Of a DNA stretch of 64,000 bases, positions 1-64,000 are shown piece after piece. Origin of the DNA: Armatimonadota bacterium (GTDB taxonomy: Bacteria > Armatimonadota > UBA5829 > DTJY01). The notes under the pieces were generated by a model. That model saw only the letters and a program-made list of their open reading frames with translations, was not told the origin of the DNA and did not search any database. How positions within the stretch are numbered: the stretch's first letter is position 1; the number at the start of each line of letters is the position of its first letter. Location: contig OY760504.1 in assembly GCA_963663705.1 (NCBI GenBank), forward strand, positions 1,538,788 through 1,602,787, in the 5' to 3' direction. Position numbers and translations under genes: made by a program.

Positions 1-40
1 GAGCGAAGTCGAATGGGGTTGGGGTGAGGGCCGAATCTTA
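1..40. repeat. Partial copy of REP-like repeat family X (…GGGGTGAGGGCCGAATC), truncated by the window start
   Basis: ggttggggtgagggccgaatc matches 8854-8873 and 48006-48026. Confidence 0.6.
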
Positions 41-62
41 TAGTCCCAAAAAAAACAAATTG

Positions 63-110
63 GCGGCTGGTCATACCTCTACAAGTGTTTGACCGGCCGC
101 TTTTAATTTT
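63..110 (+). terminator. Intrinsic terminator of an upstream gene
   Basis: gcggctggtca / tgaccggccgc stem followed by ttttaatttt. Confidence 0.6.
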
Positions 111-323
111 GTCCAATGCCCATATACTTCCATCGAATGATGCACACTTCCCTCACCCGATTACCCATGAGTAGCCCGAAAGGAAGCAGGGAGCACCCCC
201 AAAATCAGTCCAGGCGATTTATTAATCATATATATGGCAATTTAAGGAGGAAAAAAGCTGTAATATAACTAATCGAGATATATACCTTCCACGCATAAAT
301 TTTGCCACAGGAGGACACGTCTC

Positions 324-1178
324 GTGTCACAACGAATTTTGCGCCCGCTCAGCTATGGAGACCTGCTCGATGAGCTGTTCGACTTATACAAGAAGAACTT
401 TCTGTTGTTCTCAGGAATCGTGGGGCTGGTATACATACCCTTCGCGCTGCTCTCCACGATCGCCATGCTACCAATGATCAATATGATGGGTAACATGGGG
501 CCAGGTTCTACTCCATCGGACCCTTCGGCGATGTTCAGTTCCCTGATCCCTATATACATCAAGTTTGCTGCTATAGCAATAGTAGCGGGGATATTTCAGG
601 TAGCTGCGATGGGTGCGATTACCTGGGCGATATCATCAACCTACCTTGGCAAAAAGCCGACCATTCTGGCATCATACAAGGCGGTTATACCCCGTTTGCT
701 ACCTCTAATAGTTACCGGGATTATAGCGTATATGATGGTAATAGCCGGCACCATTGCATGTATTCTGCCAGGCATCGCGCTATCAGTATTTCTAGCGTTT
801 ACTACTCAAGCGATTATGCTGGAGAACAAAAGTTACTTCAACGCCATCGGCAGAACCTTCGAATTGTCGGCCGGCGCCTTTTGGCAAATCTTCGTGATAG
901 GACTGCTTGCCATGCTGCTTGTCTATTTTATACAACTCGCCGTATACCTGCCGTTCCAGTTCGCCACTGCGGCGGCTGCTTCCAATCCGTCACTCATGAC
1001 TGCCATTTTCTTGGTACAAGGGTTGTTTAGTGGAATCGCGAACAGTGTTGCACTACCGATATTGCTGTCCGCGCTTGTTCTGCTATACTACGATGTGAGG
1101 GTCCGCAAGGAAGGGTTCGATATTGAGATGCTGGCCGCAAGCATCGAGGGCGGCACAACTGGCTCCGAGCGCGCGTAA
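324..1178 (+). CDS. Multi-pass membrane protein of the MoxR-associated cluster (glycerophosphodiesterase membrane-domain-like)
   Basis: RPLSYGDLLD start, about 6 TM helices, C-terminal LLYYDVRVRKEGFDIE typical of these proteins; AGGAGG RBS before GTG. Confidence 0.75.
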   Translation: MSQRILRPLSYGDLLDELFDLYKKNFLLFSGIVGLVYIPFALLSTIAMLPMINMMGNMGPGSTPSDPSAMFSSLIPIYIKFAAIAIVAGIFQVAAMGAITWAISSTYLGKKPTILASYKAVIPRLLPLIVTGIIAYMMVIAGTIACILPGIALSVFLAFTTQAIMLENKSYFNAIGRTFELSAGAFWQIFVIGLLAMLLVYFIQLAVYLPFQFATAAAASNPSLMTAIFLVQGLFSGIANSVALPILLSALVLLYYDVRVRKEGFDIEMLAASIEGGTTGSERA

Positions 1179-1202
1179 GTTGACTGTTGAAGGTATCATC
1201 GC

Positions 1203-2219
1203 ATGACATATAAGAGAATATCTACTCTCCATGCACTGTGCGCGCTGTCTGTCTGTCTGATCTCCACATGTGCCCACGGGGCCTCTCTGAGCGAGTACAA
1301 CCGAACGCTCGGTGATGCCTCGAGCCGCATGCAAACCGCCATTCACATGGAAACGGCGCATCCCGGATCGAGCAAACATGCACTCGAGGGGCTGGCGCAT
1401 AATCTGCCGAAGTCCATCGCGGTCGAGATGCCGGGCGGACGGCGCATCAACTCCGATATGCGCTGGCTGAGGGACGGTCTACTAAGCAGCCGCACGCTTT
1501 CCGTCCGGAAGAAAGTCGACTATCTCACCCGTCTCACGGAACAGGCACAGTCGCTGATCGCGGTCAATGCGAGCCTTCCCCAAAACAACCCGGGGTCCAT
1601 CCGGCATGCCAGAAGTGTCCTGCGCAGCGTCGTCAAGCATGACGAATACAGGCACTCATGGCTCGGTGATAAAGTGATGGAGGCACTTGGCGCTATTGGG
1701 AATGTAATCGGCGGCGTAATAGAAAACATTATACGGCACGTTCCGGGGAGCGCAATCGGCTGGGTCGGGCGCGTTCTGGCTGTGATAATAGTGATCGCCT
1801 TTGCGGCCATGCTGGTATATATCGCCGTGAAGCTTGTGAGCCGCTACTCGAAGAAGGTGGCAGCCGAAGATGCGATCAAGGAATGGCGAGAACTCAAGTC
1901 GACGCGGCCGTCTATGGAATCGCTCATGGAGTCGGCGGAATCGCACGCAGCGGGCGGTCTCTACAGGGCCGCTTACCGTGACCTCTATCTGGCGTCGATC
2001 CTGCTGCTCGACAGGGCGAAGATCATCATCTACGCGGATGGCAGCACAAACTGGGAGTACATTCGGGCGATCAGGCGGCAATCGCTTAACGAACATGCCG
2101 CAATTTTCGGGGATATGACGCTAGTATTCGACCGCTTGATATACGGACACGGGGATATCTCTGCGAATGATTATACCCTCGGCACAGAACAGTTTCACCG
2201 ATTGGAGGGAATGGTTTGA
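1203..2219 (+). CDS. DUF4129 domain membrane protein
   Basis: Signal peptide, one internal TM, C-terminal 'A…G.YRAAYR.LYLA…TNWEY…FDRLIYGH' pattern. Confidence 0.75.
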   Translation: MTYKRISTLHALCALSVCLISTCAHGASLSEYNRTLGDASSRMQTAIHMETAHPGSSKHALEGLAHNLPKSIAVEMPGGRRINSDMRWLRDGLLSSRTLSVRKKVDYLTRLTEQAQSLIAVNASLPQNNPGSIRHARSVLRSVVKHDEYRHSWLGDKVMEALGAIGNVIGGVIENIIRHVPGSAIGWVGRVLAVIIVIAFAAMLVYIAVKLVSRYSKKVAAEDAIKEWRELKSTRPSMESLMESAESHAAGGLYRAAYRDLYLASILLLDRAKIIIYADGSTNWEYIRAIRRQSLNEHAAIFGDMTLVFDRLIYGHGDISANDYTLGTEQFHRLEGMV

Positions 2220-3424
2220 AGATTCGATTCTCTCAAGACATATGGGTGATACTGGTGCTGTTGGCGCTGCTCACGATTTTCAGCGTGTATGCAGGAAAGC
2301 GATCAGGCGATACGGATCTCGGCGTAATGCCGACTCCTTCGTCGTACTCATCGCGCCCGAACGGTATCAAGGGGCTGTATGATACCCTGGACAAGCTTAA
2401 TTACCACGTGCGCAGGAACATACAACCGATAACATCCCAACCGAGCAGTGGTGTCTTCTTCCTTCTATCGGCTAATTCGATGGTACCTGTGTCGAACCAG
2501 GAGTGGCTTACCCTCAAGCGGTGGGTCGAGAAAGGCAATCTTCTAATCGTTGCGGAGACCGGTACCGATTGGGGTTATGATGATGGCGCTAAAGACTCGA
2601 AATCACAGCCCGTCTGTCCATCCTTCCTGGCACCGGATGTAAAGGCGTTTAGAGTCAGCGGAAAAGGCAGGGTGGATAAAAAGAGTTGGGCATTTCAGAG
2701 CAACGATTCCACGCCGTTACCCTTACGCCGCGCCGCAAGCGCACACCCGAAGGTACAAGTAGTAAAAGCGCGACCCCTCGTGCCGCTTTTGCGGGATGCG
2801 AAGGGAACGACGGCCGCATTCAGCCGGTGGGGCAAAGGCGGAGTCGTTGTCCTGCACAGCGCATGGCCGATCTCAAACGATGGGATAGGCAAGGATGACA
2901 ACCTCATCCTCGCGCTTAATGCGGTGAATTACAGGCAAGACTACGAGGGGATCACTGTGACCTTCGACGAGTATCACAACGGATACGGCAGAGCCCCCGG
3001 CATAACGTCGCTGATCGGCGGCCCGGCGAAGATCGGTCTGATGCAGCTCTTCATGGCGTTTATACTGCTTGTACTGGCGGTCTCCAGAAGATTCGGCCGG
3101 CCGGTCTATCTGAGTGAAGGCGCTCGTCAGAGAAGCGAGTACTTGAGCTCAATGTCGTCGCTGCTCCGCAAGGCGCACGCCGTCAAGGTAGTTAACACGG
3201 AGCTTGAGCGCAAATTCCTTCAGGACGTTGCAGGCTCGCTTGGCCTGCCGGTCAACGCCGATCGGGAAGCAATCCTTGAGGTCTGCACTCGAAGGCGGCC
3301 CGACAAGGCCTCGGAACTCCGCCAATTGATATTTGTATCCGATGACAGGCTGGACGATAATACCCTTATGGCGCTGACAATTCGGCGCAACCATCTTAGA
3401 AAGGAACTGATTAAACCAAGATGA
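2216..3424 (+). CDS. DUF4350 domain protein
   Basis: N-terminal TM, 'SSYSSRPNGIKGLY', 'WVEKGNLLI', 'FDEYHNG', C-terminal TM then 'RRFGRP'; overlaps neighbours by 4 nt. Confidence 0.8.
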   Translation: MKIRFSQDIWVILVLLALLTIFSVYAGKRSGDTDLGVMPTPSSYSSRPNGIKGLYDTLDKLNYHVRRNIQPITSQPSSGVFFLLSANSMVPVSNQEWLTLKRWVEKGNLLIVAETGTDWGYDDGAKDSKSQPVCPSFLAPDVKAFRVSGKGRVDKKSWAFQSNDSTPLPLRRAASAHPKVQVVKARPLVPLLRDAKGTTAAFSRWGKGGVVVLHSAWPISNDGIGKDDNLILALNAVNYRQDYEGITVTFDEYHNGYGRAPGITSLIGGPAKIGLMQLFMAFILLVLAVSRRFGRPVYLSEGARQRSEYLSSMSSLLRKAHAVKVVNTELERKFLQDVAGSLGLPVNADREAILEVCTRRRPDKASELRQLIFVSDDRLDDNTLMALTIRRNHLRKELIKPR

Positions 3425-4368
3425 CAGTACGAGAACTCGGAGAGTTTATATACGGCGAATCGAGCAAGGTTATTTCCGGTCAGGATGAGGTCATGGAACA
3501 GGTGCTTGTCTGTTTCCTGGCACGAGGCCATGTGCTCCTTGAGGGCGTCCCCGGCATAGCGAAGACGCTCGCGGTCAGGACCGTCGCGGCGATACTCGGC
3601 TGCGACTTCAAGCGCGTGCAGTTCACGCCCGACCTGATGCCGTCCGACATCACAGGCACGAGCGTGTTCGATAACGCAAGCGCCGATTTCCATCTCAAGA
3701 AGGGCCCTGTCTTCACCGACGTCCTGCTCGCTGATGAAATCAACCGCACACCGCCAAAGACACAGGCGGCACTCCTGCAGGCCATGGAGGAGCGGTTCGT
3801 CACGATCGACGGCACGGACAACTCGCTCGGCGATGTATTTTTCGTGGCAGCGACTCAGAACCCTATCGAATACGAAGGGACATACCCTCTCCCCGAGGCA
3901 CAGCTCGACAGGTTCCTGATGAAGGTTATTGTCGGATACCCGGACGAGAGCGCCGAACTCGAGGTTCTGAAGCGCTCGCACGGTGGATTTGATCCGCATG
4001 ACCTGTCGACCGCCAACCTGAAGACTTTGACGGACTATGCGCCGATACGCGATGCCTGGGCAGAGATCGCAAGGGTCACGGTCGATGATGAAGTCATGCG
4101 CTATCTGCTCGCAATCGCACGGCAGACTCGAGGGGCATATCAGGTGATGCTTGGTGCCAGTCCTCGTGCATCCGTCGCCATGCTGAAGTGCGGAAAGGCA
4201 CTCGCGGCGCTGAGGGGTCGGGACTACGTGACGCCTGACGACATAAAGACCGTGGCGACGCCGATCATGCGGCACAGGTTGATTCTTTCACCGGAGAGCG
4301 CCATCGAGGGCGTGAGCACGGACGATGTGATCTCAAGAATCTTCACGGCGGTTCCGGTACCAAGATGA
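3421..4368 (+). CDS. moxR: MoxR-family AAA+ ATPase
   Basis: GHVLLEGVPGIAKT Walker A, RVQFTPDLMPSDITG, LLADEINRTPPKTQAALL, ATQNPIEYEGTYPLPEAQLDRF. Confidence 0.95.
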   Translation: MTVRELGEFIYGESSKVISGQDEVMEQVLVCFLARGHVLLEGVPGIAKTLAVRTVAAILGCDFKRVQFTPDLMPSDITGTSVFDNASADFHLKKGPVFTDVLLADEINRTPPKTQAALLQAMEERFVTIDGTDNSLGDVFFVAATQNPIEYEGTYPLPEAQLDRFLMKVIVGYPDESAELEVLKRSHGGFDPHDLSTANLKTLTDYAPIRDAWAEIARVTVDDEVMRYLLAIARQTRGAYQVMLGASPRASVAMLKCGKALAALRGRDYVTPDDIKTVATPIMRHRLILSPESAIEGVSTDDVISRIFTAVPVPR

Positions 4369-5726
4369 GCAAATGGCGGTGGAAATCACCCAAAATCTAT
4401 CCGACGGCACGCCTGTCAGGGGCTTTTGCGGTAGGTGCGATATGGTTCTTCGCCATGCCATGGGGCGGAAAGCTCTTCATGTGGCTTGGCGCAGGGTACA
4501 ACCTCGCAGTGCTGGCGCTCGCCATACTGGACTACGTCTGGCTTGACGATTCACGTAAGTGCAGTGTCAGCCGTGCGTGCGAGCCGACCCTCTCCATAGG
4601 CGAGAAAAACCCTGTATGGATAACCGTCGCACACACAGGCAGTCGCCCGATGGACGTAATGGTCAAGGATGAGCCACCAATCGATTTTGGGATTTCCACA
4701 CGGTTCCTGGCTACTCGGATTCAGCCGGAAGAGATCATCCGCATGAACTACAAGGTCTCGCCTGCCGAACGTGGGGATTACGAGTTTGGCAACGTGAACG
4801 CGAGATTCAGGACGATGCTCGGCCTGCTCAGCCGGCAGGAGGCGTTTCCGGCCGAAATCAACGTGAAGGTCTATCCGGATATTTTTCAGACGAAACGGCA
4901 CATGCTCTTCTCGCGGGAGAATCGGCTCGCACAGCTCGGGATCCGGCGGAGCAGAATAGTCGGACAGGGCCGGGAGTTCGAGCGATTGCGCGACTACATC
5001 CCCGACGACTCGCCGAGAGACATCGATTGGAAGGCTACCGCGCGCCGTGGCATACTCACGACCCGCGAGTATGACGTTGAGCGCAGCCAGAATATCATGG
5101 TTCTACTGGATGCAGGTCGCACAATGGCAAGCGCGACCGTCGAGCCGGACGGCACGCTTGGCATCACGAAGCTGGACTGCGCCATCAATGCGTCTGTGCT
5201 GCTCGCACACGTCGCGGCAGAGTCGAATGACCGGATAGGCATGTACTGCTTCGCAAAGGGGCCTGTGGCCTTCCTACCTGCCGGGAAAGGGGCATCACAG
5301 TCAACCCGGCTGCTGGATGCGCTGTATCCGTTAAAGCCGAGGATGGAAGAGACGTCTTACTATGACAACTTCATGTTCGTGAGCTACAAGCAGCAGAAAC
5401 GATCGCTCGTCTTCCTGTTTACGGACCTTATCGATCCTGAAGCATCGAAGAATTTGATAGCCAATATAGGGATACTGTCGAGGAAGCATCTGGTTGTGTG
5501 CATAGCCCTCGCCGACTATGAGCTGCCGTCGATAATCGACGGTGTGCCTGGTAAGCCCGCGGATTTGTACAATCAGGCGGTTGCGCTCGGGATTGTTCGG
5601 GAGCGGAAGAAGGCGCTCGCACAACTGTCGAGCCAGGGTGTGATCACGATCGACGCGACACCCGCAGATCTATCTGTGGCTGCGGTGAACAAGTACCTTC
5701 AGTTGAAGCGCGAGGGGCGGCTTTAG
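4365..5726 (+). CDS. DUF58 (vWA-like) protein
   Basis: GREFERLRDYIPDD…IDWKATARR, LLDAGRTM MIDAS-like motif, two N-terminal TMs. Confidence 0.9.
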   Translation: MSKWRWKSPKIYPTARLSGAFAVGAIWFFAMPWGGKLFMWLGAGYNLAVLALAILDYVWLDDSRKCSVSRACEPTLSIGEKNPVWITVAHTGSRPMDVMVKDEPPIDFGISTRFLATRIQPEEIIRMNYKVSPAERGDYEFGNVNARFRTMLGLLSRQEAFPAEINVKVYPDIFQTKRHMLFSRENRLAQLGIRRSRIVGQGREFERLRDYIPDDSPRDIDWKATARRGILTTREYDVERSQNIMVLLDAGRTMASATVEPDGTLGITKLDCAINASVLLAHVAAESNDRIGMYCFAKGPVAFLPAGKGASQSTRLLDALYPLKPRMEETSYYDNFMFVSYKQQKRSLVFLFTDLIDPEASKNLIANIGILSRKHLVVCIALADYELPSIIDGVPGKPADLYNQAVALGIVRERKKALAQLSSQGVITIDATPADLSVAAVNKYLQLKREGRL

Positions 5727-5782
5727 GGACTCACCATAAGTAAAAGCATGCTGAAGCGAGCTGTTCAGGTGTTTTCTACGGA

Positions 5783-5814
5783 ACCTCCCCTGCCCCTCCT
5801 TCGCAAGGAGGGGA
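5783..5814. repeat. CCCCTCCTT-N3-AAGGAGGGG palindromic REP-like element, also a possible terminator between convergent genes
   Basis: acctcccctgcccctccttcgcaaggagggga; same architecture as 47830-47865. Confidence 0.6.
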
Positions 5815-5830
5815 TTTACGAATTCTGCTA

Positions 5831-6832
5831 TTAGCGTCGCGTTGTCAATGGTGTATAGGATGTGCGCCCGGCCATGAACAGATACATGAATTCGACGGTG
5901 CCGACGACTGCGGCGACTATCAGTTTCAGTTGATACGGGACCATGCTGGGGGAGAAGAAGCCCTCGATCAGTCCTGCAACGACGAGCATCGCGCCGACAC
6001 CGATCATGAGCGTGAAGGCTTGACGGCCCGCAAGTTTGAGAGCGTCACCGCGAGTGTAATCGCCGGGGTTCAGGAGCGCCCATCCGAGCATAAGGCCCGC
6101 TCCACCCGCGATGAATATCGCCGTAAGCTCTATGACGCCATGGGGCGCAACAAAGCCCCAGAAGCTCAAGGCGACGTTCAGCCCGCGTGAATTGACTACA
6201 GCGCCTATCACGCCAAGCATCAGGCCGTTGTAGAACAGAAAAAAGATGGTTCCAAGGCCTGCAGCGATACCTGTAGCAAAGGCAAGTATGCTGACTCTTA
6301 TATTGTTAGACATGATGAAGGAAGACATCAACGGTCGCTCTTCTTCCGGCATCCAGTTCTTTTTACCGGTGTGACGCTCAGCTATGGAATCAGCCATTTC
6401 GCCCGCGCCCTGGCCCAGCACCGTGTCGGCCTTGCCGGGGTCTCGGCGGACCTGATCTCCAGCGAAAATCGCGGCGCCAAGGGTTATCAGGAAGGCGATT
6501 AATATGAAAGCCAGGTTTCGTCGGAATGTCTGAGGAAACTCTTCGGCGAAGAATTTGCGGATGGACGGCCACCCTTTCGGCTCTGACACGTAGATATGAC
6601 CGTATGCCCGCGATGCAAGCTGGTTCAAGTATTCTATCTGCGCGTCATCGATCCCCGCACTGCGCGCCTTCGACAGCGCAGACACGACTCGCCTGTAGAG
6701 ATGGCCGAAATCGAGGAGATCGTCGCTATTAAGGCTGCTAAGCCCTTTTGATTCAATCTGATCGAGCATCTGCGAAAGTCGCTTGAAACTATCTTGATCG
6801 TTTGTTTGTATAGTCACTTTTTCACCTGTCAT
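5831..6832 (-). CDS. SpoIIM-like (DUF95) membrane protein
   Basis: FIMSNNIRV, NGLMLG, PHGVIELTAIFIAGGAGL, VAGLIEGFFSP. Confidence 0.9.
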   Translation of the reverse strand: MTGEKVTIQTNDQDSFKRLSQMLDQIESKGLSSLNSDDLLDFGHLYRRVVSALSKARSAGIDDAQIEYLNQLASRAYGHIYVSEPKGWPSIRKFFAEEFPQTFRRNLAFILIAFLITLGAAIFAGDQVRRDPGKADTVLGQGAGEMADSIAERHTGKKNWMPEEERPLMSSFIMSNNIRVSILAFATGIAAGLGTIFFLFYNGLMLGVIGAVVNSRGLNVALSFWGFVAPHGVIELTAIFIAGGAGLMLGWALLNPGDYTRGDALKLAGRQAFTLMIGVGAMLVVAGLIEGFFSPSMVPYQLKLIVAAVVGTVEFMYLFMAGRTSYTPLTTRR

Positions 6833-6846
6833 TTGGAGGTATATTT

Positions 6847-7653
6847 ATGTCTAGAGAGATCGCAATACTCACACCGGAGCATGTCGAGCTGAAATTCGAG
6901 CTGGCCGGCCTCGGATCCAGATTCTTTGCCATATTCCTGGATTCGCTGACGCAATCGCTGTTCGTTGTTGTTGTAGGGATAGTGCTTGTTTCCATATCTT
7001 ACGTTGAACACCTGAACGCTGCCTTATCACGAGAGTTCGACCAGATGTCCCCATGGTTCATAGCATTTATATTATTGCTGTTATTTTCTCTATGGACAGG
7101 ATATTTCCTCTATTTTGAGATCGCAGAAAACGGACAGACTCCCGGAAAGAAATGGGCGGGGATAAGAGTGATCCGAGATTCAGGCCATCCGGTCGATTTC
7201 AGGGCGGCTCTGCTCCGAAATCTTATGCGCTCAGTCGATGTTCTACCTGTCTGCTACATAGTCGGTGCGATATCCATATTCGCAAGTCCGCAGTGCCGTC
7301 GACTGGGCGATTACGTCGGAGGCACACTGGTGGTCAAGACTCGCAGTAAGCAGGAGAGACCGCAGGCACCCGAGACGCTGACGGACACAGTTAATCCAGC
7401 TCAACCCGCCGGCTACTATCTGCCTGACGAGGCGCTGGCGTGTCTCAGCTCGGTTACTAAAGAAGACTACAGGGCTGTGCGCCATTTCCTCGACAGGCGA
7501 TGGGACCTTCAGCCGACTGTGGCCACATCGCTCGCGCTGAAACTCGTGAAACCGCTTGCAGTGAAAGTGCAAATCGATCCCGAGACCATCGGGAATCCTG
7601 TAGAGTTTCTGGAAGGCCTGACGAGTGACTGGGAGCGGCGAATGGTTCACTAG
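6847..7653 (+). CDS. RDD family protein
   Basis: TPEHVEL…AGLGSRFFA…D, GQTPGK…IRV, RN…R.VD, RRLGD. Confidence 0.9.
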   Translation: MSREIAILTPEHVELKFELAGLGSRFFAIFLDSLTQSLFVVVVGIVLVSISYVEHLNAALSREFDQMSPWFIAFILLLLFSLWTGYFLYFEIAENGQTPGKKWAGIRVIRDSGHPVDFRAALLRNLMRSVDVLPVCYIVGAISIFASPQCRRLGDYVGGTLVVKTRSKQERPQAPETLTDTVNPAQPAGYYLPDEALACLSSVTKEDYRAVRHFLDRRWDLQPTVATSLALKLVKPLAVKVQIDPETIGNPVEFLEGLTSDWERRMVH

Positions 7654-7680
7654 ACCACCCTGAGACCGACAGATTTCATG

Positions 7681-8706
7681 CTAACTTCGGCCGATGACAC
7701 CTGCGATACGGCGGATATCATCCATCAACGAATCAAAGATATTCGGGATAAGCGCCTGAGGGCCGTCACAGAGAGCGCACTTCGGGTTCGTGTGAACCTC
7801 GATGATCAGGCCGTCCGCCCCAGCCGCTACCGCCGCCCGGCTCATCGCCGGCACGTACTTCCAGGTGCCAACCGCATGGCTTGGGTCGACTATTATCGGG
7901 AGATGCGAGAGTTCCTTGATCACAGGAACCACCGACAGGTCCAGCGTATTCCTGGTATATGTCCGATCCAACGGATGCACACCTCTCTCACAGAAGATGA
8001 CGTTCTGGTTTCCCTCGTTCAGGATGTATTCGGCTGAGAGGAGCCACTCGTCTATGGTGGCACTTGGCCCACGCTTGAGCAGCACGGGATGATCGGTCTT
8101 CCCGACGGCTATTAGGAGAGAGAAGTTCTGCATGTTGCGGGCGCCGATCTGCAGTATATCCGCATGCTCCGTTATGACTTCCACATCGTGCTGATCCATG
8201 ACCTCCGTGACGGTAGCCAGACCTGTCTCGGCTCCGACTTCCTTCAAAATTTTCAGGCCTTCTACTCCAAGCCCCTGAAAAGCATACGGCGACGTTCGGG
8301 GTTTGAACGCCCCGCCGCGCAGTATACGCGCACCCGAAGCTTTCACAGCCTGGGCAGTCTCCATCAGCTGATCACGGCTCTCGATGGCACACGGCCCTGC
8401 CATGACCACAACCTCAGGCCCGCCGATCTCAACGCCTTTGACTTCAACGATCGTATCCGCAGGATGGAACTCTCTCGACGCCAGCTTATACGAGCGGCTG
8501 ACCTGCGCCACGTGATCTACCCCCGGCAGAGAGATCATAATCTCCGTAAGCGGCTCACGCGCATCCGATGGAATGGAACTGGCTATACCGATGACGGTCC
8601 TGTCCCCACCTGGAATATCCAGTGGTCGCATGCCGAATTGTTCAACTTTTGCGATGACGCCTTTGATCTCCTCGGGAGTAGCGCCTGCCTTCATAGCGAT
8701 AATCAT
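7681..8706 (-). CDS. aroF: DAHP synthase (type I-beta, N-terminal ferredoxin-like regulatory domain)
   Basis: MAGPCAIES, RGGAFKPRTSPYAFQGLG, QIGARNMQNF, LLKRG, DPSHA, DGLIIEVH. Confidence 0.95.
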   Translation of the reverse strand: MIIAMKAGATPEEIKGVIAKVEQFGMRPLDIPGGDRTVIGIASSIPSDAREPLTEIMISLPGVDHVAQVSRSYKLASREFHPADTIVEVKGVEIGGPEVVVMAGPCAIESRDQLMETAQAVKASGARILRGGAFKPRTSPYAFQGLGVEGLKILKEVGAETGLATVTEVMDQHDVEVITEHADILQIGARNMQNFSLLIAVGKTDHPVLLKRGPSATIDEWLLSAEYILNEGNQNVIFCERGVHPLDRTYTRNTLDLSVVPVIKELSHLPIIVDPSHAVGTWKYVPAMSRAAVAAGADGLIIEVHTNPKCALCDGPQALIPNIFDSLMDDIRRIAGVIGRS

Positions 8707-8831
8707 GCTTGTTCACCTCGATCTTAACTACTTATTATCATACATTTATTGGAGCGCCGGTGCAAGGTCGACAAAGGCGAAGAGTGCCAATTCGGAACTC
8801 AATGTGTAAGCAAGCGTGGAATTGGCGGAAC

Positions 8832-8885
8832 AAAAACGCCCTCACCCGAAATCGGTTGGGTGAGGGCCGAATCAGTGCAATCTTA
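8832..8885. repeat. REP-like repeat family X (hairpin GCCCTCACCC / GGGTGAGGGC)
   Basis: 10-bp perfect stem 8838-8847/8858-8867; about 55 bp near-identical to 47984-48038. Confidence 0.75.
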
Positions 8886-8916
8886 AAAATCATCCACAAG
8901 AAAGCTTATAGGACCA

Positions 8917-11562
8917 CTAATTCTTCGTGATGACACTGAATTCGATGGTAACGATCTCACTGGGACGAACGTCAAGACGGACAGTTCCACGGGAATCAAC
9001 AGCCAGGTTCATAAGGGGTTCCTCGTTCATGTTGACTCTGCGCGCAGATACCGAGCCATTTACTCGAATTTCCGCATCTTTAATCTCGGTGCCGCATACA
9101 TTGTAGAACCTGACTATAAGACTGTCCGTGCCTTCCCCTTGTTTTATGGCGCTCACCACTAGGCTACTCGGCGCTATCTCGATGAAACTATATGACAGCG
9201 GCAGAACACCATAGTGCGCCCCAGTCTGGGCACATATGAAAGGTGTGTTGAAACTGCCCGCCTCAGCCCACACGCGGGCGTCGCCCCAGCTGCCTGCATG
9301 CGGAAACACCGAATATTCTGACGTATGCTTGCCGATGCACTGAGCCCCTGGTGTTGGTATCACACCGGCGGTATCACCGCTTCCGCTTAAGCACCCGACG
9401 CATCTAAGCAGGGTGACCGCCACCGTTCTCGATTCGTCGTCGTACACCTCGTATTCAGGGAGACCCTTGTTCAGCACGGCAAGCCCCTTCTCGCCATCGT
9501 TCACATCCATCCACGATTTCTGGGGAAAGAATGTGGACGCACCCTGCCAATCCGAAGGAGGTCGAATCGAACGGGATACCACATCAAACGGCATCTCTGC
9601 ATGCGACACATCGGTTTTTACCCCTGACGGGAAGACTGCCCTCAACCTGTGATCTTTCGCTAAATTCTCGATCTCGGTCACTACGTCGACCCTGCTCGAC
9701 TTTGCGCTCAATGTGAACCGGCTCGTAACAGGGCATGCTACCGTTTCATACGATCGGCTGAGTTGGTCAGGGGTAGCAGATACAGGAATATTAAGGACGG
9801 ATTTACGTACAATTGTGGCAGATATCGGACTGTTGTCTATTATGCGAATCTCTGCATTATCGCTCGCAGTAGTTATCACCGTATCCTGTTCGGGTTTACC
9901 ATACCTGTATTCGTCCCCGACATCCCCTGCGTCTTCGAGCGCGCAGATGTTATCGAACGCACAGGCACCGTCATTGCTCTTTATGGAAATGCCGCCATTC
10001 GATATGCCCACTTCCAAATATTCGTTTGATATCTTCCCATCACCGATCGTGAGCCCTGCCACAGCGCGATCGCACTGACACGCAGAATCCACCGGTTTCA
10101 CCGTGTACGTCGTGTATCCGCATGACGGCACATTCTCAGCGATGAACTCTATGGTAAACTTTCGGGTCATCGCTGACATCGGTAGTTCTACCGGCGAATA
10201 GATACTCTTTGCGTAAATGACACTTTCAAGAAGCCTGTAAGGTACGCTACCGCCATCGGTATCTATCAGTTCGATTGCTTGCACATCAAGCGAATCGTCC
10301 ATCTGTGGGGCCTCCCTGGAGTTTTCACCAAGCTTAAACTCGATCTCGGCAATTACGCGTTCCGTTCGCACCCAGCTCAGCGGATTGAAGACGACCAATG
10401 TTTCGCCTTTTGTGCCGATCTGCGATGATATATGTGAGAGGCTCCGATCCGTCAACTCGCGCGCGATCTGTTCGACTTCGTCGAAACGGGGCATCATCTC
10501 TGCATGCACCTGATCTATGCTGCAACCGCATATAGAGTCGTGAGGATGGTTTTTCATCAGGTGTTTCCATGCGTAGCGAAGCATATCGCGCGGATACTCG
10601 GCGCCTGCCATGCTGGCAAAAGCACATGAAGGTTCCGTGTACTTCTCAAGCCACGTTTCACACTTCACGTTTGCCTGCTTTATGTACATCCTAGCCGATA
10701 GAGTACCGGCCAATACATTGCCATCACGGTCCTCACGCAACTCACCCTCCACCCGATTAAGCTTAAGGCCCTGCGTATCTATGCAATTTTTGACAGCCTC
10801 TATATACGCTGGAAAAGTGGTATGGACGAGGTGAACATCCCCTGCTGCCTCGTTCACCCGGCGGATGATATCTCCTACATCGCCCTGTGCCTCCAGATGA
10901 TCGACTCCGTTCATAAGGAGCAGTTCACCGGTTACTGTGTGGGGCGACATCTTTTCGCTGATGGATTTAGCGTACTCAATGGCCGCCGCCGTATCATTCG
11001 GAAAGCGCTGGGCATTGTTGTACCAGAATGCCATCAGCGATGCCACGACCTCCGACCCGTCAGGACTGGCCCAGATCATCTCCATCTTGTCATCGTCGCA
11101 TGCGAGCTGCTTGCCGCGGCCGAAGATCACTCCGTCGATCCCAAAACCTCTGAATATCTGGGGCATTTGGGAGATATTGCCGAACTGATCCGGGAGATAA
11201 CCAACTTTCATAACGCTCCCGAAATCAGCTGCAATCCTGTGACCGATAAGGAGGCTCCGAATCGTGGATTCTCCGCTGACCAGGTTTTCGTCATTCAACT
11301 GGTACCACGGCCCCACGAGTATCCGACCCTCGCTAATGTACTTTCTAAGCTTGGCCTCATTCTGCGGCTTTATTGCCAGGTAATCCTCAAGGACTATGGT
11401 CTGTCCATCCATGTTGAAGTACTTGAAGTCCGGTTCGTTATCCAGTATATCAAGCAGATGGTCTACGAGATCGACCAATCGTATTCTAAACTGTTGGAAT
11501 GTAAGATACCATTCCCTGTCCCAGTGTGTATGCGATATTACGTGCAGGTTATTCGTTTCCAA
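8917..11562 (-). CDS. GH38 alpha-mannosidase (MngB-like)
   Basis: HVISHTHWDREWY, GPWYQLNDE, GYLPDQFG, NGVDH, KNHPHDSICGCSID, VTLLRCVG. Confidence 0.92.
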   Translation of the reverse strand: METNNLHVISHTHWDREWYLTFQQFRIRLVDLVDHLLDILDNEPDFKYFNMDGQTIVLEDYLAIKPQNEAKLRKYISEGRILVGPWYQLNDENLVSGESTIRSLLIGHRIAADFGSVMKVGYLPDQFGNISQMPQIFRGFGIDGVIFGRGKQLACDDDKMEMIWASPDGSEVVASLMAFWYNNAQRFPNDTAAAIEYAKSISEKMSPHTVTGELLLMNGVDHLEAQGDVGDIIRRVNEAAGDVHLVHTTFPAYIEAVKNCIDTQGLKLNRVEGELREDRDGNVLAGTLSARMYIKQANVKCETWLEKYTEPSCAFASMAGAEYPRDMLRYAWKHLMKNHPHDSICGCSIDQVHAEMMPRFDEVEQIARELTDRSLSHISSQIGTKGETLVVFNPLSWVRTERVIAEIEFKLGENSREAPQMDDSLDVQAIELIDTDGGSVPYRLLESVIYAKSIYSPVELPMSAMTRKFTIEFIAENVPSCGYTTYTVKPVDSACQCDRAVAGLTIGDGKISNEYLEVGISNGGISIKSNDGACAFDNICALEDAGDVGDEYRYGKPEQDTVITTASDNAEIRIIDNSPISATIVRKSVLNIPVSATPDQLSRSYETVACPVTSRFTLSAKSSRVDVVTEIENLAKDHRLRAVFPSGVKTDVSHAEMPFDVVSRSIRPPSDWQGASTFFPQKSWMDVNDGEKGLAVLNKGLPEYEVYDDESRTVAVTLLRCVGCLSGSGDTAGVIPTPGAQCIGKHTSEYSVFPHAGSWGDARVWAEAGSFNTPFICAQTGAHYGVLPLSYSFIEIAPSSLVVSAIKQGEGTDSLIVRFYNVCGTEIKDAEIRVNGSVSARRVNMNEEPLMNLAVDSRGTVRLDVRPSEIVTIEFSVITKN

Positions 11563-11782
11563 TACTATCTCCCATTACAAGCCATGTTTACGGCTTTCTA
11601 TCATTTAACCTATTCGGCGTCGACTGATGCTATTCTTCGACGCCAACCGACCGATCATCTTTGCCTGTGGCCATTATCCGCATCCATGGCAAGGATATTC
11701 AGCCCCAACACGGAACCACTTACCGGCGGATAGTTCATAGCGGAAAATGGAACCCTGGGCTCAAATCCGTTATAAGAAACTG

Positions 11783-12928
11783 TCAGTCGCCATTAATTGA
11801 AATGGCTTCTGACGATAGCACCTCAACTCGAGGCTCCAGAATAAAGCGCTGATTGTCTTTGCTTCCTGCAATTCTATTCATTATGGCCCGAACTGCCACT
11901 TCACCGAGTTGCTCTATTGGTTGAATCACATTCGCAAAATACACATCGGATGGCAATTCTATGGGTAACTCATCAAAACATGCCAGAGCAAGCCGTTTTG
12001 TGTCCATACCGGATTCTGATATTGCCCTCCATGCACCCACCATAGCCGATGCGTTTGCTGCAAAAAGGCCGAATGAGTCTCCAACGTTACCGAGCATACC
12101 CTTGATCAGCTCGTATGCTGACTCTTCAAGACTTTGAGCGTAATCATGCGTCACAGATTTTATCTCAACATCAGAGCGATAATGGGAACGCATTGCCATT
12201 TTATAACCTTCACTACGGTCGAATATCGAGGATACACCCTCGCTGTCTGTTAGATGAATGATCGGTGAGACATTTCTATTTATGAGAAGGCTGGTTGCCT
12301 CATATGCGCCCTTGAAGTTATTTGTTGCAACGCAGTCGCTCTCGAAACCATCTATCCACCTGTCTATCAATACAAGAGGGATCCCTGCATCCTGGATCTT
12401 CTGCAGGCAATCCAGATTTTCTTCCTCTCCGATATAGAACACTATGGCTCCATCAAGTCGTCTGTTTGCTATATTGAGTAGATTTTCCCGCTCTGTCTCT
12501 ACGTTGCCATTATCTACGTACAGAAGAACGTTCGCGCCGTTCTTTCTGGTTTCCTCTTCAATATGGTTCAGGATGCGGACCGTGAATCTGGAGTAGTACT
12601 TAAACAACTGGCTTCCCTCATGAGCAATCTGATGGAGTACGACTCCTATTGTCAGAGGCGCTTCGGTATGATCCAGAACAAAAGTACCCTTGCCCTGCTG
12701 GCTAAACAGTAATCCTTCATTCACCAGAAGTGAAAGCGCACTGCGAACTGTAATTCGGCTAACGGAGTAAGTGCTGCACAGTTGACTTTCGGTTGGCAAT
12801 TTATCGCCAGGACGAAGTTCACCATCCCTTATTGCTTTAGTCAACTCCATATGCAACATCTGTATCTTGGATATTCGGTTTGGTTTATTCATAATCGGTA
12901 GCTCACAGTACTTGTCATTATGGCGCAA
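11783..12928 (-). CDS. GntR-HTH + LacI-type sugar-binding regulator (AraR-like); start possibly 12892
   Basis: PGDKLPTESQL…VSRITVRSAL…QGKGTFV then periplasmic-binding-fold domain (VATNNFKGAY, CFDE). Confidence 0.9.
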   Translation of the reverse strand: MRHNDKYCELPIMNKPNRISKIQMLHMELTKAIRDGELRPGDKLPTESQLCSTYSVSRITVRSALSLLVNEGLLFSQQGKGTFVLDHTEAPLTIGVVLHQIAHEGSQLFKYYSRFTVRILNHIEEETRKNGANVLLYVDNGNVETERENLLNIANRRLDGAIVFYIGEEENLDCLQKIQDAGIPLVLIDRWIDGFESDCVATNNFKGAYEATSLLINRNVSPIIHLTDSEGVSSIFDRSEGYKMAMRSHYRSDVEIKSVTHDYAQSLEESAYELIKGMLGNVGDSFGLFAANASAMVGAWRAISESGMDTKRLALACFDELPIELPSDVYFANVIQPIEQLGEVAVRAIMNRIAGSKDNQRFILEPRVEVLSSEAISINGD

Positions 12929-13040
12929 TACAGATCCTGACGATTATTCCTTATTGCCATTACATCGCTCAGAGAATGGCGCGCAGAACAAGATGGTCCA
13001 CGAACATTTCACTCTTCAATACTCTGCTCACCTTGACGTG

Positions 13041-13102
13041 TTGTAATGACAATACCCCATATTATTCGATAGGGCGATAAATATTCCTCCTTGTCATGAC
13101 AA
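13041..13102. promoter_or_regulatory. Two TTGT-N4-ACAA operator sites upstream of the AraR-like regulator
   Basis: TTGTAATGACAA at 13041-13052 and perfect palindrome TTGTCATGACAA at 13091-13102. Confidence 0.65.
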
Positions 13103-13261
13103 AAAAAATACAAATTTAGCGATTGCAGTATAGGCCACCAAAGTTCTGGCCTTTACTCCCCTACTTGATGAGCGCAAGTAGCAGACCGATGTCTTCAGAT
13201 TGAAGCGGTGAGTAGTTATCAGAGTGGGTATTATGGAGCAGCCGTGATCGCGGAGGTGTGA

Positions 13262-13300
13262 CAAAACAACCGCCGGTCAGTCAGCGACCGGCGGTTTGTG
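13262..13300. terminator. Intrinsic terminator ending the minus-strand GH130 operon, possibly bidirectional
   Basis: aaccgccggtc / gaccggcggtt 11-bp stem, followed by gttttgt on the minus strand. Confidence 0.7.
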
Positions 13301-13356
13301 ATCAAGACTAGTGTGAGCAGACCAGAGTGCGGATAAGCCCTTTTGCACCAGTATAC

Positions 13357-14340
13357 CTATATCATATTCGAAACTAAATCGGATACTTTACATGTCGCCA
13401 AACAAATACGCTTGTCGGCGGCACCATAGTAGACATAAAGGATTCCATCTACTACCGCATTTCCGCAAGGAAAGACACACTTGTTCCAAAGTCCATCACA
13501 TTCATATTCATATTCAGGCTCAAGAATGGGTTCCGCAGTGCGGCCGATTATTCTGGTTGGATTATGCAAGTCAAGAAGCATGGCGCCAGCTCTGTATATG
13601 CCATCAGGACATACCCCATGATATATTAACAACCATCCATTGTCTGTCTTTATAGGAGGGCAACTTGCCCCCACCTTTGTTTCCCACCAGAATTCGTTCT
13701 TTGCAAGGAGCACGCCATCGTTGAAATCCATCAGATCGTCCATGAAAGATATCCACATTGCAGGGAACTCCATGCCCGGCATATCCTTGTCGCGATGTAT
13801 AAGAACAAATTTGCCGCCTATCATCTCCGGGAACAGCACGACATCACGATTATCGGAATTTGGGGCTGTGATGCGTCCCATTCTGCGGAAAGATCGCAGA
13901 TCCGTGGACATCAGCAGACCTGAATTTGTAAGATTCTGCGTGATCATGAGAGGGGCTTCTCGAGGGCCGCCCGGCATGAAGGCGTCTCCTCCGGGATTCA
14001 ACCAGTACTGCCCAGGTCTGAATGGCCGGTATGCATATGTTATATAGAACCAATCTCCGAATTTAACAATCCTTGGGTCTTCGATGCAGCCTGCATCAGG
14101 GCCATCTACGCTTGGAGACAGTATCGGTTCATCAGAAACTCGCTCAAAGTTGAATCCGTCTCTGCTTTCCGCCAGTCCAAAATAAATGGGATGGCTGGGA
14201 TCATCGCCTGCTGCACGATAAAGCATGCTGAACACGCCGTTTTCGTGCCATATCCCGGGATTGCATACGGACAAATTTTCCCACGAGTTGTCGGGGTTTG
14301 GCTCAAGAACTGGGTTACCGTGATATTTTTGCAGTTTCAT
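13357..14340 (-). CDS. GH130 glycosidase/mannoside phosphorylase
   Basis: CNPGI, MLYRA, IEDPRI, NRDVVLFPE, LLIYHG, KCVFPCG, YYGAAD; start refined to the ATG 6 nt after GAGAGG. Confidence 0.9.
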   Translation of the reverse strand: MKLQKYHGNPVLEPNPDNSWENLSVCNPGIWHENGVFSMLYRAAGDDPSHPIYFGLAESRDGFNFERVSDEPILSPSVDGPDAGCIEDPRIVKFGDWFYITYAYRPFRPGQYWLNPGGDAFMPGGPREAPLMITQNLTNSGLLMSTDLRSFRRMGRITAPNSDNRDVVLFPEMIGGKFVLIHRDKDMPGMEFPAMWISFMDDLMDFNDGVLLAKNEFWWETKVGASCPPIKTDNGWLLIYHGVCPDGIYRAGAMLLDLHNPTRIIGRTAEPILEPEYEYECDGLWNKCVFPCGNAVVDGILYVYYGAADKRICLATCKVSDLVSNMI

Positions 14341-14380
14341 ATTCATCCTCTCGGCGTACAAAGTAATCGGTCTGCTGAAT

Positions 14381-15364
14381 TCAGCGCAATATAACAGGCA
14401 ATACATCCAACAGGTTAACGCACTCTGCCATCAGCAGGGGGCGTGCGCCACTGGCAGCAATATTTCCTCCCCCAACACCTATGGCCGAAAATCCTGCAAG
14501 ACGTATTGATACCACCCCAGCGCCTGAATCCTCAATCCCAACTACCTTGCGCCGTCTGGATTGATCTAGCCCCAGTCCAACTCGCGCCGTCTCTGCATAC
14601 AGCCATGGATGCGGCTTAGGCGACAGTTCACCGAGCGTACCTGCCTGCGTTTTGCCGAATGCATATCCGGCGGTTATTATGGCGTCATAGAATTGAAGTG
14701 GATCGCCCATCCCCAGCGTCTGAAATGCGGAGAGTATCTCCGGCCATGCTTTTTCATACAGGCCCGACGTCACAAGGCCTATTTTTACATCACGGCTCTT
14801 GAGATGCAGCAGGAATTCCTTCAAGCCGGGGACAGGTACAAAAGCGTTCTTTCTACCCCTGCCCTTGGTTATCTCCATCATCTCATGGCGTGTGATTTCG
14901 AAGTAACATCGTCGCACCTCTTCCACCGACTTATCCGGGCAGTACTTGTTGATGCAGTACTGAAGGTGCTCCGATACCGAATGGCCCGAAACATGCGGCT
15001 CATCCGATTCATCCAGCTCAAACCTGGGGTTTCCGAGTAGCCGGGCAGTGGTCTGCTCAATGATCCATATCCAGAAAGCCTCGCTCCGTACGCTTGTACC
15101 ATCAAGGTCCATCAGTACAACCTCAGCAGGCCCTTCCAATTCGGCATCCGGAAGCGGATATATGGCAGGATGACCCATTGCGGACTTCACATACGTCAGC
15201 GTCTTGTCACGAAAAACGATGAACTCGACCTTACGATCGAGAGGAGTGAGTATCTGATGCACACCATCGATGCCTACCCGCCACAGGCCATCGCCGCCCG
15301 TTTCGAGATCGATCAGGTCACCGGCATATTCCCGCCTTACGGTTCCTATTCCGGGGATATTCAC
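14381..15364 (-). CDS. HAD-superfamily phosphatase/phosphomutase with N-terminal extension
   Basis: MDLDGT motif I, VTSG motif II, KPHP, GIEDSGAGV motif IV; GTG start inferred from GGAAAGAGAG RBS. Confidence 0.8.
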   Translation of the reverse strand: MNIPGIGTVRREYAGDLIDLETGGDGLWRVGIDGVHQILTPLDRKVEFIVFRDKTLTYVKSAMGHPAIYPLPDAELEGPAEVVLMDLDGTSVRSEAFWIWIIEQTTARLLGNPRFELDESDEPHVSGHSVSEHLQYCINKYCPDKSVEEVRRCYFEITRHEMMEITKGRGRKNAFVPVPGLKEFLLHLKSRDVKIGLVTSGLYEKAWPEILSAFQTLGMGDPLQFYDAIITAGYAFGKTQAGTLGELSPKPHPWLYAETARVGLGLDQSRRRKVVGIEDSGAGVVSIRLAGFSAIGVGGGNIAASGARPLLMAECVNLLDVLPVILR

Positions 15365-15451
15365 TGGCTTTGTGTCTCTCTTTCCGCGACCTGCACTAAA
15401 CAGTATAACAAAGTGGCACATGACCGCCCTGCCATGTGCCACCTGGGATAT

Positions 15452-16147
15452 CTACAATCCACTCCACATAACGCCGTTGCCGTTTGCATCAATATCGATC
15501 AATGGGGAAACCATCTTCATCCATTTGACATGGCCGTCTACAAAGGCCACATTCGCTCCATCACTGTGCCGGGTAGCCATGCTTTCTTTGTATGTTCTAT
15601 TAGCATCCAATGCGCCCCAGCCTGGTGCGCAGAAATATGGTTCCCACGCAACAGCAGTCTTATCGATAAAACAGCCGGTACTCGAAGCGTCACGGATCTG
15701 GCTCAACGTTCGAGGCACACCATCACCGGCAGGCTGCCCATACAATAATTGATGTGCCAGATACAATCCGTTATAGCCATAGCTAGCGTATGTGTACCCG
15801 CCAGCCTCTATCTGAGGCCCCGAGGAAGCAGTTGGATCCGAGGGGCACATGTTAATTTTCACATTTCTCAGATATGGATCCAGCAGCGGCTTATGGCTGG
15901 CAAAATCTATGATGTAATCCATGCGACCTCCTGTAACGGCGACCAGGAGTGGGCACGTCTCGTCATAATCCTGCGTGTACATTTGCCAGGCAACCATTAT
16001 CTGTTTCAGATTACTCTGGCAACTTGCCTGCCTTGCCTTATCTCTGGCTTTCGCGAACACCGGGAAGAGTATAGCCGCAAGAATAGCTATTATAGCTATA
16101 ACTACTAGTAACTCGATCAGAGTAAACCCTCTTCTGCTTTTCATCAT
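15452..16147 (-). CDS. Prepilin-type N-terminal cleavage / DUF1559-like protein with H-X9-DG C-terminus
   Basis: [31 protein letters not shown]; [17 protein letters not shown]; GGAGG RBS. Confidence 0.92.
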
Positions 16148-16232
16148 AACCCTCCACTGCAATTAATTATAAGTTACAGACACCGCATTCACGGCTAACA
16201 TACCTTGAGCAAAATGACATCTACAGGTTTTT

Positions 16233-18005
16233 CTAGAACCACTCGATGGATGCTTCTGCACAATGCACAGCCGGTCTATCTGCGTAGAGATCTTTAAGGC
16301 TGCGTTCGTAAAGTGGATACACCTCGTACAAATGGGTACTTGGAGTCAACTCTTCTCTGGACGGTCCACCACCCTTCTTGCACACTTTTAGCGCAGAATC
16401 TCCCATGAACTGAATATCGAAAACCTCCGGAGCAAATCCCCCGTGCAATACAGTATACTCTTCTTTTCGCTCCGCACAGGGCAAGCTAACCAAAACATCA
16501 TCGCCGGAATGTATGTCGCTTATGACAAGCCTTCCATCGGCGCGCTCGATGCCGGCTGGCGATCCATTCACAACTGCTGTAACGGCTGAGAACGATGCCC
16601 ACTCAGGCAATCGCACTTTCAGGTTACACGCGCGATCTGAATGAACACTCACCTGGATAACCGAGCCATCATCGGATTTGGAAACTTTCACTTCCGCATC
16701 CGGAATATGTCGGTCAACAAGCAAATTAACCATCAGATCATTGCCGGAAAACCGCAAAGTATGACTCCATGCCAGATACAGCGCCTTAAGACCGGCCGGG
16801 CCGCAACAGTTTTGAAAGAGCCTGAACTTGCCGACGTAATTCTCTGGCGGCGCATACGACTGAAGCCAGGGCGCACCGAATACAGGTACTATCCCAAGGA
16901 GATGATTAAACGCACTCCATCCTGCAAATCCACCAAGCATGCGAGAAGGCACGTCATCTCCGATAGAGAACTCGTCTCTGGGCCTTGACTGACCGGATTC
17001 GGCCCAGTGCGTACCCGTAAGCTGGCTTTCTATCAAGTGGTTTCTGACTATCTTTTCGGCATCCCCCCACTTACTCTCATCGCCATCCAGCGCCAGCAGC
17101 AGGGTAAGTTCAAGATAATCCATGATTCCGCATGTTTCACTGCGAAACACGGGATGATCCGGTAAGTTCAATACTTCAGGGACAAATCCACAAGGGCCAG
17201 CCAGTTCACGCGCATACTCCCATGCCAGACGGGCGAGGCGCACCCACTCAACATTGCCGGATGCCTTTCCGCAAACGAATACTCCGGCAGCCCCGGAAAG
17301 TTTGGAGTGCACGTGATGTTCGAATCGGCCGTTTTCGTCCAGGATGCGGGCTTTGTCCAGCAGGAATCGGCAAAGATCCACCGCAAGATCAAGGGCAGGT
17401 TGATAACCGGTCAACTCCCATGCCTTTACCAACGGTCGGAGCAACGGGCCCAGGTAGTAGCCGGAATCCGGCGCATTGTCGAAATCGATCGGTTCTTCCC
17501 ACTCACCATGCTTATATCGGCAACCCGGGATGAACCTGTAGCCATCACGCTCCGTAGATACGCTTATCAACCCGTCTATAATGCCGATAATCGCAGACTT
17601 CACCTGTGCGTCTGGATCGGCCATGTATGCGGAGCACAGCGCATACATCGTCCGTGACTGATCGAACATCTCTGCAACATTGCTCGAATAGGCAGTCAAC
17701 GGCCTGTAGCTAAATCCATCAGAGTCGAAATAGCTGAGCGTAAGCTCTCGAAGTCTGTTCAGATTTGCTGGAGGAACTCCGGTCATATCTCTTATCATGA
17801 GAGCGGCTTCCCAGTACCTGCTGCTCAGGTCACCGAAGTCCGGCCAATCGTGAAACAGCTCAACGGGAGACCCATCGAATACATCAAAATACGGTTGTCC
17901 CGTTACTGGATCGACTGTTCTTTCCAGGTAATTTACGGCAAGCTTTGCTCTCGATTCGAAATCGACAGCGCCCGATGCGGGCATTTTCGGGAGAGATTGA
18001 ATCAC
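16233..18005 (-). CDS. Divergent GH127/GH146-like (alpha/alpha)6 glycoside hydrolase
   Basis: SETCG and QNCCGP motifs equivalent to the Glu/Cys Zn site of GH127; C-terminal 'LKVRLPEWA' beta domain. Confidence 0.65.
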   Translation of the reverse strand: MIQSLPKMPASGAVDFESRAKLAVNYLERTVDPVTGQPYFDVFDGSPVELFHDWPDFGDLSSRYWEAALMIRDMTGVPPANLNRLRELTLSYFDSDGFSYRPLTAYSSNVAEMFDQSRTMYALCSAYMADPDAQVKSAIIGIIDGLISVSTERDGYRFIPGCRYKHGEWEEPIDFDNAPDSGYYLGPLLRPLVKAWELTGYQPALDLAVDLCRFLLDKARILDENGRFEHHVHSKLSGAAGVFVCGKASGNVEWVRLARLAWEYARELAGPCGFVPEVLNLPDHPVFRSETCGIMDYLELTLLLALDGDESKWGDAEKIVRNHLIESQLTGTHWAESGQSRPRDEFSIGDDVPSRMLGGFAGWSAFNHLLGIVPVFGAPWLQSYAPPENYVGKFRLFQNCCGPAGLKALYLAWSHTLRFSGNDLMVNLLVDRHIPDAEVKVSKSDDGSVIQVSVHSDRACNLKVRLPEWASFSAVTAVVNGSPAGIERADGRLVISDIHSGDDVLVSLPCAERKEEYTVLHGGFAPEVFDIQFMGDSALKVCKKGGGPSREELTPSTHLYEVYPLYERSLKDLYADRPAVHCAEASIEWF

Positions 18006-18052
18006 TTTTTGTTTCCCCTTTTTACGATGTGAGTATGCCTTTTATGCTTTGC

Positions 18053-19993
18053 CTACTTTACGAACTCTTCACTAGCTGATGTATCTGCGAACATACGCAC
18101 ACTGTTAAGCCCCCATGCGGCACCCCTGGGAAGCCAATCTGCGGTGATATGACCATCCTGGAATGTGTTGCCTGTGATAGATACATTGCTGTTATTCACC
18201 GGCACGTTAATGGTCATGACTCCAGTTTTGGCCGGAGCGAAAATATTACCGGATATAACCGAAGTAATGGTCTTTCCGCTGCTGACCTGCAAGTATTCCC
18301 CTGTCTGGCCACGCACCACATTGTTGCTGAACACAACATTTTGCGGAGACATCGGGGTCTTTTCCTGAACCCTTTTGTCAAGTCTTGCATTGAAGTACTG
18401 GTCGTATGGCTGTTCTCTAAGCACGAAACCCCGGAATGCGCCAATAACAGTATTGCCTGTGATGACTACGCTATCACAATTACCGGCCACTTCGATGCAG
18501 TTTGGCGTAATTCCTGCATCCAACGGCTGGTCGTATATAACGATATTGCCCGTAAGGATTATATTGCGTGTAGGTACGAAGGTGGTAATTCCCCAATCGG
18601 GATGAACAAAAATGCCCACACTCTGCGGTACCTGGCTGAGGTCATCCATTTTTGGTGCATTCCAGTTACGCACGATATTGCCGGTAAGTGTGACGTCGGA
18701 TACATTGAATATATCTATGCCATGGCACCTCGAGCGCTCCACGATATTATTAGCCAAAGTGATGTAATAACTATAGAAACCGACCACTATTCCGGTATCA
18801 AAGGTATCGGATGTCTTGCAGTTAGCTATGCGAATATTCCAGTTGCCATAGCGGCCACCTTCATAATTGCCGTTAATAGTTATGCCGTGCCGTGCGCCCT
18901 GAATGTTACAGGCATCGACAACGACGTTCTTGCAATACAGGATGGCTATGCCCTCGTGCTGGAAGTTTTGTGTGGAACAGTTCTGAACTCGGCAATCAAC
19001 CACACCGTTGAGCTCTATTCCTCTTGTACCCTGCAGATTCTCCCCTGCCTTATAATTGCTAGGATCGTTTACAAGCGATATATTTGAGATATTGATATCA
19101 TGCAATCGCCAAACGCCTTCTGCATCGCTGACACTGATTCCGGTAATCGGGGTTTTCTCCGCAACCTTCAGTATCGTTCCGGCTTCTCCGCGTATGTCGG
19201 TATACGATTTGCGAATCATCAGGGTCCGACTTATCTTGTATATCCCTGATGGCAAGTAAACGAGGCCACCCTTGTCGAGAGACGCCTGTATCGCTGCCGT
19301 TGAATCGTGCTTGCCGGTGGGATCCGCACCCGCCTCTATGACGCCCCCCGAAACAGATGTCGGAACCACGGCGTCAGCGGCCTCATCGGAAACGGCGTCA
19401 AATTTGACGGCGCCGCTGTTCAGATGGACAAAACCAGGATTCGCATCGTCGGCCAGGCGGACTCTGATGTACAGCTTTTTCATGTCGGACGGCACGATAA
19501 AACTCTTGCCTTTTTTGTTAAGAATCATGTTGCCGGATGCGTCTGCCGAGACGTCAAGCTGTGGACACCATGAGCTATCATTGGAAACCCAGAAACCGTT
19601 CGGCCATGGGGTCTGTGTATGGTGGTAAACCGGATCCAGCCCGTATTCTAGGACAACTTTTCCAGCGAATTCCTTATAAATATTGAATGTAGGAACAACC
19701 TTATAAGTCTTTGTATCACCGGCAGCTCTGCTCCACAAAAATATCCAGTTGGCGCCTTTAGCGTTTCCAAACCGCAAACTCCCATTTGCATCCGAACTTC
19801 CATTGACCTGTGAATGCACGGATTTCCAGTCCTTCGGGTTTCCAGCGATATCCGTGCCAAGGACATCGCCAGTGGCAGAACTTATCCCTGAAGTGAAAAA
19901 AAACTCGGGGCCTGCATGGCAAGTAAGACTACCACACAGAGCTAAAACAGCAGTAAACACAAGAGTCATGCCTGTTACCAATTTGATTGACAA
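18053..19993 (-). CDS. Secreted right-handed beta-helix protein (pectate lyase 3 / GH28-like) with an extra N-terminal domain
   Basis: Signal peptide; GADPTGKHDSTAAIQA…VYLPSGIYKIS; repeated N-I-x-I-x-N-N beta-helix turns. Confidence 0.8.
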   Translation of the reverse strand: MSIKLVTGMTLVFTAVLALCGSLTCHAGPEFFFTSGISSATGDVLGTDIAGNPKDWKSVHSQVNGSSDANGSLRFGNAKGANWIFLWSRAAGDTKTYKVVPTFNIYKEFAGKVVLEYGLDPVYHHTQTPWPNGFWVSNDSSWCPQLDVSADASGNMILNKKGKSFIVPSDMKKLYIRVRLADDANPGFVHLNSGAVKFDAVSDEAADAVVPTSVSGGVIEAGADPTGKHDSTAAIQASLDKGGLVYLPSGIYKISRTLMIRKSYTDIRGEAGTILKVAEKTPITGISVSDAEGVWRLHDINISNISLVNDPSNYKAGENLQGTRGIELNGVVDCRVQNCSTQNFQHEGIAILYCKNVVVDACNIQGARHGITINGNYEGGRYGNWNIRIANCKTSDTFDTGIVVGFYSYYITLANNIVERSRCHGIDIFNVSDVTLTGNIVRNWNAPKMDDLSQVPQSVGIFVHPDWGITTFVPTRNIILTGNIVIYDQPLDAGITPNCIEVAGNCDSVVITGNTVIGAFRGFVLREQPYDQYFNARLDKRVQEKTPMSPQNVVFSNNVVRGQTGEYLQVSSGKTITSVISGNIFAPAKTGVMTINVPVNNSNVSITGNTFQDGHITADWLPRGAAWGLNSVRMFADTSASEEFVK

Positions 19994-20077
19994 AGAACTT
20001 CCTCCGTTGCAATTCTATTCATATATCATAAAAGTATGAGTGCGAAAATATGTAGACTGACTTGAAACAAGCAGCAG

Positions 20078-20120
20078 GTGATCATGCGTACATAGAACAT
20101 CAGCATGAACGCATGATCAC
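20078..20120. other. 12-bp perfect stem-loop just downstream of the PEP-CTERM gene
   Basis: gtgatcatgcgt / acgcatgatcac, 19-nt loop, no U-tract. Confidence 0.6.
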
Positions 20121-20137
20121 TCTACTGAAGATAGAAA

Positions 20138-20812
20138 CTACTTTCTGCGTCTAATAAGCGTTACCCCAGTGGATAACAGTCCGGTAACCATTACCGCAAG
20201 GGTGCCCGGTTCCGGTACCGGCTGAGCAGGAGCAGCAGTGAGGTCGCCGCTCTGGATCCAGGTGAAACCGCCACCTGCGTTGTCCAGCATTGCTACACGT
20301 ATAAACACCTGGTTAGCGGTCTCCGGCGCAATAAAGCCAACTCCGGCCGAATTTAGAGTACAGGCTATCCCACCATCTGCAAGTGATGTATCCAGTGTAG
20401 TCCATTTGGTATCATCAGACATCCATAATACGCCATTGCCACCTGTGACAACATCATCGAAGGCGTACTGCAGAGCCACTCTGCCGGCATATTCTTTCCA
20501 GATGCTGAAGCTTGATGTAAGCGTATATGCTGCGGTATCACCGGCGGCTCTTGACCACAGATATGTCCAGTTATCACCTTCTGAAAATCCGAATCTGTAC
20601 TGTGCCGTCTGTCCACCGTTAAATTGAGACAGGACTGACGCCCAATCTGCCGGATTCCCCGTAGACGACGTTCCTAAAACAGCACCACCAGGGGTACTAT
20701 TGATCCCAGGTGCATAGAAGTTATAACCAGCAGTGGCAGCACCGGCCAATCCGAAGCCGAGACAGATGGTTGCAGCAAGAATCGCCATTGATTTTGTTAA
20801 TCCGTATTTCAT
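20138..20812 (-). CDS. PEP-CTERM sorting domain protein
   Basis: Signal peptide; C-terminal PVPEPGTLAVMVTGLLSTGVTLIRRRK; GAGGAGG RBS. Confidence 0.92.
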   Translation of the reverse strand: MKYGLTKSMAILAATICLGFGLAGAATAGYNFYAPGINSTPGGAVLGTSSTGNPADWASVLSQFNGGQTAQYRFGFSEGDNWTYLWSRAAGDTAAYTLTSSFSIWKEYAGRVALQYAFDDVVTGGNGVLWMSDDTKWTTLDTSLADGGIACTLNSAGVGFIAPETANQVFIRVAMLDNAGGGFTWIQSGDLTAAPAQPVPEPGTLAVMVTGLLSTGVTLIRRRK

Positions 20813-21027
20813 GTTATTTCCTCCTCTTCATTTAGAACCTCGTTTATTAAGTGTTTTACACTTTCCTTCCGTAAATGCTTATGTTGAATCTCCCTTCTGC
20901 AGATTCGTGCACAGCTCTGCTGAACGCGGTCAGTCCAAAACGACAAACCTATCCCCTGAATTTCTTTAGAAAGGGCGATAACTTAGCAAACACCGTCCGA
21001 AGATGAATGTGAAGTCACCTGTCACTT

Positions 21028-21176
21028 ATTGAATCACTATTCAGTGTTTTTGTCAACACTTTATCCATAAATCAGCGAATATTGTTCATTCAACCACACT
21101 TCTTATGTGCATCACCGTATATTTCCTCGTGTTTTCGCGAATAGTTGTTGACATACACGGTGTAAAGTTATAGAAT
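21028..21176. promoter_or_regulatory. Divergent sigma70-type promoters
   Basis: Plus: TTGACA 21148-21153, 17 bp, TAGAAT 21171-21176. Minus: TTGACA 21056-21051, 17 bp, TTCAAT (weaker). Confidence 0.55.
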
Positions 21177-21443
21177 AAGTTATCGTATTTGGCGAGTAGC
21201 GTGTTTATTCGACACTGGAAACACATACTCAACATGGACCAGATCACTCTGAAATGGAAATAGCGAGCACAAACGGACAACACATTCAATGTCTCAAATA
21301 CGCAGGATGGGATGAGAACAAGCGAAAGCAGCAGTTCTCCTGACCAGCCTTCTGACCTCCGGAGCATCAACAATCACCGATAGCGGTGGTAGATGGAACT
21401 GTTTTTTAGATTTGGACTGCATCCGGTGACCAAGGAGAGTAAA

Positions 21444-22640
21444 ATGGACAATCATTCAACACATCGAAAGTTAAGCACGAAAACTTCGTCTAGAATAAGC
21501 ACTGCAGATCGTCTTGTACAGCAATGCCCTGAACTAAAACTTAACGGCATGACCAAAAACAAAGCACTTAAGGCTACGCTGGAAGATGCAATATGCAAAG
21601 GGGTGTATAAGCCGGGTGATCTACTCCCCTCGCAGAACCAGATGGCTGTTACATACGGCATCAGCCACAATACCGTCAGGGAAAGCATTGCGGCACTGGT
21701 ACAAGAAGGATTAGTGTACAGAGCACACGGGAAAGGCACATTCGTGTGTAAGCGGGAACAGAAGCAACTCACCCTGGGCCTGGTTATCTCACATTTGGAT
21801 TCGTCCGGGGATATCCAGTACAGTCAAGGATATGATGTCGCTCCGCAGTTACTGCACCATATACAGGAAGAAGCAATTACTCAGAACGCAAGCATAATGC
21901 TGTACATAGACCAGGACAGCATTGATAACGAGAGAACCAACCTCTTAAATCTTCTCGATAGAGAAATAGATGGCATAATAACCTTATACATAGGGGAAGA
22001 CCAGAATTTGGACTGCCTTGAGAAAATAAAGAGTTCCGGCACCCCGCTTGTTCTCATAGATAACTATCCAAACGGGTCGGAAATGAACTGCGTTGAGACG
22101 GATCATTTTGCTGGCGCATACAAGGCAGTTAACTACCTGCTCAACAAGGGTTTTAGCAGAGTCATAAATCTCACTAACGATGGAGCAAACAGTGCCGTCG
22201 AACGGCGCATGGAAGGATACAGGGCGGCGCTGTCGTCGCGCAGACTGCCGGAGAATAATGTGCAGGTCAAACACCTTATCTGCACAACCATGACAGACAT
22301 GGAGGAACCGGCTTACGAGGCTATGAAGAAACTTCTTCAGGATATCGAATTGCCGTTCGCACTATTTGCGGTTAATGCCTTTGCGCTTGTAGGCGCCTGG
22401 CGGGCAATTCAAGAGAGCGGATTGGACCATGACAAGTTTGCACTGGCATGTTTCGACAACCCCTGCACCAGTATTCCTGAAGATATAACATTTATAAAAG
22501 TTATCCAACCGCTGAAAGAAATAGCGCAAACAAGTATAGACATAGTGATTGGAATTCTAAACGGCGACAAAGATACAAAGCACGTGATCCTTCCTCCTGA
22601 AATCATAGTGAGAGAAGGCGGGGAAACCCGCACGTTATGA
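21444..22640 (+). CDS. GntR-HTH + LacI-type sugar-binding regulator (paralog of 11783-12928)
   Basis: PGDLLPSQNQ…SHNTVRE…HGKGTFV, VETDHFAGAY, ACFD; start after AAGGAG. Confidence 0.9.
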   Translation: MDNHSTHRKLSTKTSSRISTADRLVQQCPELKLNGMTKNKALKATLEDAICKGVYKPGDLLPSQNQMAVTYGISHNTVRESIAALVQEGLVYRAHGKGTFVCKREQKQLTLGLVISHLDSSGDIQYSQGYDVAPQLLHHIQEEAITQNASIMLYIDQDSIDNERTNLLNLLDREIDGIITLYIGEDQNLDCLEKIKSSGTPLVLIDNYPNGSEMNCVETDHFAGAYKAVNYLLNKGFSRVINLTNDGANSAVERRMEGYRAALSSRRLPENNVQVKHLICTTMTDMEEPAYEAMKKLLQDIELPFALFAVNAFALVGAWRAIQESGLDHDKFALACFDNPCTSIPEDITFIKVIQPLKEIAQTSIDIVIGILNGDKDTKHVILPPEIIVREGGETRTL

Positions 22641-22691
22641 TGATTGAACTTTTATAAGTGATTGGATGCCTCCCAGGCAATCGCAATACTC

Positions 22692-22737
22692 GATGCGCCA
22701 GACGGACTTGGCTCTCCCAAAATCCGTCTGGCGCATC
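22692..22737. other. 15-bp perfect stem-loop between regulator and GH38
   Basis: gatgcgccagacgga / tccgtctggcgcatc. Confidence 0.65.
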
Positions 22738-22903
22738 CACTGAACTGGTCATCCCTGCACACAACCTATGACCTCGCTGTATATAGATGTGAGCATCAAC
22801 TCTGGCGTGAACAATCGCGTCGACCGGCCACAGCGCCAACATATAGAAACAGCCCAGAATAACTTGAAATTTCCAAATAAGATGATCACTGGAGTATCAG
22901 AAA

Positions 22904-25750
22904 ATGAACAAGCAATACACCATGCACGTAATATCCGGAACTCACTGGGACAGGGAGTGGAGATACTCGGCAGAACAGTCCAAGCTCAGGCTGGTAGATC
23001 TGATGGACTCAGTTCTCGAAATTCTGGAACAAAAGTCTTCTTTCCGATCGTTCTGTATCGATGGCGGCATGGTGGCTGTTGAGGACTATCTGACACTCCG
23101 GCCGGAAAACAATGCAAGGATCAAAGCGCTGGTTGAAAATGGAAAACTCAAGTTGATGAGCTGGTACACGCTCCCGGACATGTTCACAGTTTCGCCGGAA
23201 TCCATAATCAGAAATATCACACTTGGCCGTCAAATGGCTAACAGTTTCGGCGGAGCCATGGCTGCCGGCTACACGTCATGCTCTTATGGACAGACTTCAC
23301 AACTACCTCAGATATACCGCGGGTTTGGAATAGATACAGCGCTGTACTATAGAGGCACAAACCAGTATGAATTGCCCTCACTCTTTTTGTGGAAGGGGAT
23401 GGACGGATCAGAACTGCATACGGTCAGAACATTCGATGACATTACAAGGGCCAACTGGTATTTCAACGTGCATTATCCACTCGTTTTGGGCAAGGACTTT
23501 CTGGATCTTTCATACAAGTTCAACAAAAACGAGCAACCATGCCATCTTTGTGACGGAGAATCTTATGAACGCCCATTTGCCCTGCTGCACGAAGATGGCA
23601 CGTTCAAGAACGATGCGGCATCCCTGAAGAAGGCTCTAGATGCCATAAGGCGCCATGCAGAACCCTTTGCGATAGGAAGGCATATGCTTGCGCTGAATAT
23701 AGAAGACAACGCTCGCCCTTATGAGCCTATGCCCGAAATTATAGACGCACTTAACGCTATCTCCCCGGATATCGATATCGTACAGAGCAGCTTCGATGAG
23801 TACTTCAGCGCCATACTGGGTGACCACGGAAATGACGACCTGTTTGTACACAACGGAGAAGCGCGTTTCCCCGGCGTAGCACCCGGATTCAACGGGCTTT
23901 ACGGTGCCACGCATTCGTCGAGAGTGAAATTGAAACTGATGAACGATAAGGCGGAAACGGCTCTCATTAATTTCGCAGAACCACTCGCTTCCATAGGATC
24001 AAATCTGGGCTTTGAATACCCGGCATCGGCACTGGCACGTGCATGGAGAGTCCTGCTTCAGAACCATGCGCACGACAGTATTTGCGGCGCCGCAATAGAT
24101 CGGGCCCACGAGGATATGATCTACAGATTCTCAACAGCAGAAACGGTCGGGCTTGAAGTCGCTGCGCGAAGTCTTGCCTTCCTGCAATCCAAAATAGATA
24201 CGGCAAGCCATTTTTCAGGTTCCGACTACACAATTACATTTTTCAACACGCTGGCGGTCGAACGCGATGAGATCGTCCAGATAGTCGCCGACATTCCTGA
24301 ATGCACGGACATGGAGCATTTCGACATCGTTGACGAGAACGGCAACATTGTTGAACATAAGATTCAAAGCGTCGACTCAGCCCGCGTTGCAGTCGAAAGG
24401 GAGCTGGACACATCGACATGGTTTTCGTCACGGCGCTGGCGAATTCTAATTCGAGCCCGTGTTCCCGCCATGGGATATACAACATACGCCATCAGACCAA
24501 GAAAGCCAGTGCTCATCGAGCATCCAATTTCCACAGAGCGCAAGCTTATCGCAGGTGCAGGCGGAACCCTGGAAAACGAACATATGAAGGTGCAGATAAA
24601 CAGCAACGGCACATTCAATATATACTCGAAGGACACGGGCCGTGAGTTCCGCAATCTCCACTATTTCACCGATTACGGCCAGACCGGATCTGCCCATTTG
24701 AGCGTCACTCCCCGGCGAAACCCGGTGGTGACAAGCCTTGGAGGCAGCGCCGACATTATAATGGAACAATCATCCACACTGAGAGGAGAATACCGCATCG
24801 ACCTCTGCATGCGTATTCCGGCTGCAGCCACTCAGGATAACGGCGACAGACTAAGAGAGATGAAAGATCTTCCAATATCTACACGCCTCATCCTGGACAA
24901 AGGATCGAAGGTGCTCAAAATCAAGACCCGTCTTTCAAATAGTTCAAGAGATCACAAACTGCAGATTAACTTTCCGACGTGCGTGGACACGAACTTCGCC
25001 GTTGCAGAGAGCGCTTTTGCCATCGAAAAACGGGACTTCCGGTGGCGGGAAACGGGCGACAATCTGGAGGAGTGCTACACATTTCAGCCCATGATGAATT
25101 TCGTAGACATAAACGATGGCCAAATCGGCCTGTCATTTCTTTCAAAAGGACTTAGAGAATACGAAATAACCGATGATCCCGATAGAAATCTTGCAATTAC
25201 CCTGTTGCGCACCCATCGTGATTACATGACGGCAAACAGGGAAATGAATCCCGATGAACTCGATCGCTATACCGGTATGCACTCATTCGGCGATTTCAGT
25301 TACGACTATGCGCTCTACCCGCATGCCGGTGATCACGTTGATGCCGACACTCTGCATACAGCCTATGCACATAAGATCGGCATCAGAGCAGTTCAGGGCA
25401 TACCTCACCCGGGCGATCTCCCATGCAGTGCAAGTTTTTTCACCGTGAAGCCGGCAGACAAAATAATGGTATCTGCACTGAAGCAGTCGGAAGATAGAAG
25501 TGGCACAATCCTCCGATTATGGAACATGAGCGGCGAGAAACTGAAGGCATCAGTGAAAACTTTGCTACCGCTAGAATCAGCTACAAGAGTTCGCATGGAT
25601 GAAACCATAATAGAGCCCTTGCCATTCGAAGGTGGAATATTCAGTCTGAATCTGGAGCCGCATAAAATCGAAAGCATTCTGTTAACGCCGTATGGGCAGA
25701 GCGATGAAGTCGAATCAAAATATGGGATGGATGGGAGAAAGCTCAATTGA
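22904..25750 (+). CDS. GH38 alpha-mannosidase (second paralog)
   Basis: HVISGTHWDREWRY, SWYTLPD, QNHAHDSICGAAID, AITLLR. Confidence 0.9.
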   Translation: MNKQYTMHVISGTHWDREWRYSAEQSKLRLVDLMDSVLEILEQKSSFRSFCIDGGMVAVEDYLTLRPENNARIKALVENGKLKLMSWYTLPDMFTVSPESIIRNITLGRQMANSFGGAMAAGYTSCSYGQTSQLPQIYRGFGIDTALYYRGTNQYELPSLFLWKGMDGSELHTVRTFDDITRANWYFNVHYPLVLGKDFLDLSYKFNKNEQPCHLCDGESYERPFALLHEDGTFKNDAASLKKALDAIRRHAEPFAIGRHMLALNIEDNARPYEPMPEIIDALNAISPDIDIVQSSFDEYFSAILGDHGNDDLFVHNGEARFPGVAPGFNGLYGATHSSRVKLKLMNDKAETALINFAEPLASIGSNLGFEYPASALARAWRVLLQNHAHDSICGAAIDRAHEDMIYRFSTAETVGLEVAARSLAFLQSKIDTASHFSGSDYTITFFNTLAVERDEIVQIVADIPECTDMEHFDIVDENGNIVEHKIQSVDSARVAVERELDTSTWFSSRRWRILIRARVPAMGYTTYAIRPRKPVLIEHPISTERKLIAGAGGTLENEHMKVQINSNGTFNIYSKDTGREFRNLHYFTDYGQTGSAHLSVTPRRNPVVTSLGGSADIIMEQSSTLRGEYRIDLCMRIPAAATQDNGDRLREMKDLPISTRLILDKGSKVLKIKTRLSNSSRDHKLQINFPTCVDTNFAVAESAFAIEKRDFRWRETGDNLEECYTFQPMMNFVDINDGQIGLSFLSKGLREYEITDDPDRNLAITLLRTHRDYMTANREMNPDELDRYTGMHSFGDFSYDYALYPHAGDHVDADTLHTAYAHKIGIRAVQGIPHPGDLPCSASFFTVKPADKIMVSALKQSEDRSGTILRLWNMSGEKLKASVKTLLPLESATRVRMDETIIEPLPFEGGIFSLNLEPHKIESILLTPYGQSDEVESKYGMDGRKLN

Positions 25751-27057
25751 GAAAATCGATTACCGGTATATTCTGTGGTTTGGCATTACTGAGCTTGTTC
25801 GCGTGGTACATCCAGCCCAGAGAAAACAATGGAATTAAAACCTCTCTAGTATGGGTTAGCGACGATAACCCGGTACGCAGCGAGCAGATCGCCCTGTTTA
25901 ACAAGCTCCATGGTGACATAAAGCTGAACCTGGATTCATCCAACGTAGGCATGGAGAAAGTAATAGTGCAATCGCTGGCTGGAGTTGGGCCGGATCTCTT
26001 CGATTGCGGGAACAATTACCAGCTCTCATCCTACATAAAGTCGGGAGTAGCCTGGGATATTACCGATGAACTAAAAAAGGCCGGTATAGACGTAAACAAA
26101 CAGGTCTGGCCGGCTGTGCTGCCCCTGATAACCTATAATGGGCGAGTCTACGGATTTCCAGACAATGCAAGTACGGATGCGATCTGGTTCAACAAGGCAA
26201 TTCTGGACAAAGCCCACATTCCGTATCCTACCGGTTCGTGGACGTGGGACAAGTTCATCAAACTGGCACAGCGACTGACTATCCGCGGCGAAAATGGTCG
26301 TATCATACAGTACGGACTGCTATTCGACTGGGGTAGCTGGCAGCATTTCGTTTTTCAGCAGGGAGGGCGGATGTACTCTTCTGATGGGCGGCGGTGTGTA
26401 ATAGACAGCCCTGAAGCCGTCGCCGGAATTCAACTCATGCATGACTTGATATATAAATACAAGGTAATGCCTACCCCTGCGGCTGAAAGTGCAATAGCGA
26501 CATCAGGGGGATGGGGCACTGGCCCTATAACACAGTTTTCGGCAGGCAAGGGAGCCATGGTAATCGGCGGAAGATACTTTCTTTGCAGTCTGAGGAAGGA
26601 CCCCTCTCTCAGGTTGGGGGCTGTCGAATTACCGCACAGCTCGAAACGGGTCTTCTACGGATACGGGCGATCGACTCTTATCAACAAGAACAGCCCCAAA
26701 AGATACGAAGCGCTGAAATATATCCTGTATCTGGCAGGCAAGGATTACAATGAACTCGTGAATCACCAGGCTGATGGGATTGCGCCTGTGATCGAATACA
26801 GCTACACCACCAATTACCTGCACGACCCTGATTACCCTGAAGAGACCTTTAATGCTGTCTGGCGAGATGCGATGAAAAATGCAATCCCCGGCGAAACAAG
26901 CCCGTACATAAACGGTTCTCTGGCGTTTCGAATCATGCAAAAGCAGCTGGATCTTGTTAAAGCCGATTCAAAGCTCCCATCCGACGCAATGAAGACAGCG
27001 GCAAATCAGATAAACGCCGAGATTCAGAAGAATATAAAGAATGGAACCGTACAGTGA
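25747..27057 (+). CDS. ABC-type sugar-binding protein (family 1 SBP)
   Basis: N-terminal TM anchor, AGVGPDLFD, GRVYGFP…IWFNK, WTWD.F. Confidence 0.85.
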   Translation: MRKSITGIFCGLALLSLFAWYIQPRENNGIKTSLVWVSDDNPVRSEQIALFNKLHGDIKLNLDSSNVGMEKVIVQSLAGVGPDLFDCGNNYQLSSYIKSGVAWDITDELKKAGIDVNKQVWPAVLPLITYNGRVYGFPDNASTDAIWFNKAILDKAHIPYPTGSWTWDKFIKLAQRLTIRGENGRIIQYGLLFDWGSWQHFVFQQGGRMYSSDGRRCVIDSPEAVAGIQLMHDLIYKYKVMPTPAAESAIATSGGWGTGPITQFSAGKGAMVIGGRYFLCSLRKDPSLRLGAVELPHSSKRVFYGYGRSTLINKNSPKRYEALKYILYLAGKDYNELVNHQADGIAPVIEYSYTTNYLHDPDYPEETFNAVWRDAMKNAIPGETSPYINGSLAFRIMQKQLDLVKADSKLPSDAMKTAANQINAEIQKNIKNGTVQ

Positions 27058-27085
27058 TCATGGTTTGGTTGTATTGTCCGTTGTA

Positions 27086-27865
27086 CTACTTGGCGGTATA
27101 GCCGCCATCTACAGGGATATTGGTTCCCGTTATATACGCCGATGCATCGGATGCCAGAAGCACCACAATGCCCATCAAATCGTTGCCATCCGCCATTCTG
27201 CCAAGAAATGTCCGACTGCTGTACTGCCTCACAAATCTCTCATTCGTTGTAACTGTCTGATACCCCCCAGGGCTAACACAGTTACAACGGATACCCTTTG
27301 AACCATAGTAGCTTGCCGTAAATCTGGTAAAGTTGATCATACCGCCCTTGTGAAAGAAGTAATCAGGATACCAGCCGTTCATCTCCGTACCTTCGTAGAT
27401 TGTGGGATCAGGCGCAATCATACCCTGCATAGAACCGATATTGATGATCGATCCACCATCCGGCATGACGTCGCCGAACGCCCTCGTGACGATGAAGAGA
27501 CCGGTGGCATTCACTTTCATGCTCTCGTCGAACGTGGAGACATCATCGATATACCCCAGCTTCATCGGCCGGGCAACGGCATTGTTCACAAGGACGTCCA
27601 TTCTACCGCTGCGCCTGATTATCTCGTCTCTTGCAGCCAGCACAGATGACTCATCCGACTGGTCCATGCAAAGGGCCCTGATATCGTATCCGCTGACTAC
27701 CAGTTCCTCCGCTACGTCTTCAAGCGCCTGGAGATTCCTCGATGCAATGTAGGTCGTGGCTCCCGCTTCTGCTAAGCCCTCTACTATCTGCCGTCCGTAC
27801 AGTCCTGCGCCACCCGTGACTAGCGCCACTTTTCCTTTAAGTGAGAATCGTTCCAGGATCGACAT
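27086..27865 (-). CDS. SDR family oxidoreductase
   Basis: TGGAGLYG, VLVNNA, Y…KGG catalytic motif, PVDGGYT. Confidence 0.9.
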   Translation of the reverse strand: MSILERFSLKGKVALVTGGAGLYGRQIVEGLAEAGATTYIASRNLQALEDVAEELVVSGYDIRALCMDQSDESSVLAARDEIIRRSGRMDVLVNNAVARPMKLGYIDDVSTFDESMKVNATGLFIVTRAFGDVMPDGGSIINIGSMQGMIAPDPTIYEGTEMNGWYPDYFFHKGGMINFTRFTASYYGSKGIRCNCVSPGGYQTVTTNERFVRQYSSRTFLGRMADGNDLMGIVVLLASDASAYITGTNIPVDGGYTAK

Positions 27866-27876
27866 TACCTGCCTCC

Positions 27877-28662
27877 TTATATATGCCGGTCCGCGCTGTT
27901 TCGGAATGCCGACATTATGCCATCACAGTATTGACTGAGCCCAACGACATCCGCACCCAGGTTGATGAAACGATAGCCCATATCTATCAGCTCCTGAAGA
28001 TTTCCAGGACCGCCAACCGTTCCAGCCCATTTGCCATGTGCAGATGCCACCTGCGCAACTCTCTTCCTTGTCTCTATAAGCAGCGGATGATTCCATTCAC
28101 CGGGAGCGCCTATCCCCTGGCTGAAGTCTGCAGGCCCGAAGAAGAGGATATCTATGCCTGGCAGGGCTGCGATGGCTTCAAGATCGTCCAATGGCTCAGG
28201 GTCTTCTATCTGCACTATCACCAGCCGCTCCTCGTTTGCCTGCAGCATGTAATCCAGCATTGATATCCCGCAGAAGGCTCCATCCGCATTCCCCCCATCG
28301 ACAGGTCTCCTGCCTATTGGATGGAAGCGTGTCATACCGATTATTTTTCTTGCCTCCTGAAGGCTCATTAGATGTGGCACCATTATACCGGCGGCATCCA
28401 TCTCAAGAGGACGGATATAGTCGCTGTATCCCCCTTTGGCAACTCTGACTATAAGGTCTACATCGTGGACCTTTGCAGCCAGTATCTGCTTTTCTATGGG
28501 CGACCAGTCATTCGGTGTGTGTTCCATGTCCGTCCACAGGCAGTCGAATCCGCTCATGGCGGCAATTTCCGCGGCTCGGGCATCCGCGAGGTTGAGTTTG
28601 AAACAGCTTGCCACTTCTCCTGCTCGGAGCTTTCTTAATACCTTGCTCGGGCGCATATTCAT
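27877..28662 (-). CDS. HpcH/HpaI-family class II aldolase
   Basis: DCLWTDMEH, AAGIMVPH, VQIED, DILFFGPAD. Confidence 0.9.
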   Translation of the reverse strand: MNMRPSKVLRKLRAGEVASCFKLNLADARAAEIAAMSGFDCLWTDMEHTPNDWSPIEKQILAAKVHDVDLIVRVAKGGYSDYIRPLEMDAAGIMVPHLMSLQEARKIIGMTRFHPIGRRPVDGGNADGAFCGISMLDYMLQANEERLVIVQIEDPEPLDDLEAIAALPGIDILFFGPADFSQGIGAPGEWNHPLLIETRKRVAQVASAHGKWAGTVGGPGNLQELIDMGYRFINLGADVVGLSQYCDGIMSAFRNSADRHI

Positions 28663-28671
28663 TGTCTTCAC

Positions 28672-29631
28672 CTATCTATCGCTAATCTCGTTGAGGACGA
28701 CTTCCCGTCCGCCTTCTTCACGGCTTCTGATGCCGGCGACGACAATCTTCATCAACTCTATGGTCTCATCAAATGGAAACGGCCGCTCACCCGTCTTTAG
28801 ATACCCGACAAACGCTTCAAGCTGTTTCTTGAACGAGTAGTAAGTATCCGAAAAAGCCGTCTGTGCATGACCGTTCGTGCCGCAAAGGGTGAGCACTCCA
28901 AAGCCGCCATACATATCCTTTATGGCCGCGACAACTACATCCGCCCCTGATTTATGCGTCAGATGCACGATGTTTCTGTCAGCATCACCCGTATTCCTGA
29001 CAGCCACGAATCCGGGACCGAGAATCGGGTATATCGCTTCAAGCGCATGGATGCCGTATCTCTCCCAGGTCTTTGATGTGGTGATGGAGGCATATCGAAT
29101 CGCTCCTAGATCGTGAGTTGATATGCGATAAGGCATGAACTCCTTTGCATACCGCATGCAGCTTGAGGACATTATCATACTGCCTTCGTCCACCCACCGA
29201 GCGAATGTGCGAAGGTCCGCTTCACTATCTACCAGCGGTTTATCTACAAATACAGGAAGTCCCGCTTCTACAAACGGTCTGCATCGATCTACATGCTCAT
29301 GCCCCTTGTCCGTGGCGATGATAACTGCATCAACATGACCGATTACATCTTCAGGGCTGTCCGAAACGTTTGGGATGAGCGATGCCTTTGATACGCGCAT
29401 AGCGTCGCCGGGATCGTCGGTCCAGATGTGGGTTATCATAGCGCCAGGTATGCCAAATGCATCTGACGGTTCCTTGTTCAGGTATTCAGGAATGCCTGGA
29501 TATGGGCACTTGGCCATTTCTTCCGGGTTGTATCCGTTGAATATTGCGCTCCATGAATATGGATGCAAGTTACCATCTACCAAACCAAGGATGGCCAGCC
29601 TGATTGTGTCTTTATCCGCTAATAATGGCAT
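28672..29631 (-). CDS. Gfo/Idh/MocA-family oxidoreductase
   Basis: VDAVII, PVFVDKPL, WERYGIHALE; start after GGGAG. Confidence 0.8.
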   Translation of the reverse strand: MPLLADKDTIRLAILGLVDGNLHPYSWSAIFNGYNPEEMAKCPYPGIPEYLNKEPSDAFGIPGAMITHIWTDDPGDAMRVSKASLIPNVSDSPEDVIGHVDAVIIATDKGHEHVDRCRPFVEAGLPVFVDKPLVDSEADLRTFARWVDEGSMIMSSSCMRYAKEFMPYRISTHDLGAIRYASITTSKTWERYGIHALEAIYPILGPGFVAVRNTGDADRNIVHLTHKSGADVVVAAIKDMYGGFGVLTLCGTNGHAQTAFSDTYYSFKKQLEAFVGYLKTGERPFPFDETIELMKIVVAGIRSREEGGREVVLNEISDR

Positions 29632-29672
29632 GTTTTTCACTCCCGATCGCACACTATCTTCGGTGCAGTACT

Positions 29673-30623
29673 TCAACGCTTTTGACGAACGACGTCCGGC
29701 ATGCGCCTCGACCATTCGGTCGGCATCACAGTTTCATCCGCAAAACCGGGAACCATATCATCAACAGCCGCCATTAGGTCCGGGTCCAACGGACCTTTTG
29801 CAAACAATGCCAGATTCTGTCGGATCTGCTCGACCGTATTGGCACCTACAAGCGCACAGGTTAACCCATCCAGCCCTAACACATACCGCACGGCCAGTTC
29901 TGCCAAAGCCATTCCCGCATCTTTGGCCAGACACCGAAGCTGCCTTCGAATTGGGATAACCTCCCTCAACTCGCGTATAATCTCATCTTCCGGCATCAGG
30001 ATAAGCCCCTGCAAGTAGATGCTTCTTACAAAAATGCCTATACCGCACTTCTTTGCGGCCTGATAAATCCCCTTGCGGACGAAACGTTGATCCAGAAGGT
30101 TCGAAGGAATCTGCAGAGTTTCTACCAACCCGGACGATATTATACTGGAGGTGACCGCCGGCGTCATAACTGATGAACCGATATGTCGTACCAGCCCTTT
30201 ATCCTTCAGCTTTAGCAAGGATTCCGCATAAATGGAATTGGTTTCATCGTGAAAGAGGCAAATGGGCAACACATCTATTCTTAGGCGTTTCAGCGAACGC
30301 ATCACGGATTCTTCCACGAAATCGTCCACGGCACTGAGCGACGAAAACTCCTCGGCCATAGGATGAATTTTGCTTACTATCACCATATCGCCCGAAATAC
30401 CAAGCTCAGACAGTGCCTTGCCCAACACTTCTTCGCTCGTACCATACACGGCCGCCGTATCAAGACAGTTTACGCCTGCTTCATAGGCGCATGATAGAAT
30501 ATCGCGGACGACGTCATAGGGCACTTGTCCGTCATGGTTCGCGATGCCGTAGTCCAGTCCAAACTGTACGGTACCCAGCATCAACTCTGAAAGTTTAAGA
30601 TCGGCGAACTGTTTTATTTGCAT
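29673..30623 (-). CDS. Aldo/keto reductase
   Basis: LGTVQFGLDYG, DTAAVYGTSEE, SLKRL…LFH, RSIYLQGL. Confidence 0.9.
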   Translation of the reverse strand: MQIKQFADLKLSELMLGTVQFGLDYGIANHDGQVPYDVVRDILSCAYEAGVNCLDTAAVYGTSEEVLGKALSELGISGDMVIVSKIHPMAEEFSSLSAVDDFVEESVMRSLKRLRIDVLPICLFHDETNSIYAESLLKLKDKGLVRHIGSSVMTPAVTSSIISSGLVETLQIPSNLLDQRFVRKGIYQAAKKCGIGIFVRSIYLQGLILMPEDEIIRELREVIPIRRQLRCLAKDAGMALAELAVRYVLGLDGLTCALVGANTVEQIRQNLALFAKGPLDPDLMAAVDDMVPGFADETVMPTEWSRRMPDVVRQKR

Positions 30624-30653
30624 ACTTACGTACCTTTGCTAAACATTGACAGA

Positions 30654-31772
30654 CTAGGGGTGCAACACAATCATCGTTCGATTTATACCGGCACGCCCGT
30701 TCTCCACGCCCCAGTACGTTACAATGACGTTTCTTTCGTCCAGCCTGATTGCGGATGGTGCACCGAACTGAAAGCCCGTCACTGCATAATCACTCGTAGT
30801 GATCGCATTCTCTGTTTTGACTTCAGGTGACCATACCTCGGCATCGAAGACTGTTACCCATCGATCGCCATTGATCTCTGCGATCTGTGCCCTCACACCT
30901 ACAGGCGCCCGCCTGTGTCCATAGACGAAAAGTATCTGGTTACCCCCCAGCCATAATGGCCAGCCTGTTTGTCCCATCACCGGAGATACGAGCGGGACCG
31001 ACCAACTGTTGCCGCCATCATGACTGATTGAGTAGTGATTTGGCAGATCTTCGTCGGAACTCCATTCGTGAGCCCAGCAGGTAGCAAGCATGGTATCGCC
31101 TGCCATCTGTATTACGCGTCCTTCCCAGTAACCGATTCGATTCATGGGATCGTAGAATATGTCGGTCGGTTTGCTCCAACTGTTGCACCCATCCACAGAC
31201 CTTGAAACGCAGATTCTATGTCCGAAAGGAAGCACACCATCCCACTGCCTCCATGTTGAATAGGAAAGCATGTTGGAACCGTCCCTGAGAGACATCATGC
31301 CTGTAGGCAATTCGAGTGGAGAAGGAAACGGTTTCGGGAGAATTCGTGCGGCAGACCATGAGCGCCCGCCATCCGAAGAACGGCGCAGCACGATCTGATT
31401 ATCACGCATGCCCACAGATTGTGGATCAACTAGCGGCAAGTCGGGATGTGCCGGATCGATTGTCCATCTGGCGCCCAGGCACATGATACTGCCGTCGGAG
31501 TCCAGGCTGATGAATCCTGTTTCTGTCGGCGGAAGTTTGCCAGTACGATTGGCATCGACCGGTCCCTCAAGTAACCAGGAGACGCCTCCATCAGTTGATC
31601 GGGCCAGCACTGGATGGCTATCCGGTGTCTCCAGGGCTTTTCCGGCAACAAATGAGGCCAGCAGTTCGTCTTCGCCAAGATGAACGATACGCGGATAATA
31701 TCCTTGAAGGCCCGACACGCTGCGATACACGGTGCCACTTTCCATAATATTGAAGCATCCAAATTTCTGCAT
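30654..31772 (-). CDS. Sialidase-like BNR/Asp-box beta-propeller, no signal peptide
   Basis: Four Asp-boxes: STDGGVSW, SSDGGRSW, SVDGCNSW, SHDGGNSW. Confidence 0.75.
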   Translation of the reverse strand: MQKFGCFNIMESGTVYRSVSGLQGYYPRIVHLGEDELLASFVAGKALETPDSHPVLARSTDGGVSWLLEGPVDANRTGKLPPTETGFISLDSDGSIMCLGARWTIDPAHPDLPLVDPQSVGMRDNQIVLRRSSDGGRSWSAARILPKPFPSPLELPTGMMSLRDGSNMLSYSTWRQWDGVLPFGHRICVSRSVDGCNSWSKPTDIFYDPMNRIGYWEGRVIQMAGDTMLATCWAHEWSSDEDLPNHYSISHDGGNSWSVPLVSPVMGQTGWPLWLGGNQILFVYGHRRAPVGVRAQIAEINGDRWVTVFDAEVWSPEVKTENAITTSDYAVTGFQFGAPSAIRLDERNVIVTYWGVENGRAGINRTMIVLHP

Positions 31773-31838
31773 GCTGGTTCCCCCATATTCTAAATAACTC
31801 AGAGCAGTATAAAGAAGCATATGTCCTTAAGTATTTAC

Positions 31839-32132
31839 GGCTCTATAAGCTTTCTTGTGGGTGAATCTGATTCGCCCTCACCCCTACCCCCGATTTCGGG
31901 CGAGGGGGGATGCCGCTTATCCCTAGTAGTCCACAGGGCATATCGAGGGACGGTACATGTCTGCCAGGCTTCGGCAGCGGCGTCTTCGACTCTGCAACCG
32001 AAGCATCAACACACCCGTGAAGGGTGTGCCTACATCTAGTCGGCGCAGGCCGACTTAGTGTTTTTGTTGACGCGAATTTATTCGCACGGTTGTTGGAACA
32101 CTACCGCTATCCACAAACTTTCTCATAGAGCC
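31839..32132. mobile_element. MITE copy 1 (294 bp), ISL3-type ends
   Basis: Imperfect ~24-bp TIRs GGCTCTATAAG…GTGGGT / ATCCACAAA…CATAGAGCC; 8-bp TSD GTATTTAC at 31831-31838 and 32133-32140. Confidence 0.9.
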
Positions 32133-32475
32133 GTATTTACAATCAGGCAATCGGAATTCGTGCGATTTCATATACCTGGACCGATGTCACGACAGAGTGC
32201 TCTGAGCGCTTATGCAAACAGTATAGCAGGGGCTACCGGAAACATCAAGCCCTATTTTGCAGAAAGTGTATTTCCGCTTGCACGAATAGATGTCTGCCAC
32301 CAGGCAGGAGGAACTCCTCGCTTTCTATGATATACTATAAGAACACTCAGGGAAGATCAGGACAAACAAACTAATCGAGCGAATCTTCATAGTGGTGAGA
32401 TGGATAACCTGGCGTGATCTCCGCCGTATTCAAGGATTTCGATAAGCGCCGTGAATTCAATTTCACACAAAAGTC

Positions 32476-32526
32476 TTGACACCCCTGCAGGCGAGTGCTA
32501 CAATACACACAGAGTGCTATGAGCAC
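32476..32526 (+). promoter_or_regulatory. Sigma70 promoter of the FadR gene with downstream palindromic operator
   Basis: TTGACA 32476-32481, 17 bp, TACAAT 32499-32504; GTGCT-ATG-AGCAC 32514-32526. Confidence 0.75.
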
Positions 32527-32553
32527 CGATGCAATCTCTGGAGGTACCAACCC

Positions 32554-33240
32554 ATGTTGTCGCCAGTGGACCGACAAACGCTCTCTCAACAAGTATTGAA
32601 TAAACTACAGCAGTACATCATGGCTAAAGGGCTGCGTCCCGGAGACCGCCTGCCTGCTGAGCGCAAACTGGCTGTAGACCTGGGGGTAAGTTGCAGCACA
32701 ATCCGCGAAGCATTGAAACCTTTGCAGGCGATAGGAGCCGTATCCAGGATGCCGCGAGGGTCTGTGCTACAAGAGGTTGATTTCAGAACGCTGGCAGGAA
32801 TTTCCCGTTTCCTGATGGTACAGTCGCACGATGACCTTATGGAGCTATCCATCGCACGACAATGGCTTGAGACTAACATGCTTCCAATGGTTGCCGAGAA
32901 CTGCACCCCCGAACAATATACTCAGCTGGAAGACGCTAACCGGCTCATGGAGGCAGAGATAAACTCTGGCCAACTCGGTATTGATGGGGATGCCGCTTTT
33001 CACCAGACTCTTCTGGCTGCCACCAACAACAAGTTTCTACAGCAGTTTGGCGGCCTGATTCAGGAGTTTTTCATCGAAATACGCACCGTGCTGTCAATGG
33101 ACGAACAGAAGGCACGGAAGGCGCTGGACGATCATTGCAAGTTGGTTGAATATCTGCATGCCGGTGACGTGGAACGCGCTAAGTTGCAGATGCATGACCA
33201 TCTTTCCGAGTATATCCAGTCGAGTCAAGACGGCAGCTAA
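32554..33240 (+). CDS. FadR/GntR-family regulator (FCD domain)
   Basis: PGDRLPAERKLA…VSCSTIREAL; ARQWLE, DAAFHQTL; GGAGG RBS at 32540. Confidence 0.92.
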   Translation: MLSPVDRQTLSQQVLNKLQQYIMAKGLRPGDRLPAERKLAVDLGVSCSTIREALKPLQAIGAVSRMPRGSVLQEVDFRTLAGISRFLMVQSHDDLMELSIARQWLETNMLPMVAENCTPEQYTQLEDANRLMEAEINSGQLGIDGDAAFHQTLLAATNNKFLQQFGGLIQEFFIEIRTVLSMDEQKARKALDDHCKLVEYLHAGDVERAKLQMHDHLSEYIQSSQDGS

Positions 33241-33428
33241 GTCATGAGCGCAAATGCTGATAAAGCGTTAATAATCATATCGTTCTAGCTTTCTTTATTT
33301 TACAGATCGGAGGTGGCTAACTTATCTTTTATCTATGTACAATTGCACTAGACTGACAGACCTGTATGAATCACGGCAATATCTACTGATGAACGCTTTC
33401 GATTACAACAAAACCGGAGGTTAAGAAG

Positions 33429-34085
33429 ATGAGAAGAAGAGGGTTTACGCTTATTGAACTGCTAGTTGTAATTGCTATAATTGCAATTTTAGCTGCCATA
33501 CTGTTCCCCGTCTTTGCCAAGGCGCGAGAAAAAGCGCGACAGGCTTCCTGTCAAAGTAACTGCAAACAAATCGGCCTTGCGTTGTCCCTGTACATTCAAG
33601 ACTATGATTCAACATATCCAGCCGGAAGATCAGCTGGCAATTGGAATGGACAATGGATTAAGTTAGGACCTTACGGTCTAAAACTGGGACCTAACGCTCT
33701 CCTGGTTTGCCCCAGTGACTCCCTTGCAGTCACACGTCAATATCCTCAAAATTGCAGTTATGCAGCCAATATGGCTGGAGATGATGCCAAACTCACCTGG
33801 GGTGCGGGATATGGATTGTGGGATTGGTGGACTGGTGCGGCACGAACGGAATCCGATGTCACCATGCCTGCAGAGACGGCATACGCTATGGATGCCAATT
33901 GGGATTACGTATATGTGCTGGACGCAACTACCGGTTGGACAGATCCATCGACACTGGGTCCTGTCTACGGTGCGTTTGGCGTAGCATCCCGGCATAGCGA
34001 CGGTGTGAACGTTGTATTCTGCGATGGTCATGTAAAATGGATAAAAACACCTCTTAAAGCCGAGTTAGGCTTGGCAAAAAGATAA
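33429..34085 (+). CDS. Prepilin-type / DUF1559-like H-X9-DG protein (second paralog)
   Basis: [39 protein letters not shown]; [17 protein letters not shown]. Confidence 0.92.
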
Positions 34086-34475
34086 GTCCCCAGGTTATCA
34101 TATGATGGGATTACGAGTTTGCCTCTTTATGCAAGCTTGTAATCCCATCAAGTGCTACTCAGCAATCTGTAATATCATCTACACAATCAATGTACCAAAG
34201 GTAAGAGCATCTTCCCAAGCGACTTATGCGCTGTTGAAGATGCTCTATCTTATTATTCAGGATGTAATTCGAATACCTTTTCAACCCCGGCACAACTTAC
34301 ATCACCTGAAGCTGATCTCTGAGATGGCCACACACTGCTGTCATCTTCGTTCGTATGTTGCAGCACTATCCCCATGCCTGAAGCGGCAGATCGATCTTCT
34401 GATCATTGGTCGACAGGAAATGCCCATCTGCGGCGAAAAAAGCAAACTCCGTGTACTTCCTGCCCTTCTCCATGA

Positions 34476-35398
34476 CTACTTGCAGAGCCTGATCCTGCGC
34501 TGGCTCGGGAAATACTCCGGATTCAAACCATAGGGATGAATGGCCGCCGAATCAGAGTAGAGATCACCGCCGAGTTTGAGAAGCAAGTTCTCGACGTAAC
34601 TGATATCGCTGCCTGCCGGACCGGCCATGCTGACAGGGATCTTAGGTTCGTTCCAAATCTCAAAGGCGTTTGGCAAATTCACGTGCGTGCGCCGTATACG
34701 GCAATATCGGGTGGATATGTACGTCGTGCCCACTGATCAATAATCTCTGGAGAGGCCGTACTTGCCCAGGATGTCCCGTAGGCTAGAACAACTAGCGTCT
34801 CCTCCTTATGCTTACGATACAGCGCCATAAGTTTATCGGCTCTATAAGCTTTCTTGTGGGTGAATCTGATTCGCCCTCACCCCTACTCTCTCCCGATTTC
34901 GGGCGAGGGGGGATGCCGCTTATCCCGAGTAGCCCGCAGGGCATATCGAGGGACGGTTCATGTCTACCAGGCTTCGGCAGCGGCGTCGTCGACTCTGCAA
35001 CCGAAGCATCAACACATCCGTGAAGGGTGTGCCTACATCTAGTCGGCGCAGGCCGACTTCGTGTTTTTGTTGCCGCGAATTTATTCGCACGGTTGTTGGA
35101 ACACTACCGCTACCCACAAAGTTTCCCATAGAGCCAGTTTATCAAAGCCAGCCCAGTTTGCTTTGGATTCTTTGGTGGGCTGAATCCCAAGCATCACCAG
35201 TTCGTACATTATTAAGTCCCATTGCCTTTACAAATTCGAGCTCTCGTTATAGATGGGCTAATCATAGCGCTCAGTCTGGATGCCAAATGCCCCACTCAGT
35301 GTAAGCGGGGCACCGGCAACTGCCATTGAACTTATCCCCATACATATCGCGCCAAATGTGATACCCATTATGCCGGCACCGATATGTTTGAGATTCAT
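34476..35398 (-). pseudogene. Degenerate secreted clan GH-A (GH5/GH39-like) glycoside hydrolase, split by MITE copy 2; 3' limit uncertain
   Basis: RBS plus signal peptide at 35398, then fragments in shifting frames: ELEFVKAMGLNNVRTGDAW, IQPTKESKANWAGFD|KLMALYRKH…LAYGTSWA…YPP, FEIWNEP, AAIHPYG. Confidence 0.7.
34838..35135. mobile_element. MITE copy 2 (298 bp), ISL3-type ends
   Basis: Same TIRs and interior as copy 1; 8-bp TSD AGTTTATC at 34830-34837 and 35136-35143. Confidence 0.9.
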
Positions 35399-35425
35399 GC
35401 CAATACTAACTCCTTTTGTGAAATC

Positions 35426-38400
35426 TTATTTCAATGTGTCCAGGTTTCGGCGCGCGATTTCCGATACAGGGCCTTTTACTGTGGCAGCGGCCTGGAATTC
35501 TCGACGGGCGCCATCTCTGTCACCCAGGGCCATCAGTGCAACACCGAGCCCGCAACGCAGTGCCGGATCGTAGGATAAATACAATAAGCCTCTGGAATAG
35601 TAATGCCTCGCCCCTTCCGCATCCCCACGGCGAATTCTCACGTTTCCGAGCAGTAGATTGTACACTCGCAGCTGATCAGCAGATGCATTAACTATCCACT
35701 CTTCTGCAATTCTTTGTGCTTCCGAAAGCTCATTGCAATTATACATACCTATAGCCTGTTCCAGCATTGCCGATGACTTAACCTCATCGATAAACTGGCT
35801 TGACTGATTCCGAACTGGCGCTATGACCGGCGGAAGACTGACGCCCTCCGGCACGGCACTACTCTGCGTAACACCGGCGTCTTTCGATACTTCCACCTGG
35901 TCTGATTCCAACCCGACGAAACTCAACTCTTCCGGCTTGAGGCCCACGATCGTCACGGCACCCTTACCGGCGCCCTTTCGCAAATCATCTCCCGGACCGG
36001 GTGGAAAACGCAGCATGATGGTCGCCTCTCCGGTTACTTCTACCTTCTTGTCACCATCAGCCGGAATAATGGCGCTTACCGTTTTGCCAGCAGGCACTCG
36101 GAGGGTCAGACTCTCATTCCCAACACGGCTCGTGGAATGCAGAACAACGGTCGGGCGCCCATACTCGATGAATGCAACACCCAGGAATCTGCCGTGGCCG
36201 ACTGAGACCGCCGATATGCCCATGAGCTTATTCATATAATTCTTTGCGGATGCTCTTGCTGTGTCAGGGACCGGTGGCACATGGGCAAATTTCAGCACTG
36301 ATTCCATCGTAACATTTGCCTTCGGTTTACGGGCTACGATCTGCACCCTGCCTACCTGAAGCGCCCAGACTCGACCTTTATCGTCTTTCTCGAGTACTTT
36401 GCAATCGCGAGTCGGCTTGAGTACCTGACAGATATCCCCACCCATATCGAACATCTCACCGGTGAAATATTTGTCTGTGGACAGCGCTCCGAGATTCTTT
36501 CTGAGGCCGAGAAGTATGACTAGCCTGTCTCTCCTCGCTATAAGCTTCTCGAAATCGCGAGCGTAATACCGCACTGCCGGATCATCTGCCAGCGTGACAA
36601 CGGTGACAGGCGCAGGAGCCATAGCATCGAACACCGGCAAAACCCATATTCCATTGGGGGCTTTTGCCGGTACAAGGCCGGGTGCATCATCTGTCTCCCG
36701 CACAGCTCGACGTTGGCTGGGAGTTGCCCACCATACATCACTGCGAGGCCATGATGTATAGACTATAGGCCGATGTTTTGCAATGGCATCGCTATGCTCA
36801 TCTACAAGTCGTTTCCATAGCCCCATCCATTCCAGCATCCTCGAATCGTAGATGAGATGGTTTTGATCCAAATAGTTGGGGGCGATTACGTCGAACAGAA
36901 ATAGGTAATTGATCTTGGCACCCATGTAGTTGACTACCGACAGGTCGGAAAAGAACTCCGGCAGGTTTGGCCAGTTGGCAGGCATTTGCTGCGAGTAACC
37001 GGTGGCAAGCTCAGTTGCGGCACCTATCATGTATTTGCCACTTTGGAGCATCTCCGCATATCCTGCGCCAGCACCATAATGAACCAGGCCTTCGCCCGAA
37101 GAATACAGCTCATAACCGACAGCATCATGCCCCTGATTGGACCTGTAGGGACTGGCATGATATCGCTCGGTGGAACCGCACCTCTTGACGAAGATGGGGA
37201 CGTCCACTACTTCCTTAACTGCATCAAACATCGTGCCGCCCAAACGTCCGAAACTCTCATCGCGTTGGTCGATGTACTCATACCAGAATATGGATTGCCT
37301 GGCATCCGCGCGATATATCTTATTCTCTTCAGGGTCAATGAGAAGCATGAGTCGATCCCCTGGTTTAACCTCGGATATCGCGGGAAACAATCGAGCCGCG
37401 ATGGCGAAGCTCGGCGGTGTATCGGTGAGAGCCCATGCTTTCTTTAGCTGCTGTATATCACCGTATTTCTCCTGGAGCCAGGTAGCTCGATCAGCGGTAA
37501 AAGACGGGTCTACGAAGAACAGCGATTCGGCATAGTTGTGTATTCCTCGTTCGTTTGGGATCATCACATCTATGAACCCTCGGAATCCCGGGCGGAACTT
37601 CATCTGTCGAAGATAGTCCAAAACGTCCTTTGTATCCTTTTCCCTATCGCGCCATGGATTGTTCATATTCGAACTGGTCGAATTGCGCAATTTGGGCAGG
37701 AATATTATCCGGTAGTTGCCTTTCGGCGCATCCGTGAACGCCGTACTCACAGTAACACTCCCCTGGGAGGCCTCTCCTACGGAAGCTGCTACAGGCCCAA
37801 ATACATCATTATTAGCGTTGATTGCTATTGCAAGGCAGGACTCTATTTCGCCTGCAACCGGACTGCCAAGATCACTGTCGGTTATTTGTTTGGAAGCCTC
37901 GCCCGGCAAGATTGCATCTGTAGCCCATGCGATATCCGAACGAGCTCTAATTGGTCGTGCGGCCAAGTCCCTTTGCGTCTTCCATGAATACCCTATTGTA
38001 TAAGTAATCCCCTGCGATTCCAGATAGTCCATGATAGGATTCCATTCGCTGGCTGGTATCCAGTTCATGCCTGTCTGGCAGGTTAAATAGACGTGGTTCA
38101 AGCCCTGTTTTTTTATCGCCTGCACATTATCCTGGAATTTCTTGAACGTTTCAGGAATCCTCACGCTGGTTAGATACGGGCCATTTAGCATACCACTGAC
38201 ATACAGGCAAGGGCTGCCATCCCAGACCAGCACATTCGCAGCCGTGGAATGCCATGCATGCGGTACTCCATTCGAGTCCACAAAAGTCCCATAGTCAAGC
38301 GGTTTAAGGCTGGTGGATTCATAAGTAGATTTGCCTTGAATCTTCAATCGCCCACACGAAAGATCGGCTGCAGAACGTCCGGCATATGCTTCGCCAACGA

Positions 38401-38788
38401 CGGCAACTTGAACAGCGTAATCACCTTTAGGCAGATCGGCTGGTAATCGCAGTGTAAAAGGCCCCAAATCCACTGGTCCCCCTTTGTGCCAGGCCGATGC
38501 TCTCTTAGGGACATCAAAACTTTGGGCCAGAAAGACCACATGCGGCATAAGTTCCAGCCGTACTATCATCTTGCTCGGAACTTTTTCGATCTTGGAGACG
38601 GGGCGGATCGATACCCGGAAGCGCCATGAAGATCCGGCCTTCGCAACCCTGGCCGCAACTATTTCCGGCGGCAGCAACCTGGCATGAGGAGGGATCTTTG
38701 TGCTATTTTGCATACTATCAGACATGCATCTTCCAACTGTGCAAAGTAAGATAGAGGCAGTGACTAGTGCGACCGACCACATTTTCAT
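35426..38788 (-). CDS. Large secreted hypothetical protein: possible glycoside-hydrolase-like barrel plus C-terminal TPRs
   Basis: Signal peptide; TPR-like helices (YNLLLGNVRIRRGDAEGARHYY, LGVALMALGDRDGARREF); central PNERG and ATELA segments. Confidence 0.6.
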   Translation of the reverse strand: MKMWSVALVTASILLCTVGRCMSDSMQNSTKIPPHARLLPPEIVAARVAKAGSSWRFRVSIRPVSKIEKVPSKMIVRLELMPHVVFLAQSFDVPKRASAWHKGGPVDLGPFTLRLPADLPKGDYAVQVAVVGEAYAGRSAADLSCGRLKIQGKSTYESTSLKPLDYGTFVDSNGVPHAWHSTAANVLVWDGSPCLYVSGMLNGPYLTSVRIPETFKKFQDNVQAIKKQGLNHVYLTCQTGMNWIPASEWNPIMDYLESQGITYTIGYSWKTQRDLAARPIRARSDIAWATDAILPGEASKQITDSDLGSPVAGEIESCLAIAINANNDVFGPVAASVGEASQGSVTVSTAFTDAPKGNYRIIFLPKLRNSTSSNMNNPWRDREKDTKDVLDYLRQMKFRPGFRGFIDVMIPNERGIHNYAESLFFVDPSFTADRATWLQEKYGDIQQLKKAWALTDTPPSFAIAARLFPAISEVKPGDRLMLLIDPEENKIYRADARQSIFWYEYIDQRDESFGRLGGTMFDAVKEVVDVPIFVKRCGSTERYHASPYRSNQGHDAVGYELYSSGEGLVHYGAGAGYAEMLQSGKYMIGAATELATGYSQQMPANWPNLPEFFSDLSVVNYMGAKINYLFLFDVIAPNYLDQNHLIYDSRMLEWMGLWKRLVDEHSDAIAKHRPIVYTSWPRSDVWWATPSQRRAVRETDDAPGLVPAKAPNGIWVLPVFDAMAPAPVTVVTLADDPAVRYYARDFEKLIARRDRLVILLGLRKNLGALSTDKYFTGEMFDMGGDICQVLKPTRDCKVLEKDDKGRVWALQVGRVQIVARKPKANVTMESVLKFAHVPPVPDTARASAKNYMNKLMGISAVSVGHGRFLGVAFIEYGRPTVVLHSTSRVGNESLTLRVPAGKTVSAIIPADGDKKVEVTGEATIMLRFPPGPGDDLRKGAGKGAVTIVGLKPEELSFVGLESDQVEVSKDAGVTQSSAVPEGVSLPPVIAPVRNQSSQFIDEVKSSAMLEQAIGMYNCNELSEAQRIAEEWIVNASADQLRVYNLLLGNVRIRRGDAEGARHYYSRGLLYLSYDPALRCGLGVALMALGDRDGARREFQAAATVKGPVSEIARRNLDTLK

Positions 38789-38934
38789 CTAAGGATCACC
38801 TTTCGTTTTTGACACACCTGTATACTCAAACAGGCGCACAGGGTATCTTTGTTATATTGATATTTGGCCTTGAATAACGCACATCCGAGCTCATCATAGA
38901 AATGATCAGAGGCGAAGCTGCTGATAGGTGTGTA

Positions 38935-40443
38935 CTATCTCAGGCGATATCCGAAAACCTTGGCGCTACTGAGTCTAAAATGCAGTGAAATCCTTTTGCC
39001 TTTAAGCTTCGAAAGATCGTTTTTCCAGCCATAGCCAGCCCATATTTCGTCGCCAACAAACGATGTTCCATCCGCAAAAGAAAAACCGCGCATTGGTTGC
39101 TTCGAAGATTCTTCGCAAAGTTCCACTTCTACGTCGCCGCTACGGGTTGTTCGGGCGTTAATCTCGATCATATCCCCTTCGAACAATACTGGTTCTGCGT
39201 AGAATTCCCCGTAGTCGCATGATTCTATACCAGCTAACCGGCCGTCGTCCCATAGTGCCCATGCATACCCGCACTTAACGCCTTTTTCAAAATCCTCGTA
39301 AAACGTTCTGAAACGGTCCTCTTCGTGAGTAAGATTGATCCCAAAGTATGGCAGGGCCAATCGACCGTCTGGTAGTCTTACCATGTTTGGGCAGGCGTAG
39401 ATTGAGCCACAATCCCAGTCTCCGTATTTGCCAATATCGATGATCGGCTCGTGTGAGAGCCAGTTGAACGCCAAGCCGTTACCACTTATGGCCGATCGCA
39501 CATCAACATGAGAATCGTTATGATGGTAAATCGCAGGAAACATCAACTTGATTGCCGAATTACCAGGATAATGTGTAAAGCAATTGGTATAATAATCATC
39601 GGCTGGTGCGTCTTCGGGCCCCGGATAAAGGATTGTCTCGGGAGCAGGCCATTTCCGAAAATCCTTGGTTGTACTACGAGAGATAGATCGCCCACCTACA
39701 TGGGACCTGAAGTAGCCGACATACTCTTTAGCAACCGGGTCCCAACAGCCTATGTTTTGTGTATCGCAAAAATAGCGGACCAACGGATCCGGTATGCGAG
39801 TCCATCGGAAACCGTCCGGCGAAACAGCCCCATAAATCCCGTACATGGCAGCCACAGGTGTATTTTCAGCCACATCATGCAGGCGATCGAAGAAAAAGAG
39901 CTTGTAGCGTTCGTCCGGATCTGCGGAGTCATCGCGAAAGAGGGTACCGGCATTGGCATCCGTCGAAACTACATTGTTGCTTGCAGAGCCGTTCAGGGAA
40001 ACCAACCCCAAAGATGGCTTTTTCCAAGTAAAACCGTCTGCAGATTCAGCATAGTTAAGAAACACTTTGCCTGACTCCATTGCCCGGCCACCCTCAAAAA
40101 CCAACTCCTGGTTTTCTCTGGGCATACACTCATACCAGGATCGATAAATGCCGTCTTCCTGAATAACCGTTATGAAATTTAAGTTGCCCTCCCATGGAAG
40201 ATCGCTTATCAGCCAGGGGTCGGATTTTTTTGCCTTTTCAATGGTTACCTTGACCCCGAAAGGAAGGCCCTTTCTTCTGAGACCATGCCCTGTTTGATCG
40301 AAATGAATGCCGAAGTCTCGCGCATATAGTTCAATCTGCTTCTTGCCGGATTCGGAGAGTCTGGATGAATCAAGGGTGGCATCCAAGCTTCCAGATCCAA
40401 CGTTCGTCCAATCCATAAAGAGCACTTCATGCGGTTTAGTCAT
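38935..40443 (-). CDS. Hypothetical beta-propeller protein (GH32/GH43-like fold) with C-terminal beta-sandwich
   Basis: Repeated 'A.S.DG..W' blades, DTQN, C-terminal 'GKRISLHFRLSSAKVFGY'. Confidence 0.5.
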   Translation of the reverse strand: MTKPHEVLFMDWTNVGSGSLDATLDSSRLSESGKKQIELYARDFGIHFDQTGHGLRRKGLPFGVKVTIEKAKKSDPWLISDLPWEGNLNFITVIQEDGIYRSWYECMPRENQELVFEGGRAMESGKVFLNYAESADGFTWKKPSLGLVSLNGSASNNVVSTDANAGTLFRDDSADPDERYKLFFFDRLHDVAENTPVAAMYGIYGAVSPDGFRWTRIPDPLVRYFCDTQNIGCWDPVAKEYVGYFRSHVGGRSISRSTTKDFRKWPAPETILYPGPEDAPADDYYTNCFTHYPGNSAIKLMFPAIYHHNDSHVDVRSAISGNGLAFNWLSHEPIIDIGKYGDWDCGSIYACPNMVRLPDGRLALPYFGINLTHEEDRFRTFYEDFEKGVKCGYAWALWDDGRLAGIESCDYGEFYAEPVLFEGDMIEINARTTRSGDVEVELCEESSKQPMRGFSFADGTSFVGDEIWAGYGWKNDLSKLKGKRISLHFRLSSAKVFGYRLR

Positions 40444-40507
40444 GACTATTATCCTTTAGCGCAAAATATTATGTTGGTACAGATTCAGCTATATGATAGA
40501 GCGTGAG

Positions 40508-40540
40508 AAAGCTGCGTGCAATAGAATAACACGCAGCTTT
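40508..40540. other. 11-bp perfect stem-loop downstream of the second PEP-CTERM gene
   Basis: aaagctgcgtg / cacgcagcttt. Confidence 0.55.
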
Positions 40541-40602
40541 TCCTGACGGATGCACCGCAAGTAGTTACCAGCCCTAGTTAACAGTAAAAACTGTTTTACT
40601 TT

Positions 40603-41568
40603 TTAGCGCAAACTACTTCTGCGACGAATTCCATAGCCAGCCATACCTAAAAGTCCCAGGCCAAGTGAAAGAAGCGCGCTCGGCTCCGGAACGGGGGCAT
40701 CGGCAGCACCCCAGGTCACGAAATAACCGGTTGTACCGGATGGATTACTGAAAAAATCCTCCTGTACAGGAGTCATCGATTGAGTATCAAACCGGACTAC
40801 ACCGACTGCGTTATCTGCATACAGTTTGCCATCCGGACCGATAGCAACCCCATAAGTACGAGCGCCTCCCGAGGTGTTTGCAACCCATCCATCTGCCGTG
40901 CCGTCAGTATCATAGCGAGATACCTTGTTGTAATAATTCGACACATAGAGTTTGCCGGCATCATACGCCAGACCGTACAAGTATTCCCCACTTCCCGCAG
41001 CCACAGAAAAGCTGTCTTTCGACCAGTCTGAGGTATTGTAGCGAATGACCTCTGCGTCTGTCGACACATACATCTTACCATTTCCGTCAAAAACGATATC
41101 GTTAGCTGACTGGCCTGACACAATCGTAGTTTTGCTTTGCGTAGCCGTGTCTATTTTGATAATATCGCCAGTTCCATATACGCCAGCGTACAGGCCGCCG
41201 TCCGAGCCAAAGGTCAAAGCACCTACATAGCTTAACCCGGTCATGCTCCAGGAATCATCCACCACACCGGTCGTCATATCCGCTCGATGTATAGCGTTAC
41301 CAGAGTAGAATGTGGAGAAATACATGTAGCCATCTGATGATAGCGCAGTATGGTGGACTGTGCCTGAAACACCATTAACAAACACTGCACCGGCGTTCCC
41401 ATCTGAGGGCGCCGCATTGCCGTCCTGGTCATAGCGGAATATGTCACCCGTCGTGGTCGAAGTTTGGTATATGTACGCAGCCCTGACATTGGCTCCTACC
41501 ATAAATATCATTCCTAGCACGAGAACAGCTATCAGCATTAGGCTGACCTTGCATTTTCTATGTTGCAT
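40603..41568 (-). CDS. PEP-CTERM protein with NHL/Vgb-like beta-propeller repeats
   Basis: Signal peptide; repeats FGSDGGLY, FDGNGKMY, IGPDGKLY; PVPEPSALLSLGLGLLGMAGYGIRRR. Confidence 0.9.
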   Translation of the reverse strand: MQHRKCKVSLMLIAVLVLGMIFMVGANVRAAYIYQTSTTTGDIFRYDQDGNAAPSDGNAGAVFVNGVSGTVHHTALSSDGYMYFSTFYSGNAIHRADMTTGVVDDSWSMTGLSYVGALTFGSDGGLYAGVYGTGDIIKIDTATQSKTTIVSGQSANDIVFDGNGKMYVSTDAEVIRYNTSDWSKDSFSVAAGSGEYLYGLAYDAGKLYVSNYYNKVSRYDTDGTADGWVANTSGGARTYGVAIGPDGKLYADNAVGVVRFDTQSMTPVQEDFFSNPSGTTGYFVTWGAADAPVPEPSALLSLGLGLLGMAGYGIRRRSSLR

Positions 41569-41822
41569 TGCTCTTTCTCCCTTCAACTAATCACGCATTG
41601 TGCTGTTGTTTTGGTGTTATCAAACAACAAATACCACCGGTACTATGGAAACCGCCATAATGGCCGACTCCCATCAGCCAATTGTCTCTATGCCGCTGAC
41701 CCCTCCTTTGTTCGATTTGGATATAAAACATTTGTTTGAGGGCCGTAACAAGCTCGCCGATTGTGCAGCGACTAACAGCCAGGATTCCAGTCGATTTTCA
41801 GCTGCATACAATGCCATTGCCT

Positions 41823-41839
41823 GAGTGCTCTTAGCACTC
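41823..41839. promoter_or_regulatory. Palindromic operator GAGTGCT-CTT-AGCACTC
   Basis: Perfect 7-bp arms; same motif as 32514-32526 and 42176-42188. Confidence 0.6.
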
Positions 41840-42317
41840 TATGCCTGATGGTAGCACATGCCAGCTAAAACGTCAAGCACTATTATTCAAATCCGATAAT
41901 TCTTCCCCTAGCCCCTTGGACACCAGGTGACGTTGGCAGGATAGCGCACCCTCTATCTAGCGTGCGAGATAAGATGCAGACAAGGGAGGATTATTGCTCA
42001 GCTTGAGTTGTTGAGATTACTTAGCGCAATATACACAAGTAGCCTGATGCAGCAACGCATTCACAGGAAAGAACCTCTGCGGGCGATGTTCCAGAGTCCG
42101 AATCACGATGCTAAAATATTCAGTCAGCTGTGGTTTGAAGGCGAGGATCATGGCTTTCAGAAGATGTTTGCATTGGTGCTATGAGCACATAGGTTTCTTT
42201 ATTTCAAATCCAGGCGATAAGCTGGTCGAATCGCTTGCGGAGACTTACCGGTGCATGCGGTTAGCGGTGTCGTGTGGTACTGGCTAGGCTAGTTGTCTTC
42301 ATTCTGCCCTCAAACAA

Positions 42318-42941
42318 CTAATATCTAATAGCATATAGGTAGCCAACCAGCACGATCCCCAGATCGGCAAGGAAGTGCGAAGAGGTGACGAGCAGTGTTC
42401 CATTGCGATGCCTCGCAGAGTGCTTCCAAATCCAGGATGCGAATACAAGCAGCACGAATGCAAATGGGAGCCATTGCCAACGCATGAAGAGCCCCAATAC
42501 CAGCATATGATAGCCTGCAAACAGAAAATCACTCCTTGCAGGGCGCTGGGCAGGGGTTTCCAGATATCGCCGCCAGAATAGCTCCTCGAATATGGGGTTG
42601 ATTGCACAGTAGTATATTCCAAAGGTGAGCCAGGAAGTAAGCCCCATTTGATTGAGTCTGGCTCCGAAGTCCGGTGAAATGCCAAAAATCGGCCACAATA
42701 CGTACAGCACCACACCGGTAAATACTCCTATCAGAGCGTTAAGCATAAGCATAATCTTCCAATTGCTCTTTGTGCGACTTTTCCTATTCCGCCAATCACG
42801 GTCGCACCAAAGTAATACTCCAACCGCAAGATGGTATGATACAGCAGCGATCCAGATATTATGTATCAGGTAGATGCCGATAAGAACCGCCAGATATGGA
42901 ATTAATGGCGCAAAGTATTTGACTGCTGATGTGTTTTTCAC
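42318..42941 (-). CDS. CPBP (CAAX/Abi) intramembrane metalloprotease
   Basis: EELFWR, FAGYH, SSHFLAD motifs in a multi-TM protein. Confidence 0.85.
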   Translation of the reverse strand: MKNTSAVKYFAPLIPYLAVLIGIYLIHNIWIAAVSYHLAVGVLLWCDRDWRNRKSRTKSNWKIMLMLNALIGVFTGVVLYVLWPIFGISPDFGARLNQMGLTSWLTFGIYYCAINPIFEELFWRRYLETPAQRPARSDFLFAGYHMLVLGLFMRWQWLPFAFVLLVFASWIWKHSARHRNGTLLVTSSHFLADLGIVLVGYLYAIRY

Positions 42942-43025
42942 ACGATGCTCCTGCTGTTTGTCCTGGATTCTTGTATGCTGACCGACTGATAACCGGTGGG
43001 GATGGTATATCTCATAAGCAAGGGA

Positions 43026-43754
43026 TTAATATATTCCAAGAGGCTCACCAAGTTCCTTTGCCCTGCCATCCGGCATCCAATCCGAAATACTCCCTGGAGT
43101 TGCACCGCGAATGGGGAATTTACAAGGATGTTTAAAATCCCTAGGCTGGATCAGCCTGCAGCCTGTTATGCGGTGTTTCCGTATAAATGATGCTACGCGG
43201 TCTGTAACCACACGGTATAATGGATATGGCCATACTATGAAGAAATCGCTTCCATCCCATTGATCTTCATCAACAAGATACTCCCAATTCATATATCCAT
43301 CCCACATGAGGCTATCTGGTAAACGATGCAAACCAGATTCGGGGCCCACTACTCCACCCCATCCGGTGACAGTAAGTTCCGAGTAAGGGGGGATAGCATC
43401 ATCTTTTACAATAGCTGTTTCACAGGCAATCCTAAATGCACTTTTTTTGCTTGCTTCCGTCTCTCTTCCGACTGTTGCTGGCCTGGTTTCAAATCCGGTA
43501 AAACCGCTATCACGTAACATTTCGACCACACGGTCTTGTATCATGCAATTACTTATAGTCCAAATAAAATCAGTAGGTTTTTTTGCATCCAACACAACGC
43601 GCAATTCCGTAAGCCTTTTTGCCGGGCCGCCGTAATACGTATATATTCCATGGGCAACCTGGCTTGGATAATCGCTTGCTCTCCAAAGCATGCCGGAGCC
43701 CCAGTCTGCCTGGCTTTTTTCTGGCGAATCTAGAAGCCAAAAGTTACTAGCCAT
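43026..43754 (-). CDS. Hypothetical protein resembling Imm11/DUF1629-type immunity proteins
   Basis: 'IQDRVVEML…GFTGF' and 'WDGSDFF…VVTDRVASFI…ITG' repeats; AT-richer than neighbours; start after GAGG. Confidence 0.45.
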   Translation of the reverse strand: MASNFWLLDSPEKSQADWGSGMLWRASDYPSQVAHGIYTYYGGPAKRLTELRVVLDAKKPTDFIWTISNCMIQDRVVEMLRDSGFTGFETRPATVGRETEASKKSAFRIACETAIVKDDAIPPYSELTVTGWGGVVGPESGLHRLPDSLMWDGYMNWEYLVDEDQWDGSDFFIVWPYPLYRVVTDRVASFIRKHRITGCRLIQPRDFKHPCKFPIRGATPGSISDWMPDGRAKELGEPLGIY

Positions 43755-44110
43755 ATAGTTTACCTCACAAACTTGTCTAAGCCGAATTGGTCGATCATAT
43801 CTGCTTGAGCCCCTCAAATAATCCATATGCGCACACAGCGCCCGGTTTATTATGTGCTCTGCCATAATCAATATATATAACAATCTCCAATATATGTCAA
43901 TTTTCCTGTAAGTATATAGGCGCTTCCATGTTGCTCAGCTGAGCTCTTTTGAAGCCGATCTATTTTTTTGCCCGGCAGCACAATTGTGACGTAAATCGGT
44001 TATAATTGAATACAATCCGGTGATTCGCAGACAGACAGATTCGGTGCCCTATACTGTCTGGACAGCGGTGATGGCTTCGCCTCAGGATAAATGGAGGAAC
44101 TTAGCGCAAG

Positions 44111-45460
44111 ATGAAAAAAGCATCGGAGAACAGATTGAAAATCGTCATAGTAGGAGCGGCAAGCCTTGGATTCGGTCGAGGTGCCATTGCCGGTTTTCTT
44201 GCAGAAAAAAACCTGAATACATGCGATCTGGAAATAGCATTACTGGATGTCGACAGTGAAGCTCTGGACGTCATGCAGCAGATGGCCTGCCTCATCAGAG
44301 ATTTCTATGGCAGTAAAGCAGTGATAACCGCTACCACGGACCGCAAAGAAGCTCTTATCGGCGCTGATTATGTAATCAATGCTGTTGCAAAAAAGAGAAT
44401 GGCCCTATGGCAGGAAGATTTTTTTGTACCCATGGCTTTTGGTTTCAAACATGGCATGGGAGAAAATGGAGGACCTGGAGGTACATTCCATGCTCTACGA
44501 AGTATTCATCTGATACTTCCCATCGCAAAGGACATGGAAGCGCTGTGTCCAAATGCATACCTGCTCAACTATTCCAACCCTGAGAGCAGGGTCTGCTTCG
44601 CAATACACAGGTTTACGAAAATCAAGACCGTCGGATTGTGCCACGGAGCATTCGTCACCCTCGAGAAAATCGCCGAGATACTTGGCAGACCCGCAGAAGA
44701 GATAGAAATAACCATTGGCGGCATCAACCACTTCCACTGGGCACTCAAAATTGAAGATTTGGCTGACGGAAGTGATCTCTACCCCATGCTGCACTACAAG
44801 TTGGCGTCGTCTGACTTTGGACTGGAGCCGTTCATACGGCGAATGTACGATATCTTCGGGCTCTTCCCCATGCCTTGCGCCAATCACGTGGGCGAGTTTG
44901 TATCGTTCGGAGCAGAGATGATCGGACCGCATTGGCTGCATACATGCGGCAAGGATAGAAGCGAGTTCTTGATGGGTGACAAATCCGGACAGCGATGGAC
45001 CTATTACGATGCCACCCTTGAGGACTTCAAAGACGTCATTCACGGACGCCGGGAGTTGACGGAGGAGTTCACCGCGGCTCCTTCAACCGACGTCGCAGTC
45101 TCCATAATACGCGACATCGAGCTGAATTATGCAGAGCGGCTGATGTCGGTGAACGTGCCAAACGACGGTCATATAGTCGAGAACCTGCCGGAGGATTGTA
45201 TAGTAGAGGTACCGGCCTGCGTGGATGGGGATGGACTCCATCCAATACATGTAGGGGCATTGCCGGATGGAATAGCATCGATGTGCACTCTGCAGATCGG
45301 GGTGCAGGATTTGCTGCTGCAAGCGTATGAGCAGCGGTCAAAGAAGCTTCTTCTGCAGGCATTGCTGCTTGATCCTGTAATCGACGATATAAATCGCGCC
45401 GAGAAAATGATGGAAGAGCTTTTACGGGTGGAAGCCCCTTTCCTGCCGGAATTCAAATAG
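44111..45460 (+). CDS. GH4 NAD-dependent glycosidase (alpha-galactosidase-like)
   Basis: VGAASLGF, GENGGPGG, NYSNP, GLCHG, GINHFHW, CIVEVPA. Confidence 0.92.
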   Translation: MKKASENRLKIVIVGAASLGFGRGAIAGFLAEKNLNTCDLEIALLDVDSEALDVMQQMACLIRDFYGSKAVITATTDRKEALIGADYVINAVAKKRMALWQEDFFVPMAFGFKHGMGENGGPGGTFHALRSIHLILPIAKDMEALCPNAYLLNYSNPESRVCFAIHRFTKIKTVGLCHGAFVTLEKIAEILGRPAEEIEITIGGINHFHWALKIEDLADGSDLYPMLHYKLASSDFGLEPFIRRMYDIFGLFPMPCANHVGEFVSFGAEMIGPHWLHTCGKDRSEFLMGDKSGQRWTYYDATLEDFKDVIHGRRELTEEFTAAPSTDVAVSIIRDIELNYAERLMSVNVPNDGHIVENLPEDCIVEVPACVDGDGLHPIHVGALPDGIASMCTLQIGVQDLLLQAYEQRSKKLLLQALLLDPVIDDINRAEKMMEELLRVEAPFLPEFK

Positions 45461-45481
45461 GATTCGCGGGAAATCGAATGC

Positions 45482-45510
45482 TTGACACGATCCTTACTCG
45501 GTTGTAGAAT
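45482..45510 (+). promoter_or_regulatory. Sigma70 promoter of the thi operon
   Basis: TTGACA 45482-45487, 17 bp, TAGAAT 45505-45510. Confidence 0.7.
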
Positions 45511-45537
45511 AATAAGACAACTTCATAATCGATAATA

Positions 45538-45627
45538 TATACGAGGGAGCTCATGTTATGGGCTGAGAGTGGACTATAAGCACCAGACCTCTAGACCTGA
45601 TCGGGATAATGCCCGCGTAGGAAGTAC
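45538..45627 (+). ncRNA. TPP riboswitch aptamer
   Basis: GGGAGC…GGCTGAGAG…ACCTGATCGGGATAATGCCCGCGTAGGAAG directly upstream of thiS. Confidence 0.93.
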
Positions 45628-45630
45628 TTC

Positions 45631-45666
45631 AAAGCACACCTAAACGCGGGTGTGCTTTTTTTGTTT
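45631..45666 (+). terminator. Riboswitch expression-platform terminator
   Basis: aagcacacc / ggtgtgctt stem plus U-tract. Confidence 0.85.
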
Positions 45667-45684
45667 GTTAGGGAGGTGAATCAA

Positions 45685-45885
45685 GTGCGCGTTTACGTTA
45701 ACGGCAAGGAATCGGACGTCGCCGAAGGGTTGACAGTGGCGGCGATGGTGGCCGAAAAAGGCCTAAGCCCCAATGCGGTAGTAGTGGAGCATAACTCGGT
45801 CATACTGCCGACCGAAAAGTGGCCGCAGTGTGTGCTCGCGGCCGGCGACAAATTAGAAATGATAACCTTTGTAGGAGGAGGCTAG
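45685..45885 (+). CDS. thiS: Sulfur carrier protein ThiS
   Basis: VNG start, C-terminal ITFVGGG; GGGAGG RBS. Confidence 0.95.
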
Positions 45886-45889
45886 TGTT

Positions 45890-46669
45890 ATGTCAGATGT
45901 ACTAAAAATCGGCGGCAGGGAGCTTACCAGCCGTCTATTCCTGGGGACCGGCAAGTTCGCATCCAACAAGATAATCCCTGAAGTGGTATCCGCGTCCGGG
46001 GCGCAGGTGATCACCGTAGCGGTAAGACGTGTGGATACGGCTTATGCCGAGGAAAATATCTTAACTTATATCCCAAAGGATCGTGTTCTCATGGCCAACA
46101 CATCAGGCGCTCGAAACGCCGAGGAAGCGGTGCGTATCGCTCGGCTGGCGAGAGCTGCCGGATGCGGCGACTGGATCAAAATCGAAGTCATTTCCGATAA
46201 CCGCTACCTGATGCCGGACAACTTTGAAACCATCAAAGCGACAGAAATCCTTGCGGCTGAAGGTTTTGTCGTGCTGCCATACATGAGCCCCGACCTGATG
46301 TCTGCAAGACGGCTTGTCGATGCCGGGGCGGCGGCGGTCATGCCTCTTGGCGCTCCCATCGGCACTAACAGAGGGCTGAGGACCACAGAGCTTGTTCGCA
46401 TTCTAATTGAAGAAATCCCGCTGCCCGTCATAGTGGATGCCGGTATCGGCAGACCGTCGGAGGCCGCAGAGGCGATGGAGATGGGCGCCGCTGCTGTGCT
46501 CGTAAATACTGCGGTGGCAACTGCGAGCGATCCTGTTGCCATGGGCAGGGCCTTCGGCATGGCGGTCGATGCCGGACGTATCGCATACCTTTCCGGTCCT
46601 GGCGCGGTTCAACAGTATGCGAGCGCATCGTCGCCCCTGACCGGATTCCTGTCCGAGCAGTTCCAATGA
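45890..46669 (+). CDS. thiG: Thiazole synthase
   Basis: [37 protein letters not shown]. Confidence 0.97.
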
Positions 46670-46687
46670 GCATGAGGAATAAAGATT

Positions 46688-47788
46688 ATGAGCTTTTTTG
46701 AAATAGTCGAACAATACCAGGCTTTCGATACAGGCGCCTTTTTCAGCCGTGTAACAGAGGCCGACGTCCGCCGGGCGATCGGTGAAAACCGGCTCACGCC
46801 AATGGACTATCTGACACTCCTCTCGCCCCAGGCGGAAATATACCTGGAGGAGATGGCCCAAAAGTCTCACCGTCTGACCGTGCAGCATTTTGGGCACACC
46901 ATGCAATTATTTACGCCAATGTATGTAGCCAATCACTGTGTGAATCATTGCCTGTACTGCGGTTTTAACACCAACAACAATTTGCACCGCACCAAGCTCA
47001 CGCCAGGCGAAGTTGCAGATGAGGCCAGGATTATCGCTTCCACAGGGCTTAAGCATATCCTGCTCCTGACCGGGGAGTCTCGGAAGCATTCGCCGGTGTC
47101 ATACATCAAAGACTGTGTGGAAGTGCTCAAGCGCTACTTCACCTCCATAGGTATCGAGATCTACCCGCTCAAAGAGGAAGAGTACATCGAACTGGCAGAC
47201 GCAGGGGTGGATGGACTGACAATGTTTCAGGAGACGTATGATCGTGATGCCTACGCATATCTTCATCCAGCCGGGCCCAAACGGGATTATCGATTCCGCC
47301 TGGATGCTCCTGAACGAGGCTGCCGGGCACGGATGCGCAGTGTAGGTATAGGCGCCCTATTGGGATTAGCCGACTGGAGACGGGAAGCCTTCCTGACAGG
47401 GCTGCACGCCGACTACCTGCAGCGTAAATATCCGGATGTTGAGCTGAGCATCTCGCCGCCACGCATGCGCCCGCACCTTGGGGGCTTCCAGGCTGAAATC
47501 GACGTTACCGATAAAAACCTTGTCCAGTATGTCACTGCTATCCGGCTGTTTATGCCGAGATGCGGTATAACTCTGTCATCCCGCGAGGCACCCGCTCTCC
47601 GCGAAAAAATGACCAAACTGGGCGTCACAAGGATGTCGGGAGGTGTCTCCACAGCAGTGGGCGGTCGCTCGCACGGCGACGAGACCGGCCAGTTCGAGAT
47701 CGCGGACGAAAGGTCTGTGGCAGAGATGGCGAAGATGCTTTATACCCTTGGATGCCAGCCGGTATATAAAGACTGGCAAGCCATATAG
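46688..47788 (+). CDS. thiH: 2-iminoacetate synthase (radical SAM)
   Basis: [31 protein letters not shown]. Confidence 0.95.
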
Positions 47789-47829
47789 AACTCAGATTGG
47801 GATGAGGGAAGATTGTCTGGAGTTACAGA

Positions 47830-48038
47830 TCCCCTCACCCCGGCCCTCTCCCACAGGGAGAGGGAGTGGCGTCGAGCCGTTATTTTGATGCTTCGGTTGC
47901 AGAGTCGAAGACGCCGCTGCCGCAGCCTGTAGACATGTGCCGTCCCTCGATATGCCCTGTGGGCTACTCGGGATAAGCGGAGCAAAAACGCGCTCGTCCG
48001 AAATCGGTTGGGGTGAAGGCTGAATCAGTGTAATCTAA
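47830..48038. repeat. Composite repeat cluster inside the thi operon: CCCTCTCCC-N3-GGGAGAGGG element, MITE-interior core (reverse orientation), family X
   Basis: 47885-47980 is the reverse complement of MITE interior 31913-32009; no TIR or TSD. Confidence 0.85.
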
Positions 48039-48054
48039 ACCAGGGGGAAATGCA

Positions 48055-48702
48055 ATGAACGAATTCGAACAGGCGTTGAGTCGTTATTTAAGTGAGGAAC
48101 AGCTGAATAAGATACGAACGGTGAAGGTCGGGATCGCAGGAGCTGGGGGGCTCGGCTCGAACTGCGCCACGGCCCTCGTGCGCACCGGTTTTCGGCACAT
48201 CAAAATCGCCGACTTCGATGTAGTGGACTACAGCAACCTCAACCGGCAGTTCTATTTCCACAAGCAGGCAGGAAAACCTAAAGTCGAGGCGCTGAGAGAG
48301 AATCTCAACCTGATCAACCCTGCGGCAAACATAGAGATTGCCCCAATCAAACTAACAGCAGATAATCTGGCTGAGTTTTTCGCCGCCTGTGACGTGGTGG
48401 TGGAGGCTTTTGACCGAGCGGAGTACAAAAAACTTATCGTTGAAACCTTCATAGGCTCGAACAAACTGCTGGTGGCTGCTTCGGGGCTCGCCGGATGGGG
48501 AGACAGCGATCGGATAAAAGTGCATCGGATGAAGGATAATTTCTACCTTATCGGCGACCTATCCACCGGCATCGGGCCCGGCATACCGCCGTTGGCCCCA
48601 TGTGTGTTCATCGCGGCCGCCAAACAGGCCGATGTGGTTTTAAGCTATGCTCTGGGTACCCTGCAAGGAGGCGCGGAAAGATGCGACATCGACAGAATCT
48701 AG
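48055..48702 (+). CDS. thiF: ThiS adenylyltransferase (short ThiF type)
   Basis: GIAGAGGLGS, DFDVVDYSNLNRQ, VEAFD. Confidence 0.92.
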   Translation: MNEFEQALSRYLSEEQLNKIRTVKVGIAGAGGLGSNCATALVRTGFRHIKIADFDVVDYSNLNRQFYFHKQAGKPKVEALRENLNLINPAANIEIAPIKLTADNLAEFFAACDVVVEAFDRAEYKKLIVETFIGSNKLLVAASGLAGWGDSDRIKVHRMKDNFYLIGDLSTGIGPGIPPLAPCVFIAAAKQADVVLSYALGTLQGGAERCDIDRI

Positions 48703-49346
48703 TCAACTTTCTGTCCACCGATATCTACGGCATCACGGCGGACCAATACTCTCGCGGGCGCGGCAACGTCGAGACTGTGCGGCTGATGATAGAGGCCGGT
48801 ATCAAGGTCATCCAGTACCGGGAGAAGGACAAATCTGCTCGGCACATGTACGAGGAGTGCCTCGCTATCCGGGAGCTTACCAGAAATGACGGCGTTACCT
48901 TCATTGTGAACGATCGCGCGGATCTGGCCGTTGCCGTGGGCGCAGATGGCGTTCACGTCGGACAGGACGATCTGCCGCCGAAGAAAGTGCGCCAAATAGT
49001 CGGGGATGAGATGATTATCGGTCTCTCCACCCACTCGCCGGCACAGGCGCAGTCGGCCGTGAGCATCGGCGGTATCATCGACTATATCGGTGTGGGCCCG
49101 ATCTTCGCCACGAGTACCAAGAAAGACGTCTGCGAGCCGGTGGGGCTTGAGTATCTCGAGTATGTCGTCAACAATATCAGTCTGCCCTTTGTGGCTATCG
49201 GGGGCATCAAGGAACACAACATCGGGCTTGTACGCGGCGTGGGAGCCGGGATCATCTCGCTGGTGACCGAGATTGTGGGGACTACTGACATATCGGCGAA
49301 AGTGAGATCGATAAGGTCGGAGTTGAACTGCGCAGCAAACGGCTAA
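48681..49346 (+). CDS. thiE: Thiamine-phosphate synthase
   Basis: IQYREK, FIVNDRADLA, GVHVGQDD, IIGLSTHS, FVAIGGI. Confidence 0.95.
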   Translation: MRHRQNLVNFLSTDIYGITADQYSRGRGNVETVRLMIEAGIKVIQYREKDKSARHMYEECLAIRELTRNDGVTFIVNDRADLAVAVGADGVHVGQDDLPPKKVRQIVGDEMIIGLSTHSPAQAQSAVSIGGIIDYIGVGPIFATSTKKDVCEPVGLEYLEYVVNNISLPFVAIGGIKEHNIGLVRGVGAGIISLVTEIVGTTDISAKVRSIRSELNCAANG

Positions 49347-49352
49347 CGAGCT

Positions 49353-49395
49353 GTTGTCGAGTTTCCTGGCACGCAGTATCAGGAAACTCGACAAC
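49353..49395. terminator. 16-bp stem between convergent thiE and CBM9-like genes
   Basis: gttgtcgagtttcctg / caggaaactcgacaac. Confidence 0.65.
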
Positions 49396-49412
49396 GCCGA
49401 ACTAGATTTCGG

Positions 49413-50174
49413 CTATCGCTCGAACCGCACAGTCTGCCATTCTGCGGGCAGGTGGAAATTGGTTTTCGAAAGAGGTGAGCTTGCGCTGAACTCTATCCCA
49501 TCTGGCAGGTAGACGGAACAATCAATCCTTGCAAGTTGTAACATCCACTTGTCGCCAACATTTGGAGCCTTGCCATTAAGCGTCGGCAGGGATGCAAACG
49601 GGATGGCCACTTCCATGATCCAATACTCATCAACATCATAAGGATTGTTCAGCGTACCCTTTATGGAGATGCCAACATTGATCCCCTCGCAGTTCCAATG
49701 CTTCCATCTGCCATCCATGTAGCATTCCGTATCCCTCTTGATCATATGTGCATCATATATGGTACCGAGCGCGTTGATCTCAAAGTTGTAATACGGCTCG
49801 CTGGAAGGGTCCGTCTTGAAGAATACTTCCAGCACATCCTCAAGGCAGGTTGGGCCATCTCTCATTGTCTGATAGCCCCAAATATCCTTGTCGTAGGCTT
49901 TGAAGGCCACATAGAGATACTTGTCATCCCAGAGGATCTTTCCTTCTGTATTGCTGAGCGGCTTTGCGCCGGTTTGTGGTATGTAGAAGTTTACGCCCGT
50001 CACCCGCTGCCAATCCGCTTCATCCAGCTTTCCGTCGATTGAGATCGGTCCGGTCGCACGGTGGCAGTCATACGGGGGCAGCGTTGCCCCCGCAGATGCG
50101 CTTGGCGAAAATGCCAGGATTTGAGCGGCAAAGCACAAACCCAGCACATTGAATACTATTCGATTGCGATTCAT
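49413..50174 (-). CDS. Secreted carbohydrate-binding family 9-like (DOMON-like) protein
   Basis: Signal peptide; IDGKLDEADW, LWDDKYLYVAF, YYNFEINALG, EVAIPFASL. Confidence 0.8.
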   Translation of the reverse strand: MNRNRIVFNVLGLCFAAQILAFSPSASAGATLPPYDCHRATGPISIDGKLDEADWQRVTGVNFYIPQTGAKPLSNTEGKILWDDKYLYVAFKAYDKDIWGYQTMRDGPTCLEDVLEVFFKTDPSSEPYYNFEINALGTIYDAHMIKRDTECYMDGRWKHWNCEGINVGISIKGTLNNPYDVDEYWIMEVAIPFASLPTLNGKAPNVGDKWMLQLARIDCSVYLPDGIEFSASSPLSKTNFHLPAEWQTVRFER

Positions 50175-50193
50175 TCTTACCCCTCAACGAACG

Positions 50194-52227
50194 CTATTTC
50201 TTCGTGACAGCGTCCATATCCAACGATGCATCTTCTGCCGGTTCCAACACTTCCGCATGCGCGTCGGGATTGACCACGCGTCCATCATCCGAGTGGTCAC
50301 GCACAGCGGTCGACAGATGATCGAGCAATCCACGAATGTCTAGAACGCCGCCGATGGTGAACCAAACCACGAACGGGACGCTCATGATGAGATTCATCAT
50401 AAGAGTAACCTTCCAGTACAGTGACCACGAAGCATCCGATACGTGAAACACCAGGTTTGCCACGGAAAACACTGCAAACCAGAGGAAGTTTAGAGAATTC
50501 CAGGTAACCAGCATCACAGCAAGGAATCTATCCCCACGGCTGAACTCTTTTGTGATACCAAGCAGTTTATGCCAGGCACTGGCTTTATACTCTTCATCGG
50601 GAATCACTACCACTCCATCCGAATATTCGCCCCTATGTAGCATCCGCTCCAGATTGAAAGGTGCTTTCCCTTTGCTGGTTGCCAGGGAGACAAAGAAGTA
50701 AAGTGCCATCGAGATGAGCATGGAGAAGAAGAAGATATTCTGGGCATTCATCGGAAAATCATGGTGATACAACTTTTGCCATATTACCGGAAGCGCCGTA
50801 TTCGCCAGACCGAGGAAACATCCGGCATTGAGTGCGGCATACGCTCCTGCCGTGGTGCCACGCCGCCAGTACAGCCCTCCTACGATGGCCGCGCCCGAGC
50901 CTGCCAGCCATATGGTTCCAGTAGCCGCGAAGAACATCAGTATCTTCTGACTTGGCGGGTAGACCCAGCTAAAAACAAATGCAAATGCTGCCACTCCAAG
51001 GATAGACCATCTAAGCAACTTGATGTGCTGCTCAGGCGAGACCGCCTTGTTCTTGAACGGCATGTACACATCCTGAATAAAGATGCTGCCCCAGGAATGC
51101 ATATAGCTATCGTGGCAGGTGAAGGATATAAAGAGCATAATCGTAGCGAATAGCCCTTTTATACCTATCGGCAGGAAATTCACCAGGGCTATCGGCACCA
51201 TCATCTCTTCACGCACAGTGGCGTTCGGAATATGGCTGAGGGATGCCTGGATCATGGCTGCGTTCCTTGAGAACTCGGGGAGGCGCAGTACTGCGAGCGC
51301 TGCCAGCCCGAGCAAAGTGATCATCAGAGTCTGTGGAATAGCTCGCCATCCGCCTATGATTCCACCCATCTTCTGCTCATGCGGGGTACGAGCGCTGGAA
51401 TTGAATCCCTGCGTGCCCTGCCATGACATATATGTGTAGAAAGTGCCAAATACGCCTATGACATAAAACCAGAAGTTGAAATCCTTAACATTGCCGGTAT
51501 GGAACGGATTAATAGTAGACGCCCCGACCTTGGAGCCCATCTCCATGCCGTGCATCAATTGCGGCCAGGTGAAATGCGTGATCACAACCAGCGATATCAC
51601 CAAAAACGCTACGGTACAGAACATCCCCTGCACGCACTCGGTGATCATGACGGATATCTGACCGCCCATCAGCACGAAGGAAAGAGCAAGGGTCATATCG
51701 ATCGCCATAACGAAGACGTATGTATTTAAGTCCCACGGTATACCGGGCATGTGGAAATGGGCCGGAAGTCCGCAGTAGTAGACAAAGAATCGAGCAGCGA
51801 CACCGGGGAAGATGCCAAAGTTCAGGATTCCGGAAAGCCAGCACATAAGGCCTGCATTTATACGAAATTTCCTGGTATAGCGCATTTCGAAGAATTGAGC
51901 GAGTGTGAGTGCGCGTGTCTCTCTAAACCGGTAGTATACCCATCCCGAAAGCAGGATGATTGTGCTGGCCGGAATTGTAAGCCATTGCCACCAGTTCGGA
52001 GAAAGTCCGGCGGAGTTCATCACCTCGAAGAGTGCTACAACGCTCACCACGCCTATGCCGCCCATTTGCGACGCTATGGTGAGAAGATATCGTCCCGCGG
52101 ACCGATTTGCTGAAAGGAAATCGGCCACACCTTTCATATACTTGCGTGTGCTCAGGCTCACGAGCCGGATAGCCACCACCGCAACCACCATTATAGACCA
52201 ATCCAGTAGTGTCAAGTTCGTATGCAT
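50194..52227 (-). CDS. Sodium:solute symporter (SSS)
   Basis: About 14 TMs, DFLSANRS, YRFRETRALTLAQFFEMRY, GGLYWRR. Confidence 0.9.
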   Translation of the reverse strand: MHTNLTLLDWSIMVVAVVAIRLVSLSTRKYMKGVADFLSANRSAGRYLLTIASQMGGIGVVSVVALFEVMNSAGLSPNWWQWLTIPASTIILLSGWVYYRFRETRALTLAQFFEMRYTRKFRINAGLMCWLSGILNFGIFPGVAARFFVYYCGLPAHFHMPGIPWDLNTYVFVMAIDMTLALSFVLMGGQISVMITECVQGMFCTVAFLVISLVVITHFTWPQLMHGMEMGSKVGASTINPFHTGNVKDFNFWFYVIGVFGTFYTYMSWQGTQGFNSSARTPHEQKMGGIIGGWRAIPQTLMITLLGLAALAVLRLPEFSRNAAMIQASLSHIPNATVREEMMVPIALVNFLPIGIKGLFATIMLFISFTCHDSYMHSWGSIFIQDVYMPFKNKAVSPEQHIKLLRWSILGVAAFAFVFSWVYPPSQKILMFFAATGTIWLAGSGAAIVGGLYWRRGTTAGAYAALNAGCFLGLANTALPVIWQKLYHHDFPMNAQNIFFFSMLISMALYFFVSLATSKGKAPFNLERMLHRGEYSDGVVVIPDEEYKASAWHKLLGITKEFSRGDRFLAVMLVTWNSLNFLWFAVFSVANLVFHVSDASWSLYWKVTLMMNLIMSVPFVVWFTIGGVLDIRGLLDHLSTAVRDHSDDGRVVNPDAHAEVLEPAEDASLDMDAVTKK

Positions 52228-52321
52228 TAATACTCCTTGCCCTCTGTCAAATTGAGGGCATGACAAATAATATTCCATCGTCATGGAGAACAATATCGAG
52301 AGAGTTCACGGTCAAGTAAGG

Positions 52322-53302
52322 CTACTCAACCGTAAACGTGCTGCCGTCGAAGCTGACGGCCGGGCCAGGGATAGAATTCAGTCTTTCCATACTAATACCG
52401 AGCAGTTCAAGCGGATTCTCCCTGCCAACTTTCCACAGCTCACATTCCGCGATTATATCCAGCGATGCCAGATAATTCATACACTCGAACATCGTGGAGT
52501 GAGATGCCGCGAGCCCGCCGGACTCAGGGCAGGCGATCCTCCCGTTTGGCTCTATCTCTACAGTCTTGCCAAATGCAGTATAGATCCCCGGAGGCATTCC
52601 TGCAAGCGGCGACGCATCGCTTACTACGATGAATTTGTGCGCGGTTTTTGCTCTGAGGGCAACTTTGATGAATGCTGCAGGCAGATGGTGTCCATCCGTT
52701 ATGAATGTGCCGAATACGTCATCGCATGAAAGCATCCACCATAGAGGATTATTGTGCCGGTGGATCTCGTTTGGAAGACCGTTGCCAACATGAGTGCACG
52801 ATCTTGCGCCCGCTTCTACTGATCGAGAAAGTGCGCCGTCATCTGCCATGTTATGTCCAAGGGAGATGGTCACGCCGTTCGCTGACGCATGACGTATAAG
52901 CTCGAATGCTCCAGGTTCTTCCGGCGCGAGTGTCAGAACTTTTATGTTCCCCTCGGCCCACTCCTGCATCCGATCAAACTGTTCAACCGACGGCTTCCTT
53001 ATGCAGTCCCGCCTGTGCACGCCGCATGCCCCTGGTTTTGGCGATATGAACGGACCTTCAAGATGTATTCCGAGGATATGCGGGGCAAGTTCGCGATCGG
53101 ACATGGCACTTGCCAGCACTTGCAGGTTATGCCTGTAGGTTTCATCGGAACTCGTGCATATCGTAGGACAATACGCGATTGTTCCGTTTGCCGCAAGCGA
53201 CCGGGTGACGGATCGCACATCGTCGATCGACAACGCGCTATCCGAAAAATCAATGCACTTGTATCCGTTTACCTGTATATCCACGAAGCCGTTATACATC
53301 AT
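52322..53302 (-). CDS. nagA: N-acetylhexosamine(-phosphate) deacetylase, NagA family
   Basis: FVDIQVNG, GIHLEGPF, THVGNG, DGHHL, VVSDA. Confidence 0.85.
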   Translation of the reverse strand: MMYNGFVDIQVNGYKCIDFSDSALSIDDVRSVTRSLAANGTIAYCPTICTSSDETYRHNLQVLASAMSDRELAPHILGIHLEGPFISPKPGACGVHRRDCIRKPSVEQFDRMQEWAEGNIKVLTLAPEEPGAFELIRHASANGVTISLGHNMADDGALSRSVEAGARSCTHVGNGLPNEIHRHNNPLWWMLSCDDVFGTFITDGHHLPAAFIKVALRAKTAHKFIVVSDASPLAGMPPGIYTAFGKTVEIEPNGRIACPESGGLAASHSTMFECMNYLASLDIIAECELWKVGRENPLELLGISMERLNSIPGPAVSFDGSTFTVE

Positions 53303-53390
53303 ATTCTGATCTTTCCCTTATTCTGTTGATATATTATGAGAGATGGCCCGCACTTTCGAGGGTACTGCGAGAAAGTGCGGGCTGCAAGTA

Positions 53391-54578
53391 CTAGATCCAG
53401 CCGCGATCGCGCATGGATTCTACCACTTCATTGACTGCTATAACCTGTGCGGCCATCCGGTGGGATAGCCCGTCATTGCGAACCAGCGCAGATACCTTGG
53501 TATATGCCTTCGATATCTGATTCAGGATAGCATCGTATGTCTCACGCTTTTCCGTAAGACTTCCGGATTTCGCCTGGCGCCACTCTATGTAAGAGGCTAT
53601 CACTCCACCCGAGTTTGCCATGATATCCGGCATGATCGGAATGCTGCGTCCACAGAGAATGCGGTTACCATCCGGCGTTGTAGGATCGTTTGCAGCTTCT
53701 ACTACAAGGCTCGTCTGCATTGCGGCTGCGATATCACCTGTAATTACGCCTTCGACTGCGGCCGGTACTACCACATCAACCGGCAAAAGCAGCAGTTCAT
53801 CTGGAGATATGCTGGACAGGTTCAGATCGCTTATAAGCGATGCGTCCATCATCTCTTCAATCGGCAACCCTTTTACATCGTAGACGGCGCCGCTTATGTC
53901 GGATATTGCGACGACCCTTGCGCCCCACTCGGCAAGGAACTTCGCGGTCCATCGGCCTACGTTTCCAAAGCCCTGTACGGCTACGGTGAGATTCTTGACG
54001 TCTTTGCCAAGCAGCTCTTCCGCCGCCATCTTGACTGTGCATGCGACTCCATATCCTGTCGCTTCTTTTCTACCGGGGAGGCCTCCAATTCGCGGCGGCT
54101 TGCCGGTAACCGATTCCAGCGAGTGAGTGCATCCGTAGATAGTTGCCATGTCTGCGGGGGTTGTACCCATATCAGGCGCTGGGACGTATGCTCCGGTTTC
54201 TATATATGGTCCGAACATATGAACATATTCAGACAGTAGAGCTCTTCTCGACTCGGGGCAGAGATCGGCGGGATTTATGCAAATACCGCTTTTTCCTCCA
54301 CCGAAAGGTATTCCTACAAGGGCACACTTGTATGTCATGAGTTCCGCAAGTCGTCGGGTCTCATCGAATGTTACCTTGTCTGACATGCGGATGCCACCCT
54401 TTGCAGGTCCTCTCGCCGAGCTGTGCAGGACTACATATGTGTCCGCACAGATAAGTTTCCCACCCCAGTTGACGTTCAGGTTTGCGTATGCTTCCTGCTG
54501 AGGCTTGCGCAGAATTCGTTCTGCATTTGATCCAATTTCCAAGTGTTTGGATACTTCGTTGAAATCTACTACGCTCAT
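53391..54578 (-). CDS. Glu/Leu/Phe/Val dehydrogenase
   Basis: GPAKGGIR, MTYKCA, GGGKSG, VPAPDMGT, QGFGNVG. Confidence 0.92.
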   Translation of the reverse strand: MSVVDFNEVSKHLEIGSNAERILRKPQQEAYANLNVNWGGKLICADTYVVLHSSARGPAKGGIRMSDKVTFDETRRLAELMTYKCALVGIPFGGGKSGICINPADLCPESRRALLSEYVHMFGPYIETGAYVPAPDMGTTPADMATIYGCTHSLESVTGKPPRIGGLPGRKEATGYGVACTVKMAAEELLGKDVKNLTVAVQGFGNVGRWTAKFLAEWGARVVAISDISGAVYDVKGLPIEEMMDASLISDLNLSSISPDELLLLPVDVVVPAAVEGVITGDIAAAMQTSLVVEAANDPTTPDGNRILCGRSIPIMPDIMANSGGVIASYIEWRQAKSGSLTEKRETYDAILNQISKAYTKVSALVRNDGLSHRMAAQVIAVNEVVESMRDRGWI

Positions 54579-54649
54579 GGTTTACATCTCCTTTGATGTT
54601 GGGCTATCCCCATTGATAGCCTGATTTGATTATAGTATATTTTTCGGCT

Positions 54650-56062
54650 TTATGAAAGCCAGTCGGTATGGAATGTGCCCGGCGTGTCCAGGCGTTTGTA
54701 CGTGTGGGCGCCGAAGTAGTCCCTTTGAGCCTGAATAAGGTTCGCGGGGAGGACTGCGCTCCTATACGAATCGTAGTATGCGAGGGCACTTGAGAATGCC
54801 GGCGCTGGAATTCCAAGAGTTACCGCCGCTGATACTACCTTTCGCCACTCGGTATCCGCACCCTGCACCGCCGAAACGAAGTACGGAGCAAGGAGCAAGT
54901 TCGAAAGCTTGGGATTTTCATCATAAGCCTCTTTTATTCTGTCAAGGAACTGCGCACGTATGATGCATCCGGCCCTCCATAACTGAGCGATCTCACCGTA
55001 ATTGAGATCCCAGCCGTATTGATCCGATGCCTCACTCATGAGCGCGAAGCCCTGCGCGTAAGAACAAATCTTGGAGGCGTACAGTGCCTTCCTGATCGCT
55101 TCGATGAACACACCTTTGTCGCCATCATACCTGCTATCAGGACCGGTGAGAATTCCCGATGCCGCTACCCGCTCCGTCTTGATGGCGGATATGCACCGTG
55201 CGAAGACTGCTTCTGCGATTGTTGGCGCCGCTACTCCGAGCTCAAGGGCGATCTGGCTCGTCCAGCTTCCCGTGCCCTTCTGTCCGGCACTGTCCATTAT
55301 CACATCTACTATCGGCGCCCCGGTTTTTTCATCGTTCTTCGCAAAGATATTTGCGGTGATCTCGATAAGATAGCTGTTCAGTTCACCCTTGTTCCACTCT
55401 TCGAAGACTTCGTGGAGTTCTTCGGCTGAGAGGCCAAGCGCATTCTTCAGAATTGTATACGCCTCGCAGATGAGCTGCATGTCGCCGTACTCTATGCCGT
55501 TGTGCACCATCTTCACGAAGTGGCCTGCACCACCTGAACCTATCCACTGGCAGCATGGAGTCCCATCCTCCACCTTTGCCGCGATATTCTGTAGGATCGA
55601 TTTCACGTGCGGCCATGCATCCGGCGAACCGCCCGGCATTATGGCTGGACCTTTCAGCGCGCCTTCTTCTCCGCCCGAGACTCCCGTCCCGATGAATCGC
55701 AGACCCTTCTCCTCAAGCGCTTTAGTACGCCTGATCGTGTCTTTGAAGTAGGAGTTACCGCCGTCTATCAGAATATCTTCCGCTTCAAGGTACGGTGAGA
55801 GTTTCTCGATGACGTCATCCACCGGTTTTCCGGCATTGACCATCATCATGATCCGTCGCGGCTTTGCGAGCGCATCCACGAATTCCTGGATGGTATAGGC
55901 ACCGATGACATTCTTACCCTTCGCCTTGCCTGCAAGAAACTCGTCGACCTTCTCTTTTGAGATGTCGTAGCCCGCGACGTTCGAGCCTTTGCTTTCCATG
56001 TTGAGGGCAAGGTTCTGACCCATCACTCCAAGGCCTACCATGCCAATATCTGCTTTTGTCAT
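54650..56062 (-). CDS. gnd: 6-phosphogluconate dehydrogenase, decarboxylating
   Basis: [47 protein letters not shown]. Confidence 0.97.
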
Positions 56063-56081
56063 TTGATCGCTCCGTATATTT

Positions 56082-57332
56082 TTATGGGTTCAGCCGGTAG
56101 AGCATCTCTCCGGCTTTCGGTACGTAGAGAATGCCTTCGGATTCTCTGTTCGCATAGTCGTTTGCATCGATATCATCCGGGTTCATGTATCCAAGGTTCA
56201 CGAGGCTGCACCTCTCCTTCGAGATGCCGGTCGCGAGTATGACTTCGATCCTCGGCAATTCCACGCCGTCCACGAAGGCGCCGATGCCCCGGACATGCGT
56301 TGAATGAGCGACTACCCCCCACGGATACCCTTTGAACCGATCCCACTGCGCCACGAAATAATCCCTTGTATGGTAGCCGATTTCATCCAGAATCCGTCCG
56401 TGAGTATATGATATCTCAGTTATGTGTGGCGCGTAAATAATCAACTTACCGCCGTCTGCCACTACGGATTCCAGCTTGTACATGCACTTCGCGCCGGTCC
56501 ACAGATCGTCGTACATCTTTGGCGCGCACGATAGCACTGTGTGAAACGGCTTGTCCACATACTTGATGTGCAGCTTGTCCGAAAGGTCTGCCGCATCGCT
56601 CCAGGCGTCTTCAGGCGACCCGTAGTAGAGCCCTGCAAGCCCAGATCCTTTTACCACCATGGCAAAACAACTTCGCTCCACAGGGATGTAACTTGCCGCG
56701 TCGTCCACCAGACGACGCACAGGCGTGTATTTGTGCCCTATTATTCCGGGGCTTGTGATTATGGCCCCAAGCCAGTGGAAGAAATCAATGATCTCCTGAC
56801 CCGCTATACCTGGAAAAATGTATTTGTTTCCCCCAGAGAAGCCGACCACTTCGTGCGGGAAGACCGGCCCCACGATCATCACGTGATCGTACTCGGTTAC
56901 CAGCCTGTTCACCGTGAGATTTACCGGCATCGAGAAGCGCCCGCCGGAGATTTCCTCAATTCTCGCCTCAGGGATAGTGCCTATCTGGATGAGCGCTTCA
57001 GGGTCTTTCCAGTGGTGATTCATGAATCTGGTTTTGGAATACTTACTGCTCGCCTCTTCGGCGGTGATCTCCACTCGGCTGTATATCTGATCCATCGTCA
57101 TCGGAGGATGTGTACCAAGCGCCACCAGCACGTCGAGGGCCTTGCACCGATCGGCAAGAAGCCCATAGAGCGTTTTGAACATGAGCCCCACCGGGGCCGT
57201 GCGGGTACTGTCCGGGATTATGAGAAGCACCCGTTTGCCGTCCAGGTATGGGCCGCCCACCGCTCGCGCTGCTATCGTTCGAACTTCATCTTCCGTTATT
57301 AACCTGTCTTCGTATCCTATGCCGTCTGCCAT
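56082..57332 (-). CDS. LarA-family (lactate racemase domain) alpha-hydroxy-acid epimerase
   Basis: [25 protein letters not shown]. Confidence 0.85.
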
Positions 57333-57343
57333 ATCTTTCCTGC

Positions 57344-58231
57344 TTACTTCTCCCAGGCCGGATGCTCTGGAAGGTATTTTTCAAATTCCGCTATAAGACT
57401 CGCTTCGTATTCGCCTGCGTAAGTGCCGCCGATGAACCTATCGAAAGCTTCCCTGTGCAATCTCTCCCACGAGGCATCTTCGTCGCCGGGGTTTATCGGG
57501 TAGAAGAGCACGCCGTTTGCCGCTGCGGCCTTCTGATCGCCGATGGCGTCACCGATCATGAGGACGTGATCCCGCTCGTACCGGCCTTCGATGGCGTACG
57601 CGAGATGCTCTTTCTTTGTCCCCATCTCCTGCCCGGCGATGACTTTTACATATCCACTGATGCCGTGCTCCTGCCACTCTCGGACGAGGGCTTCGCCCGG
57701 GGTCTGCGAGACTACGATGGTATCGGCGAACGGCAACATCTGCTGTATGCTCTTCTTCGCCCACGGGAACGGCGGAACGTTCTTCACGATATCCTTAACC
57801 GTCTCATTCACCGCTATCGACCACTCGAGCACGGTCTGCATGAACGGATCAGGATTTGCCGCCACGTACCGCTCGAGTGCCGGGTTTCCGAGCTTTGACT
57901 CCTGTGCTATCCACTTCTCCAGAGGAGCGTAGTCCGGTATCGCTGCCCCGCGGGCCTTGACTTCTTCCCTGTCACGCAGGAGTTCGAAGACCTTTATCAT
58001 GGCCGGGAAGCGGTTTACTCCACGCCACTTGGAGTAGAGGTTTACGAACTCTCCTGCCTCTCGTGCATATTTTGCTATCGGCTGAAAACCGAAGTATTTG
58101 CAGCTGTTCGGGATGAAGCACTCTTTCTGCTTGATCTCCATGCTGTCGAATACGCAGCCGTCCGAATCTATTCCAACAAGAAAGTCATGCTCTTTCTTCA
58201 AATCTATAAGTTGTTGAGCCGCATTGCTCAT
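57344..58231 (-). CDS. HAD-family hydrolase
   Basis: GIDSDGCVFD, VVSQT, MIGDAIGD. Confidence 0.85.
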   Translation of the reverse strand: MSNAAQQLIDLKKEHDFLVGIDSDGCVFDSMEIKQKECFIPNSCKYFGFQPIAKYAREAGEFVNLYSKWRGVNRFPAMIKVFELLRDREEVKARGAAIPDYAPLEKWIAQESKLGNPALERYVAANPDPFMQTVLEWSIAVNETVKDIVKNVPPFPWAKKSIQQMLPFADTIVVSQTPGEALVREWQEHGISGYVKVIAGQEMGTKKEHLAYAIEGRYERDHVLMIGDAIGDQKAAAANGVLFYPINPGDEDASWERLHREAFDRFIGGTYAGEYEASLIAEFEKYLPEHPAWEK

Positions 58232-59535
58232 AGTGCGTTTCCTTTCGATTCTACACTGTGCCCCTGCGGTACGTATTCAGGGAGCTTCTTCTCTGCAAAG
58301 ATAGGCTTCATCCGCGCAAACCGCTGGATGCCGCCGACAACCGGAACGCTTACCCAGTCTTCGCCGATTAGCGGTTTCGCATACCGGACGAAATCGTCCG
58401 TCACGTCTGTTCCGCTCTCTGCAATCCACTTGGGGCTGATCTTCCGCTCCGAGTTTGCGACGAGACTAAGGGGAACTCGCCCGTAGTCTACGCTGTAGAT
58501 CATACCGGGCTTTCGCGTGATCGTGCTCATAAACCCGTTTGCATCCTCCGACGCAATGACAACGGCCATCTGTCCAAGCTTGTAGGCTTCGTCAAGGTCT
58601 ACTACGGAGGCATAAGCGATTGCATCCCGCTGATCACATCCGGGCACCTGTCCGCGTGCTGCGCCTCGAGCTTTTATGCCGACACCGTTCAGATAGTTTA
58701 CGACTGCCTGTGCGACCGTGGTTTTGCTCGCACTGAACTGTGTGTGCCCGAACGAGTCTTTGGTCTCCCCAAGGTCGCCGATGTTCAGACCTTCGTTTAC
58801 CACCACCATCACTCGGCCGTCTCTCTTCAATTGTTCATTTACATTATCGGCAAGTTCTTCTATGCCAAGGCCGCTCTCTGCAAGGTAGATCTGAAGCGGC
58901 ATCTTCCTCTCGGGATCTGCGAGCCGCGCCGCCGCCGCGATAAAGCCAATCTTGCGCCCCATTGCCTGCATGACGAGCACCGGATCCGCCGGGGATGAGC
59001 CCATGTTTTCTTCGTTCGCGTTCTGAACGTAACTCGCCCAGTACCTCGCCACACTGCCGTAGCCCGGCGTATGGTCGATCAGCTTGAACTCGGAGTCGCC
59101 GACGTCGTTGTCGATGGTCTTCGGTACACCGACCGCTGTAAGTTCAAGACCTTCCTTCTGCGCCAGGATGCTGATCTTGTTTGCGGTATCCATGGAATCG
59201 TTTCCGCCGATGTAGAAGAAATAGCCTATATCGTGTGCACGGAAGATATCTATCACCCGGGCAAAATCCCTGGGCCTGTCATTCGTCAGCTTGTACCGGC
59301 ACGTGCCGATGGAACCCGCAGCCGGGGTTGTCCTGAGGAGTGATATCTCCTCCGCACACTGACCGGAAAGATCGAGAAGTTCCTCGCGAAGAATCCCTTC
59401 CACACCGTGCCAGCCGCCGTAGACTGCGCCGAACTTTTCAGGAAACTCCCGGCACGTCTCTATGACGCCCCTCAGCGAATTGTTTATGACCGGCGATGGC
59501 CCGCCGGATTGTGCTACTAATACGTTTTTTGGCAT
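58228..59535 (-). CDS. PPi-dependent phosphofructokinase-family kinase
   Basis: AQSGGPSPVIN, GGNDS and PKTIDND (PPi-type Asp/Lys), MGR. Confidence 0.85.
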   Translation of the reverse strand: MPKNVLVAQSGGPSPVINNSLRGVIETCREFPEKFGAVYGGWHGVEGILREELLDLSGQCAEEISLLRTTPAAGSIGTCRYKLTNDRPRDFARVIDIFRAHDIGYFFYIGGNDSMDTANKISILAQKEGLELTAVGVPKTIDNDVGDSEFKLIDHTPGYGSVARYWASYVQNANEENMGSSPADPVLVMQAMGRKIGFIAAAARLADPERKMPLQIYLAESGLGIEELADNVNEQLKRDGRVMVVVNEGLNIGDLGETKDSFGHTQFSASKTTVAQAVVNYLNGVGIKARGAARGQVPGCDQRDAIAYASVVDLDEAYKLGQMAVVIASEDANGFMSTITRKPGMIYSVDYGRVPLSLVANSERKISPKWIAESGTDVTDDFVRYAKPLIGEDWVSVPVVGGIQRFARMKPIFAEKKLPEYVPQGHSVESKGNAL

Positions 59536-59556
59536 ATTATTCTCCGAATATATTTG

Positions 59557-60411
59557 CTAAACCCCGCTGAATGCGCTGAATCCGCCATCCACCGGCACCA
59601 CTATTCCAGTAACAAATGCAGATGCGTCCGACAGCAGCCAGACTAGCGTGCCAGTCAGGTCTTCAGGAGTGCCGAACCGGCTCATCGGAGTATGGCCGAT
59701 GATGGTGTTACCCCTATCCGTCAGTGCGCCCGTTTTCTCGTCAGTGAGGAGGAAACGATTCTGGTTCGTCAGGAAGAATCCGGGAGCGATCGCGTTCACT
59801 CTGATCCCTGCCGGCGCGAAGTGCGTCGAAAGCCACTGCGTGAAGTTCGATATACCGGCTTTTGCAGCCGAGTATGCGGGGATCTTCGTGAGCGGGCGGA
59901 AGGCATTCATGGATGATATGTTTATGATCGCGCCGCCGCCATTGCCCGCCATCACCTTGCCGAAGACCTGAGTCGGAAGCAGAGTCCCGATAAAGTTCAA
60001 GTTGAAGACAAACTGAACGCCGTCTGCATCAAGGTCGAAGAAAGTCTTTACGCCTTCCACAGCCTGCATGCAATCCTCGGGGGACAGGCGCTCTTTTGAT
60101 GTGGTGGCCTTCGGGTTGTTTCCGCCTGCACCGTTTATGAGGATATCTACGCCTCCGTATGCACCGAGCACTTCTTCGCACGCGGCCTCAAGGCTCCCCT
60201 TGTCGAGGACGTTGCACGCAACCCCGATGGACGTCCCGCCGTTCGCCACTATATCGCGCGCGACGGCTTCGGCGGCCTCTTTCCGAAGATCAAGCACTGC
60301 CACCTTCACTCCGCGTTTGCCAAGTTCAATTGCCATCGTTCGGCAAAGCACTCCGCCGCCGCCTGTGATTACCGCAGTTTTACCTGTTAACTCAAATAAA
60401 TTCTTATCCAT
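59557..60411 (-). CDS. SDR oxidoreductase, D-mannonate/fructuronate reductase-like
   Basis: TGGGGVLC, NGAGGN, PAYSAAKA, RVNAIAPGFF; resembles UxuB-type SDRs found next to uxaE. Confidence 0.75.
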   Translation of the reverse strand: MDKNLFELTGKTAVITGGGGVLCRTMAIELGKRGVKVAVLDLRKEAAEAVARDIVANGGTSIGVACNVLDKGSLEAACEEVLGAYGGVDILINGAGGNNPKATTSKERLSPEDCMQAVEGVKTFFDLDADGVQFVFNLNFIGTLLPTQVFGKVMAGNGGGAIINISSMNAFRPLTKIPAYSAAKAGISNFTQWLSTHFAPAGIRVNAIAPGFFLTNQNRFLLTDEKTGALTDRGNTIIGHTPMSRFGTPEDLTGTLVWLLSDASAFVTGIVVPVDGGFSAFSGV

Positions 60412-60415
60412 TGTA

Positions 60416-61804
60416 TTAACTCCTGTATGCCAGCTTGAGGTGATCCTCTATGTGGCCGGCGACATAACTGTAATGCGCATCTTCATTGGCTCGCAGGATT
60501 TTCGCTATCCTGTCGCCCGCGTTATCGAGCAGCACGCCGTACGATATATGAAATAGCTGGCGCACGTCACGGGTATCGAAAAACGCCTGCATGTCACGCG
60601 GAACGGCGACAGGAAAAACCTCGCTCGTGATATCCACGTGATACGACTTTTTGCTTTCGGTGAGATGCTGAAGACACAGATTGTACATCTCTCGAAACAG
60701 CTCCGGATCTACCGACGCTATCAGCCTGACCGCCTGAAGCCAGCTGGTGCCGGAGGTCTTTATGTGAAATTTGTGATCCGTGATCTCCCCAAACATTGGG
60801 TAGATGCTGAACTTATCGCTGCCGGAGTGCAGACTGAGCCGGTAGCCACCCGTTTGTGCGATCGCCGCATGCACCCTAAGCGACCGATCGAGATCATCGA
60901 CATCGCCCATATAGTCGACGCCCTTCTGGAACTCACCAGGGAACTTCGGGGCCAGGCTGCTGAATCCGGCGCCGCTTCTTTTCAGATATTCCGCCACGTA
61001 CAGATGATCTTCGGGCGTGGTGTCCATGCTGCCCTCATCTATCGATATCTCCAGGTCGTAATCGCTCATATACTCGCGGATGATGCCGTCAAAACGCTTG
61101 ACCTGCTCCATCGCTTTTTCGTAGACATGGGCGGATTTCGTCAGCTCGTTCGACGAAAAAGTGTATTCCGACCCATCAACCCTTTGCCCTGCATGGCGTG
61201 CGATTACTTCACGTGAAAGGTTGGAGATATCCACCGCGTCGTCTGCCTTACTCCCCATCCAATCGCTGACATCGATTGTATACATGCTGTATCCGGCTGA
61301 TGCACCCTCTCTGAGATGCACCTCATCCTTGATATGATCTGCATCGGCTCCGAATTTGCCGGTATATCCACTCTCCAGCACTCCCATGACTGCATCGAGG
61401 AGCACGCCCTTGAAGGTCCGGTTCTCTTTCATCAACTCTCGAGGCGATTGCTGTGCAATCACCGGAAATGCCGGATACTTTGCAAGGGCTTTTACATGTG
61501 CCGCAGCCACCATCCCGAGCCTGTCGCCAGTACCAAAAGATGACGGGCTGTCACAGGGTGCAGGCGCAATTGGCAGTATGCCCTTCAGCGCCTCGTAGTT
61601 TTCCCAGTTCAGCGGATACAGGCTTATTTTATCGGACGAGCACTGCCATACAGGCGACGACAGATCGAAAGATCCCTCTATACCGATAAACTTTTCGCTG
61701 TCTCTGCTGGCAACAAACAGCTTTGAACCGGCGTCAGCATCTCGAAGCGATTCGGGATAAAGGCGAAATCCGTTTTGTTTTAATATATCAGACAATGTCT
61801 GCAT
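60416..61804 (-). CDS. uxaE: Tagaturonate/fructuronate epimerase
   Basis: SFGTGDRLG, QQSPRE, ADADH, EISIDE, SLAPKF, SLHSGSDKF, HIKTSGTSW. Confidence 0.88.
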   Translation of the reverse strand: MQTLSDILKQNGFRLYPESLRDADAGSKLFVASRDSEKFIGIEGSFDLSSPVWQCSSDKISLYPLNWENYEALKGILPIAPAPCDSPSSFGTGDRLGMVAAAHVKALAKYPAFPVIAQQSPRELMKENRTFKGVLLDAVMGVLESGYTGKFGADADHIKDEVHLREGASAGYSMYTIDVSDWMGSKADDAVDISNLSREVIARHAGQRVDGSEYTFSSNELTKSAHVYEKAMEQVKRFDGIIREYMSDYDLEISIDEGSMDTTPEDHLYVAEYLKRSGAGFSSLAPKFPGEFQKGVDYMGDVDDLDRSLRVHAAIAQTGGYRLSLHSGSDKFSIYPMFGEITDHKFHIKTSGTSWLQAVRLIASVDPELFREMYNLCLQHLTESKKSYHVDITSEVFPVAVPRDMQAFFDTRDVRQLFHISYGVLLDNAGDRIAKILRANEDAHYSYVAGHIEDHLKLAYRS

Positions 61805-61819
61805 GGCACAGTTCCTCAT

Positions 61820-63193
61820 TTACTTACTGGCAAGTACTTCGTCTACTGCCTCTTCAAAGATCTGGATCGATTCCCTTAATGCATCCTCAGTGATGCTGAG
61901 CGGCGGTGCGATTTTGAGACATGCGCCTGACATGCCAACCGGCGCAAACATTAGAAGCCCCTTTCTAAAGGAAGCTTCGTTGATCTTCTGGGCAGTCGCC
62001 GGATCAGGATCCTTGGTACCAGGCTTCACGACCTTGATACCTGCAACCAGGCCTTTACCTGTCATATGCCCCAGAACGCTTGGATATTTTTTCTGAATTC
62101 TCGCAAGTTCGGGAATCAGTATATCGCCGAGCCGTGCTGCATCCTCTACCATGGTTCCTGATGTAAGCACCTTGATATTGGCAAGTGCTGCGGCAACAGG
62201 TAGCGGTGATGCAGAGTGCGTAGAAGTCATCGACCCAGGTGCGTACAAGCCCATGATATCCTCACGGCCTATAACTGCTGAGATAGGAAGCGAGGATGAG
62301 ATACCCTTGCCGCACGGGATTAGATCAGGAATAATGCCGTAATGCTCGAAGCAGAACATCTTTCCGGTTCGACCAAACCCTGACTGCACCTCATCGAAGA
62401 TCATGACTATATCGTGTTTTTTACAGAACGCCTGCAGTTTCTTAGCGTAATCTACGGGCACAAAATCTGGACCGCCGCCCTGGTAGCTTTCCGTCATCAC
62501 GCCTGCGATCTCATCGCCTGTGATGCCCTTGTCTGCGATAGTCTTCAGGAAAAGGTCGAAGGACGTATCCATATTTCGATAACCGTCCGGGAACGGAACC
62601 TGCACAAATGTCTGGTCGCGATCCACCATCCAGGCTTTTTGCGCCTCTGATCCGCCGGCAAGCTGCGAGCCCATCGTCCTGCCATGGAAGCAGTTTGAAA
62701 AGCTGACGAAGTACTTTTTCGTTGGACCGTATTTTTTCAACGCATAAGTTTTGGCAAGTTTTATGCAGTTTTCCGTTGCCTCGCTACCGGTGCTGAGCAA
62801 AAACGCCCTGTATGTTTTAGGATCGGGCGAAAGGCTTGCCAGCGCATTGGTAAGCTCCGCGCGCTGCTCGTGAACGAAGACATATGTCGCAAGCAGCCCC
62901 TGGTCAATTATCTTCGTCAGGGCGCTCTTCACCGCAGGATGCCCATGTCCGATGTTTGACACCAGTACGCAGCTCGACCAGTCGATCCACCTGTTTCCCC
63001 ATTTGTCAGATATGGTGAAGTTATCGGCTTTGTGCCATATGATCGGTGGCTGCCCCATCATCGACTGCGGCTCCGATGCCTTCAGCTTCTCGAATATCGG
63101 GAGCGATTCCGGCACAGGAAGCTTGGTTTTAATGCTCCTGTACTTTGTCTCTATCTTCGGTACTTCTACCGGTGTAAGATCGTATACTGCCAT
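61820..63193 (-). CDS. Class III PLP-dependent aminotransferase
   Basis: TGSEATE, FHGRT, FDEVQSGFGRTG, GKG (Schiff-base Lys), STH. Confidence 0.92.
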   Translation of the reverse strand: MAVYDLTPVEVPKIETKYRSIKTKLPVPESLPIFEKLKASEPQSMMGQPPIIWHKADNFTISDKWGNRWIDWSSCVLVSNIGHGHPAVKSALTKIIDQGLLATYVFVHEQRAELTNALASLSPDPKTYRAFLLSTGSEATENCIKLAKTYALKKYGPTKKYFVSFSNCFHGRTMGSQLAGGSEAQKAWMVDRDQTFVQVPFPDGYRNMDTSFDLFLKTIADKGITGDEIAGVMTESYQGGGPDFVPVDYAKKLQAFCKKHDIVMIFDEVQSGFGRTGKMFCFEHYGIIPDLIPCGKGISSSLPISAVIGREDIMGLYAPGSMTSTHSASPLPVAAALANIKVLTSGTMVEDAARLGDILIPELARIQKKYPSVLGHMTGKGLVAGIKVVKPGTKDPDPATAQKINEASFRKGLLMFAPVGMSGACLKIAPPLSITEDALRESIQIFEEAVDEVLASK

Positions 63194-63224
63194 TCTTTAT
63201 CTCCTATTCAAGGCTTATTTGCCA

Positions 63225-64000
63225 TTACTTTAATTTTGCATGCCCGAGTTCTACGTGCGGATGGTCTCCGTAGACGATGCGGACGGCGTCTCCATCGCGA
63301 AGGATCGACATCCTTGCGGCTTCCACCACCAGTTCATTTATACAACTGTTTGCCGGGGTGGCGATTATGCCTTTAGCATCGGCCGCACGGATGATCTCCC
63401 GGCGGCGATCCATGGCCTTTTCTCCTGCAAGCGATGAAACTTCGTTCTCCATACTGCCTATTGTGTTGATGGTTGCTGCCACGGAATCGAATCCGTAGCC
63501 AACGGGTTTGTATCCATCACCTTCCCATGGCACCAGTCGATAGAAATCTGGGCTTACGAAGTTGTGTACGCTCCCTGCGCAGCCGATCCCCTCAAGGTAG
63601 CTGTGCGTCACGCCTCTGAACTGGTCGTCATGCTTGATCATGCCACTCTTGTCATCGCCCTCACAGAACATGGTGAGGCACTGTTCGTTGCTGCCTGCGC
63701 CTTCGTCCGGGTATCCCAGACCATCGGTGACCGACAGAATCGCGCCGTTCTCATAGCGAATTCGGCCGTTTGCCCACAGGTAACCTCTGTTGCCATTCGG
63801 AAAATTGCCTTCTATCCCCTGAACCGATACCTCAACAGGCCTTATTCCGGTGATAAACCAGACCAGATCGACATAGTGGCATCCGACGTATACAAACGGA
63901 TCGGTTCTGTCACACGTAAACCAGTTCTGAAAGTTGGAATGGCGGTAGTAGTACGGTTCTATCATCTTCGCCTCGCCCATGATGAACTCGCCGAAATGCC
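63225..64000 (-). CDS. Gfo/Idh/MocA-family oxidoreductase, 5' end outside the window
   Basis: Frame open to the window edge (…HFGEFIMGEAK); YVGCHYVD, VEVSVQG. Confidence 0.7.
   Translation of the reverse strand, partial: HFGEFIMGEAKMIEPYYYRHSNFQNWFTCDRTDPFVYVGCHYVDLVWFITGIRPVEVSVQGIEGNFPNGNRGYLWANGRIRYENGAILSVTDGLGYPDEGAGSNEQCLTMFCEGDDKSGMIKHDDQFRGVTHSYLEGIGCAGSVHNFVSPDFYRLVPWEGDGYKPVGYGFDSVAATINTIGSMENEVSSLAGEKAMDRRREIIRAADAKGIIATPANSCINELVVEAARMSILRDGDAVRIVYGDHPHVELGHAKLK

Follow-up and report, generated by a model that had tools for sequence, protein, structure and literature searches.

Genes A and B, which are adjacent in the window (the whole stretch of DNA that was analysed, 64,000 nucleotides), encode proteins with a common domain of about 170 residues. 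Judged from sequence, this domain is a small, rare and unclassified family, and in structure models it is an independently folding beta jelly roll of the galactose-binding-domain-like or CBM-like fold class. We propose that it may be a new CBM-like module of the sugar-binding type and predict that the PEP-CTERM copy, protein A, is a surface glycan-capture protein, a reading to which we give about an even chance.

The domain of genes A and B

The features of the two genes are as follows.

18053..19993, minus strand: gene B, 646-aa secreted protein with an N-terminal jelly roll and a right-handed beta-helix (ORF list)
18056..19339, minus strand: catalytic beta-helix of B (residues 219-646), a distant relative of GH87
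19379..19912, minus strand: predicted jelly-roll domain of B, residues 28-205 (BLASTP; the tree groups it with the N-domain of orthologue P0003)
19595..19627, minus strand: fused-only loop of the domain of B, Y-H-H-T-Q-T-P-W-P-N-G (fused-versus-free column comparison)
20138..20812, minus strand: gene A, 224-aa PEP-CTERM protein with a signal peptide, one jelly-roll domain and a sorting signal (ORF list)
20141..20221, minus strand: PEP-CTERM sorting signal of A, PVPEPG, transmembrane helix and RRRK (TIGR02595, PF07589)
20222..20731, minus strand: predicted jelly-roll domain of A, residues 28-197 (BLASTP against B)
20732..20812, minus strand: signal peptide of A, residues 1-27, ...GLAGAATA/GY (read off the translation, with the probable cleavage site at the slash)

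Residues 32-189 of A were aligned with residues 32-194 of B by BLASTP, with 74 of 166 positions identical (45%, E = 4e-38). The first-pass annotation had stated that the whole mature region of A aligns with the N-terminus of the next gene product, and this was borne out. The motif pairs it had quoted, GNPADWASVLSQFNG / GNPKDWKSVHSQVNG, NWTYLWSRAAGDT / NWIFLWSRAAGDT, KEYAGRVALQY / KEFAGKVVLEY and FIRV / YIRV, were all found in A and B, and its span of 19390-20730 agrees with the two domain-coding stretches (19379-19912 and 20222-20731). No third copy was detected when either domain was searched against the whole 64-kb window by tblastn (next match E > 0.1).

The possibility that A is a recent duplicate of the domain of B was rejected, as A was sister to all ten other close-clade domains in the tree (support 86/86) and the domain of B was paired with orthologue P0003, apart from A. 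On these sequences gene A is an old paralogue rather than a recent copy. Its branch length of 0.58 is similar to those of other members. This ordinary branch length, a strong Shine-Dalgarno site (AGGAGG, 7 nt ahead of the ATG) and the presence of the window's only two AGTGT..ACACT palindromes in its promoter region indicate that gene A is not decaying. The start codon of B is TTG, with a GGAGG site ahead of it.

The C-terminus of A reads PVPEPG-TLAVMVTGLLSTGVTLI-RRRK and so has all three parts of the sorting signal, a PEP motif, a hydrophobic helix and a basic cluster at the extreme end. TIGR02595 passed on A with 22.4 bits (cut-off 16) and PF07589 fell just short with 18.9 bits (cut-off 20.7), so the earlier PEP-CTERM call on A holds. 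Another PEP-CTERM ORF is located at 40603-41586 of the window (PF07589, 25.6 bits, above cut-off), indicating that the organism uses this signal. Since A carries it, an exosortase would be expected to leave A attached at the cell surface.

The FxDxF, floc_PepA and EDSAP-1 families of NCBIfam have the same plan as A, namely a single beta-rich passenger (150-250 aa) between a signal peptide and a PEP-CTERM signal, and weak partial similarity to them extends into the last strands of the A-type domain. However, every score was under the curated cut-off and only the generic TIGR02595 signal passed. EDSAP-1 (NF041538) matched A weakly over residues 63-223, while distant-clade PEP-CTERM members reached 38.5 bits with floc_PepA (NF033554, cut-off 80) and 35-41 bits with FxDxF (NF038126, cut-off 50), both matches partly spanning the domain. 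We know of no enzyme fusions in these three passenger families.

No Pfam family was common to the 16 aligned members of the domain family, and the sole Pfam match was a sub-threshold one of CBM_56 on one member (E = 0.047, 14.4 bits versus 27). In NCBIfam nothing passed on the domain proteins except the sorting signal. Searches of PDB sequences with domain profiles gave nothing significant (the two-sequence profile gave no match, and the 16-sequence one a best E of 0.13). The domain fell into none of the existing CBM families (CAZy CBMs as represented in Pfam), and the first-pass description of a domain matching no recognised family stands for Pfam, NCBIfam and PDB sequences.

The domain is very rare, with 14 clusters among 1.84 billion representative proteins. 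A word-based search with protein A alone returned only A itself, and the relatives came from an exhaustive profile search; scanning contigs with an 11-sequence alignment added one Lentisphaerae MAG. Profile matches P0014, P0015 and P0018 were treated as spurious, because they are long, repetitive proteins in which the profile matched numerous short segments (the sequences of P0015 and P0018 were read, and P0014 was judged from 17 short matched stretches).

Several forms of the domain were found. It precedes a beta-helix as in B in P0003-P0006 and P0019; these relatives sit in Lentisphaerae-like metagenome contigs and in Microbacterium, where the cluster entry is annotated as a NosD domain-containing protein. 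P0011-P0013 are free secreted copies, P0016 and P0017 contain two and three copies in tandem, and the PEP-CTERM-anchored form includes A, P0020 and all 15 of the distant-clade single-domain proteins that were read out of 28 further short matches. P0007 is a beta-helix orthologue without the N-domain. Since it occurs free, anchored, in tandem and fused to an enzyme, the domain behaves as an independent module. The core motifs GNPxDW, HSQ, NWTFLWTR..GD..Y, W103, W110 and R145 are common to free and fused copies. In the fused-versus-free column comparison, the loop Y-x-H-T-Q...W-P was the sole segment specific to enzyme-fused copies; protein A has 6-7 residues deleted there, and the region has low confidence in the model of B (residues 124-138).

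Predicted fold and the beta-helix of B

The AlphaFold2 model of the A domain (pLDDT 84.2, pTM 0.83) is a confident all-beta jelly roll of 11 strands. With this model Foldseek returned CBM6, CBM27, MAM and Cry domain III at E values of about 1e-4 to 2e-4, with query TM of 0.29-0.48 across the top 50. True CBMs with bound sugars were among the top PDB neighbours (CBM6, 2cdo/2cdp; mannan-binding CBM27, 1oh4/1of3), weakly at TM 0.34-0.57, and jelly rolls that are not lectins scored equally well (viral capsids and tail fibres, MAM and the ligand-binding domain of the ephrin receptor). A search of the viral structure library gave nothing beyond generic jelly rolls of capsids and tail fibres. Since the matches are weak (TM up to about 0.5) and include non-lectin jelly rolls, the fold is no proof of sugar binding. 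CBM6 and CBM27, among the best Foldseek neighbours, resemble the domain in size, in the all-beta sandwich and in attachment to glycan-degrading enzymes, but they differ in the low TM, in an identity of 9-12% and in that no Pfam CBM model matches the domain. Trp residues lie on the face of the NWTFLW strand, and the same face is hydrophobic (L/F/F) in the distant clade; by their sequence positions, the many Trp residues of the domain seem to belong to the core rather than to an aromatic platform for binding.

Residues 219-443 of B were matched by Pfam PF12708, PF13229 and NosD beta-helix models, and the AlphaFold2 model of B has a pLDDT of 76.4. The best Foldseek matches of the helix were the GH87 catalytic units 7c7d, 5zru and 6k0q, with E from 1.8e-13 (7c7d). 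The orthologue profile matched 7c7d with E = 2.8e-10 (hmmsearch), and hhalign of residues 206-448 against five GH87-like sequences, from genes of actinobacterial plasmids, gave a probability of 97.9% and E = 3.9e-13. These results indicate that the beta-helix of B is a distant homologue of the GH87 alpha-1,3-glucanase / mycodextranase helix. The catalytic Asp triad of Agl-KA consists of Asp1067, Asp1090 and Asp1091 (PMC6814745). The GH87 motifs ADG and GDD were aligned by hhalign with the invariant RHG and FDT of B, at about 25% identity and with a register error possible. If ADG and GDD are the triad carriers, as we assume, one of the three positions is Asp in B (D399) in this alignment of about 25% identity, and the complete GH87 triad is not found.

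In the GH87 catalytic unit the right-handed beta-helix directly follows a jelly roll of about 180 aa at the N-terminus, and B has a domain of the same position, size and fold class. This layout suggests that the domain of B may be part of the catalytic unit, not a loosely appended CBM. The first-pass view of a module fused to a catalytic beta-helix is thus correct in that the domain precedes a GH87-related helix, but has to be qualified in that the domain may belong to the catalytic unit itself. Identity with the GH87 N-domain was rejected at the sequence level (hhalign against five GH87 N-domains, probability 1%, E = 0.05, 31 columns), and the patterns differ, the GH87 N-domain having a CBM6/35-like EAE...SGG and the B-type domain NWTFLWTR..GDT..Y. 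To our knowledge, the GH87 N-domain does not occur as a free or PEP-CTERM-anchored protein. The fused-only loop of the B-type domain is reminiscent of a GH87 loop approaching the cleft.

The GH87-type architecture and helix homology of B would also suit a module with a structural role as a beta-sandwich instead of one as a lectin for food polymers. In B it would do no more than buttress the helix, as its counterparts do in GH87 and GH49. The PEP-CTERM copies would be matrix or envelope proteins associated with the exopolysaccharide that the organism itself makes, comparable to PepA, the Zoogloea floc protein, and the position in catabolic loci would be secondary. PEP-CTERM proteins are classically tied to EPS production, and the sub-threshold floc_PepA and FxDxF matches of distant-clade members and the weak EDSAP-1 match of A point the same way. 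The GH87 N-domain is reported to be a subdomain packed tightly onto the helix through a buried interface and extending towards the cleft, and its own sugar binding is unproven (PMC6814745). However, free secreted copies without anchor or enzyme exist (P0011-P0013), and the contexts examined are all catabolic glycosidase loci under regulator control, none of them for EPS synthesis. Motifs outside the fused-only loop are equally kept in free and fused copies, which argues for a helix-independent function. We consider a purely structural module unlikely.

Regulation and locus contexts

The elements surrounding A and B in the window are listed here.

15452..16162, minus strand: DUF1559 / N-methyl pseudopilin-like protein, two genes past B (PF07596, PF07963)
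16233..18005, minus strand: GH127-like protein, directly downstream of B (weak, sub-threshold GH127 matches)
20072..20127, minus strand: hairpin in the A-B spacer, directly after the stop of A, 16-nt arms, 94% complementary
20850..20862: palindrome AGTGT-TTT-ACACT, about 40 nt upstream of the start of A, candidate operator
21043..21060: second AGTGT...ACACT palindrome, in the divergent spacer between A and the regulator
21393..22640, plus strand: regulator with a GntR-HTH and a periplasmic-binding-protein fold, divergent from A (Pfam)
22904..25750, plus strand: GH38 alpha-mannosidase, next gene after the regulator (Pfam)

The pattern AGTGT-N(2-8)-ACACT occurred twice in the 64-kb window versus 0.21 expected by chance, both times in the promoter region of A. 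The hairpin of the A-B spacer has an MFE of -30.9 kcal/mol (z = -5.9 versus shuffles). No clear T-run follows it and the terminator scan made no call there; it may serve as a partial terminator or an mRNA stabiliser. The sequencing runs recovered in a search for expression evidence consisted of metagenome contigs identical to the window and carried no RNA information.

Almost all domain genes were located in regulator-controlled glycosidase loci, with GH38, GH2, GH28 and GH130 nearby. A regulator orthologue, 47% identical, directly adjoins the B orthologues in loci L001-L006, and GH38 is also present in the related loci L005, L011 and L015. The first-pass suggestion of a new glycan-binding module is supported in part, by this regulated glycoside-hydrolase context together with the unclassified sequence, the predicted CBM-typical jelly roll and the independence of the module, with glycan binding itself a prediction.

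The first-pass annotation had named an alternative, a homotypic docking module that tethers the enzyme to a PEP-CTERM anchor in a cellulosome-like manner. The anchored copy would bind the N-domain of the enzyme, or else a beta-helix, and so keep the secreted enzyme at the surface. The adjacency of anchored copy A and enzyme gene B fits this, and the arrangement recurs in the distant-clade locus L014, where the PEP-CTERM single-domain gene P0020 lies directly upstream of the two-domain gene P0016, with a third domain-bearing gene, and the lack of the N-domain in P0007, whose contig is too short to reveal a partner, makes trans-complementation conceivable. However, the B orthologues in L001-L006 and L011 have no anchored partner nearby, and the flanks examined, 2-10 kb on each side, contained no further domain-bearing gene beside P0039, which is a PEP-CTERM copy, or beside P0011-P0013, which are free. 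Of about eight loci, only two have an anchored copy next to a second gene with the domain. A free copy, lacking an anchor, has no means of tethering, tandem duplication alone yields adjacent paralogues, and no cohesin or dockerin match was obtained with Pfam. Cohesin-dockerin systems are alike only in the general idea of tethering, with an anchored non-catalytic protein and an enzyme encoded side by side; their pairs are heterotypic, with repeated cohesins on a scaffold, whereas the modules of A and B are paralogous. As the domain pairs are not conserved across loci, little speaks for docking, and we regard it as improbable.

In 6 of 7 independent loci (the window, the L001 type, L007, L008, L009 and L014), a pseudopilin-like gene was found at most two genes away from a gene with the domain. 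Such a gene is directly upstream of P0012 in L007 and of P0011 in L008; upstream of P0013 in L009 are one GspH-like gene, two further N-methyl genes and one gene for 900 aa. These positions would be expected if the module were a sugar-recognising partner or cargo of a type II/IV-like fibre with DUF1559 / N-methyl proteins, and a 'fishing-rod' hypothesis of polysaccharide uptake has been put forward for Planctomycetes (summarised in PMC12078418). However, the domain proteins carry ordinary Sec signal peptides, not prepilin leaders, and the cluster entry of the Microbacterium fused enzyme, with its NosD annotation, gives no sign of such a system. DUF1559 genes occur in very large numbers in these phyla, with an enrichment in CAZyme loci as a whole, and the adjacency therefore has a high chance baseline. 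A role as fibre accessory is, in our estimate, very improbable.

Proposed roles of the two proteins

On the preferred reading, a sugar-binding-type module, B would be a secreted glycan depolymerase with a beta-helix distantly related to GH87 and with the domain as its N-terminal partner, and the domain would probably help to hold or position the polysaccharide via the fused-only loop. A would present the lone module between signal peptide and PEP-CTERM signal. It would be the first gene of a sugar-regulated operon, with the operator-like palindromes upstream and a stabilising or attenuating hairpin downstream. We infer that A may be a non-catalytic surface capture protein for the same polymer that B degrades, probably a mannose-containing one, on which the neighbouring GH38, GH130 and GH127-like enzymes would also act. 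Glycan binding, surface location, substrate and co-regulation are all predicted here. Literature searches turned up no relevant report of a carbohydrate-binding PEP-CTERM protein in a PVC polysaccharide locus.

By analogy, A may be a PVC-bacterial counterpart of the surface glycan-binding proteins (SGBPs) of Bacteroidota PULs. SusE/SusF-like SGBPs are likewise non-catalytic surface proteins of CBM-like beta-sandwiches, encoded beside enzymes in regulator-controlled glycan loci. SGBPs are lipoproteins working with SusC/D transport, whereas A has a predicted PEP-CTERM/exosortase anchor, and its neighbours are pseudopilin-like genes of the DUF1559 type and components of ABC or MFS transport; A and SGBPs have no sequence relationship. 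In a wider proposal, to which we give a very small chance, a single surface machine of PVC type for glycan capture would use the jelly roll as its common recognition unit. The anchored, enzyme-N-terminal and free copies of the jelly roll would recognise the same polymer or each other, and would act in physical association with the adjacent DUF1559 pseudopilin fibre.

Since the family is small and rare and its fold common, the finding is useful as a lead for annotation but not surprising. The work also flags an unclassified family of beta-helix enzymes, related to GH87, with other conserved active-site residues, in mannoside-type loci and reaching cultured Microbacterium. If the module binds glycan, it would found a new CBM-like family. 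If true, substrate capture in a catabolic locus of Lentisphaerae-type (PVC) bacteria would be among the first concrete jobs of PEP-CTERM proteins outside biofilm/EPS biology. If the common-machine proposal were true, PEP-CTERM sorting and 'fishing-rod' pseudopili would be parts of nutrient acquisition, an alternative to SusC/D-type PULs.

The domain shared by proteins A and B

Genes A (encoding a PEP-CTERM protein) and B (encoding a beta-helix protein) are neighbouring ORFs in the same orientation, each with a good Shine-Dalgarno site ahead of its start:

20138-20812, minus strand: A, 224 aa
18053-19993, minus strand: B, 646 aa

In A, a single domain of ~170 residues (28-197) lies between a signal peptide and a canonical PEP-CTERM signal, which scored 22.4 bits against TIGR02595 of NCBIfam (cut-off 16). 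In B, a signal peptide is followed by the jelly-roll domain (residues 28-205); a short linker modelled with low confidence leads from there into a right-handed beta-helix, matched by PF12708, PF13229 and NosD in Pfam and also seen in the predicted model. The first-pass annotation had proposed that the two adjacent proteins have a domain in common, and BLASTP bore this out at these coordinates (45% identity over 166 residues, E = 4e-38). No third copy was found within the 64-kb window.

The further claim that the domain matches no recognised family also held in Pfam, NCBIfam and PDB sequences. Pfam gave no match, CBM_56 appearing below threshold and on one member only; in NCBIfam nothing passed for A except the sorting signal. 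Among PDB sequences a two-sequence domain profile had zero matches and a 16-sequence profile nothing significant (best E = 0.13). When 1.84 billion representative proteins were scanned exhaustively with HMMER, 14 matched at E <= 1e-3; 11 of these were taken as real, A itself among them. The long repeat proteins P0014, P0015 and P0018 matched over short stretches only and were discounted, P0015 and P0018 from their sequences and P0014 from the hit table alone. Neither the domain family nor the beta-helix family of the B type seems to be catalogued, and literature searches found no paper on CBM-like proteins anchored by PEP-CTERM in glycan loci of PVC bacteria.

AlphaFold2 with a 16-sequence alignment predicted 11 beta-strands for the domain (pLDDT 84.2, pTM 0.83). 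Foldseek searches of the PDB with this model gave loose matches only (E about 2e-4, query TM 0.29-0.48), including CBM6 with bound neoagarohexaose (2cdo, 2cdp), mannan-binding CBM27 (1oh4, 1of3), the meprin MAM domain, Cry toxin domain III and the ephrin-receptor ligand-binding domain. Tail-fibre and capsid jelly rolls of a viral structure library matched equally loosely. The structural search suggested at first pass returned a jelly roll with CBM6 and CBM27 among its matches, but no close relative, and non-CBM folds matched too. The domain is predicted to be a galactose-binding-domain-like jelly roll without close structural relative. This is the commonest CBM fold, and the model is compatible with sugar binding without proving it. 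Where the NWTFLW strand has Trp, the distant clade of more remote relatives has L/F/F at the aligned positions; these Trp probably belong to the core and do not form a binding platform.

Architectures, phylogeny and the fused-only loop

The search for other fusions, also proposed at first pass, found further proteins in which the domain is joined to a beta-helix: the HMMER scan gave the B orthologues P0003, P0004 and P0006, and other searches added an orthologue, P0005, and a paralogue, P0019. Another fusion of this type is represented by the truncated fragment P0009. The P0006 cluster contains WP_170198010.1 of a cultured Microbacterium saperdae strain, whose sole annotation is NosD domain-containing protein, and the best named relative of B is from an uncultured Lentisphaerae MAG (51% identical). 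P0011, P0012 and P0013 are free secreted proteins of 204-207 aa, and P0016 and P0017 of the distant clade carry two or three domain copies in tandem. A follow-up profile search among short proteins gave 28 further distant-clade matches; all 15 sequences read among them run from signal peptide through domain to PEP-CTERM (VPEPS...RRR). These short PEP-CTERM proteins are all annotated as hypothetical.

In the ML tree the A domain forms the sister lineage of all the remaining close-clade domains (support 86/86), and the B domain pairs with P0003. A is therefore an old lineage, and its origin as a fresh copy of the B N-terminus was ruled out.

In P0010 (Lentisphaerae MAG CAITYL010000223.1, L011:268-2385) a GntR helix-turn-helix of ~80 aa runs in frame into jelly roll and beta-helix; this fusion has no signal peptide, whereas its close relative P0003 has a normal one. 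Either a deletion has apparently joined the enzyme gene to the regulator gene upstream of it, or the fusion is an artefact of assembly. P0017, with three repeats (L012:696-2585), scored 43.5 bits on the NCBIfam phage tail tube protein model NF047353 (cut-off 27); no single stretch passes by itself, and the score probably arises, as an artefact, from summing over the repeats. At L014:3493-6946, three consecutive genes with the distant-clade domain lie 3′ of a GntR/PBP regulator gene: the PEP-CTERM single-domain P0020, the two-domain P0016 with an extra C-terminal domain, and a third whose start is at the contig end.

Fused and free copies differ in one feature, the loop Y-x-H-T-Q...W-P (B residues 123-131), which is strictly conserved in fused copies only and 6-7 residues shorter in A. 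All other motifs are kept in both alike. From this conservation pattern we infer that the loop would serve the enzyme, at an interface or cleft, and the remainder of the domain would have its own function.

The beta-helix of B and its relation to GH87

As found by Foldseek, the best PDB matches of the full-length B model were catalytic units of GH87 alpha-1,3-glucanases (7c7d, 5zru and 6k0q; E 1.8e-13 to 1e-10, 640-700 columns aligned), and a profile of B orthologues matched 7c7d at E = 2.8e-10. In an hhalign comparison of B with five GH87-like genes taken from plasmids of actinobacteria, the helices proved homologous (probability 97.9%, E = 3.9e-13), whereas no relation was detectable between the N-domains of the B family and the five (probability 1%). 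GH87 enzymes likewise have a jelly roll before the helix, an arrangement analogous to that of B, but homology of the two N-domains is not demonstrable. In GH87 a loop of the N-domain comes near the catalytic Asp residues (PMC6814745). Of the three positions taken as the catalytic Asp triad, by our own assignment, one is Asp in B. Residues invariant in the B family include R368-H369-G370, D399-T400, E419, H424-G425-x-D427-I-F-N and H464-x-D466-W467.

Judged by the helix homology, the null result for the N-domains and the differing residues, B represents a new beta-helix family related to GH87, its N-terminal jelly roll being analogous and not demonstrably homologous. Because the invariant residues differ from the Asp triad, the following region may hold a distinct active site, possibly that of a new GH or PL family:

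18056-19339, minus strand: B residues 219-646

In one B orthologue, P0007, the N-domain is wholly absent. GH87 offers a precedent for the domain having a purely structural role or one in the EPS matrix, and the PEP-CTERM members are weakly, below threshold, similar to the PepA and FxDxF families; we regard such a role as rather unlikely.

Locus context and the role of the domain

On the minus strand, A and B are accompanied by a GH127-like gene, a DUF1559 pseudopilin-like gene, HAD and GH130; divergently, on the plus strand, lie a GntR-HTH/PBP regulator, GH38 and a sugar-binding protein. A second pair of regulator and GH38 occurs further along the window. Other features are:

20850-20862 and 21043-21060: AGTGT-N(2-8)-ACACT palindromes, both in the spacer that separates A from the divergent GntR-PBP regulator
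20072-20127, minus strand: strong hairpin directly after the A stop codon (-30.9 kcal/mol, z = -5.9)
15452-16162, minus strand, and 33429-34085, plus strand: DUF1559/N-methyl pseudopilin-like genes
42318-42941: Rce1-like CAAX protease gene, neighbour of a second PEP-CTERM ORF

The two palindromes are the only ones of this form in the 64-kb window (0.21 expected by chance) and are candidate operators. The hairpin, without a clear T-run, could attenuate read-through into B or stabilise the upstream mRNA. A would be encoded first in a sugar-regulated operon and would probably be the product expressed at the highest level. The second PEP-CTERM ORF (40603-41586, minus strand, 327 aa, ...APVPEPS...RRRSSLR) has weak beta-propeller-like matches (Reg_prop, Vgb_lyase), and its neighbours encode proteins of 1120 and 502 aa without clear Pfam domains.

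An orthologue of the regulator (47% identical) directly adjoins B orthologues in six related loci, which also hold a DUF1559 gene, a paralogue that joins the domain to a beta-helix, and either an MFS transporter or GH38. The distant-clade PEP-CTERM copy P0039 lies 3′ of a LacI regulator in a GH38 locus. Pseudopilin-like genes directly precede the free copies, whose loci hold other glycosidases as well: GH2 and a PF12708 protein in L007, GH2 and GH28 in L009. In L008 the free copy has pseudopilin-like and PEP-CTERM genes on its upstream side. In L009 the genes ahead of the free domain gene, one GspH-like, two more of the N-methyl type and one of 900 aa, resemble a minor-pseudopilin set. A DUF1559/N-methyl pseudopilin-like gene lies at most two genes away from a domain-bearing one in six of seven independent loci. 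This raw count suggests a link of the domain with these pseudopilins; we rate such a link as very improbable.

The first-pass annotation had offered two roles, a glycan-binding module or a docking module. The first is compatible with the predicted fold and with the glycosidase loci. As for docking, an anchored copy that tethers the enzyme might be suspected since anchored and multi-domain copies adjoin in the window and again in L014; however, the pairing of anchor and enzyme is absent from other loci and free unanchored copies occur, and we consider tethering improbable.

The jelly-roll fold is already well known, and so is a binding module that a surface protein shares with an enzyme of the same locus. 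A could well be a surface glycan-capture protein and the domain an accessory module of the enzyme in B, a reading to which we give an even chance. It agrees with the fold class, with the domain's modular occurrence and catabolic surroundings, and with how its motifs are conserved.

What the first reader, a model, noticed from the sequence alone, without database searches (positions are those of the whole stretch)
27086..31772. Five-gene pathway for an acidic (possibly nonulosonate-like) sugar
Seen: a cytoplasmic Asp-box propeller, AKR, Gfo/Idh/MocA, HpcH aldolase and SDR are co-oriented, with no NanA/NanK/NanE. Established: HpcH aldolases cleave 2-keto-3-deoxy acids to pyruvate plus an aldehyde; this AKR type often neighbours nonulosonic-acid genes. 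Inference: a redox-then-aldol route for an unusual keto-deoxy sugar acid; the propeller may be a mutarotase or lactonase rather than a sialidase.
Basis: inference. Interest (0 to 1): 0.55.

Follow-up and report, generated by a model that had tools for sequence, protein, structure and literature searches.

The report
Sialidase-like propeller joined to aldolase cassette
Five same-strand genes form an operon in which a widespread but unstudied three-to-four-enzyme cassette (unusual dehydrogenase, pyruvate aldolase, two reductases) has picked up a remodelled sialidase-like protein; it probably breaks down an acidic keto-deoxy sugar by a route I could not find described.

Summary
Five tightly packed minus-strand genes encode a leaderless six-bladed Asp-box propeller, an AKR, a divergent Gfo/Idh/MocA-like protein, an HpcH class II aldolase and an SDR. 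They face an FCD-type GntR regulator.

The five genes are not one conserved unit. Gfo-like + HpcH + SDR (± AKR) is a widespread cassette found in several phyla, and the Gfo-like protein is 54-77% identical across them. The window's propeller is a local addition. Its orthologs elsewhere lack the four enzymes and instead sit beside a DHDPS-type pyruvate aldolase and/or an Amidohydro_2 gene. Other, only distantly related sialidase-like propellers sit next to the cassette in other loci.

The four enzymes keep their catalytic residues. The propeller keeps only part of the sialidase set: I found no second arginine and no tyrosine at the canonical nucleophile position.

No classical sugar-acid dehydratase family turned up among the neighbours I annotated in about 95 related loci. 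This favours a substrate that is already a 2-keto-3-deoxy (ulosonic, sialic-acid-like) acid, but the substrate remains unknown. I found no description of the cassette in the literature I searched.

The scan has met this cassette before on other DNA; earlier notes also left it uncharacterised.

The parts
27086..27865 (-). SDR oxidoreductase (259 aa), closest to the gluconate-5-dehydrogenase/KduD type; last gene of the operon
   Evidence: Pfam adh_short_C2 137 bits. NCBIfam best hit is gluconate 5-DH, 178 bits, below its 279 cut-off. TGxxxGxG and YxxxK motifs are present. Orthologs of 47-73% identity lie next to the Gfo-like gene in 32 of 52 loci with enough flank.
27877..28671 (-). HpcH/HpaI-family class II (metal-dependent) pyruvate aldolase (264 aa)
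   Evidence: PF03328 91 bits. The best solved relative is YfaU, a 2-keto-3-deoxy sugar aldolase, at 113 bits. His, Arg, Glu and Asp align with YfaU positions 49/74/153/179. Orthologs of 46-73% identity sit beside the Gfo-like gene in 33 of 52 loci.
28672..29631 (-). Divergent Gfo/Idh/MocA-like NAD-type oxidoreductase (319 aa from the likely start; the ORF runs to 29715). It is the signature gene of the cassette.
   Evidence: PF01408 33 bits. No PDB sequence hit at E<1e-5. AlphaFold pLDDT 96; nearest folds are inositol dehydrogenases, GenD2/KanD2, AFR and GFOR, with RgNanOx at TM 0.70. Conserved GxxxGNGHPYSW, DKP and (R/K/T)xxxH motifs. 447 50%-identity clusters at E<=1e-30. 65-77% identity across several phyla.
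29673..30623 (-). Aldo/keto reductase (316 aa)
   Evidence: PF00248 125 bits. The D55/Y60/K85/H125 tetrad is present. The nearest solved or curated relatives are weak: DON 3-epimerase subunit, L-galactose dehydrogenases and KidO. Orthologs (>=40% identity) lie near the Gfo-like gene in 10 of 52 loci.
30654..31772 (-). Leaderless six-bladed Asp-box (sialidase-fold) propeller (372 aa) with a remodelled active site; first gene of the operon
   Evidence: AlphaFold pLDDT 89. The best PDB match is 5hx0 (Dfer_1899, function unknown), followed by GH33 sialidases. In hhalign against canonical-like BNR_2 proteins, R17, D51 and E217 are kept, no Arg aligns at the Arg2 position, and the canonical Tyr position holds Ala/Pro. 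Orthologs sit next to DHDPS and/or Amidohydro_2 genes, not next to the cassette.
31839..32132 (.). High-copy MITE inserted in the operon's 5' leader, between the propeller start and the divergent promoter region
   Evidence: 40 further matches of 83-98% identity elsewhere in the same genome. A promoter-like site on the minus strand lies upstream at 32248-32220.
32476..33240 (+). Divergently transcribed FCD-type GntR regulator, the probable repressor of the operon
   Evidence: Pfam GntR + FCD. The best NCBIfam hit is the NanR subfamily, 107 bits, below its 260 cut-off. FCD regulators also flank the cassette in L075, L078 and L114 and in the second copy in this genome. The start codon is uncertain.

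Best explanation
The operon is a composite of two modules.

Module 1 is a self-contained, horizontally spread cassette: Gfo-like oxidoreductase, HpcH class II pyruvate aldolase and SDR, often with an AKR. Module 2 is a cytoplasmic sialidase-fold propeller recruited locally. The whole is controlled by a carboxylate-sensing FCD-type GntR regulator.

The most likely role is intracellular breakdown of an acidic 2-keto-3-deoxy (ulosonic, sialic-acid-like) sugar, for example a Kdo-, Kdn- or nonulosonate-type compound. The proposed steps are all inferred:
1. The propeller binds the carboxylated sugar. It either releases it from an imported glycoside or converts an anhydro, unsaturated or lactone form of it.
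2. The Gfo-like enzyme uses NAD to oxidise a ring hydroxyl, transiently or net. RgNanOx/YjhC does this to 2,7-anhydro-Neu5Ac. The product is an open-chain 4-hydroxy-2-oxo acid.
3. HpcH cleaves that acid into pyruvate plus an aldehyde or aldose.
4. The AKR and the SDR oxidise or reduce that aldehyde, or prepare the acid.

Shown here: gene order, intact catalytic motifs, the folds, conservation of the cassette, and the link between propellers and pyruvate aldolases. Inferred: the substrate class and every reaction.
For: - Operon-like packing with a divergent FCD regulator.
- Cassette conservation. The Gfo-like gene has HpcH on the same strand in 33 of 52 loci with at least 4 kb of flank, and the SDR in 32 of 52, at 46-76% identity. 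It occurs in Verrucomicrobiota, Lentisphaerota, Armatimonadota, Paenibacillus, Planctomycetota and Chloroflexota.
- Sialidase-fold propellers of at least three subfamilies, only 19-32% identical to each other, lie beside the cassette, several directly upstream of the Gfo-like gene: the window itself, L075/L106, L089-L092, L149/L151 and L162.
- The window-type propeller's orthologs sit beside a DHDPS-family pyruvate aldolase (L049, L052, L054) and/or Amidohydro_2 (L050, L052, L053, L054). The propeller family is therefore tied to pyruvate aldolases of two unrelated classes.
- Among the recurrent and adjacent neighbours I annotated in about 95 cassette loci, none was an enolase-superfamily, IlvD/Edd or UxaA dehydratase. 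This fits a substrate that is already 3-deoxy.
- The genome's second copy of the cassette lies with DHDPS, an MFS transporter, a ROK kinase, a SIS protein and another FCD regulator, which are Nan-like parts.
- HpcH keeps the His/Arg/Glu/Asp set of YfaU. The Gfo-like enzyme keeps the Lys of the EKP-type motif and the catalytic His. By motif position (no structural superposition) it has a basic or neutral residue where the triad Asp normally sits. NanOx has His there, modelled against the substrate carboxylate (PMC7535918).
Against: - No substrate, transporter or glycosidase of known specificity is linked in this window.
- Most cassette loci have no propeller (7 of 52 do), so the cassette does not depend on one.
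- The propeller lacks a complete arginine triad and the canonical tyrosine, so carboxylate binding and glycoside cleavage are both unproven.
- The Gfo-like enzyme is not a NanOx relative by sequence (profile E 0.14). Structurally it is no closer to NanOx than to inositol dehydrogenases.
- The AKR and SDR roles are guesses.
- Aminotransferase, deacetylase, URO-D-like and MTTB-like neighbours in other loci hint at other or several substrates.
- My ORF calling in the related loci was crude, and only the recurrent or adjacent neighbours were annotated, so a dehydratase could have been missed in single loci.
Confidence: 0.4

Rival explanations
1. Non-phosphorylative oxidative pathway for a neutral aldose of the L-fucose / L-galactose / D-arabinose / L-rhamnose type. 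The AKR (or the Gfo-like enzyme) oxidises C1 to the lactone. The propeller or an unlinked enzyme opens the lactone. A dehydratase encoded elsewhere makes the 2-keto-3-deoxy acid. HpcH cleaves it to pyruvate plus lactaldehyde or glycolaldehyde. The SDR handles the keto-deoxy acid or the aldehyde.
For: - The AKR's nearest solved relatives include L-galactose dehydrogenases.
- The HpcH's nearest relative is YfaU, the 2-keto-3-deoxy-L-rhamnonate-type aldolase.
- Amidohydro_2, the family that holds the L-fucono- and L-rhamnono-lactonases (my own knowledge), recurs in related loci and in the genome's second copy.
- The genome has enolase-superfamily genes elsewhere.
- Earlier scan notes report GH29 and GH78 genes near similar cassettes (unchecked).
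Against: - No dehydratase family was found among the annotated neighbours in about 95 loci. The genome's three enolase-superfamily genes and its single IlvD lie more than 1 Mb from both cassette copies, and there is no UxaA.
- It does not explain why sialidase-fold propellers, DHDPS, ROK, SIS and amino-sugar enzymes recur beside the cassette.
- It gives the most conserved gene, the Gfo-like one, no necessary role.
Confidence: 0.25
2. Oxidative route for 4,5-unsaturated uronates released from acidic polysaccharides. The ring-opened 5-keto-4-deoxyuronate is oxidised (Gfo-like enzyme) to 5-keto-4-deoxyglucarate, or reduced (SDR/AKR) to KDG. A GarL-like HpcH cleaves it to pyruvate plus tartronate semialdehyde or glyceraldehyde, which the remaining reductase converts.
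For: - The route needs no dehydratase.
- The SDR is closest to the gluconate-5-DH/KduD type.
- HpcH scores almost as well against GarL as against YfaU.
- Relatives in the same class are known degraders of sulfated acidic polysaccharides (PMC7356697; title and abstract seen).
Against: - No recognised polysaccharide lyase or unsaturated glycuronyl hydrolase was seen next to the cassette among the annotated neighbours.
- No KduI, KdgK or Eda gene is linked.
- The idea is purely chemical reasoning.
Confidence: 0.1
3. The cassette is the lower half of an oxidative N-acyl-hexosamine or amino-sugar-acid pathway: dehydrogenase, lactonase, deacylase, PLP enzyme, aldolase. The window holds a trimmed version of it that works on an intermediate supplied from elsewhere.
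For: Genes beside the cassette in other loci:
- Class-III aminotransferase, often fused to Amidohydro_2: 11 loci.
- NagA-like Amidohydro_1: 6 loci.
- DegT: 4 loci.
- PIG-L deacetylase.

The genome's second copy carries GNAT, ROK and SIS genes. GenD2/KanD2, dehydrogenases from aminoglycoside biosynthesis that (from my own knowledge) work with aminotransferases, are among the closest folds.
Against: None of the amino-handling genes is in or near this operon. Most cassette loci lack them. The route still needs an elimination step that nobody has shown.
Confidence: 0.1
4. The five genes are neighbours without a shared function, or the operon is silenced: the propeller is a recent, unrelated insertion, and the MITE in the leader has cut the operon off from its promoter.
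For: - The propeller is not conserved with the cassette.
- Same-family relatives in the sample lack an ortholog of it.
- A 294-bp MITE lies between the first gene and the upstream promoter-like site.
Against: - All five reading frames are intact and keep their catalytic motifs.
- Spacing is 0-41 nt with no predicted terminator between the genes.
- Independent propeller subfamilies occupy the same position upstream of the Gfo-like gene in other loci.
Confidence: 0.08

Closest known systems
Ruminococcus gnavus / E. coli 2,7-anhydro-Neu5Ac route: IT-sialidase NanH, Gfo/Idh/MocA oxidoreductase NanOx (YjhC/NanY), class I lyase NanA (PMC7535918)
   Same: The same three-part logic in the same order: a sialidase-fold enzyme, then an NAD-dependent Gfo/Idh/MocA-fold enzyme, then a pyruvate aldolase. 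The triad Asp position is replaced in both. Control is by a carboxylate-type regulator.
   Different: - The propeller here is cytoplasmic and lacks a full arginine triad and the canonical Tyr.
- The Gfo-like enzyme is a separate family (no significant sequence match; TM 0.70).
- The aldolase is class II HpcH, not DHDPS-type NanA.
- Two extra reductases (AKR, SDR) are present.
- There is no NanK or NanE.
Non-phosphorylative L-rhamnose / L-fucose pathways (aldose 1-dehydrogenase, lactonase, dehydratase, YfaU/LRA4-type aldolase or 4-dehydrogenase plus hydrolase)
   Same: An HpcH aldolase closest to YfaU; SDR and AKR dehydrogenases; Amidohydro_2 in sister loci; a GntR-family regulator.
   Different: No dehydratase is linked, either here or among the annotated neighbours of about 95 related loci. 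A Gfo-like enzyme and sialidase-fold propellers are not part of those pathways.
E. coli glucarate/galactarate lower pathway (GarL HpcH-family aldolase + GarR reductase)
   Same: A class II HpcH aldolase followed by a reductase acting on the aldehyde product.
   Different: The HpcH scores far below the GarL equivalog cut-off (123 vs 393 bits). There is no GarD/GudD dehydratase, GarK or GarR-type enzyme.
PDB 5hx0, Dfer_1899 of Dyadobacter fermentans (function unknown)
   Same: The closest solved structure to the propeller: Foldseek E 2e-16, TM 0.75, and a profile hit at E 1e-12.
   Different: Only 18% identity. No function is assigned, so it gives no functional information.

Membership tests
GH33 exo-alpha-sialidase | Six-bladed beta-propeller with Asp-box (SxDxGxTW) repeats | tested here: met
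   AlphaFold model pLDDT 89. GH33 structures match at TM 0.63-0.71 and E about 1e-11. Asp-boxes are visible in the alignment.
GH33 exo-alpha-sialidase | Arginine triad that binds the C1 carboxylate | tested here: not met
   hhalign against three canonical-like BNR_2 proteins that all carry the triad. R17 aligns with Arg1 and an Arg (R287/R288/R294) lies near Arg3. The Arg2 position falls in a gap, and the segment TCWAHEW holds no Arg or Lys. Alignment confidence is low there and I made no residue-level structural superposition.
GH33 exo-alpha-sialidase | Tyr nucleophile paired with Glu, plus an Asp acid/base | tested here: inconclusive
   E217 and D51 align with the canonical Glu and Asp. The residue before the inner strand of blade 6 is Ala338/Pro339, where canonical-like proteins have Tyr. 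An invariant Y329 lies 10 residues upstream in a loop with pLDDT below 50.
HpcH/HpaI class II pyruvate aldolase | Family profile match and the His/Arg/Glu/Asp catalytic and metal-binding set | tested here: met
   PF03328 91 bits (cut-off 25). In the alignment with YfaU (2vws), H, R, E and D stand at chain positions 49, 74, 153 and 179. The residue roles are from my memory of the YfaU/HpaI literature.
YfaU/RhmA, GarL or HpaI equivalogs | Score above the NCBIfam equivalog cut-off | tested here: not met
   111-126 bits against cut-offs of 369-441. It is a separate subfamily of unknown specificity.
Gfo/Idh/MocA oxidoreductases | Rossmann N-domain plus alpha/beta C-domain fold; Lys of the EKP motif; His of the DxxxH motif | tested here: met
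   PF01408 33 bits (cut-off 24). Model pLDDT 96, TM 0.70-0.75 to inositol dehydrogenases. DKP Lys131 and His195 are invariant in 41 sequences. Two features are atypical: the glycine loop reads GxxxGNGHPYSW, and the Asp position holds R/K/T (by motif position).
NanOx / YjhC (NanY) 2,7-anhydro-sialic acid oxidoreductases | Sequence membership and the HxxH motif | tested here: not met
   The profile search gives 6z3b/6z3c only at E 0.14. Foldseek ranks them 46-50. The motif is (R/K/T)xxxH, not HxxH (PMC7535918). It may work like NanOx, but it is not a member of that family.
Canonical Nan regulon (NanA, NanK, NanE, NagA, NagB) | DHDPS-type lyase, ROK kinase and ManNAc-6-P epimerase in or near the locus | tested here: not met
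   None is in the operon or its flanks. PF04131 (NanE) finds nothing in the genome. DHDPS and ROK genes occur at the second cassette copy, 0.78 Mb away.
Non-phosphorylative aldose (fucose/rhamnose-type) pathway | A sugar-acid dehydratase (enolase superfamily, IlvD/Edd or UxaA) linked to the aldolase | tested here: not met
   None is in the window's operon. None was found among the recurrent or adjacent neighbours annotated in about 95 related loci. The genome's candidates lie more than 1 Mb away.
Aldo/keto reductase and classical SDR | AKR tetrad D-Y-K-H; SDR TGxxxGxG and YxxxK | tested here: met
   AKR: D55, Y60, K85 and H125. SDR: TGGAGLYG and YFFHK, with an unusually long Ser-to-Tyr spacing.

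The most novel reading that the evidence does not exclude
The Gfo-like + HpcH + SDR (± AKR) cassette encodes an undescribed, dehydratase-free catabolic route for ulosonic (sialic-acid-like: Kdo, Kdn or nonulosonate) acids. In it a new Gfo/Idh/MocA family does NanOx-like redox chemistry, and a class II metal aldolase replaces NanA. The remodelled cytoplasmic sialidase-fold propellers are not glycosidases. They are converters (anhydro, unsaturated or lactone forms) that feed the cassette.
Probability: 0.3. Interest if true: 0.75.

Novelty: new variant of a known kind. Interest (0 to 1): 0.55.

Why it matters
The Gfo-like signature enzyme has thousands of close relatives: more than 6,600 clusters at 90% identity. 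They occur in polysaccharide-degrading bacteria of soil, freshwater, marine and gut habitats. Even so, neither the enzyme nor the cassette has an assigned substrate.

If the cassette degrades Kdo-, Kdn- or nonulosonate-type acids, it would fill a gap. From my own knowledge, the genes for environmental turnover of these abundant acidic sugars are largely unknown outside the host-associated Nan pathway.

It would also add a new reaction type to the Gfo/Idh/MocA family, and a new, non-glycosidase role to the sialidase fold.

The enzymes are small, soluble and easy to test, so the question can be settled directly at the bench.

Tried and rejected
I could not see the context of the nearest metagenomic propeller homologs (P0003 66%, P0004 63%). 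I used the fetch from genomes and the search for related loci instead.
- **Sequence searches of the propeller against PDB** aligned mostly Asp-boxes and gave no map of the catalytic residues. The N-terminal fragment search was uninformative.
- **No coordinates of the models were available**, so I could not superpose residues. I replaced that with hhalign against canonical-like BNR_2 proteins of the same genome.
- **ESM Atlas and cluster-member look-ups** for the Gfo-like protein gave only generic names.
- **Literature searches** combining HpcH with Gfo, fucose, sialic acid, Verrucomicrobia or Kiritimatiellales found no description of the cassette.
- **GH38 and the solute-binding protein upstream** (22904-27057): I considered them as part of the unit and rejected this. 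They are on the other strand, convergent, and follow their own GntR-LacI regulator.
- **The long ORF start of the Gfo-like gene** (29715, overlapping the AKR gene) was rejected. Orthologs align only from residue 30 or so, and an ATG with GGGAG upstream lies at 29631.

Full report
**1. What is in the sequence**

Between 27086 and 31772 five ORFs lie head to tail on the minus strand. Pfam and NCBIfam name them as follows:
- an SDR (27086-27865);
- an HpcH/HpaI class II aldolase (27877-28671);
- a weakly matching Gfo/Idh/MocA protein (28672-29715 as an ORF);
- an aldo/keto reductase (29673-30623);
- a BNR/Asp-box protein (30654-31772, or 31820 from the first ATG).

The Gfo-like ORF's first ATG overlaps the AKR gene by 43 nt. 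Orthologs align only from about residue 30, and an ATG at 29631 has GGGAG nine bases upstream, so the gene most likely starts there. With that start the gaps between genes are 11, 0, 41 and 30 nt. No terminator-like site is predicted between the genes on the coding strand.

An FCD-type GntR regulator is transcribed divergently (32476-33240). Its best curated hit is the NanR subfamily, well below that family's cut-off.

The GH38 gene and the solute-binding protein gene to the left are convergent and follow their own regulator, so I do not count them as part of the unit.

The genome is a complete 3.78-Mb chromosome of a PVC-type bacterium, with DUF1559 pilin-like and PEP-CTERM genes. An 8.2-Mb genome of the same class holds the best ortholog of the propeller found in the phylum sample.

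**2. Are the proteins functional?**

- HpcH. It aligns over its whole length with the 2-keto-3-deoxy sugar aldolase YfaU. It has His, Arg, Glu and Asp at YfaU positions 49, 74, 153 and 179. The roles of those residues are from my memory of the YfaU/HpaI literature.
- AKR. It has the D-Y-K-H tetrad.
- SDR. It has TGxxxGxG and YxxxK.
- Gfo-like protein. It has no PDB sequence match at E<1e-5. An AlphaFold model built on 41 orthologs has pLDDT 96. It superposes on inositol dehydrogenases, GenD2/KanD2, 1,5-anhydrofructose reductase, GFOR and RgNanOx at TM 0.65-0.75. It keeps the Lys of the EKP-type motif (here DKP) and the catalytic His. By motif position, without a structural superposition, the residue four places before the His is R/K/T and not the usual Asp, and the glycine loop reads GxxxGNGHPYSW. 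RgNanOx also replaces that Asp, with a His modelled against the substrate's carboxylate (PMC7535918). I take this only as a weak hint of an acidic substrate.

**3. The propeller**

The model (pLDDT 89) is a six-bladed propeller. Its best solved match is 5hx0, a Dyadobacter protein of unknown function, followed by many GH33 sialidases at about 15% identity. It has no signal peptide.

No residue-level structural superposition was possible. I therefore aligned the family profile (22 sequences) by hhalign to three canonical-like BNR_2 proteins. Two come from the same genome and one from a relative's cassette locus. All three carry Arg1, Glu, Arg2, Arg3 and a G/C-Y motif before the last blade. The result:
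- R17, D51 and E217 align with Arg1, the acid/base Asp and the Glu.
- An Arg lies near Arg3. R287 is the only Arg invariant across the wider family.
- No Arg or Lys aligns with Arg2.
- The canonical Tyr position holds Ala338/Pro339. An invariant Y329 sits in a low-confidence loop just upstream.

The protein is therefore sialidase-like in fold, but its active site is remodelled. The confidence of this alignment is low exactly in the two negative regions.

**4.

*Propeller orthologs.* I examined orthologs of 53-59% identity, in six contigs of GTDB species genomes, and of 28-35% identity, in fifteen further loci from the phylum sample. None has the AKR, Gfo-like, HpcH or SDR orthologs within 10 kb. 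Instead, the close orthologs are flanked by a DHDPS-family aldolase (L049, L052, L054) and/or an Amidohydro_2 gene (L050, L052, L053, L054). More distant orthologs are flanked by DHDPS, canonical Gfo and FG-GAP genes.

*The cassette.* The Gfo-like gene has orthologs of 54-77% identity in many genomes of the phylum and in 575 or more metagenome contigs. Among the 52 loci with at least 4 kb of flank, the counts of same-strand neighbours are:
- HpcH: 33
- SDR: 32
- AKR (at least 40% identity): 10
- a sialidase-like propeller: 7

The family is large: 447 clusters at 50% identity with E<=1e-30, and more than 6,600 clusters at 90% identity. It occurs in Armatimonadota, Lentisphaerota, Verrucomicrobiota, Planctomycetota, Chloroflexota and Paenibacillus.

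*Modularity.* In the 8.2-Mb genome of the same class, the propeller-DHDPS-Amidohydro_2 set and the Gfo-like-HpcH-SDR set lie 3.3 Mb apart. So the 'five-gene pathway' is really a three- or four-gene cassette plus a recruited propeller.

**5. What else travels with the cassette**

The propellers next to the cassette in other loci are only 19-32% identical to the window's and belong to at least two other subfamilies. Several sit directly upstream of the Gfo-like gene, as here.

Other recurrent neighbours:
- a canonical Gfo oxidoreductase: 16 loci;
- a class-III aminotransferase, often fused to Amidohydro_2: 11 loci;
- URO-D-like proteins: 8 loci;
- DHDPS followed by two unannotated proteins of about 150 aa: 7 loci;
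- NagA-like amidohydrolase: 6 loci;
- DegT and MTTB-like proteins: 4 loci each;
- a PIG-L deacetylase.

The window's own genome has a second copy at about 0.77-0.81 Mb. It holds an FCD regulator, AKR, FG-GAP protein, Amidohydro_2, Gfo-like (70% identical), AKR, GNAT, MFS transporter, DHDPS, the two small proteins, SDR (68% identical), a canonical Gfo, two more Amidohydro_2 genes, a ROK kinase and a SIS protein.

I saw no enolase-superfamily, IlvD/Edd or UxaA dehydratase among the annotated neighbours. In this genome such genes lie more than 1 Mb from both copies, and there is no UxaA. NanE is not found in the genome.

**6. Interpretation**

A class II pyruvate aldolase needs a 4-hydroxy-2-oxo acid as substrate. 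No dehydratase is linked. Sialidase-fold proteins have been recruited repeatedly and independently. The window-type propeller is tied to a second, unrelated class of pyruvate aldolase. The regulator is of the carboxylate-sensing kind, and the second copy carries Nan-like parts.

Together these make an already 3-deoxy, acidic (ulosonic) sugar the most economical substrate class. The NanH-NanOx-NanA route (PMC7535918) is the closest working analogy. I put this at about 0.4.

The rivals:
- A fucose/rhamnose-type oxidative pathway with an unlinked dehydratase: 0.25.
- An oxidative unsaturated-uronate route: 0.1.
- The tail of an amino-sugar-acid route: 0.1.
- A non-functional juxtaposition: under 0.1.

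None of the reactions has been shown.

**7. Known or new?**

Seven full-text searches found no paper that describes this cassette. The library lacks most subscription journals, so the absence is not proof.

Earlier notes of this scan describe the same cassette in other genomes, in several cases beside sialidase-like genes, amino-sugar genes or a NanM-SSS transporter. Those that were followed up also left it uncharacterised. I used these notes as leads only. My own tests confirm that the cassette is widespread and is linked to propellers and DHDPS.

I class the finding as a new variant of a known kind: a pyruvate-aldolase-based sugar-acid catabolic operon.

**8. Caveats**

- Gene calling in the related loci was a simple ORF heuristic, and only the recurrent or adjacent neighbours were annotated.
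- The genomes and contigs are samples, and related ones are not independent of each other.
- The active-site map rests on a profile alignment, not on a structural superposition.
- A MITE lies in the operon's leader, so expression in this strain is not assured.

Noticed in passing
window 31839-32132: A 294-bp MITE with 40 further matches (83-98% identity) in this genome lies in the leader of the operon, between the propeller start and the divergent promoter region. It may affect expression.
   Followed up: partly
G000:C1:772000-806000 (loci L167, L072): A second, larger copy of the system in the same genome: FCD regulator, 2 AKR, FG-GAP protein, 3-4 Amidohydro_2, Gfo-like (70% id), SDR (68% id), canonical Gfo, DHDPS, MFS, 2 GNAT, ROK kinase, SIS protein. 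It has DHDPS in place of HpcH.
   Followed up: partly
L104:5749-6680, L091:14338-15248, L136:995-1908, L112:4594-5527, L167:14154-15226: Two tandem proteins of about 150 aa with no Pfam match and a shared C-P-A/G motif. They follow a DHDPS gene directly in five of the seven cassette loci that hold them; in L136 and L134 the preceding ORF has no Pfam match or was not annotated. Possibly an unknown two-subunit partner of the aldolase.
   Followed up: no
L114:10970-13285 (also L070, L090, L092, L093): A 770-835-aa fusion of an Amidohydro_2 domain (a family that includes lactonases and decarboxylases) with a class-III aminotransferase, encoded beside the Gfo-like gene in several loci. I did not search for a description of this architecture.
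   Followed up: no
L089:2556-3695, L136:10873-13146, L132, L133, L091:1487-2890: URO-D-like proteins (MtaA-type fold) and an MTTB-like methyltransferase recur beside the cassette. This may hint at demethylation of a methylated sugar before the core steps.
   Followed up: no
window 29632-29715: The longest ORF of the Gfo-like gene overlaps the AKR gene by 43 nt. The real start is probably the ATG at 29631, and an automatic annotation may miscall it.
   Followed up: yes
L090:11630-13624, L091:7381-9372: A GH36/melibiase-like gene is inserted between HpcH and SDR in one metagenome locus (L091), and between the Gfo-like gene and SDR in another (L090). This links the cassette there to an alpha-galactosidase-type hydrolase.
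   Followed up: no
window 32476-32504: The listed TTG start of the FCD regulator coincides with the best sigma-70-like promoter match in the region (11 of 12), so the true start codon probably lies further downstream.
   Followed up: no

Follow-up and report, generated by a model that had tools for sequence, protein, structure and literature searches.

Enterobacterial BIMEs and pneumococcal BOX elements are built without terminal repeats of the insertion sequence (IS) type and without target duplications, and no DDE partner is known for either. REPs are without terminal inverted repeats and do not generate 8-bp duplications; they number in the hundreds, free or paired in inverted orientation, and are found flanking a RAYT gene (PMC3686654, PMC3116915). 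In Microcystis aeruginosa PCC 7806, a 187-nt MITE is mobilised by ISL3 and is accompanied by 8-nt duplications (PMC11448079).

The window, which is the entire 64-kb stretch of DNA analysed, carries an element that resembles the Microcystis MITE in being short and non-coding, in having GGCTCT-starting ends that match ISL3 insertion sequences, and in its 8-nt target duplications, its copy number of tens or more, its stem-loop fold, and its insertion into both intergenic and genic sites (PMC11448079). It differs from that MITE in phylum and shows no sequence similarity to it, and it has matching ends of ~25 bp rather than 9 nt, a larger unit (294–298 bp), a higher apparent copy number, and alternative hairpin cassettes in its central zone. 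Like BIMEs and BOX elements, it is conserved in its outer modules and variable in the inner ones, which are built of hairpins; unlike them, it has an evident DDE partner. With REPs and REPINs it shares short G+C-rich palindromes, the character of high-copy extragenic DNA and, in one hairpin (hairpin d), a GTAG at the 5′ foot (PMC3686654, PMC3116915), whereas its hairpins are found in the window neither free, nor in inverted pairs, nor beside a RAYT gene. We conclude, with a probability of about 0.85, that the element is a non-autonomous MITE mobilised via ISL3-type ends in an uncultured bacterium, probably a member of the Armatimonadota. Mobile DNA of this kind is ordinary in bacteria, and the element represents no new class.

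The two full copies (Table 1) lie in direct orientation and are 94% identical, as expected from the original prediction of two same-orientation copies of ~295 bp. Each is bounded by imperfect terminal inverted repeats (TIRs) of ~25 bp whose first letters are GGCTCTAT at both ends; imperfect TIRs of ~24 bp had been proposed, and the left and right ends of copy 1 match at 17 of 24 positions when read by eye. The 8-bp target-site duplications are perfect around each copy and differ between the two (GTATTTAC versus AGTTTATC), with a chance of an 8-bp flank match of ~1.5e-5 per copy, which bears out the proposal that the copies transposed independently. Copy 1 lies 18 bp upstream of a BNR-like ORF (30654–31820, minus strand; counted from its ATG), in the divergent spacer between this ORF and a GntR/FCD regulator gene, and copy 2 resides in a 1.3-kb stretch without a recognisable gene. 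Note that a reading in which copy 2 interrupts a glycoside-hydrolase pseudogene was dropped because searches of Pfam and PDB gave no support for it; the idea had come from an 80-aa ORF, restored across the reconstructed empty site, together with an NEP motif. Coding capacity is nil, in line with the non-coding interior originally described: the longest ORF wholly inside a copy is 72 aa and spurious, one spurious MITE ORF used as a protein query recovered neither a homologue nor further copies, and comparison of the MITE with Rfam (at gathering thresholds and at E <= 10) yielded nothing meaningful, with no tRNA and no protein family found.

The window also holds 2–3 partial copies. The TIR-less copy near 48 kb spans MITE positions ~21–177 and includes hairpins a and b, the left core and hairpin c. 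The fragment near 8.9 kb, which directly follows the stop codon of a GH38 gene (8917–11562, minus strand), consists of a TIR-like GGTCCTATAAGCTTTCTTGTGG, followed by hairpin b in perfect form and then by a T-run. Several modules still stand in MITE order in the shorter copies, which therefore look like decayed MITEs rather than free REPs.

Table 1. Positions of the MITE copies, their parts and related fragments in the window
Feature	Positions	Strand	Remarks
MITE copy 1	31839–32132	+	294 bp
MITE copy 2	34838–35135	+	298 bp
Target-site duplication, copy 1	31831–31838 (left), 32133–32140 (right)		GTATTTAC, both sides identical
Target-site duplication, copy 2	34830–34837 (left), 35136–35143 (right)		AGTTTATC
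Left terminal repeat, copy 1	31839–31863	+	Corresponds to IS right end (IRR), 22/25 versus L029 and L034
Right terminal repeat, copy 1	32108–32132	-	Corresponds to IS left end (IRL), 24/25 versus L034 and L053
Hairpin a	31863–31873		Copy 1
Hairpin b	31874–31909	+	CCCTCACCC ... GGGCGAGGG, one A.C mismatch
Left core	31913–31953	+	Block of equal length in copies 1 and 2 and the 48-kb fragment
Variable central zone	31954–32098	+	Hairpins c, d and e
Hairpin c	31968–32004		Copy 1
Hairpin d with CCTAC	32010–32033	-	Minus strand GTAG-G-CACACCC-TTCAC-GGGTGTG, REP form
Hairpin e	32038–32055		Copy 1
Hairpin e with TAGTGTTTTT	32038–32065	+	Resembles an intrinsic terminator; equivalent in copy 2 at 35041–35068
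Hairpin f	32072–32085		Copy 1
TIR-less partial copy	47879–48036	-	85% identity; nhmmer E = 1.6e-46; thiH–thiF spacer
Left-end fragment	8818–8915	-	nhmmer E = 2.6e-11
Possible further fragment	5–55	-	GGGACTATAAG-ATTCGGCCCTCACCCC..., weak, E = 0.21, cut by the window edge

All six palindromes named in the original prediction were located in copies 1 and 2 alike. RNA folding, which had been suggested as a check, revealed a strongly structured interior, with a minimum free energy of -124.8 kcal/mol versus -93.1 +/- 5.0 in dinucleotide shuffles (n = 200; z = -6.4), none of which was as good. Hairpin b is followed by a T-run in both the 8.9-kb and 48-kb fragments and resembles a separate palindrome at 47831–47869. 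In other copies represented in the public runs, 42–134 nt of the central zone are skipped or replaced, and alternative hairpin cassettes occupy the centre (one, from run contigs, reads GTAG-CC-GCAGGC-TTTAT-GCCTGC); the outer parts of the interior are conserved. A GT[AG]G foot is found on hairpin d and on one alternative cassette, and not on hairpins a, b, c, e or f. The earlier description of the interior as a mosaic of hairpins holds in part, in that the centre differs between copies and has alternative hairpin cassettes, but the reading of the hairpins as collected HUH/RAYT REPs is not supported, a point taken up below.

An ISL3-family IS with MITE-like ends is present in metagenomes and metagenome-assembled genomes (MAGs); it is 1297 bp long and encodes a 412-aa transposase with domains PF14690 and PF01610. 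A search with the TIR pattern recovered full elements in loci L029, L034, L047 (1298 bp), L053, L054, L055, L057 and L059, as well as many contig ends in MAG CAYSLA01. Compared with the IS left end (IRL), the right ends of the MITE are identical at 25/25 and 24/25 positions; compared with the IS right end (IRR), the MITE left end is identical at 22/25. No sequence is common to the two elements beyond position ~25 at either end, and the pair of ~25-bp ends is the only link of the MITE to an autonomous element. Its ~25-bp ends and 8-bp AT-rich targets are shared with the 1297-bp elements (L029, L034, L053–L055, L057 and L059), from which it differs in having no transposase gene. The L059 element is flanked by a perfect AT-rich 8-bp duplication, TATATCTT, and IS flanks are AT-rich, as MITE targets are; the full ISs in L029 and L034 have no target duplication, which may reflect chimeric joining of multi-copy repeats by the assembler. 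A relative of the transposase with 74% identity is annotated as an ISL3 family transposase in an Armatimonadota MAG. The original assignment to ISL3 is upheld, and the ISL3 transposase with shared TIRs that it proposed to look for has a counterpart in full-length ISs from metagenomes and MAGs.

No full-length ISL3 element was detected in the 64-kb window, and no intact ISL3 transposase from the 3.78-Mb contig was among the best 120 matches listed. Six transposases that were traced (P0005, P0006 and P0008–P0011) did not lead to the runs that hold the window. Runs X1–X4 contain an IS, a candidate partner, that is ~82% identical to that of L029 and has about the single-copy depth of the genome. 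Comparison of the window proteins with the Armatimonadota MAG locus L057 by tblastn gave no close synteny. Three IRR-terminal fragments of CAYSLA01 (L004, L019 and L020, ~170–190 nt) were considered as MITEs and rejected because no second end lies nearby.

In the five public runs that hold the genome (X1–X5), the summed k-mer depth over the MITE is ~50–200x that of its flanks, a rough measure of copy number because it derives from summed unitig depth in apparently metagenomic samples, wherein some of the counted copies could belong to other strains. This depth scales with genome depth across runs, and contigs built from short reads break at the element. Profiles along the element from X1 and X3 disagree on module-level copy numbers, and depth was therefore used for the overall order of magnitude only. 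The MITE is highly repeated, as the original prediction of further copies had anticipated, whereas the empty alleles it also anticipated were not seen: no joint skipping a whole copy was present in runs X1–X6, a weak test because all of these runs appear to hold the same strain. The interior 20-mer CAGGGCATATCGAGGGACGG had 0 matches in JGI metagenomes and viral contigs, the TIR pattern had 0 matches in viral contigs, and the whole MITE matched no plasmid or phage by blastn in distant mode.

We propose that an ISL3 DDE transposase, presumably encoded elsewhere in the genome, binds both MITE ends and acts in trans, moving the 294–298-bp unit into AT-rich 8-bp targets and duplicating the target each time. 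Repeated rounds of this process would have raised the copy number in the 3.78-Mb genome to the order of 100. Some hairpins followed by T-runs resemble intrinsic terminators and may influence transcription of neighbouring genes; the likeliest case of such an effect would be the fragment that immediately follows the GH38 gene.

The original prediction went further and viewed the element as a DDE-mobilised vehicle that collects and spreads HUH-type REPs, such that the internal hairpins would belong to a RAYT (HUH/Y1) system, as REPs that inserted into the MITE or that it captured. Read on the minus strand, hairpin d does consist of GTAG, a G and a 7-bp palindrome, the alternative cassette given above also begins with GTAG, and the centre behaves like a set of exchangeable cassettes, but we regard this origin as very improbable. 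Within the 64 kb, hairpins d, e and f are confined to the two MITEs, and perfect hairpins preceded by GT[AG]G are not enriched (n = 4 versus 5.1 +/- 1.9 in shuffles). By k-mer counts the window holds no other repeat family, and no Y1_Tnp domain was found in the 50 window ORFs scanned, among which the predicted RAYT gene flanked by the internal REPs was accordingly not encountered. We also estimate a chance of roughly 5–25% that 1–2 of ~7 hairpins bear the 4-nt motif. The motif order of hairpin b in copy 2 is that of the separate palindrome at 47831–47869, which in the runs has high depth and many different flanks; however, these flanks are ~70% G+C compared with 51% for the genome, and the unrelated locus L045 carries a similar motif as well, so the depth of this palindrome probably comes largely from other organisms. 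There is similarly little chance that the variable middle, at least two different hairpins of which have a GTAG foot, is a docking zone for the insertion or exchange of REP-type hairpins. If it were, a DDE-mobilised MITE would be physically coupled to HUH/RAYT-type repeats and would spread REPs to new sites.

It is unlikely, on the evidence from the copies and fragments, that the element or some of its representatives have been adopted by the host as a terminator, insulator or structured RNA, with conservation reflecting function rather than recent transposition. Such a role would fit the strong fold, the terminator-like scores of hairpin e with its T-run in both copies, the 8.9-kb fragment, in which the GH38 stop codon is followed immediately, in sense orientation, by a perfect 9-bp G+C hairpin and a T-run, and the 48-kb fragment, which sits within the thi operon in the orientation that leaves the sense strand without a terminator. 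Nevertheless, differences among the three copies, in an alignment read by eye, break stem pairs and are never compensated (for example, T>G in the 48-kb fragment, stem c, and C>T in copy 2, stem d), Rfam gives no match, the terminator of copy 1, placed in a divergent spacer, faces nothing, and terminators in the region are not above expectation (5 versus 3.8 +/- 1.8 in shuffles). The two like-oriented copies also bracket a small gene set, a GntR/FCD regulator and a prepilin/DUF1559 gene in the 2.7 kb between them, as would a single composite transposon that moved as a unit. This arrangement is already contradicted by the duplications and has a negligible probability: both copies are framed by matching 8-bp duplications of their own, and the sequences that flank the pair on the outside are not the same (GTATTTAC to the left, AGTTTATC to the right), whereas a composite insertion would show the reverse pattern.

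As a MITE with ISL3-type ends, the element documents an abundant, apparently ISL3-driven family in a poorly studied uncultured lineage, in which roughly one autonomous partner appears to serve ~100 copies. Its variable hairpin-cassette middle provides a small, concrete case for the study of how MITE interiors diversify. Families of this kind land beside promoters and within operons and can donate terminators to neighbouring genes. They also break short-read assemblies, as seen here in the Logan contigs and in MAG CAYSLA01.

Sequence reading and a repeat finder confirmed the element at the heart of the original prediction, namely two direct repeats with terminal inverted repeats and different flanking duplications. 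The two full copies of this ~295-bp MITE are 94% identical; among their differences is a 4-nt indel within the second hairpin's loop. Perfect duplications flank copy 1 (GTATTTAC) and copy 2 (AGTTTATC) on either side. The MITE ends start GGCTCTAT, and the left and right ends of copy 1 are alike at 17 of 24 positions as judged by eye. Moreover, all six palindromes proposed previously (hairpins a to f, left to right) are present in both copies at the expected places. The MITE folds far better than chance, with a + strand minimum free energy of -124.8 kcal/mol versus -93.1 ± 5.0 across 200 dinucleotide-shuffled sequences (z = -6.4), and the minus strand behaves in the same way.

Features of the MITE family and its surroundings (positions in the window)
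Feature	Position	Strand	Description
MITE copy 1	31839-32132		294 bp
MITE copy 2	34838-35135		298 bp; direct orientation relative to copy 1
Conserved left block	31913-31953		follows left end and hairpins a and b
Variable centre	~31954-32098		hairpins c, d, and e
Partial copy	47879-48036	minus	MITE positions ~21-177, 85% identity, without terminal repeats
Left-end fragment	8818-8915	minus	degenerate left end GGTCCTATAAGCTTTCTTGTGG, perfect hairpin CCCTCACCC/GGGTGAGGG, then T-run
Weak match	5-55	minus	cut at window edge
Separate palindrome	47831-47869		35-39 nt; CCCCTCACCCC-GG-CCCTCTCCC-ACA-GGGAGAGGG, also given as CCCCTCACCCCGGCCCTCTCCCACAGGGAGAGGGAGTGG; adjoins MITE remnant
thi operon	45533-49346		TPP riboswitch (65.7 bits), then thiG, thiH-like radical-SAM gene, thiF, thiE
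Inverted repeat	34096-34157		27 nt, 81% complementary, 8-nt gap
Prepilin-type N-methylation/DUF1559 paralogues	15452-16162, 33429-34085		near-identical N-termini
GH38 alpha-mannosidase paralogues	8917-11562, 22904-25750		in carbohydrate-use region

A degenerate pattern spanning both MITE ends was scanned through genome and metagenome collections. It matched 32 metagenome contigs and 18 loci in GTDB species genomes, the latter mostly contig ends of the uncultured MAG CAYSLA01; such a pile-up is what an IS present in many copies usually leaves. Complete two-ended elements of 1297 bp were recovered at loci L029, L034, L053, L054, L055, L057, and L059, and one of 1298 bp at L047. Each holds a single ORF of ~412 amino acids that fills almost the whole element and carries the ISL3 zinc ribbon (PF14690) and ISL3 DDE domain (PF01610), wherein the C-terminal 62 amino acids alone score 50.1 bits in a domain scan against a cut-off of 23. 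A 74%-identical relative from an Armatimonadota MAG is annotated as an ISL3 family transposase. The right end of copy 2 matches the left end (IRL) of the L029 element at 25/25 positions, that of copy 1 matches the IRL of L034 and L053 at 24/25, and both MITE left ends match the IS right end (IRR) at 22/25. Past ~25 bp, the MITE shows no similarity to any of the complete ISs. The L059 element is flanked by a perfect 8-bp duplication (TATATCTT), and AT-rich flanks are general for these ISs, as they are at the MITE targets. No ISL3 gene was found among the scanned window ORFs; it is these elements elsewhere, with their matching ends, that bear out the predicted ISL3 type.

The right ends of copies 1 and 2 (32108-32132 and 35111-35135) differ at three positions, copy 1 being like the L034/L053 IRL and copy 2 like that of L029, which could reflect separate subfamilies or end correction from an IS. 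CAYSLA01 also carries three solo IRR-terminal fragments of ~170-190 nt (L004 1-470, L019 7482-8000, and L020 1351-1600), each coding for the last ~60 amino acids of the ISL3 transposase followed by unrelated sequence; truncation or chimeric assembly may explain them. A Capsulimonas sp. (Armatimonadota) MAG has a solo IRR-like end of this IS family at L011 5692-5715, inside a 157-nt spacer and lacking a partner end in the vicinity.

MITEs moved by ISL3 elements and leaving 8-nt duplications have been described before, for example from Microcystis (PMC11448079), and the element here resembles that MITE in its ISL3-like ends and its 8-bp duplications. Judged by the MITE and ISL3-derivation features examined, it qualifies as an ISL3-derived MITE, and it joins a kind already described. 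Its interest lies in its high copy number, in how exactly its ends match the IRL and IRR of an IS family from uncultured bacteria, and in its variable cassette zone.

The window's genome, a 3,780,622-bp contig, occurs in five public sequencing runs (X1-X5), whose short-read contigs break off at the MITE boundaries, and the 2.7 kb separating copies 1 and 2 assembles as its own contig. Summed k-mer depths for MITE versus flanks were about 930-1480 versus 8-10 in X1, 3200-6900 versus 26-41 in X3, 140-180 versus 2 in X4, and 140-300 versus about 3 in X5. Because the ratio holds at ~50-200 across a 15-fold spread in genome depth, the data fit roughly 10^2 MITE copies in this genome; the figure is approximate, since overlap between unitigs raises the sums and the samples resemble communities. 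Extrapolating two full copies per 64 kb to 3.78 Mb is in line with this figure. When the L029 IS was compared with the same runs, a ~82%-identical relative was found with a single left flank common to three runs. Its depth comes near the genome's single-copy level (6.6 versus 8-10, 3.8 versus 6-7, 31.7 versus 26-41, and 2.9 versus 2), which fits one autonomous IS copy, possibly resident in this genome, serving many MITEs. No empty allele turned up in the public runs checked.

BLASTN and an nhmmer profile built from the MITE copies revealed three further pieces in the window. Because they keep several modules in MITE order, they are taken to be copies that have decayed or been truncated. No second repeat family was detected by k-mer counts across the 64 kb.

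Within the MITE interior, neither an Rfam family nor a tRNA-like part was recognised, and nothing similar was found in plasmids, phages, viral contigs, or JGI metagenomes. In all copies seen, the left side (through the left block) and the right side, from hairpin f through the right end, recur. The centre, however, is variable: run contigs contain at least 10 distinct joints in which 42-134 nt are left out; each has roughly single-copy depth, and some carry replacement letters. Conserved alternative continuations also occur, one being GTAG-CC-GCAGGC-TTTAT-GCCTGC. We therefore conclude that the centre of the MITE family holds alternative hairpin cassettes, whose origin is possibly palindrome slippage or deletion, subfamily recombination, or insertion of another small element. 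Several contigs of X1, X3, X4, and X5 match the MITE only rightwards from the left-core start (31913/34916), with dissimilar AT/purine-rich letters ahead of it, and could be 5′-truncated copies or a TIR-less relative.

As a description, the predicted mosaic of hairpins fits these alternative cassettes. It had also been proposed that these hairpins are REPs of a RAYT (HUH/Y1) system, collected and spread by a DDE-mobilised MITE. Four features define REPs: GT[AG]G on the 5′ side, a palindrome that follows it, many copies outside genes, and a RAYT gene that they flank (PMC3686654; PMC3116915). Hairpin d does take the REP form on the minus strand, and hairpin b of copy 2 repeats the motif order of the separate palindrome near 48 kb. 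However, hairpins d, e, and f have no copy in the window outside the two MITEs, even with up to 4 mismatches allowed, and the window has 4 sites where GT[AG]G precedes a perfect hairpin, against 5.1 ± 1.9 in shuffles. A Pfam scan of 50 window ORFs yielded no Y1 transposase. The separate palindrome reaches ~100x flank depth in X1 and X3, with abrupt boundaries and a variety of G+C-rich flanks (~70% G+C versus 51% for the window's genome), and a similar motif lies in an unrelated locus (L045, at 82-102); other organisms therefore probably account for most of this depth, and the palindrome is probably a widespread REP-like motif. Nothing here supports the RAYT cargo reading, which is unlikely on the evidence of the 64 kb, and so far as the window shows, the element fails as a REP/RAYT system.

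With regard to host genes, hairpin e plus its T-run gives a terminator-like score on the + strand in both copies. The left-end fragment lies immediately 3′ of the GH38 stop codon, where its perfect 9-bp G+C hairpin and T-run stand in sense orientation; the GH38 gene may have co-opted it for termination. The partial copy and the separate palindrome lie in the 266-nt thiH-thiF spacer of the riboswitch-controlled thi operon, the former oriented so that it provides no sense-strand terminator. Copy 1 sits between divergent promoters, 18 bp ahead of the start codon (ATG) of a BNR-like gene, and no gene is recognisable in 1.3 kb around copy 2. As read from the alignment, differences among three copies disrupt stem pairs and are never compensated, and therefore no sign of selection on structure is seen.

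The inverted repeat lies directly past the stop codon of the second prepilin/DUF1559 gene, and a contig from the first prepilin locus cross-maps onto the second. Each GH38 paralogue has a GntR plus periplasmic-binding-domain regulator close by, and their region also encodes GH130, GH4, BNR, and PEP-CTERM proteins.

Follow-up and report, generated by a model that had tools for sequence, protein, structure and literature searches.

In this study, we found that an operon at the end of a 64,000-nucleotide stretch of Armatimonadota DNA (the window, meaning the whole stretch analyzed) joins a widespread deacetylase–oxidoreductase–transaminase set to a conserved five-gene keto-uronate block. We tentatively propose that this LacI-controlled operon converts an N-acetyl-2-amino-2-deoxy-hexuronic acid (GlcNAcA, ManNAcA and, possibly, GalNAcA via UxaE) to ribulose-5-phosphate, a reading to which we would give slightly less than an even chance. 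It builds on gene content, on the conservation and linkage of the modules and on intact catalytic residues; from these observations we infer the substrate, the chemistry of the oxidoreductase and the aminotransferase, the substrate of the kinase and the order of the steps.

Layout and regulation of the operon

Twelve co-oriented genes occupy the minus strand at 49413–64000, and the open reading frames together with Pfam and NCBIfam assignments confirmed the whole run as an earlier note on this DNA had described it. The gaps measure −4 to 31 bp from the Gfo/Idh/MocA oxidoreductase (Gfo) through the 6-phosphogluconate dehydrogenase Gnd, 71 and 88 bp on the two sides of the glutamate dehydrogenase (GDH), and then 28 and 19 bp. 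The earlier note was right that the 5′ part of the operon lies outside the window, as the Gfo gene is cut at base 64000, but what is missing proved to be only the N-terminus of Gfo (430 aa in full) and a LacI-family regulator, beyond which lies a divergent NAGPA-domain gene. These were seen on an overlapping contig, L001, that is identical to window positions 58118–64000 (0 mismatches in 5883 bp), and neither uxaC nor uxuA was found on it upstream of base 64000, where the note had advised looking. Homologues of UxaC and Eda were found nowhere in the 64 kb by tblastn, and neither UxuA nor KdgK was found among the Pfam-scanned reading frames (21 of the 39 of at least 180 aa in 1–44200, plus those at 44111–49394), in agreement with the earlier note, in which none of the four enzymes was visible. 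With no UxaC in the cluster or close to it, the keto-uronate must be supplied in another way.

The Gnd–GDH intergenic region (54579..54649, minus strand) may be an internal promoter or regulatory site: a pattern scan picked out a promoter-like site and an inverted repeat with an 11-bp stem, in pattern counts that do not exceed the shuffled expectation. The motif TwAAACGTTACA lies upstream of lacI in L001 and in two related clusters, L139 and L140, and also before gfo in L140 and before the SDR gene in L139; it is a candidate operator common to these lacI-linked clusters.

A recurrent five-gene block

The block comprises, on the minus strand, a UxuB-type SDR (fructuronate reductase/D-mannonate oxidoreductase; 59557..60411; NF006132, 418 bits versus a cut-off of 281), a PFK-family kinase with a PPi-type sequence (58228..59535; NF010675, 378 bits versus 273), a HAD-superfamily protein with a C1 cap that is a putative phosphatase or phosphomutase (57344..58231; weak match to PF13419), a LarA-family (nickel-pincer nucleotide) 2-hydroxyacid epimerase related to the gluconate 2-epimerase GntE (56082..57332; PF09861), and the decarboxylating Gnd (54650..56062; TIGR00873, 745 bits versus 427). 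The same genes in the same order were found in eight loci, the window and L139–L145. Identities between the window and the other loci are 56–79% for the SDR, which opens the block in L139–L145, 72–82% for the PFK-like kinase, 58–75% for the HAD protein and 60–75% for Gnd, which is the final gene in every complete locus. LarA-like orthologues hold the same position at 67–76% identity, except in L142 (30%). This recurrent block corresponds to the lower half of the pathway drawn in the earlier note, in which UxaE, UxuB, LarA, a kinase and Gnd lead to the pentose phosphate pathway without Entner–Doudoroff enzymes. A UxaE–SDR–PFK–HAD arrangement was also found in L085, L091, L094 and L095. The block stands alone in L143–L145, and in L142 it lies beside UxaC, a distant UxaE-family gene, Eda, a TRAP transporter and LacI; this company of UxaC, UxaE and Eda marks the block as a route from fructuronate to ribulose-5-phosphate (Ru5P).

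The LarA-like protein matches PDB 4nar (E=1e-62) and retains the equivalents of D/T/R, H108, H174, K184 and H200. That entry, deposited as a 'putative uronate isomerase', has a LarA-type fold, and we take it to be probably T. maritima GntE, an identity that the PDB record does not state. With 185 bits against NPN_18_hexonate, whose cut-off is 500, the window protein belongs to a sister group of LarA homologue group 18 rather than to the group itself, while a true member (653 bits) occupies the same block in L142. Group 18, the 'putative hexonate epimerase' (NCBIfam NF052594), has SDR genes in 36% of its neighborhoods, 6PGDH in 32% and UxaC in 12% (PMC7583248).

The deacetylase–oxidoreductase–transaminase set

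Upstream of the block lie Gfo (63225..64000, minus strand, the C-terminal 257 of its 430 aa, with the frame open to base 64000; PF22725) and a class III aminotransferase of the GABA/acetylornithine type (AT; 61820..63193, minus strand; PF00202, 286 bits). AT scores below the cut-off of every NCBIfam equivalog, and among PDB entries it is matched best by GABA aminotransferases and amino-acid racemases. Relatives at 70–80% identity are spread over many phyla, and the sequences FHGRT and C-x-K-x-(A/S)-P-P are found in 120 of 120 and 118 of 120 AT relatives, respectively. In GABA and acetylornithine transaminases, the FHGRT arginine binds the distal carboxylate. Its retention in AT, together with the adjacent glutamate-type GDH, would fit an acidic amine substrate. 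Among 80 genomes from many phyla, 70 have a Gfo-family gene next to AT, and in 58 of the 80 loci the neighbor is a Gfo orthologue (at least 52% identity), 57 times directly upstream and once downstream.

The NagA-like amidohydrolase (52322..53302, minus strand; TIGR00221, 180 bits, below the cut-off of 226) lacks the N-terminal ~52 residues of NagA, with in-frame stops just upstream. It keeps the equivalents of E. coli NagA Q59/N61, E131, H143, H195, H216, R227, H251 and D273, a set that includes the C6-anion-binding arginine. With its catalytic residues intact, the protein looks catalytically competent, and we propose that it is an N-acetyl-hexosaminuronate deacetylase. Orthologues (55–60% identity) adjoin the Gfo–AT pair in L006, L008, L139 and L140 and lie near it in L051. 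GDH (53391..54578, minus strand), a short protein of 395 aa with ELFV Pfam domains and the GPAKGG lysine, has a homologue (71% identity) immediately downstream of AT in L016; further GDHs adjoin Gfo–AT in L071 and L002/L026. The sodium:solute symporter family (SSS) transporter (50194..52293, minus strand; PF00474, with a superfamily match only to TIGR00813) is a putative substrate importer. The CBM9-like protein of 253 aa (49413..50174, minus strand; PF06452, 34 bits) has an N-terminus that reads as hydrophobic and signal-peptide-like, and CBM9-like genes likewise flank the related clusters L006, L091 and L140.

The NagA-like, Gfo and AT genes are physically linked to the block in three genomes, those of the window, L139 and L140; in the latter two, they lie with LacI immediately upstream of it. 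Elsewhere the linkage is partial. The SDR directly follows AT in L038, L050, L063 and L080, and tblastn gave a match in the same place in L062; SDR–HAD precedes Gfo–AT in L075; Gnd–HAD–NagA-like lies near Gfo–AT in L051; a NagA-like gene accompanies the block in L141; and an AT partner, 'unk414', follows Gnd in L143. Partial combinations of the modules extend to Verrucomicrobiota, Kiritimatiellae and Aminicenantes.

It is nonetheless conceivable, although we consider it unlikely, that the operon is a mosaic whose sets are co-transcribed without handing on an intermediate. In that case, Gfo, AT, GDH and the NagA-like protein would remove the amino group of an ordinary hexosamine, turning the amine into a ketone and then into a hydroxyl (GlcN or GalN into a hexose, for example), while UxaE and the block would use glucuronate or galacturonate with a UxaC encoded elsewhere. 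The modules are indeed separable, given the loci in which the block is alone or sits with UxaC. Moreover, in most of the 80 loci (those of Terriglobia, for example) no uronate genes lie within 10 kb of the Gfo–AT pair, which also speaks against our own reading. The substrate of the pair may be a broader or a different one. Their neighbors elsewhere are of an amino-sugar type: ROK/NagC-like regulators, M20 deacylase, GH73 glucosaminidase and DUF5009, the last a weak match below the Pfam cut-off that is possibly NagX-like. Gfo also matches PDB 2glx, a 1,5-anhydrofructose reductase, and Gfo-family enzymes of this kind reduce ring ketones. However, the two sets are rejoined in L139 and L140, where a single LacI and a common operator-like motif precede both, and parts of the block accompany Gfo–AT in other phyla. 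The operon also contains no hexokinase or hexose-handling gene, and the missing UxaC is found neither in the window nor upstream of it.

A hexosaminic acid or C1-oxidized hexosamine is quite unlikely as the substrate; examples would be N-acetyl-glucosaminate, as could arise from oxidative cleavage of chitin, or GlcN that Gfo oxidizes to glucosaminate. Transamination at C2 would then yield 2-keto-gluconate, to be reduced to mannonate or gluconate, phosphorylated, 2-epimerized and passed to Gnd. C1 oxidation is typical Gfo-family chemistry; it weighs against our own reading that we know of no Gfo/Idh/MocA enzyme reported to reduce an aldose C1 to the alcohol. In addition, the single best PDB match of AT and several more are α-amino-acid racemases or epimerases of the same fold; Gnd, the kinase and LarA would suit a hexonate end-game; and the amino-sugar-type neighbors of Gfo–AT would suit it too. 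Against this, a LarA 2-epimerase would be superfluous if the 2-keto acid were reduced straight to gluconate, UxaE and the UxuB-type SDR would have no obvious role, and the arginine that normally binds the α-carboxylate is a lysine in the AT family. The SDR family also sits with UxaC in L142, which argues for 5-keto rather than 2-keto substrates.

The PFK-like kinase and the HAD protein

The amino-uronate route needs a kinase, and the PFK-like protein is the sole candidate in both operon and block. It is ~45% identical over its full length to the PPi-PFK structures 3k2q and 3hno, which we take to belong to the Methylococcus-type short PPi-PFK group, and it keeps TIDND with the PPi-type Lys as well as MGR; PKT(I/V)DND occurs in 92 of 120 relatives. 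However, GGNDS is present in 120 of 120, whereas 3k2q and 3hno have GGGDS, and where E. coli has R and 3k2q has K as the basic ligand of the 6-phosphate, all family sequences tallied have Pro. The protein further differs by a 5-residue insertion after TIDND, by an Arg-rich insertion and by its linkage: the gene follows a UxuB-type SDR in 12 of 12 loci examined, and L091 is the only one in which it does not do so directly. Other UxaE/Gnd clusters fill the kinase role with an FGGY kinase, whose best NCBIfam match is gluconokinase (below cut-off). We propose that the PFK-like protein is a putative sugar-acid kinase, either a mannonate 6-kinase or a fructuronate 1-kinase, although it could instead be a true PFK that works for the pentose phosphate pathway.

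It is very improbable that the operon runs through phosphorylated amino sugars. In such a route, the NagA-like protein would deacetylate GlcNAc-6-P, the PFK-like protein would be an ordinary PPi-dependent F6P/S7P kinase and the HAD protein would be a sugar-phosphate phosphatase; the latter two would serve the non-oxidative branch of the pentose phosphate pathway, downstream of Gnd, and the hexonate kinase would be encoded elsewhere. The NF010675 score, the retained PPi-type motifs, the 6-phosphate-binding arginine of the NagA-like protein and, in L142, a class II (FBP) aldolase right after Gnd and a PdxB-like gene accompanying the block would agree with it, but the kinase follows the SDR even in loci with no Gnd within reach, Pro takes the place of the basic residue that binds the 6-phosphate of F6P, GGNDS stands where 3k2q and 3hno have GGGDS, and the operon has neither a GlcNAc sugar kinase nor a PTS.

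The HAD gene overlaps the PFK-like gene by 4 bp. Its product has no PDB sequence match; the AlphaFold model (pLDDT = 95.5) gave phosphoglycolate-phosphatase-like proteins, beta-phosphoglucomutase and the BT2127 pyrophosphatase as best Foldseek matches (TM ~0.5), and 43 sequences all retain the motifs DSDGC, S/T, K and GDxxxD.

UxaE and the entry substrate

The UxaE tagaturonate/fructuronate epimerase (60416..61819, minus strand) matches PF16257 over its full length (468 bits) and the structures 9lhw (E=3e-91) and 6il9 (E=3e-76). Outside the source genome, UxaE occurs in 0 of 80 AT loci and AT and Gfo in 0 of 52 UxaE loci, and it was not found in the otherwise equivalent clusters L139 and L140. 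The earlier note had expected UxaE to co-occur with AT and NagA, and had reasoned that its pathway would fall if uxaC or uxuA lay just upstream and the aminotransferase and NagA were not conserved with uxaE; the second is literally what we observed and the first is not. Because UxaE is never with AT or Gfo elsewhere, tagaturonate and GalNAcA are not the general case. It is the SDR–PFK–HAD–LarA–Gnd block that is conserved with AT and Gfo, which makes fructuronate, from gluco- or manno-configured amino-uronates, the more likely general entry. UxaE would be an accessory gene, an add-on for galacto-configured substrates, and GalNAcA, the note's example, is at best an extra substrate in the source organism. 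Thus, the lower block of the earlier scheme and its linkage to NagA-like, Gfo and AT stand, whereas the conservation of UxaE and a general tagaturonate entry do not.

Proposed pathway and related systems

In the pathway we favor, the SSS transporter would import the substrate and the truncated NagA-like amidohydrolase would remove the acetyl group. Gfo and the 2-oxoglutarate-dependent AT would then convert the 2-amino-uronate to a 5-keto-aldonate (fructuronate), Gfo by reducing C1 to give an acyclic 5-amino-5-deoxy-hexonate and AT by replacing the amine with a ketone, in an order that is uncertain. GDH would re-oxidize glutamate to 2-oxoglutarate for AT and NH4+, returning the reducing equivalent spent by Gfo. 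UxaE would convert tagaturonate to fructuronate where needed, and the UxuB-type SDR would reduce fructuronate to D-mannonate. The PFK-family kinase would add a phosphate and the LarA-type epimerase would invert C2, most likely from mannonate via 6-phosphomannonate to 6-phosphogluconate; alternatively, phosphorylation of fructuronate at C1 before reduction would lead to the same intermediate. Finally, Gnd would yield ribulose-5-phosphate and CO2.

The upper steps have their closest parallels in biosynthesis. In NtdC/NtdA (kanosamine) and WbpB/WbpE, a Gfo/Idh/MocA dehydrogenase and a PLP transaminase interconvert sugar hydroxyl, ketone and amine, and Gfo has a weak PDB match to WbpB (3o9z). The pairing is the same, but the transaminases there are DegT-family enzymes and the substrates are nucleotide- or phospho-sugars, whereas AT is a class III (GABA/AcOrn-like) enzyme in a catabolic, LacI-regulated setting with GDH. 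Similarly, the NagA-like protein shares its amidohydrolase fold and its metal, catalytic and C6-anion residues with the NagA/AgaA N-acetyl-hexosamine-6-phosphate deacetylases, but is truncated, scores below the family cut-off and has no NagB, AgaS or sugar kinase alongside it.

For the lower steps, the hexuronate cluster of Thermotoga maritima, as relayed in PMC7583248 and PMC6978723 from Rodionova et al. 2012, comprises gnd, uxaE, uxuB, gntE (a LarA homologue) and gntK. It likewise unites UxaE, a fructuronate reductase of the SDR type, a LarA-family 2-epimerase and Gnd, and directs the carbon of hexuronates to 6-phosphogluconate and into the pentose phosphate pathway, not to KDG and the Entner–Doudoroff enzymes. 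In contrast, the window operon has a PFK-family kinase and a HAD protein in place of UxaC and an FGGY gluconokinase, and has NagA-like, Gfo, class III aminotransferase and GDH genes added upstream. The galacturonate pathway of Lactobacillus suebicus also runs from fructuronate via mannonate, 6-phosphomannonate and 6-phosphogluconate to Ru5P with a UxuB/Gnd redox balance; its kinase for mannonate and its 2-epimerase for 6-phosphomannonate were measured in extracts, and their genes were not assigned, with GntK homologues suspected (PMC6978723). Our scheme is redox-neutral, a property noted for that route, but it puts forward a PFK-family kinase and a LarA homologue as candidates, and its feed is not UxaC. 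If our proposal is true, the operon probably represents a so far undescribed route for the breakdown of N-acetyl-amino-uronic acids.

Gene content and borders of the operon

The co-oriented twelve-gene run that the earlier note had described at 49413–64000 was recovered by ORF listing and profile searches, with every gene on the minus strand. It encodes a Gfo/Idh/MocA oxidoreductase (Gfo), of which the C-terminal 257 residues lie inside the window; a class III aminotransferase (AT); UxaE (PF16257, 468 bits, positions 1–474 of 475 in the profile); a UxuB-type SDR (NF006132, D-mannonate oxidoreductase, 417.7 bits against a cut-off of 281); a PFK-family protein (PRK14072 PPi-PFK, NF010675, 378 bits against 273); a HAD-like protein and a LarA homologue, both assigned by profile search; Gnd (TIGR00873, decarboxylating 6-phosphogluconate dehydrogenase, 744.6 bits against 426.7); a short glutamate dehydrogenase (GDH; PF00208 and PF02812); a NagA-like amidohydrolase (TIGR00221, 179.8 bits, under the cut-off of 225.65); an SSS transporter, also assigned by profile search; and a CBM9-like protein with a hydrophobic, signal-peptide-like N-terminus. 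Intergenic spacing from gfo to gnd ranges from -4 to 31 bp, and the GDH gene is flanked by gaps of 71 and 88 bp. Because a promoter and terminator pattern scan of the operon gave counts no higher than the shuffled expectation, we argue the operon borders from gene spacing alone. The 71-bp gap between gnd and the GDH gene contains an inverted repeat at 54598–54625 with an 11-bp stem (GGCTATC...GATAGCC) beside a promoter-like site; judged from its sequence, this repeat may be an internal regulatory element that divides the run into two transcription units.

The upstream end of the operon is provided by contig L001, which was retrieved with the exact AT protein and matches window positions 58118–64000 with 0 mismatches in 5883 bp. 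In L001 the full gfo gene encodes 430 aa and is directly preceded by a LacI-family regulator gene, and the operon therefore begins at lacI-gfo. The possibility that the Gfo ORF is frameshifted or a pseudogene was ruled out, as its reading frame merely crosses the window end. The earlier note had seen neither uxaC nor uxuA, and this holds upstream as well, where L001 shows just the N-terminal part of gfo and lacI before divergent genes. Beyond lacI, positions 1–7266 of L001 encode a divergent 580-aa protein with a NAGPA (phosphodiester glycosidase) domain and a hydrophobic, signal-peptide-like N-terminus, a two-component system (an AraC-type response regulator and a PocR histidine kinase), a DegT-family aminotransferase, a cyclase-family protein and an aminoglycoside N-acetyltransferase-like protein. 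Homologues of UxaC and Eda were absent from the whole 64 kb by tblastn, and UxuA and KdgK were absent among the ORFs scanned, which comprised those in 44111–49394 and, within 1–44200, 21 of the 39 that are 180 aa or longer. No larB, larC or larE was seen in the 64 kb and a further 9 kb of the 3.78-Mb genome.

Elsewhere in the window, a thiamine operon on the plus strand (45890–49346; thiG, a thiH-like radical SAM gene, thiF and thiE) lies downstream of the sugar-acid operon in convergent orientation and is preceded by a TPP riboswitch at 45533–45640 (+; RF00059, 65.7 bits). A GH4 gene occupies 44111–45460. Further away, 8917–27057 is a neighbourhood for mannoside utilisation, with GH38 alpha-mannosidases at 8917–11562 (-) and 22904–25750 (+), a GH130 gene at 13357–14406 (-), a 353-aa HAD protein at 14381–15442 (-), a beta-helix/pectate-lyase-like protein at 18053–19993 (-), an ABC solute-binding protein and two regulators combining a GntR HTH with a LacI-type sensor.

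A conserved five-gene block

Relatives of the PFK-like protein are 72–81% identical across phyla, and in all seven contexts examined from this gene (L139–L145) the order SDR, PFK-like, HAD, LarA, Gnd is preserved, with identities established by tblastn. What accompanies this block varies. Directly upstream of it, L139 and L140 carry genes for the NagA-like protein (58–60% identical), Gfo (77–80%), AT (74–75%) and LacI (57%), with no UxaE. The window operon thus has the L139/L140 architecture with UxaE, GDH, SSS and CBM9 genes added. An FGGY kinase in L139 was considered as the pathway kinase and rejected, being a near-cut-off rhamnulokinase. In L142 the block is accompanied by UxaC, a distant UxaE, Eda, a TRAP transporter, LacI, a class II aldolase and a PdxB-like dehydrogenase, and in an Elusimicrobia contig (L141) by a NagA-like gene; no feeder gene was found within 10 kb of the block in L143–L145. 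The PdxB-like gene lies within the block in both L141 (12375–13535) and L142 (13671–14804) and scores 421 bits against the cut-off of 434 for 4-phosphoerythronate dehydrogenase; the presence of a phospho-2-hydroxyacid dehydrogenase there hints at phosphorylated 2-hydroxy acids or hexonates as intermediates. The stretch of the block from HAD or LarA to Gnd is interrupted by toxin–antitoxin pairs, DUF6290/ParE-like and MazE/PIN, at L141 16061–16556 and L145 12397–13061, and a reverse transcriptase gene lies just past gnd in L145.

The PFK-like protein is about 45% identical to the PPi-PFK structures 3k2q and 3hno and keeps PKTIDND (TIDND with the PPi-type Lys) and MGR. At the 6-phosphate-ligand position, the top family variants tallied, which cover 70 of the 120 sequences, read ‘PADP’, with Pro for a basic residue and none among these basic. 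We take this position to correspond to the Arg just before MGR in E. coli PfkA and the Lys in 3k2q and 3hno, residues in contact with the F6P 6-phosphate. Further differences are GGNDS, not GGGDS, in 120 of 120 family sequences, and two insertions. For the HAD protein, the four catalytic motifs (DxDx[T/V/C], S/T, K and GDxxxD) are invariant (D22, D24, S175/T177, K206, D228, D232), and no PDB match was obtained by sequence; its structural model (pLDDT 95.5), with a Rossmannoid core, places it in the C1-cap HAD class only, with fold-level likeness to C1-cap phosphatases, beta-phosphoglucomutase and a HAD pyrophosphatase. The LarA homologue matches PDB 4nar at 1e-62, and alignment to 8ezf/5huq and 2yjg shows equivalents of DSTR, THPP, PHEV, GGNK and FFHW, so that the NPN-binding and catalytic residues of L. 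plantarum LarA (the D/T/R motif, His108, His174, Lys184 and His200) are kept. Against the group-18 equivalog NF052594 it scores 185 bits, under the cut-off of 500; the L142 LarA scores 653 bits and is a genuine member of group 18 (‘putative hexonate epimerase’).

The oxidoreductase–aminotransferase pair

Relatives of the AT number 7,896 at E <= 1e-30, and the best 120 of these are 71–80% identical, with the closest in Armatimonadota and others in Terriglobia/Acidobacteriota, Verrucomicrobiota, Kiritimatiellia, Lentisphaerae, Aminicenantes, Elusimicrobia and Anaerolineales. We surveyed 80 genome loci with 10-kb flanks, taking linkage counts from tblastn and setting aside a greedy clustering of ORFs in which clusters 8 and 12 were contaminated by shadow ORFs on the opposite strand. 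In 58 of the 80 loci the AT has a neighbour orthologous to the window Gfo (identity of 52% or more), directly upstream in 57 and downstream in one; in 12 further loci a second, IolG-like Gfo type takes the place of this orthologue, and some Kiritimatiellia loci have the AT without an adjacent Gfo. The genes that recur nearby have an amino-sugar character: the truncated NagA-like gene, an M20 ArgE/DapE-type deacylase and ROK/NagC-type regulators, along with GH73 glucosaminidase, GDH genes and a weak DUF5009 match, under the Pfam cut-off, that is possibly NagX-like.

Neither member of the pair has a close characterised relative: the best PDB match to Gfo is at 1e-8, and the AT resembles, at 1e-50 to 1e-62, GABA aminotransferases and racemases related to them. 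Among the best 120 AT relatives, FHGRT is present in all 120, and 118 have Lys at the position of the C-terminal Arg of related enzymes. The NagA-like protein is without the first ~52 residues (TIGR00221 positions 1–53 are unmatched), but this short form is native, as there are in-frame stops upstream and its orthologues are of equal length, and a damaged gene or pseudogene was ruled out on this conservation. It keeps the complete set of catalytic and metal-binding residues of E. coli NagA, and also the arginine that binds the C6 anion (equivalents of Q59/N61, E131, H143, H195, H216, R227, H251 and D273). The GDH has the ELFV domains and is under every NCBIfam GDH cut-off; it carries the GPAKGG lysine, which is characteristic of glutamate specificity and selects the side-chain carboxylate of glutamate.

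A second cluster type (L016, L017, L020, L025, L037, L038, L050, L062, L063 and L080) combines the M20 ArgE/DapE-type deacylase, the IolG-like Gfo and the AT, followed by a UxuB-type SDR and a Zn-dependent alcohol dehydrogenase or by a SIS-domain sugar isomerase-like protein. In Aminicenantes loci, the Zn-dependent enzyme encoded after AT-SDR gave weak and non-specific matches (Tdh, L-idonate dehydrogenase), and its assignment as L-gulonate 5-dehydrogenase was therefore discarded.

Links between the two modules and the position of UxaE

Besides L139 and L140, several contigs place genes of the block near the Gfo–AT pair. A UxuB-type SDR (62–70% identical) directly follows the AT in L038, L050, L063 and L080 (Aminicenantes and Acidobacteriota), and L062 has a tblastn match to the SDR at this position. 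L075, from the Kiritimatiellae, has SDR-HAD ahead of Gfo-AT, and L051, from the Verrucomicrobiota, has an operon of Gnd, HAD and NagA-like genes at a distance of 7 kb from its Gfo–AT pair. A protein of ~414 aa with no Pfam or NCBIfam match is encoded directly downstream of the AT in nine PVC loci, among them L084 5317–6561, L003 11651–12898 and L051 10489–11769 (the copies of the other loci are 68–71% identical to that of L084), and reappears immediately after Gnd at L143 17826–19064 (53% identical); it is probably another enzyme of the pathway. A candidate LacI-family operator, TwAAACGTTACA, occurs upstream of lacI in L001, L139 and L140, and also upstream of the SDR gene in L139 and of gfo in L140; its copies lie at 7545 in L001, at 7908 and 9045 in L139 and at 7704 and 4572 in L140, with none within window positions 49000–64000. 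A shared motif would be expected for one regulon, although one this short is suggestive only.

UxaE is not part of this shared core. Its product is predicted to be a tagaturonate/fructuronate epimerase from the full-length profile match and from matches to solved UxaE structures (9lhw, E = 3e-91; 6il9, E = 3e-76). None of the 80 AT loci contains UxaE, the PFK-like gene or a true LarA orthologue within its 10-kb flanks, and neither AT nor Gfo occurs in any of the loci of 52 metagenomic UxaE relatives. We therefore rejected UxaE as the anchor of the pathway, and its expected conservation with the AT did not hold. Three types of UxaE cluster were found: UxaE-SDR-PFK-like-HAD (L085, L091, L094 and L095), in which the PFK-like protein is 77–79% identical though UxaE is just 53–56%; LarA-Gnd beside UxaE, an ECF-S component, the SDR and an FGGY gluconokinase-like gene (L120, L123 and L130); and UxaE with a 2-hydroxyacid dehydrogenase, FGGY kinase, Gnd and SDR (L096–L104 and L136). 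Around the first type in L091, which is without UxaC or AT, lie genes for a DUF6259 protein (7186–9768; 860 aa), a ricin-lectin/esterase/SMP-30-like fusion (12372–14552; 726 aa) and a CBM9-containing protein (17255–20284; 1009 aa), which may be depolymerising enzymes acting on some uronate-containing glycan.

Proposed pathway and alternatives

UxaE interconverts tagaturonate and fructuronate, UxuB-type SDRs convert fructuronate to mannonate, and the product of Gnd is Ru5P. Epimerisation of mannonate and gluconate is carried out by LarA homologues of the GntE type (PMC7583248), and extracts of L. suebicus take mannonate through 6-phosphomannonate to 6-phosphogluconate (PMC6978723). We consider it likely that the five-gene block is a route from fructuronate or mannonate to Ru5P, in which the kinase product would most likely be 6-phosphomannonate and UxuB and Gnd would balance each other's redox requirements. 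Such a block needs a keto-uronate, and the joint clusters (the window operon with L001, L139 and L140) have no UxaC; the NagA-like, Gfo and AT set is therefore the most economical supplier.

We propose that the keto-uronate would come from an N-acetyl-2-amino-uronate by way of these three proteins. Reduction at C1 would give an acyclic 5-amino-5-deoxy-hexonate, whose amine–carboxylate spacing is that of acetylornithine and ornithine and would thus suit a class III transaminase that keeps the distal-carboxylate arginine. Transamination would then yield fructuronate, with GDH closing the 2-oxoglutarate and redox cycles. In a variant order, the AT would act first, the resulting 2-keto-uronate would be reduced to mannuronate, and the SDR would serve as a mannuronate reductase; this fits L139 and L140 equally but leaves UxaE unexplained. 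The earlier note had proposed that an amino-uronate such as GalNAcA passes through tagaturonate or fructuronate into the pentose phosphate pathway. This reading is partly supported: its core, an amino-sugar-acid front end feeding a fructuronate-to-Ru5P back end, stands up to comparative genomics, but the emphasis on UxaE, tagaturonate and GalNAcA is not general. Taken as a whole, the amino-uronate model stands a little short of an even chance.

Three other explanations account for fewer genes or clash with a conserved feature. A mosaic operon, with UxaC encoded elsewhere in the genome, is unlikely, and a hexosaminate or 2-ketogluconate route somewhat more so. That the PFK-like protein is a genuine PPi-PFK in service of the pentose phosphate pathway is improbable.

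In its most far-reaching reading, the operon would encode three enzyme functions for which we found no description. Gfo and AT would carry out a ‘reductive transamination’ of 2-amino-2-deoxy-hexuronates to keto-uronates in place of uronate isomerase; the PFK-family enzyme would phosphorylate C6 of mannonate, or C1 of fructuronate with the carboxylate mimicking F6P; and the nickel LarA-family enzyme would be a 6-phosphomannonate 2-epimerase. That all three hold together is doubtful.

Relation to known pathways and implications

The lower half of the pathway is a variant of the hexuronate-to-pentose-phosphate routes of Thermotoga and L. suebicus. The pathway of Thermotoga-type clusters includes UxaC and an FGGY/GntK gluconokinase, whereas neither is found in the operon, the 64-kb window or 9 kb upstream. 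Group-18 LarA homologues have already been noted beside SDR and 6PGDH genes (PMC7583248). We found no description of a PFK-like and HAD pair in such a role and no genes for a mannonate kinase or 6-phosphomannonate epimerase, terms that occurred in a single paper (PMC6978723). A paper on Thermogutta contributed nothing about the block. Likewise, no described function was found for the Gfo–AT pair, a search for an amino-sugar pathway combining a Gfo with a transaminase gave nothing relevant, and no catabolic pathway for amino-uronic acids was found in the searchable literature. There is a substantial chance of new enzyme functions within this operon.

If a PFK-fold enzyme does act on a sugar acid, a central enzyme of glycolysis would have undergone an unusual neofunctionalisation, a rare change of function. 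A LarA-family 6-phosphomannonate 2-epimerase would supply a gene for the activity measured in Lactobacillus suebicus, in a study whose authors pointed to a use in turning over pectin sugars in a redox-neutral way. Bacterial capsules, O-antigens, teichuronic acids and archaeal glycans commonly contain amino-uronic acids (GalNAcA, ManNAcA and GlcNAcA). The proposed pathway, if correct, would be the first catabolic route for these sugars, present in Armatimonadota, Acidobacteriota, PVC bacteria, Aminicenantes and others. The Gfo–AT pair is very abundant, with thousands of relatives, so that assigning it a function would annotate a large dark family, one with a possible part in the recycling of microbial necromass in soils and sediments.
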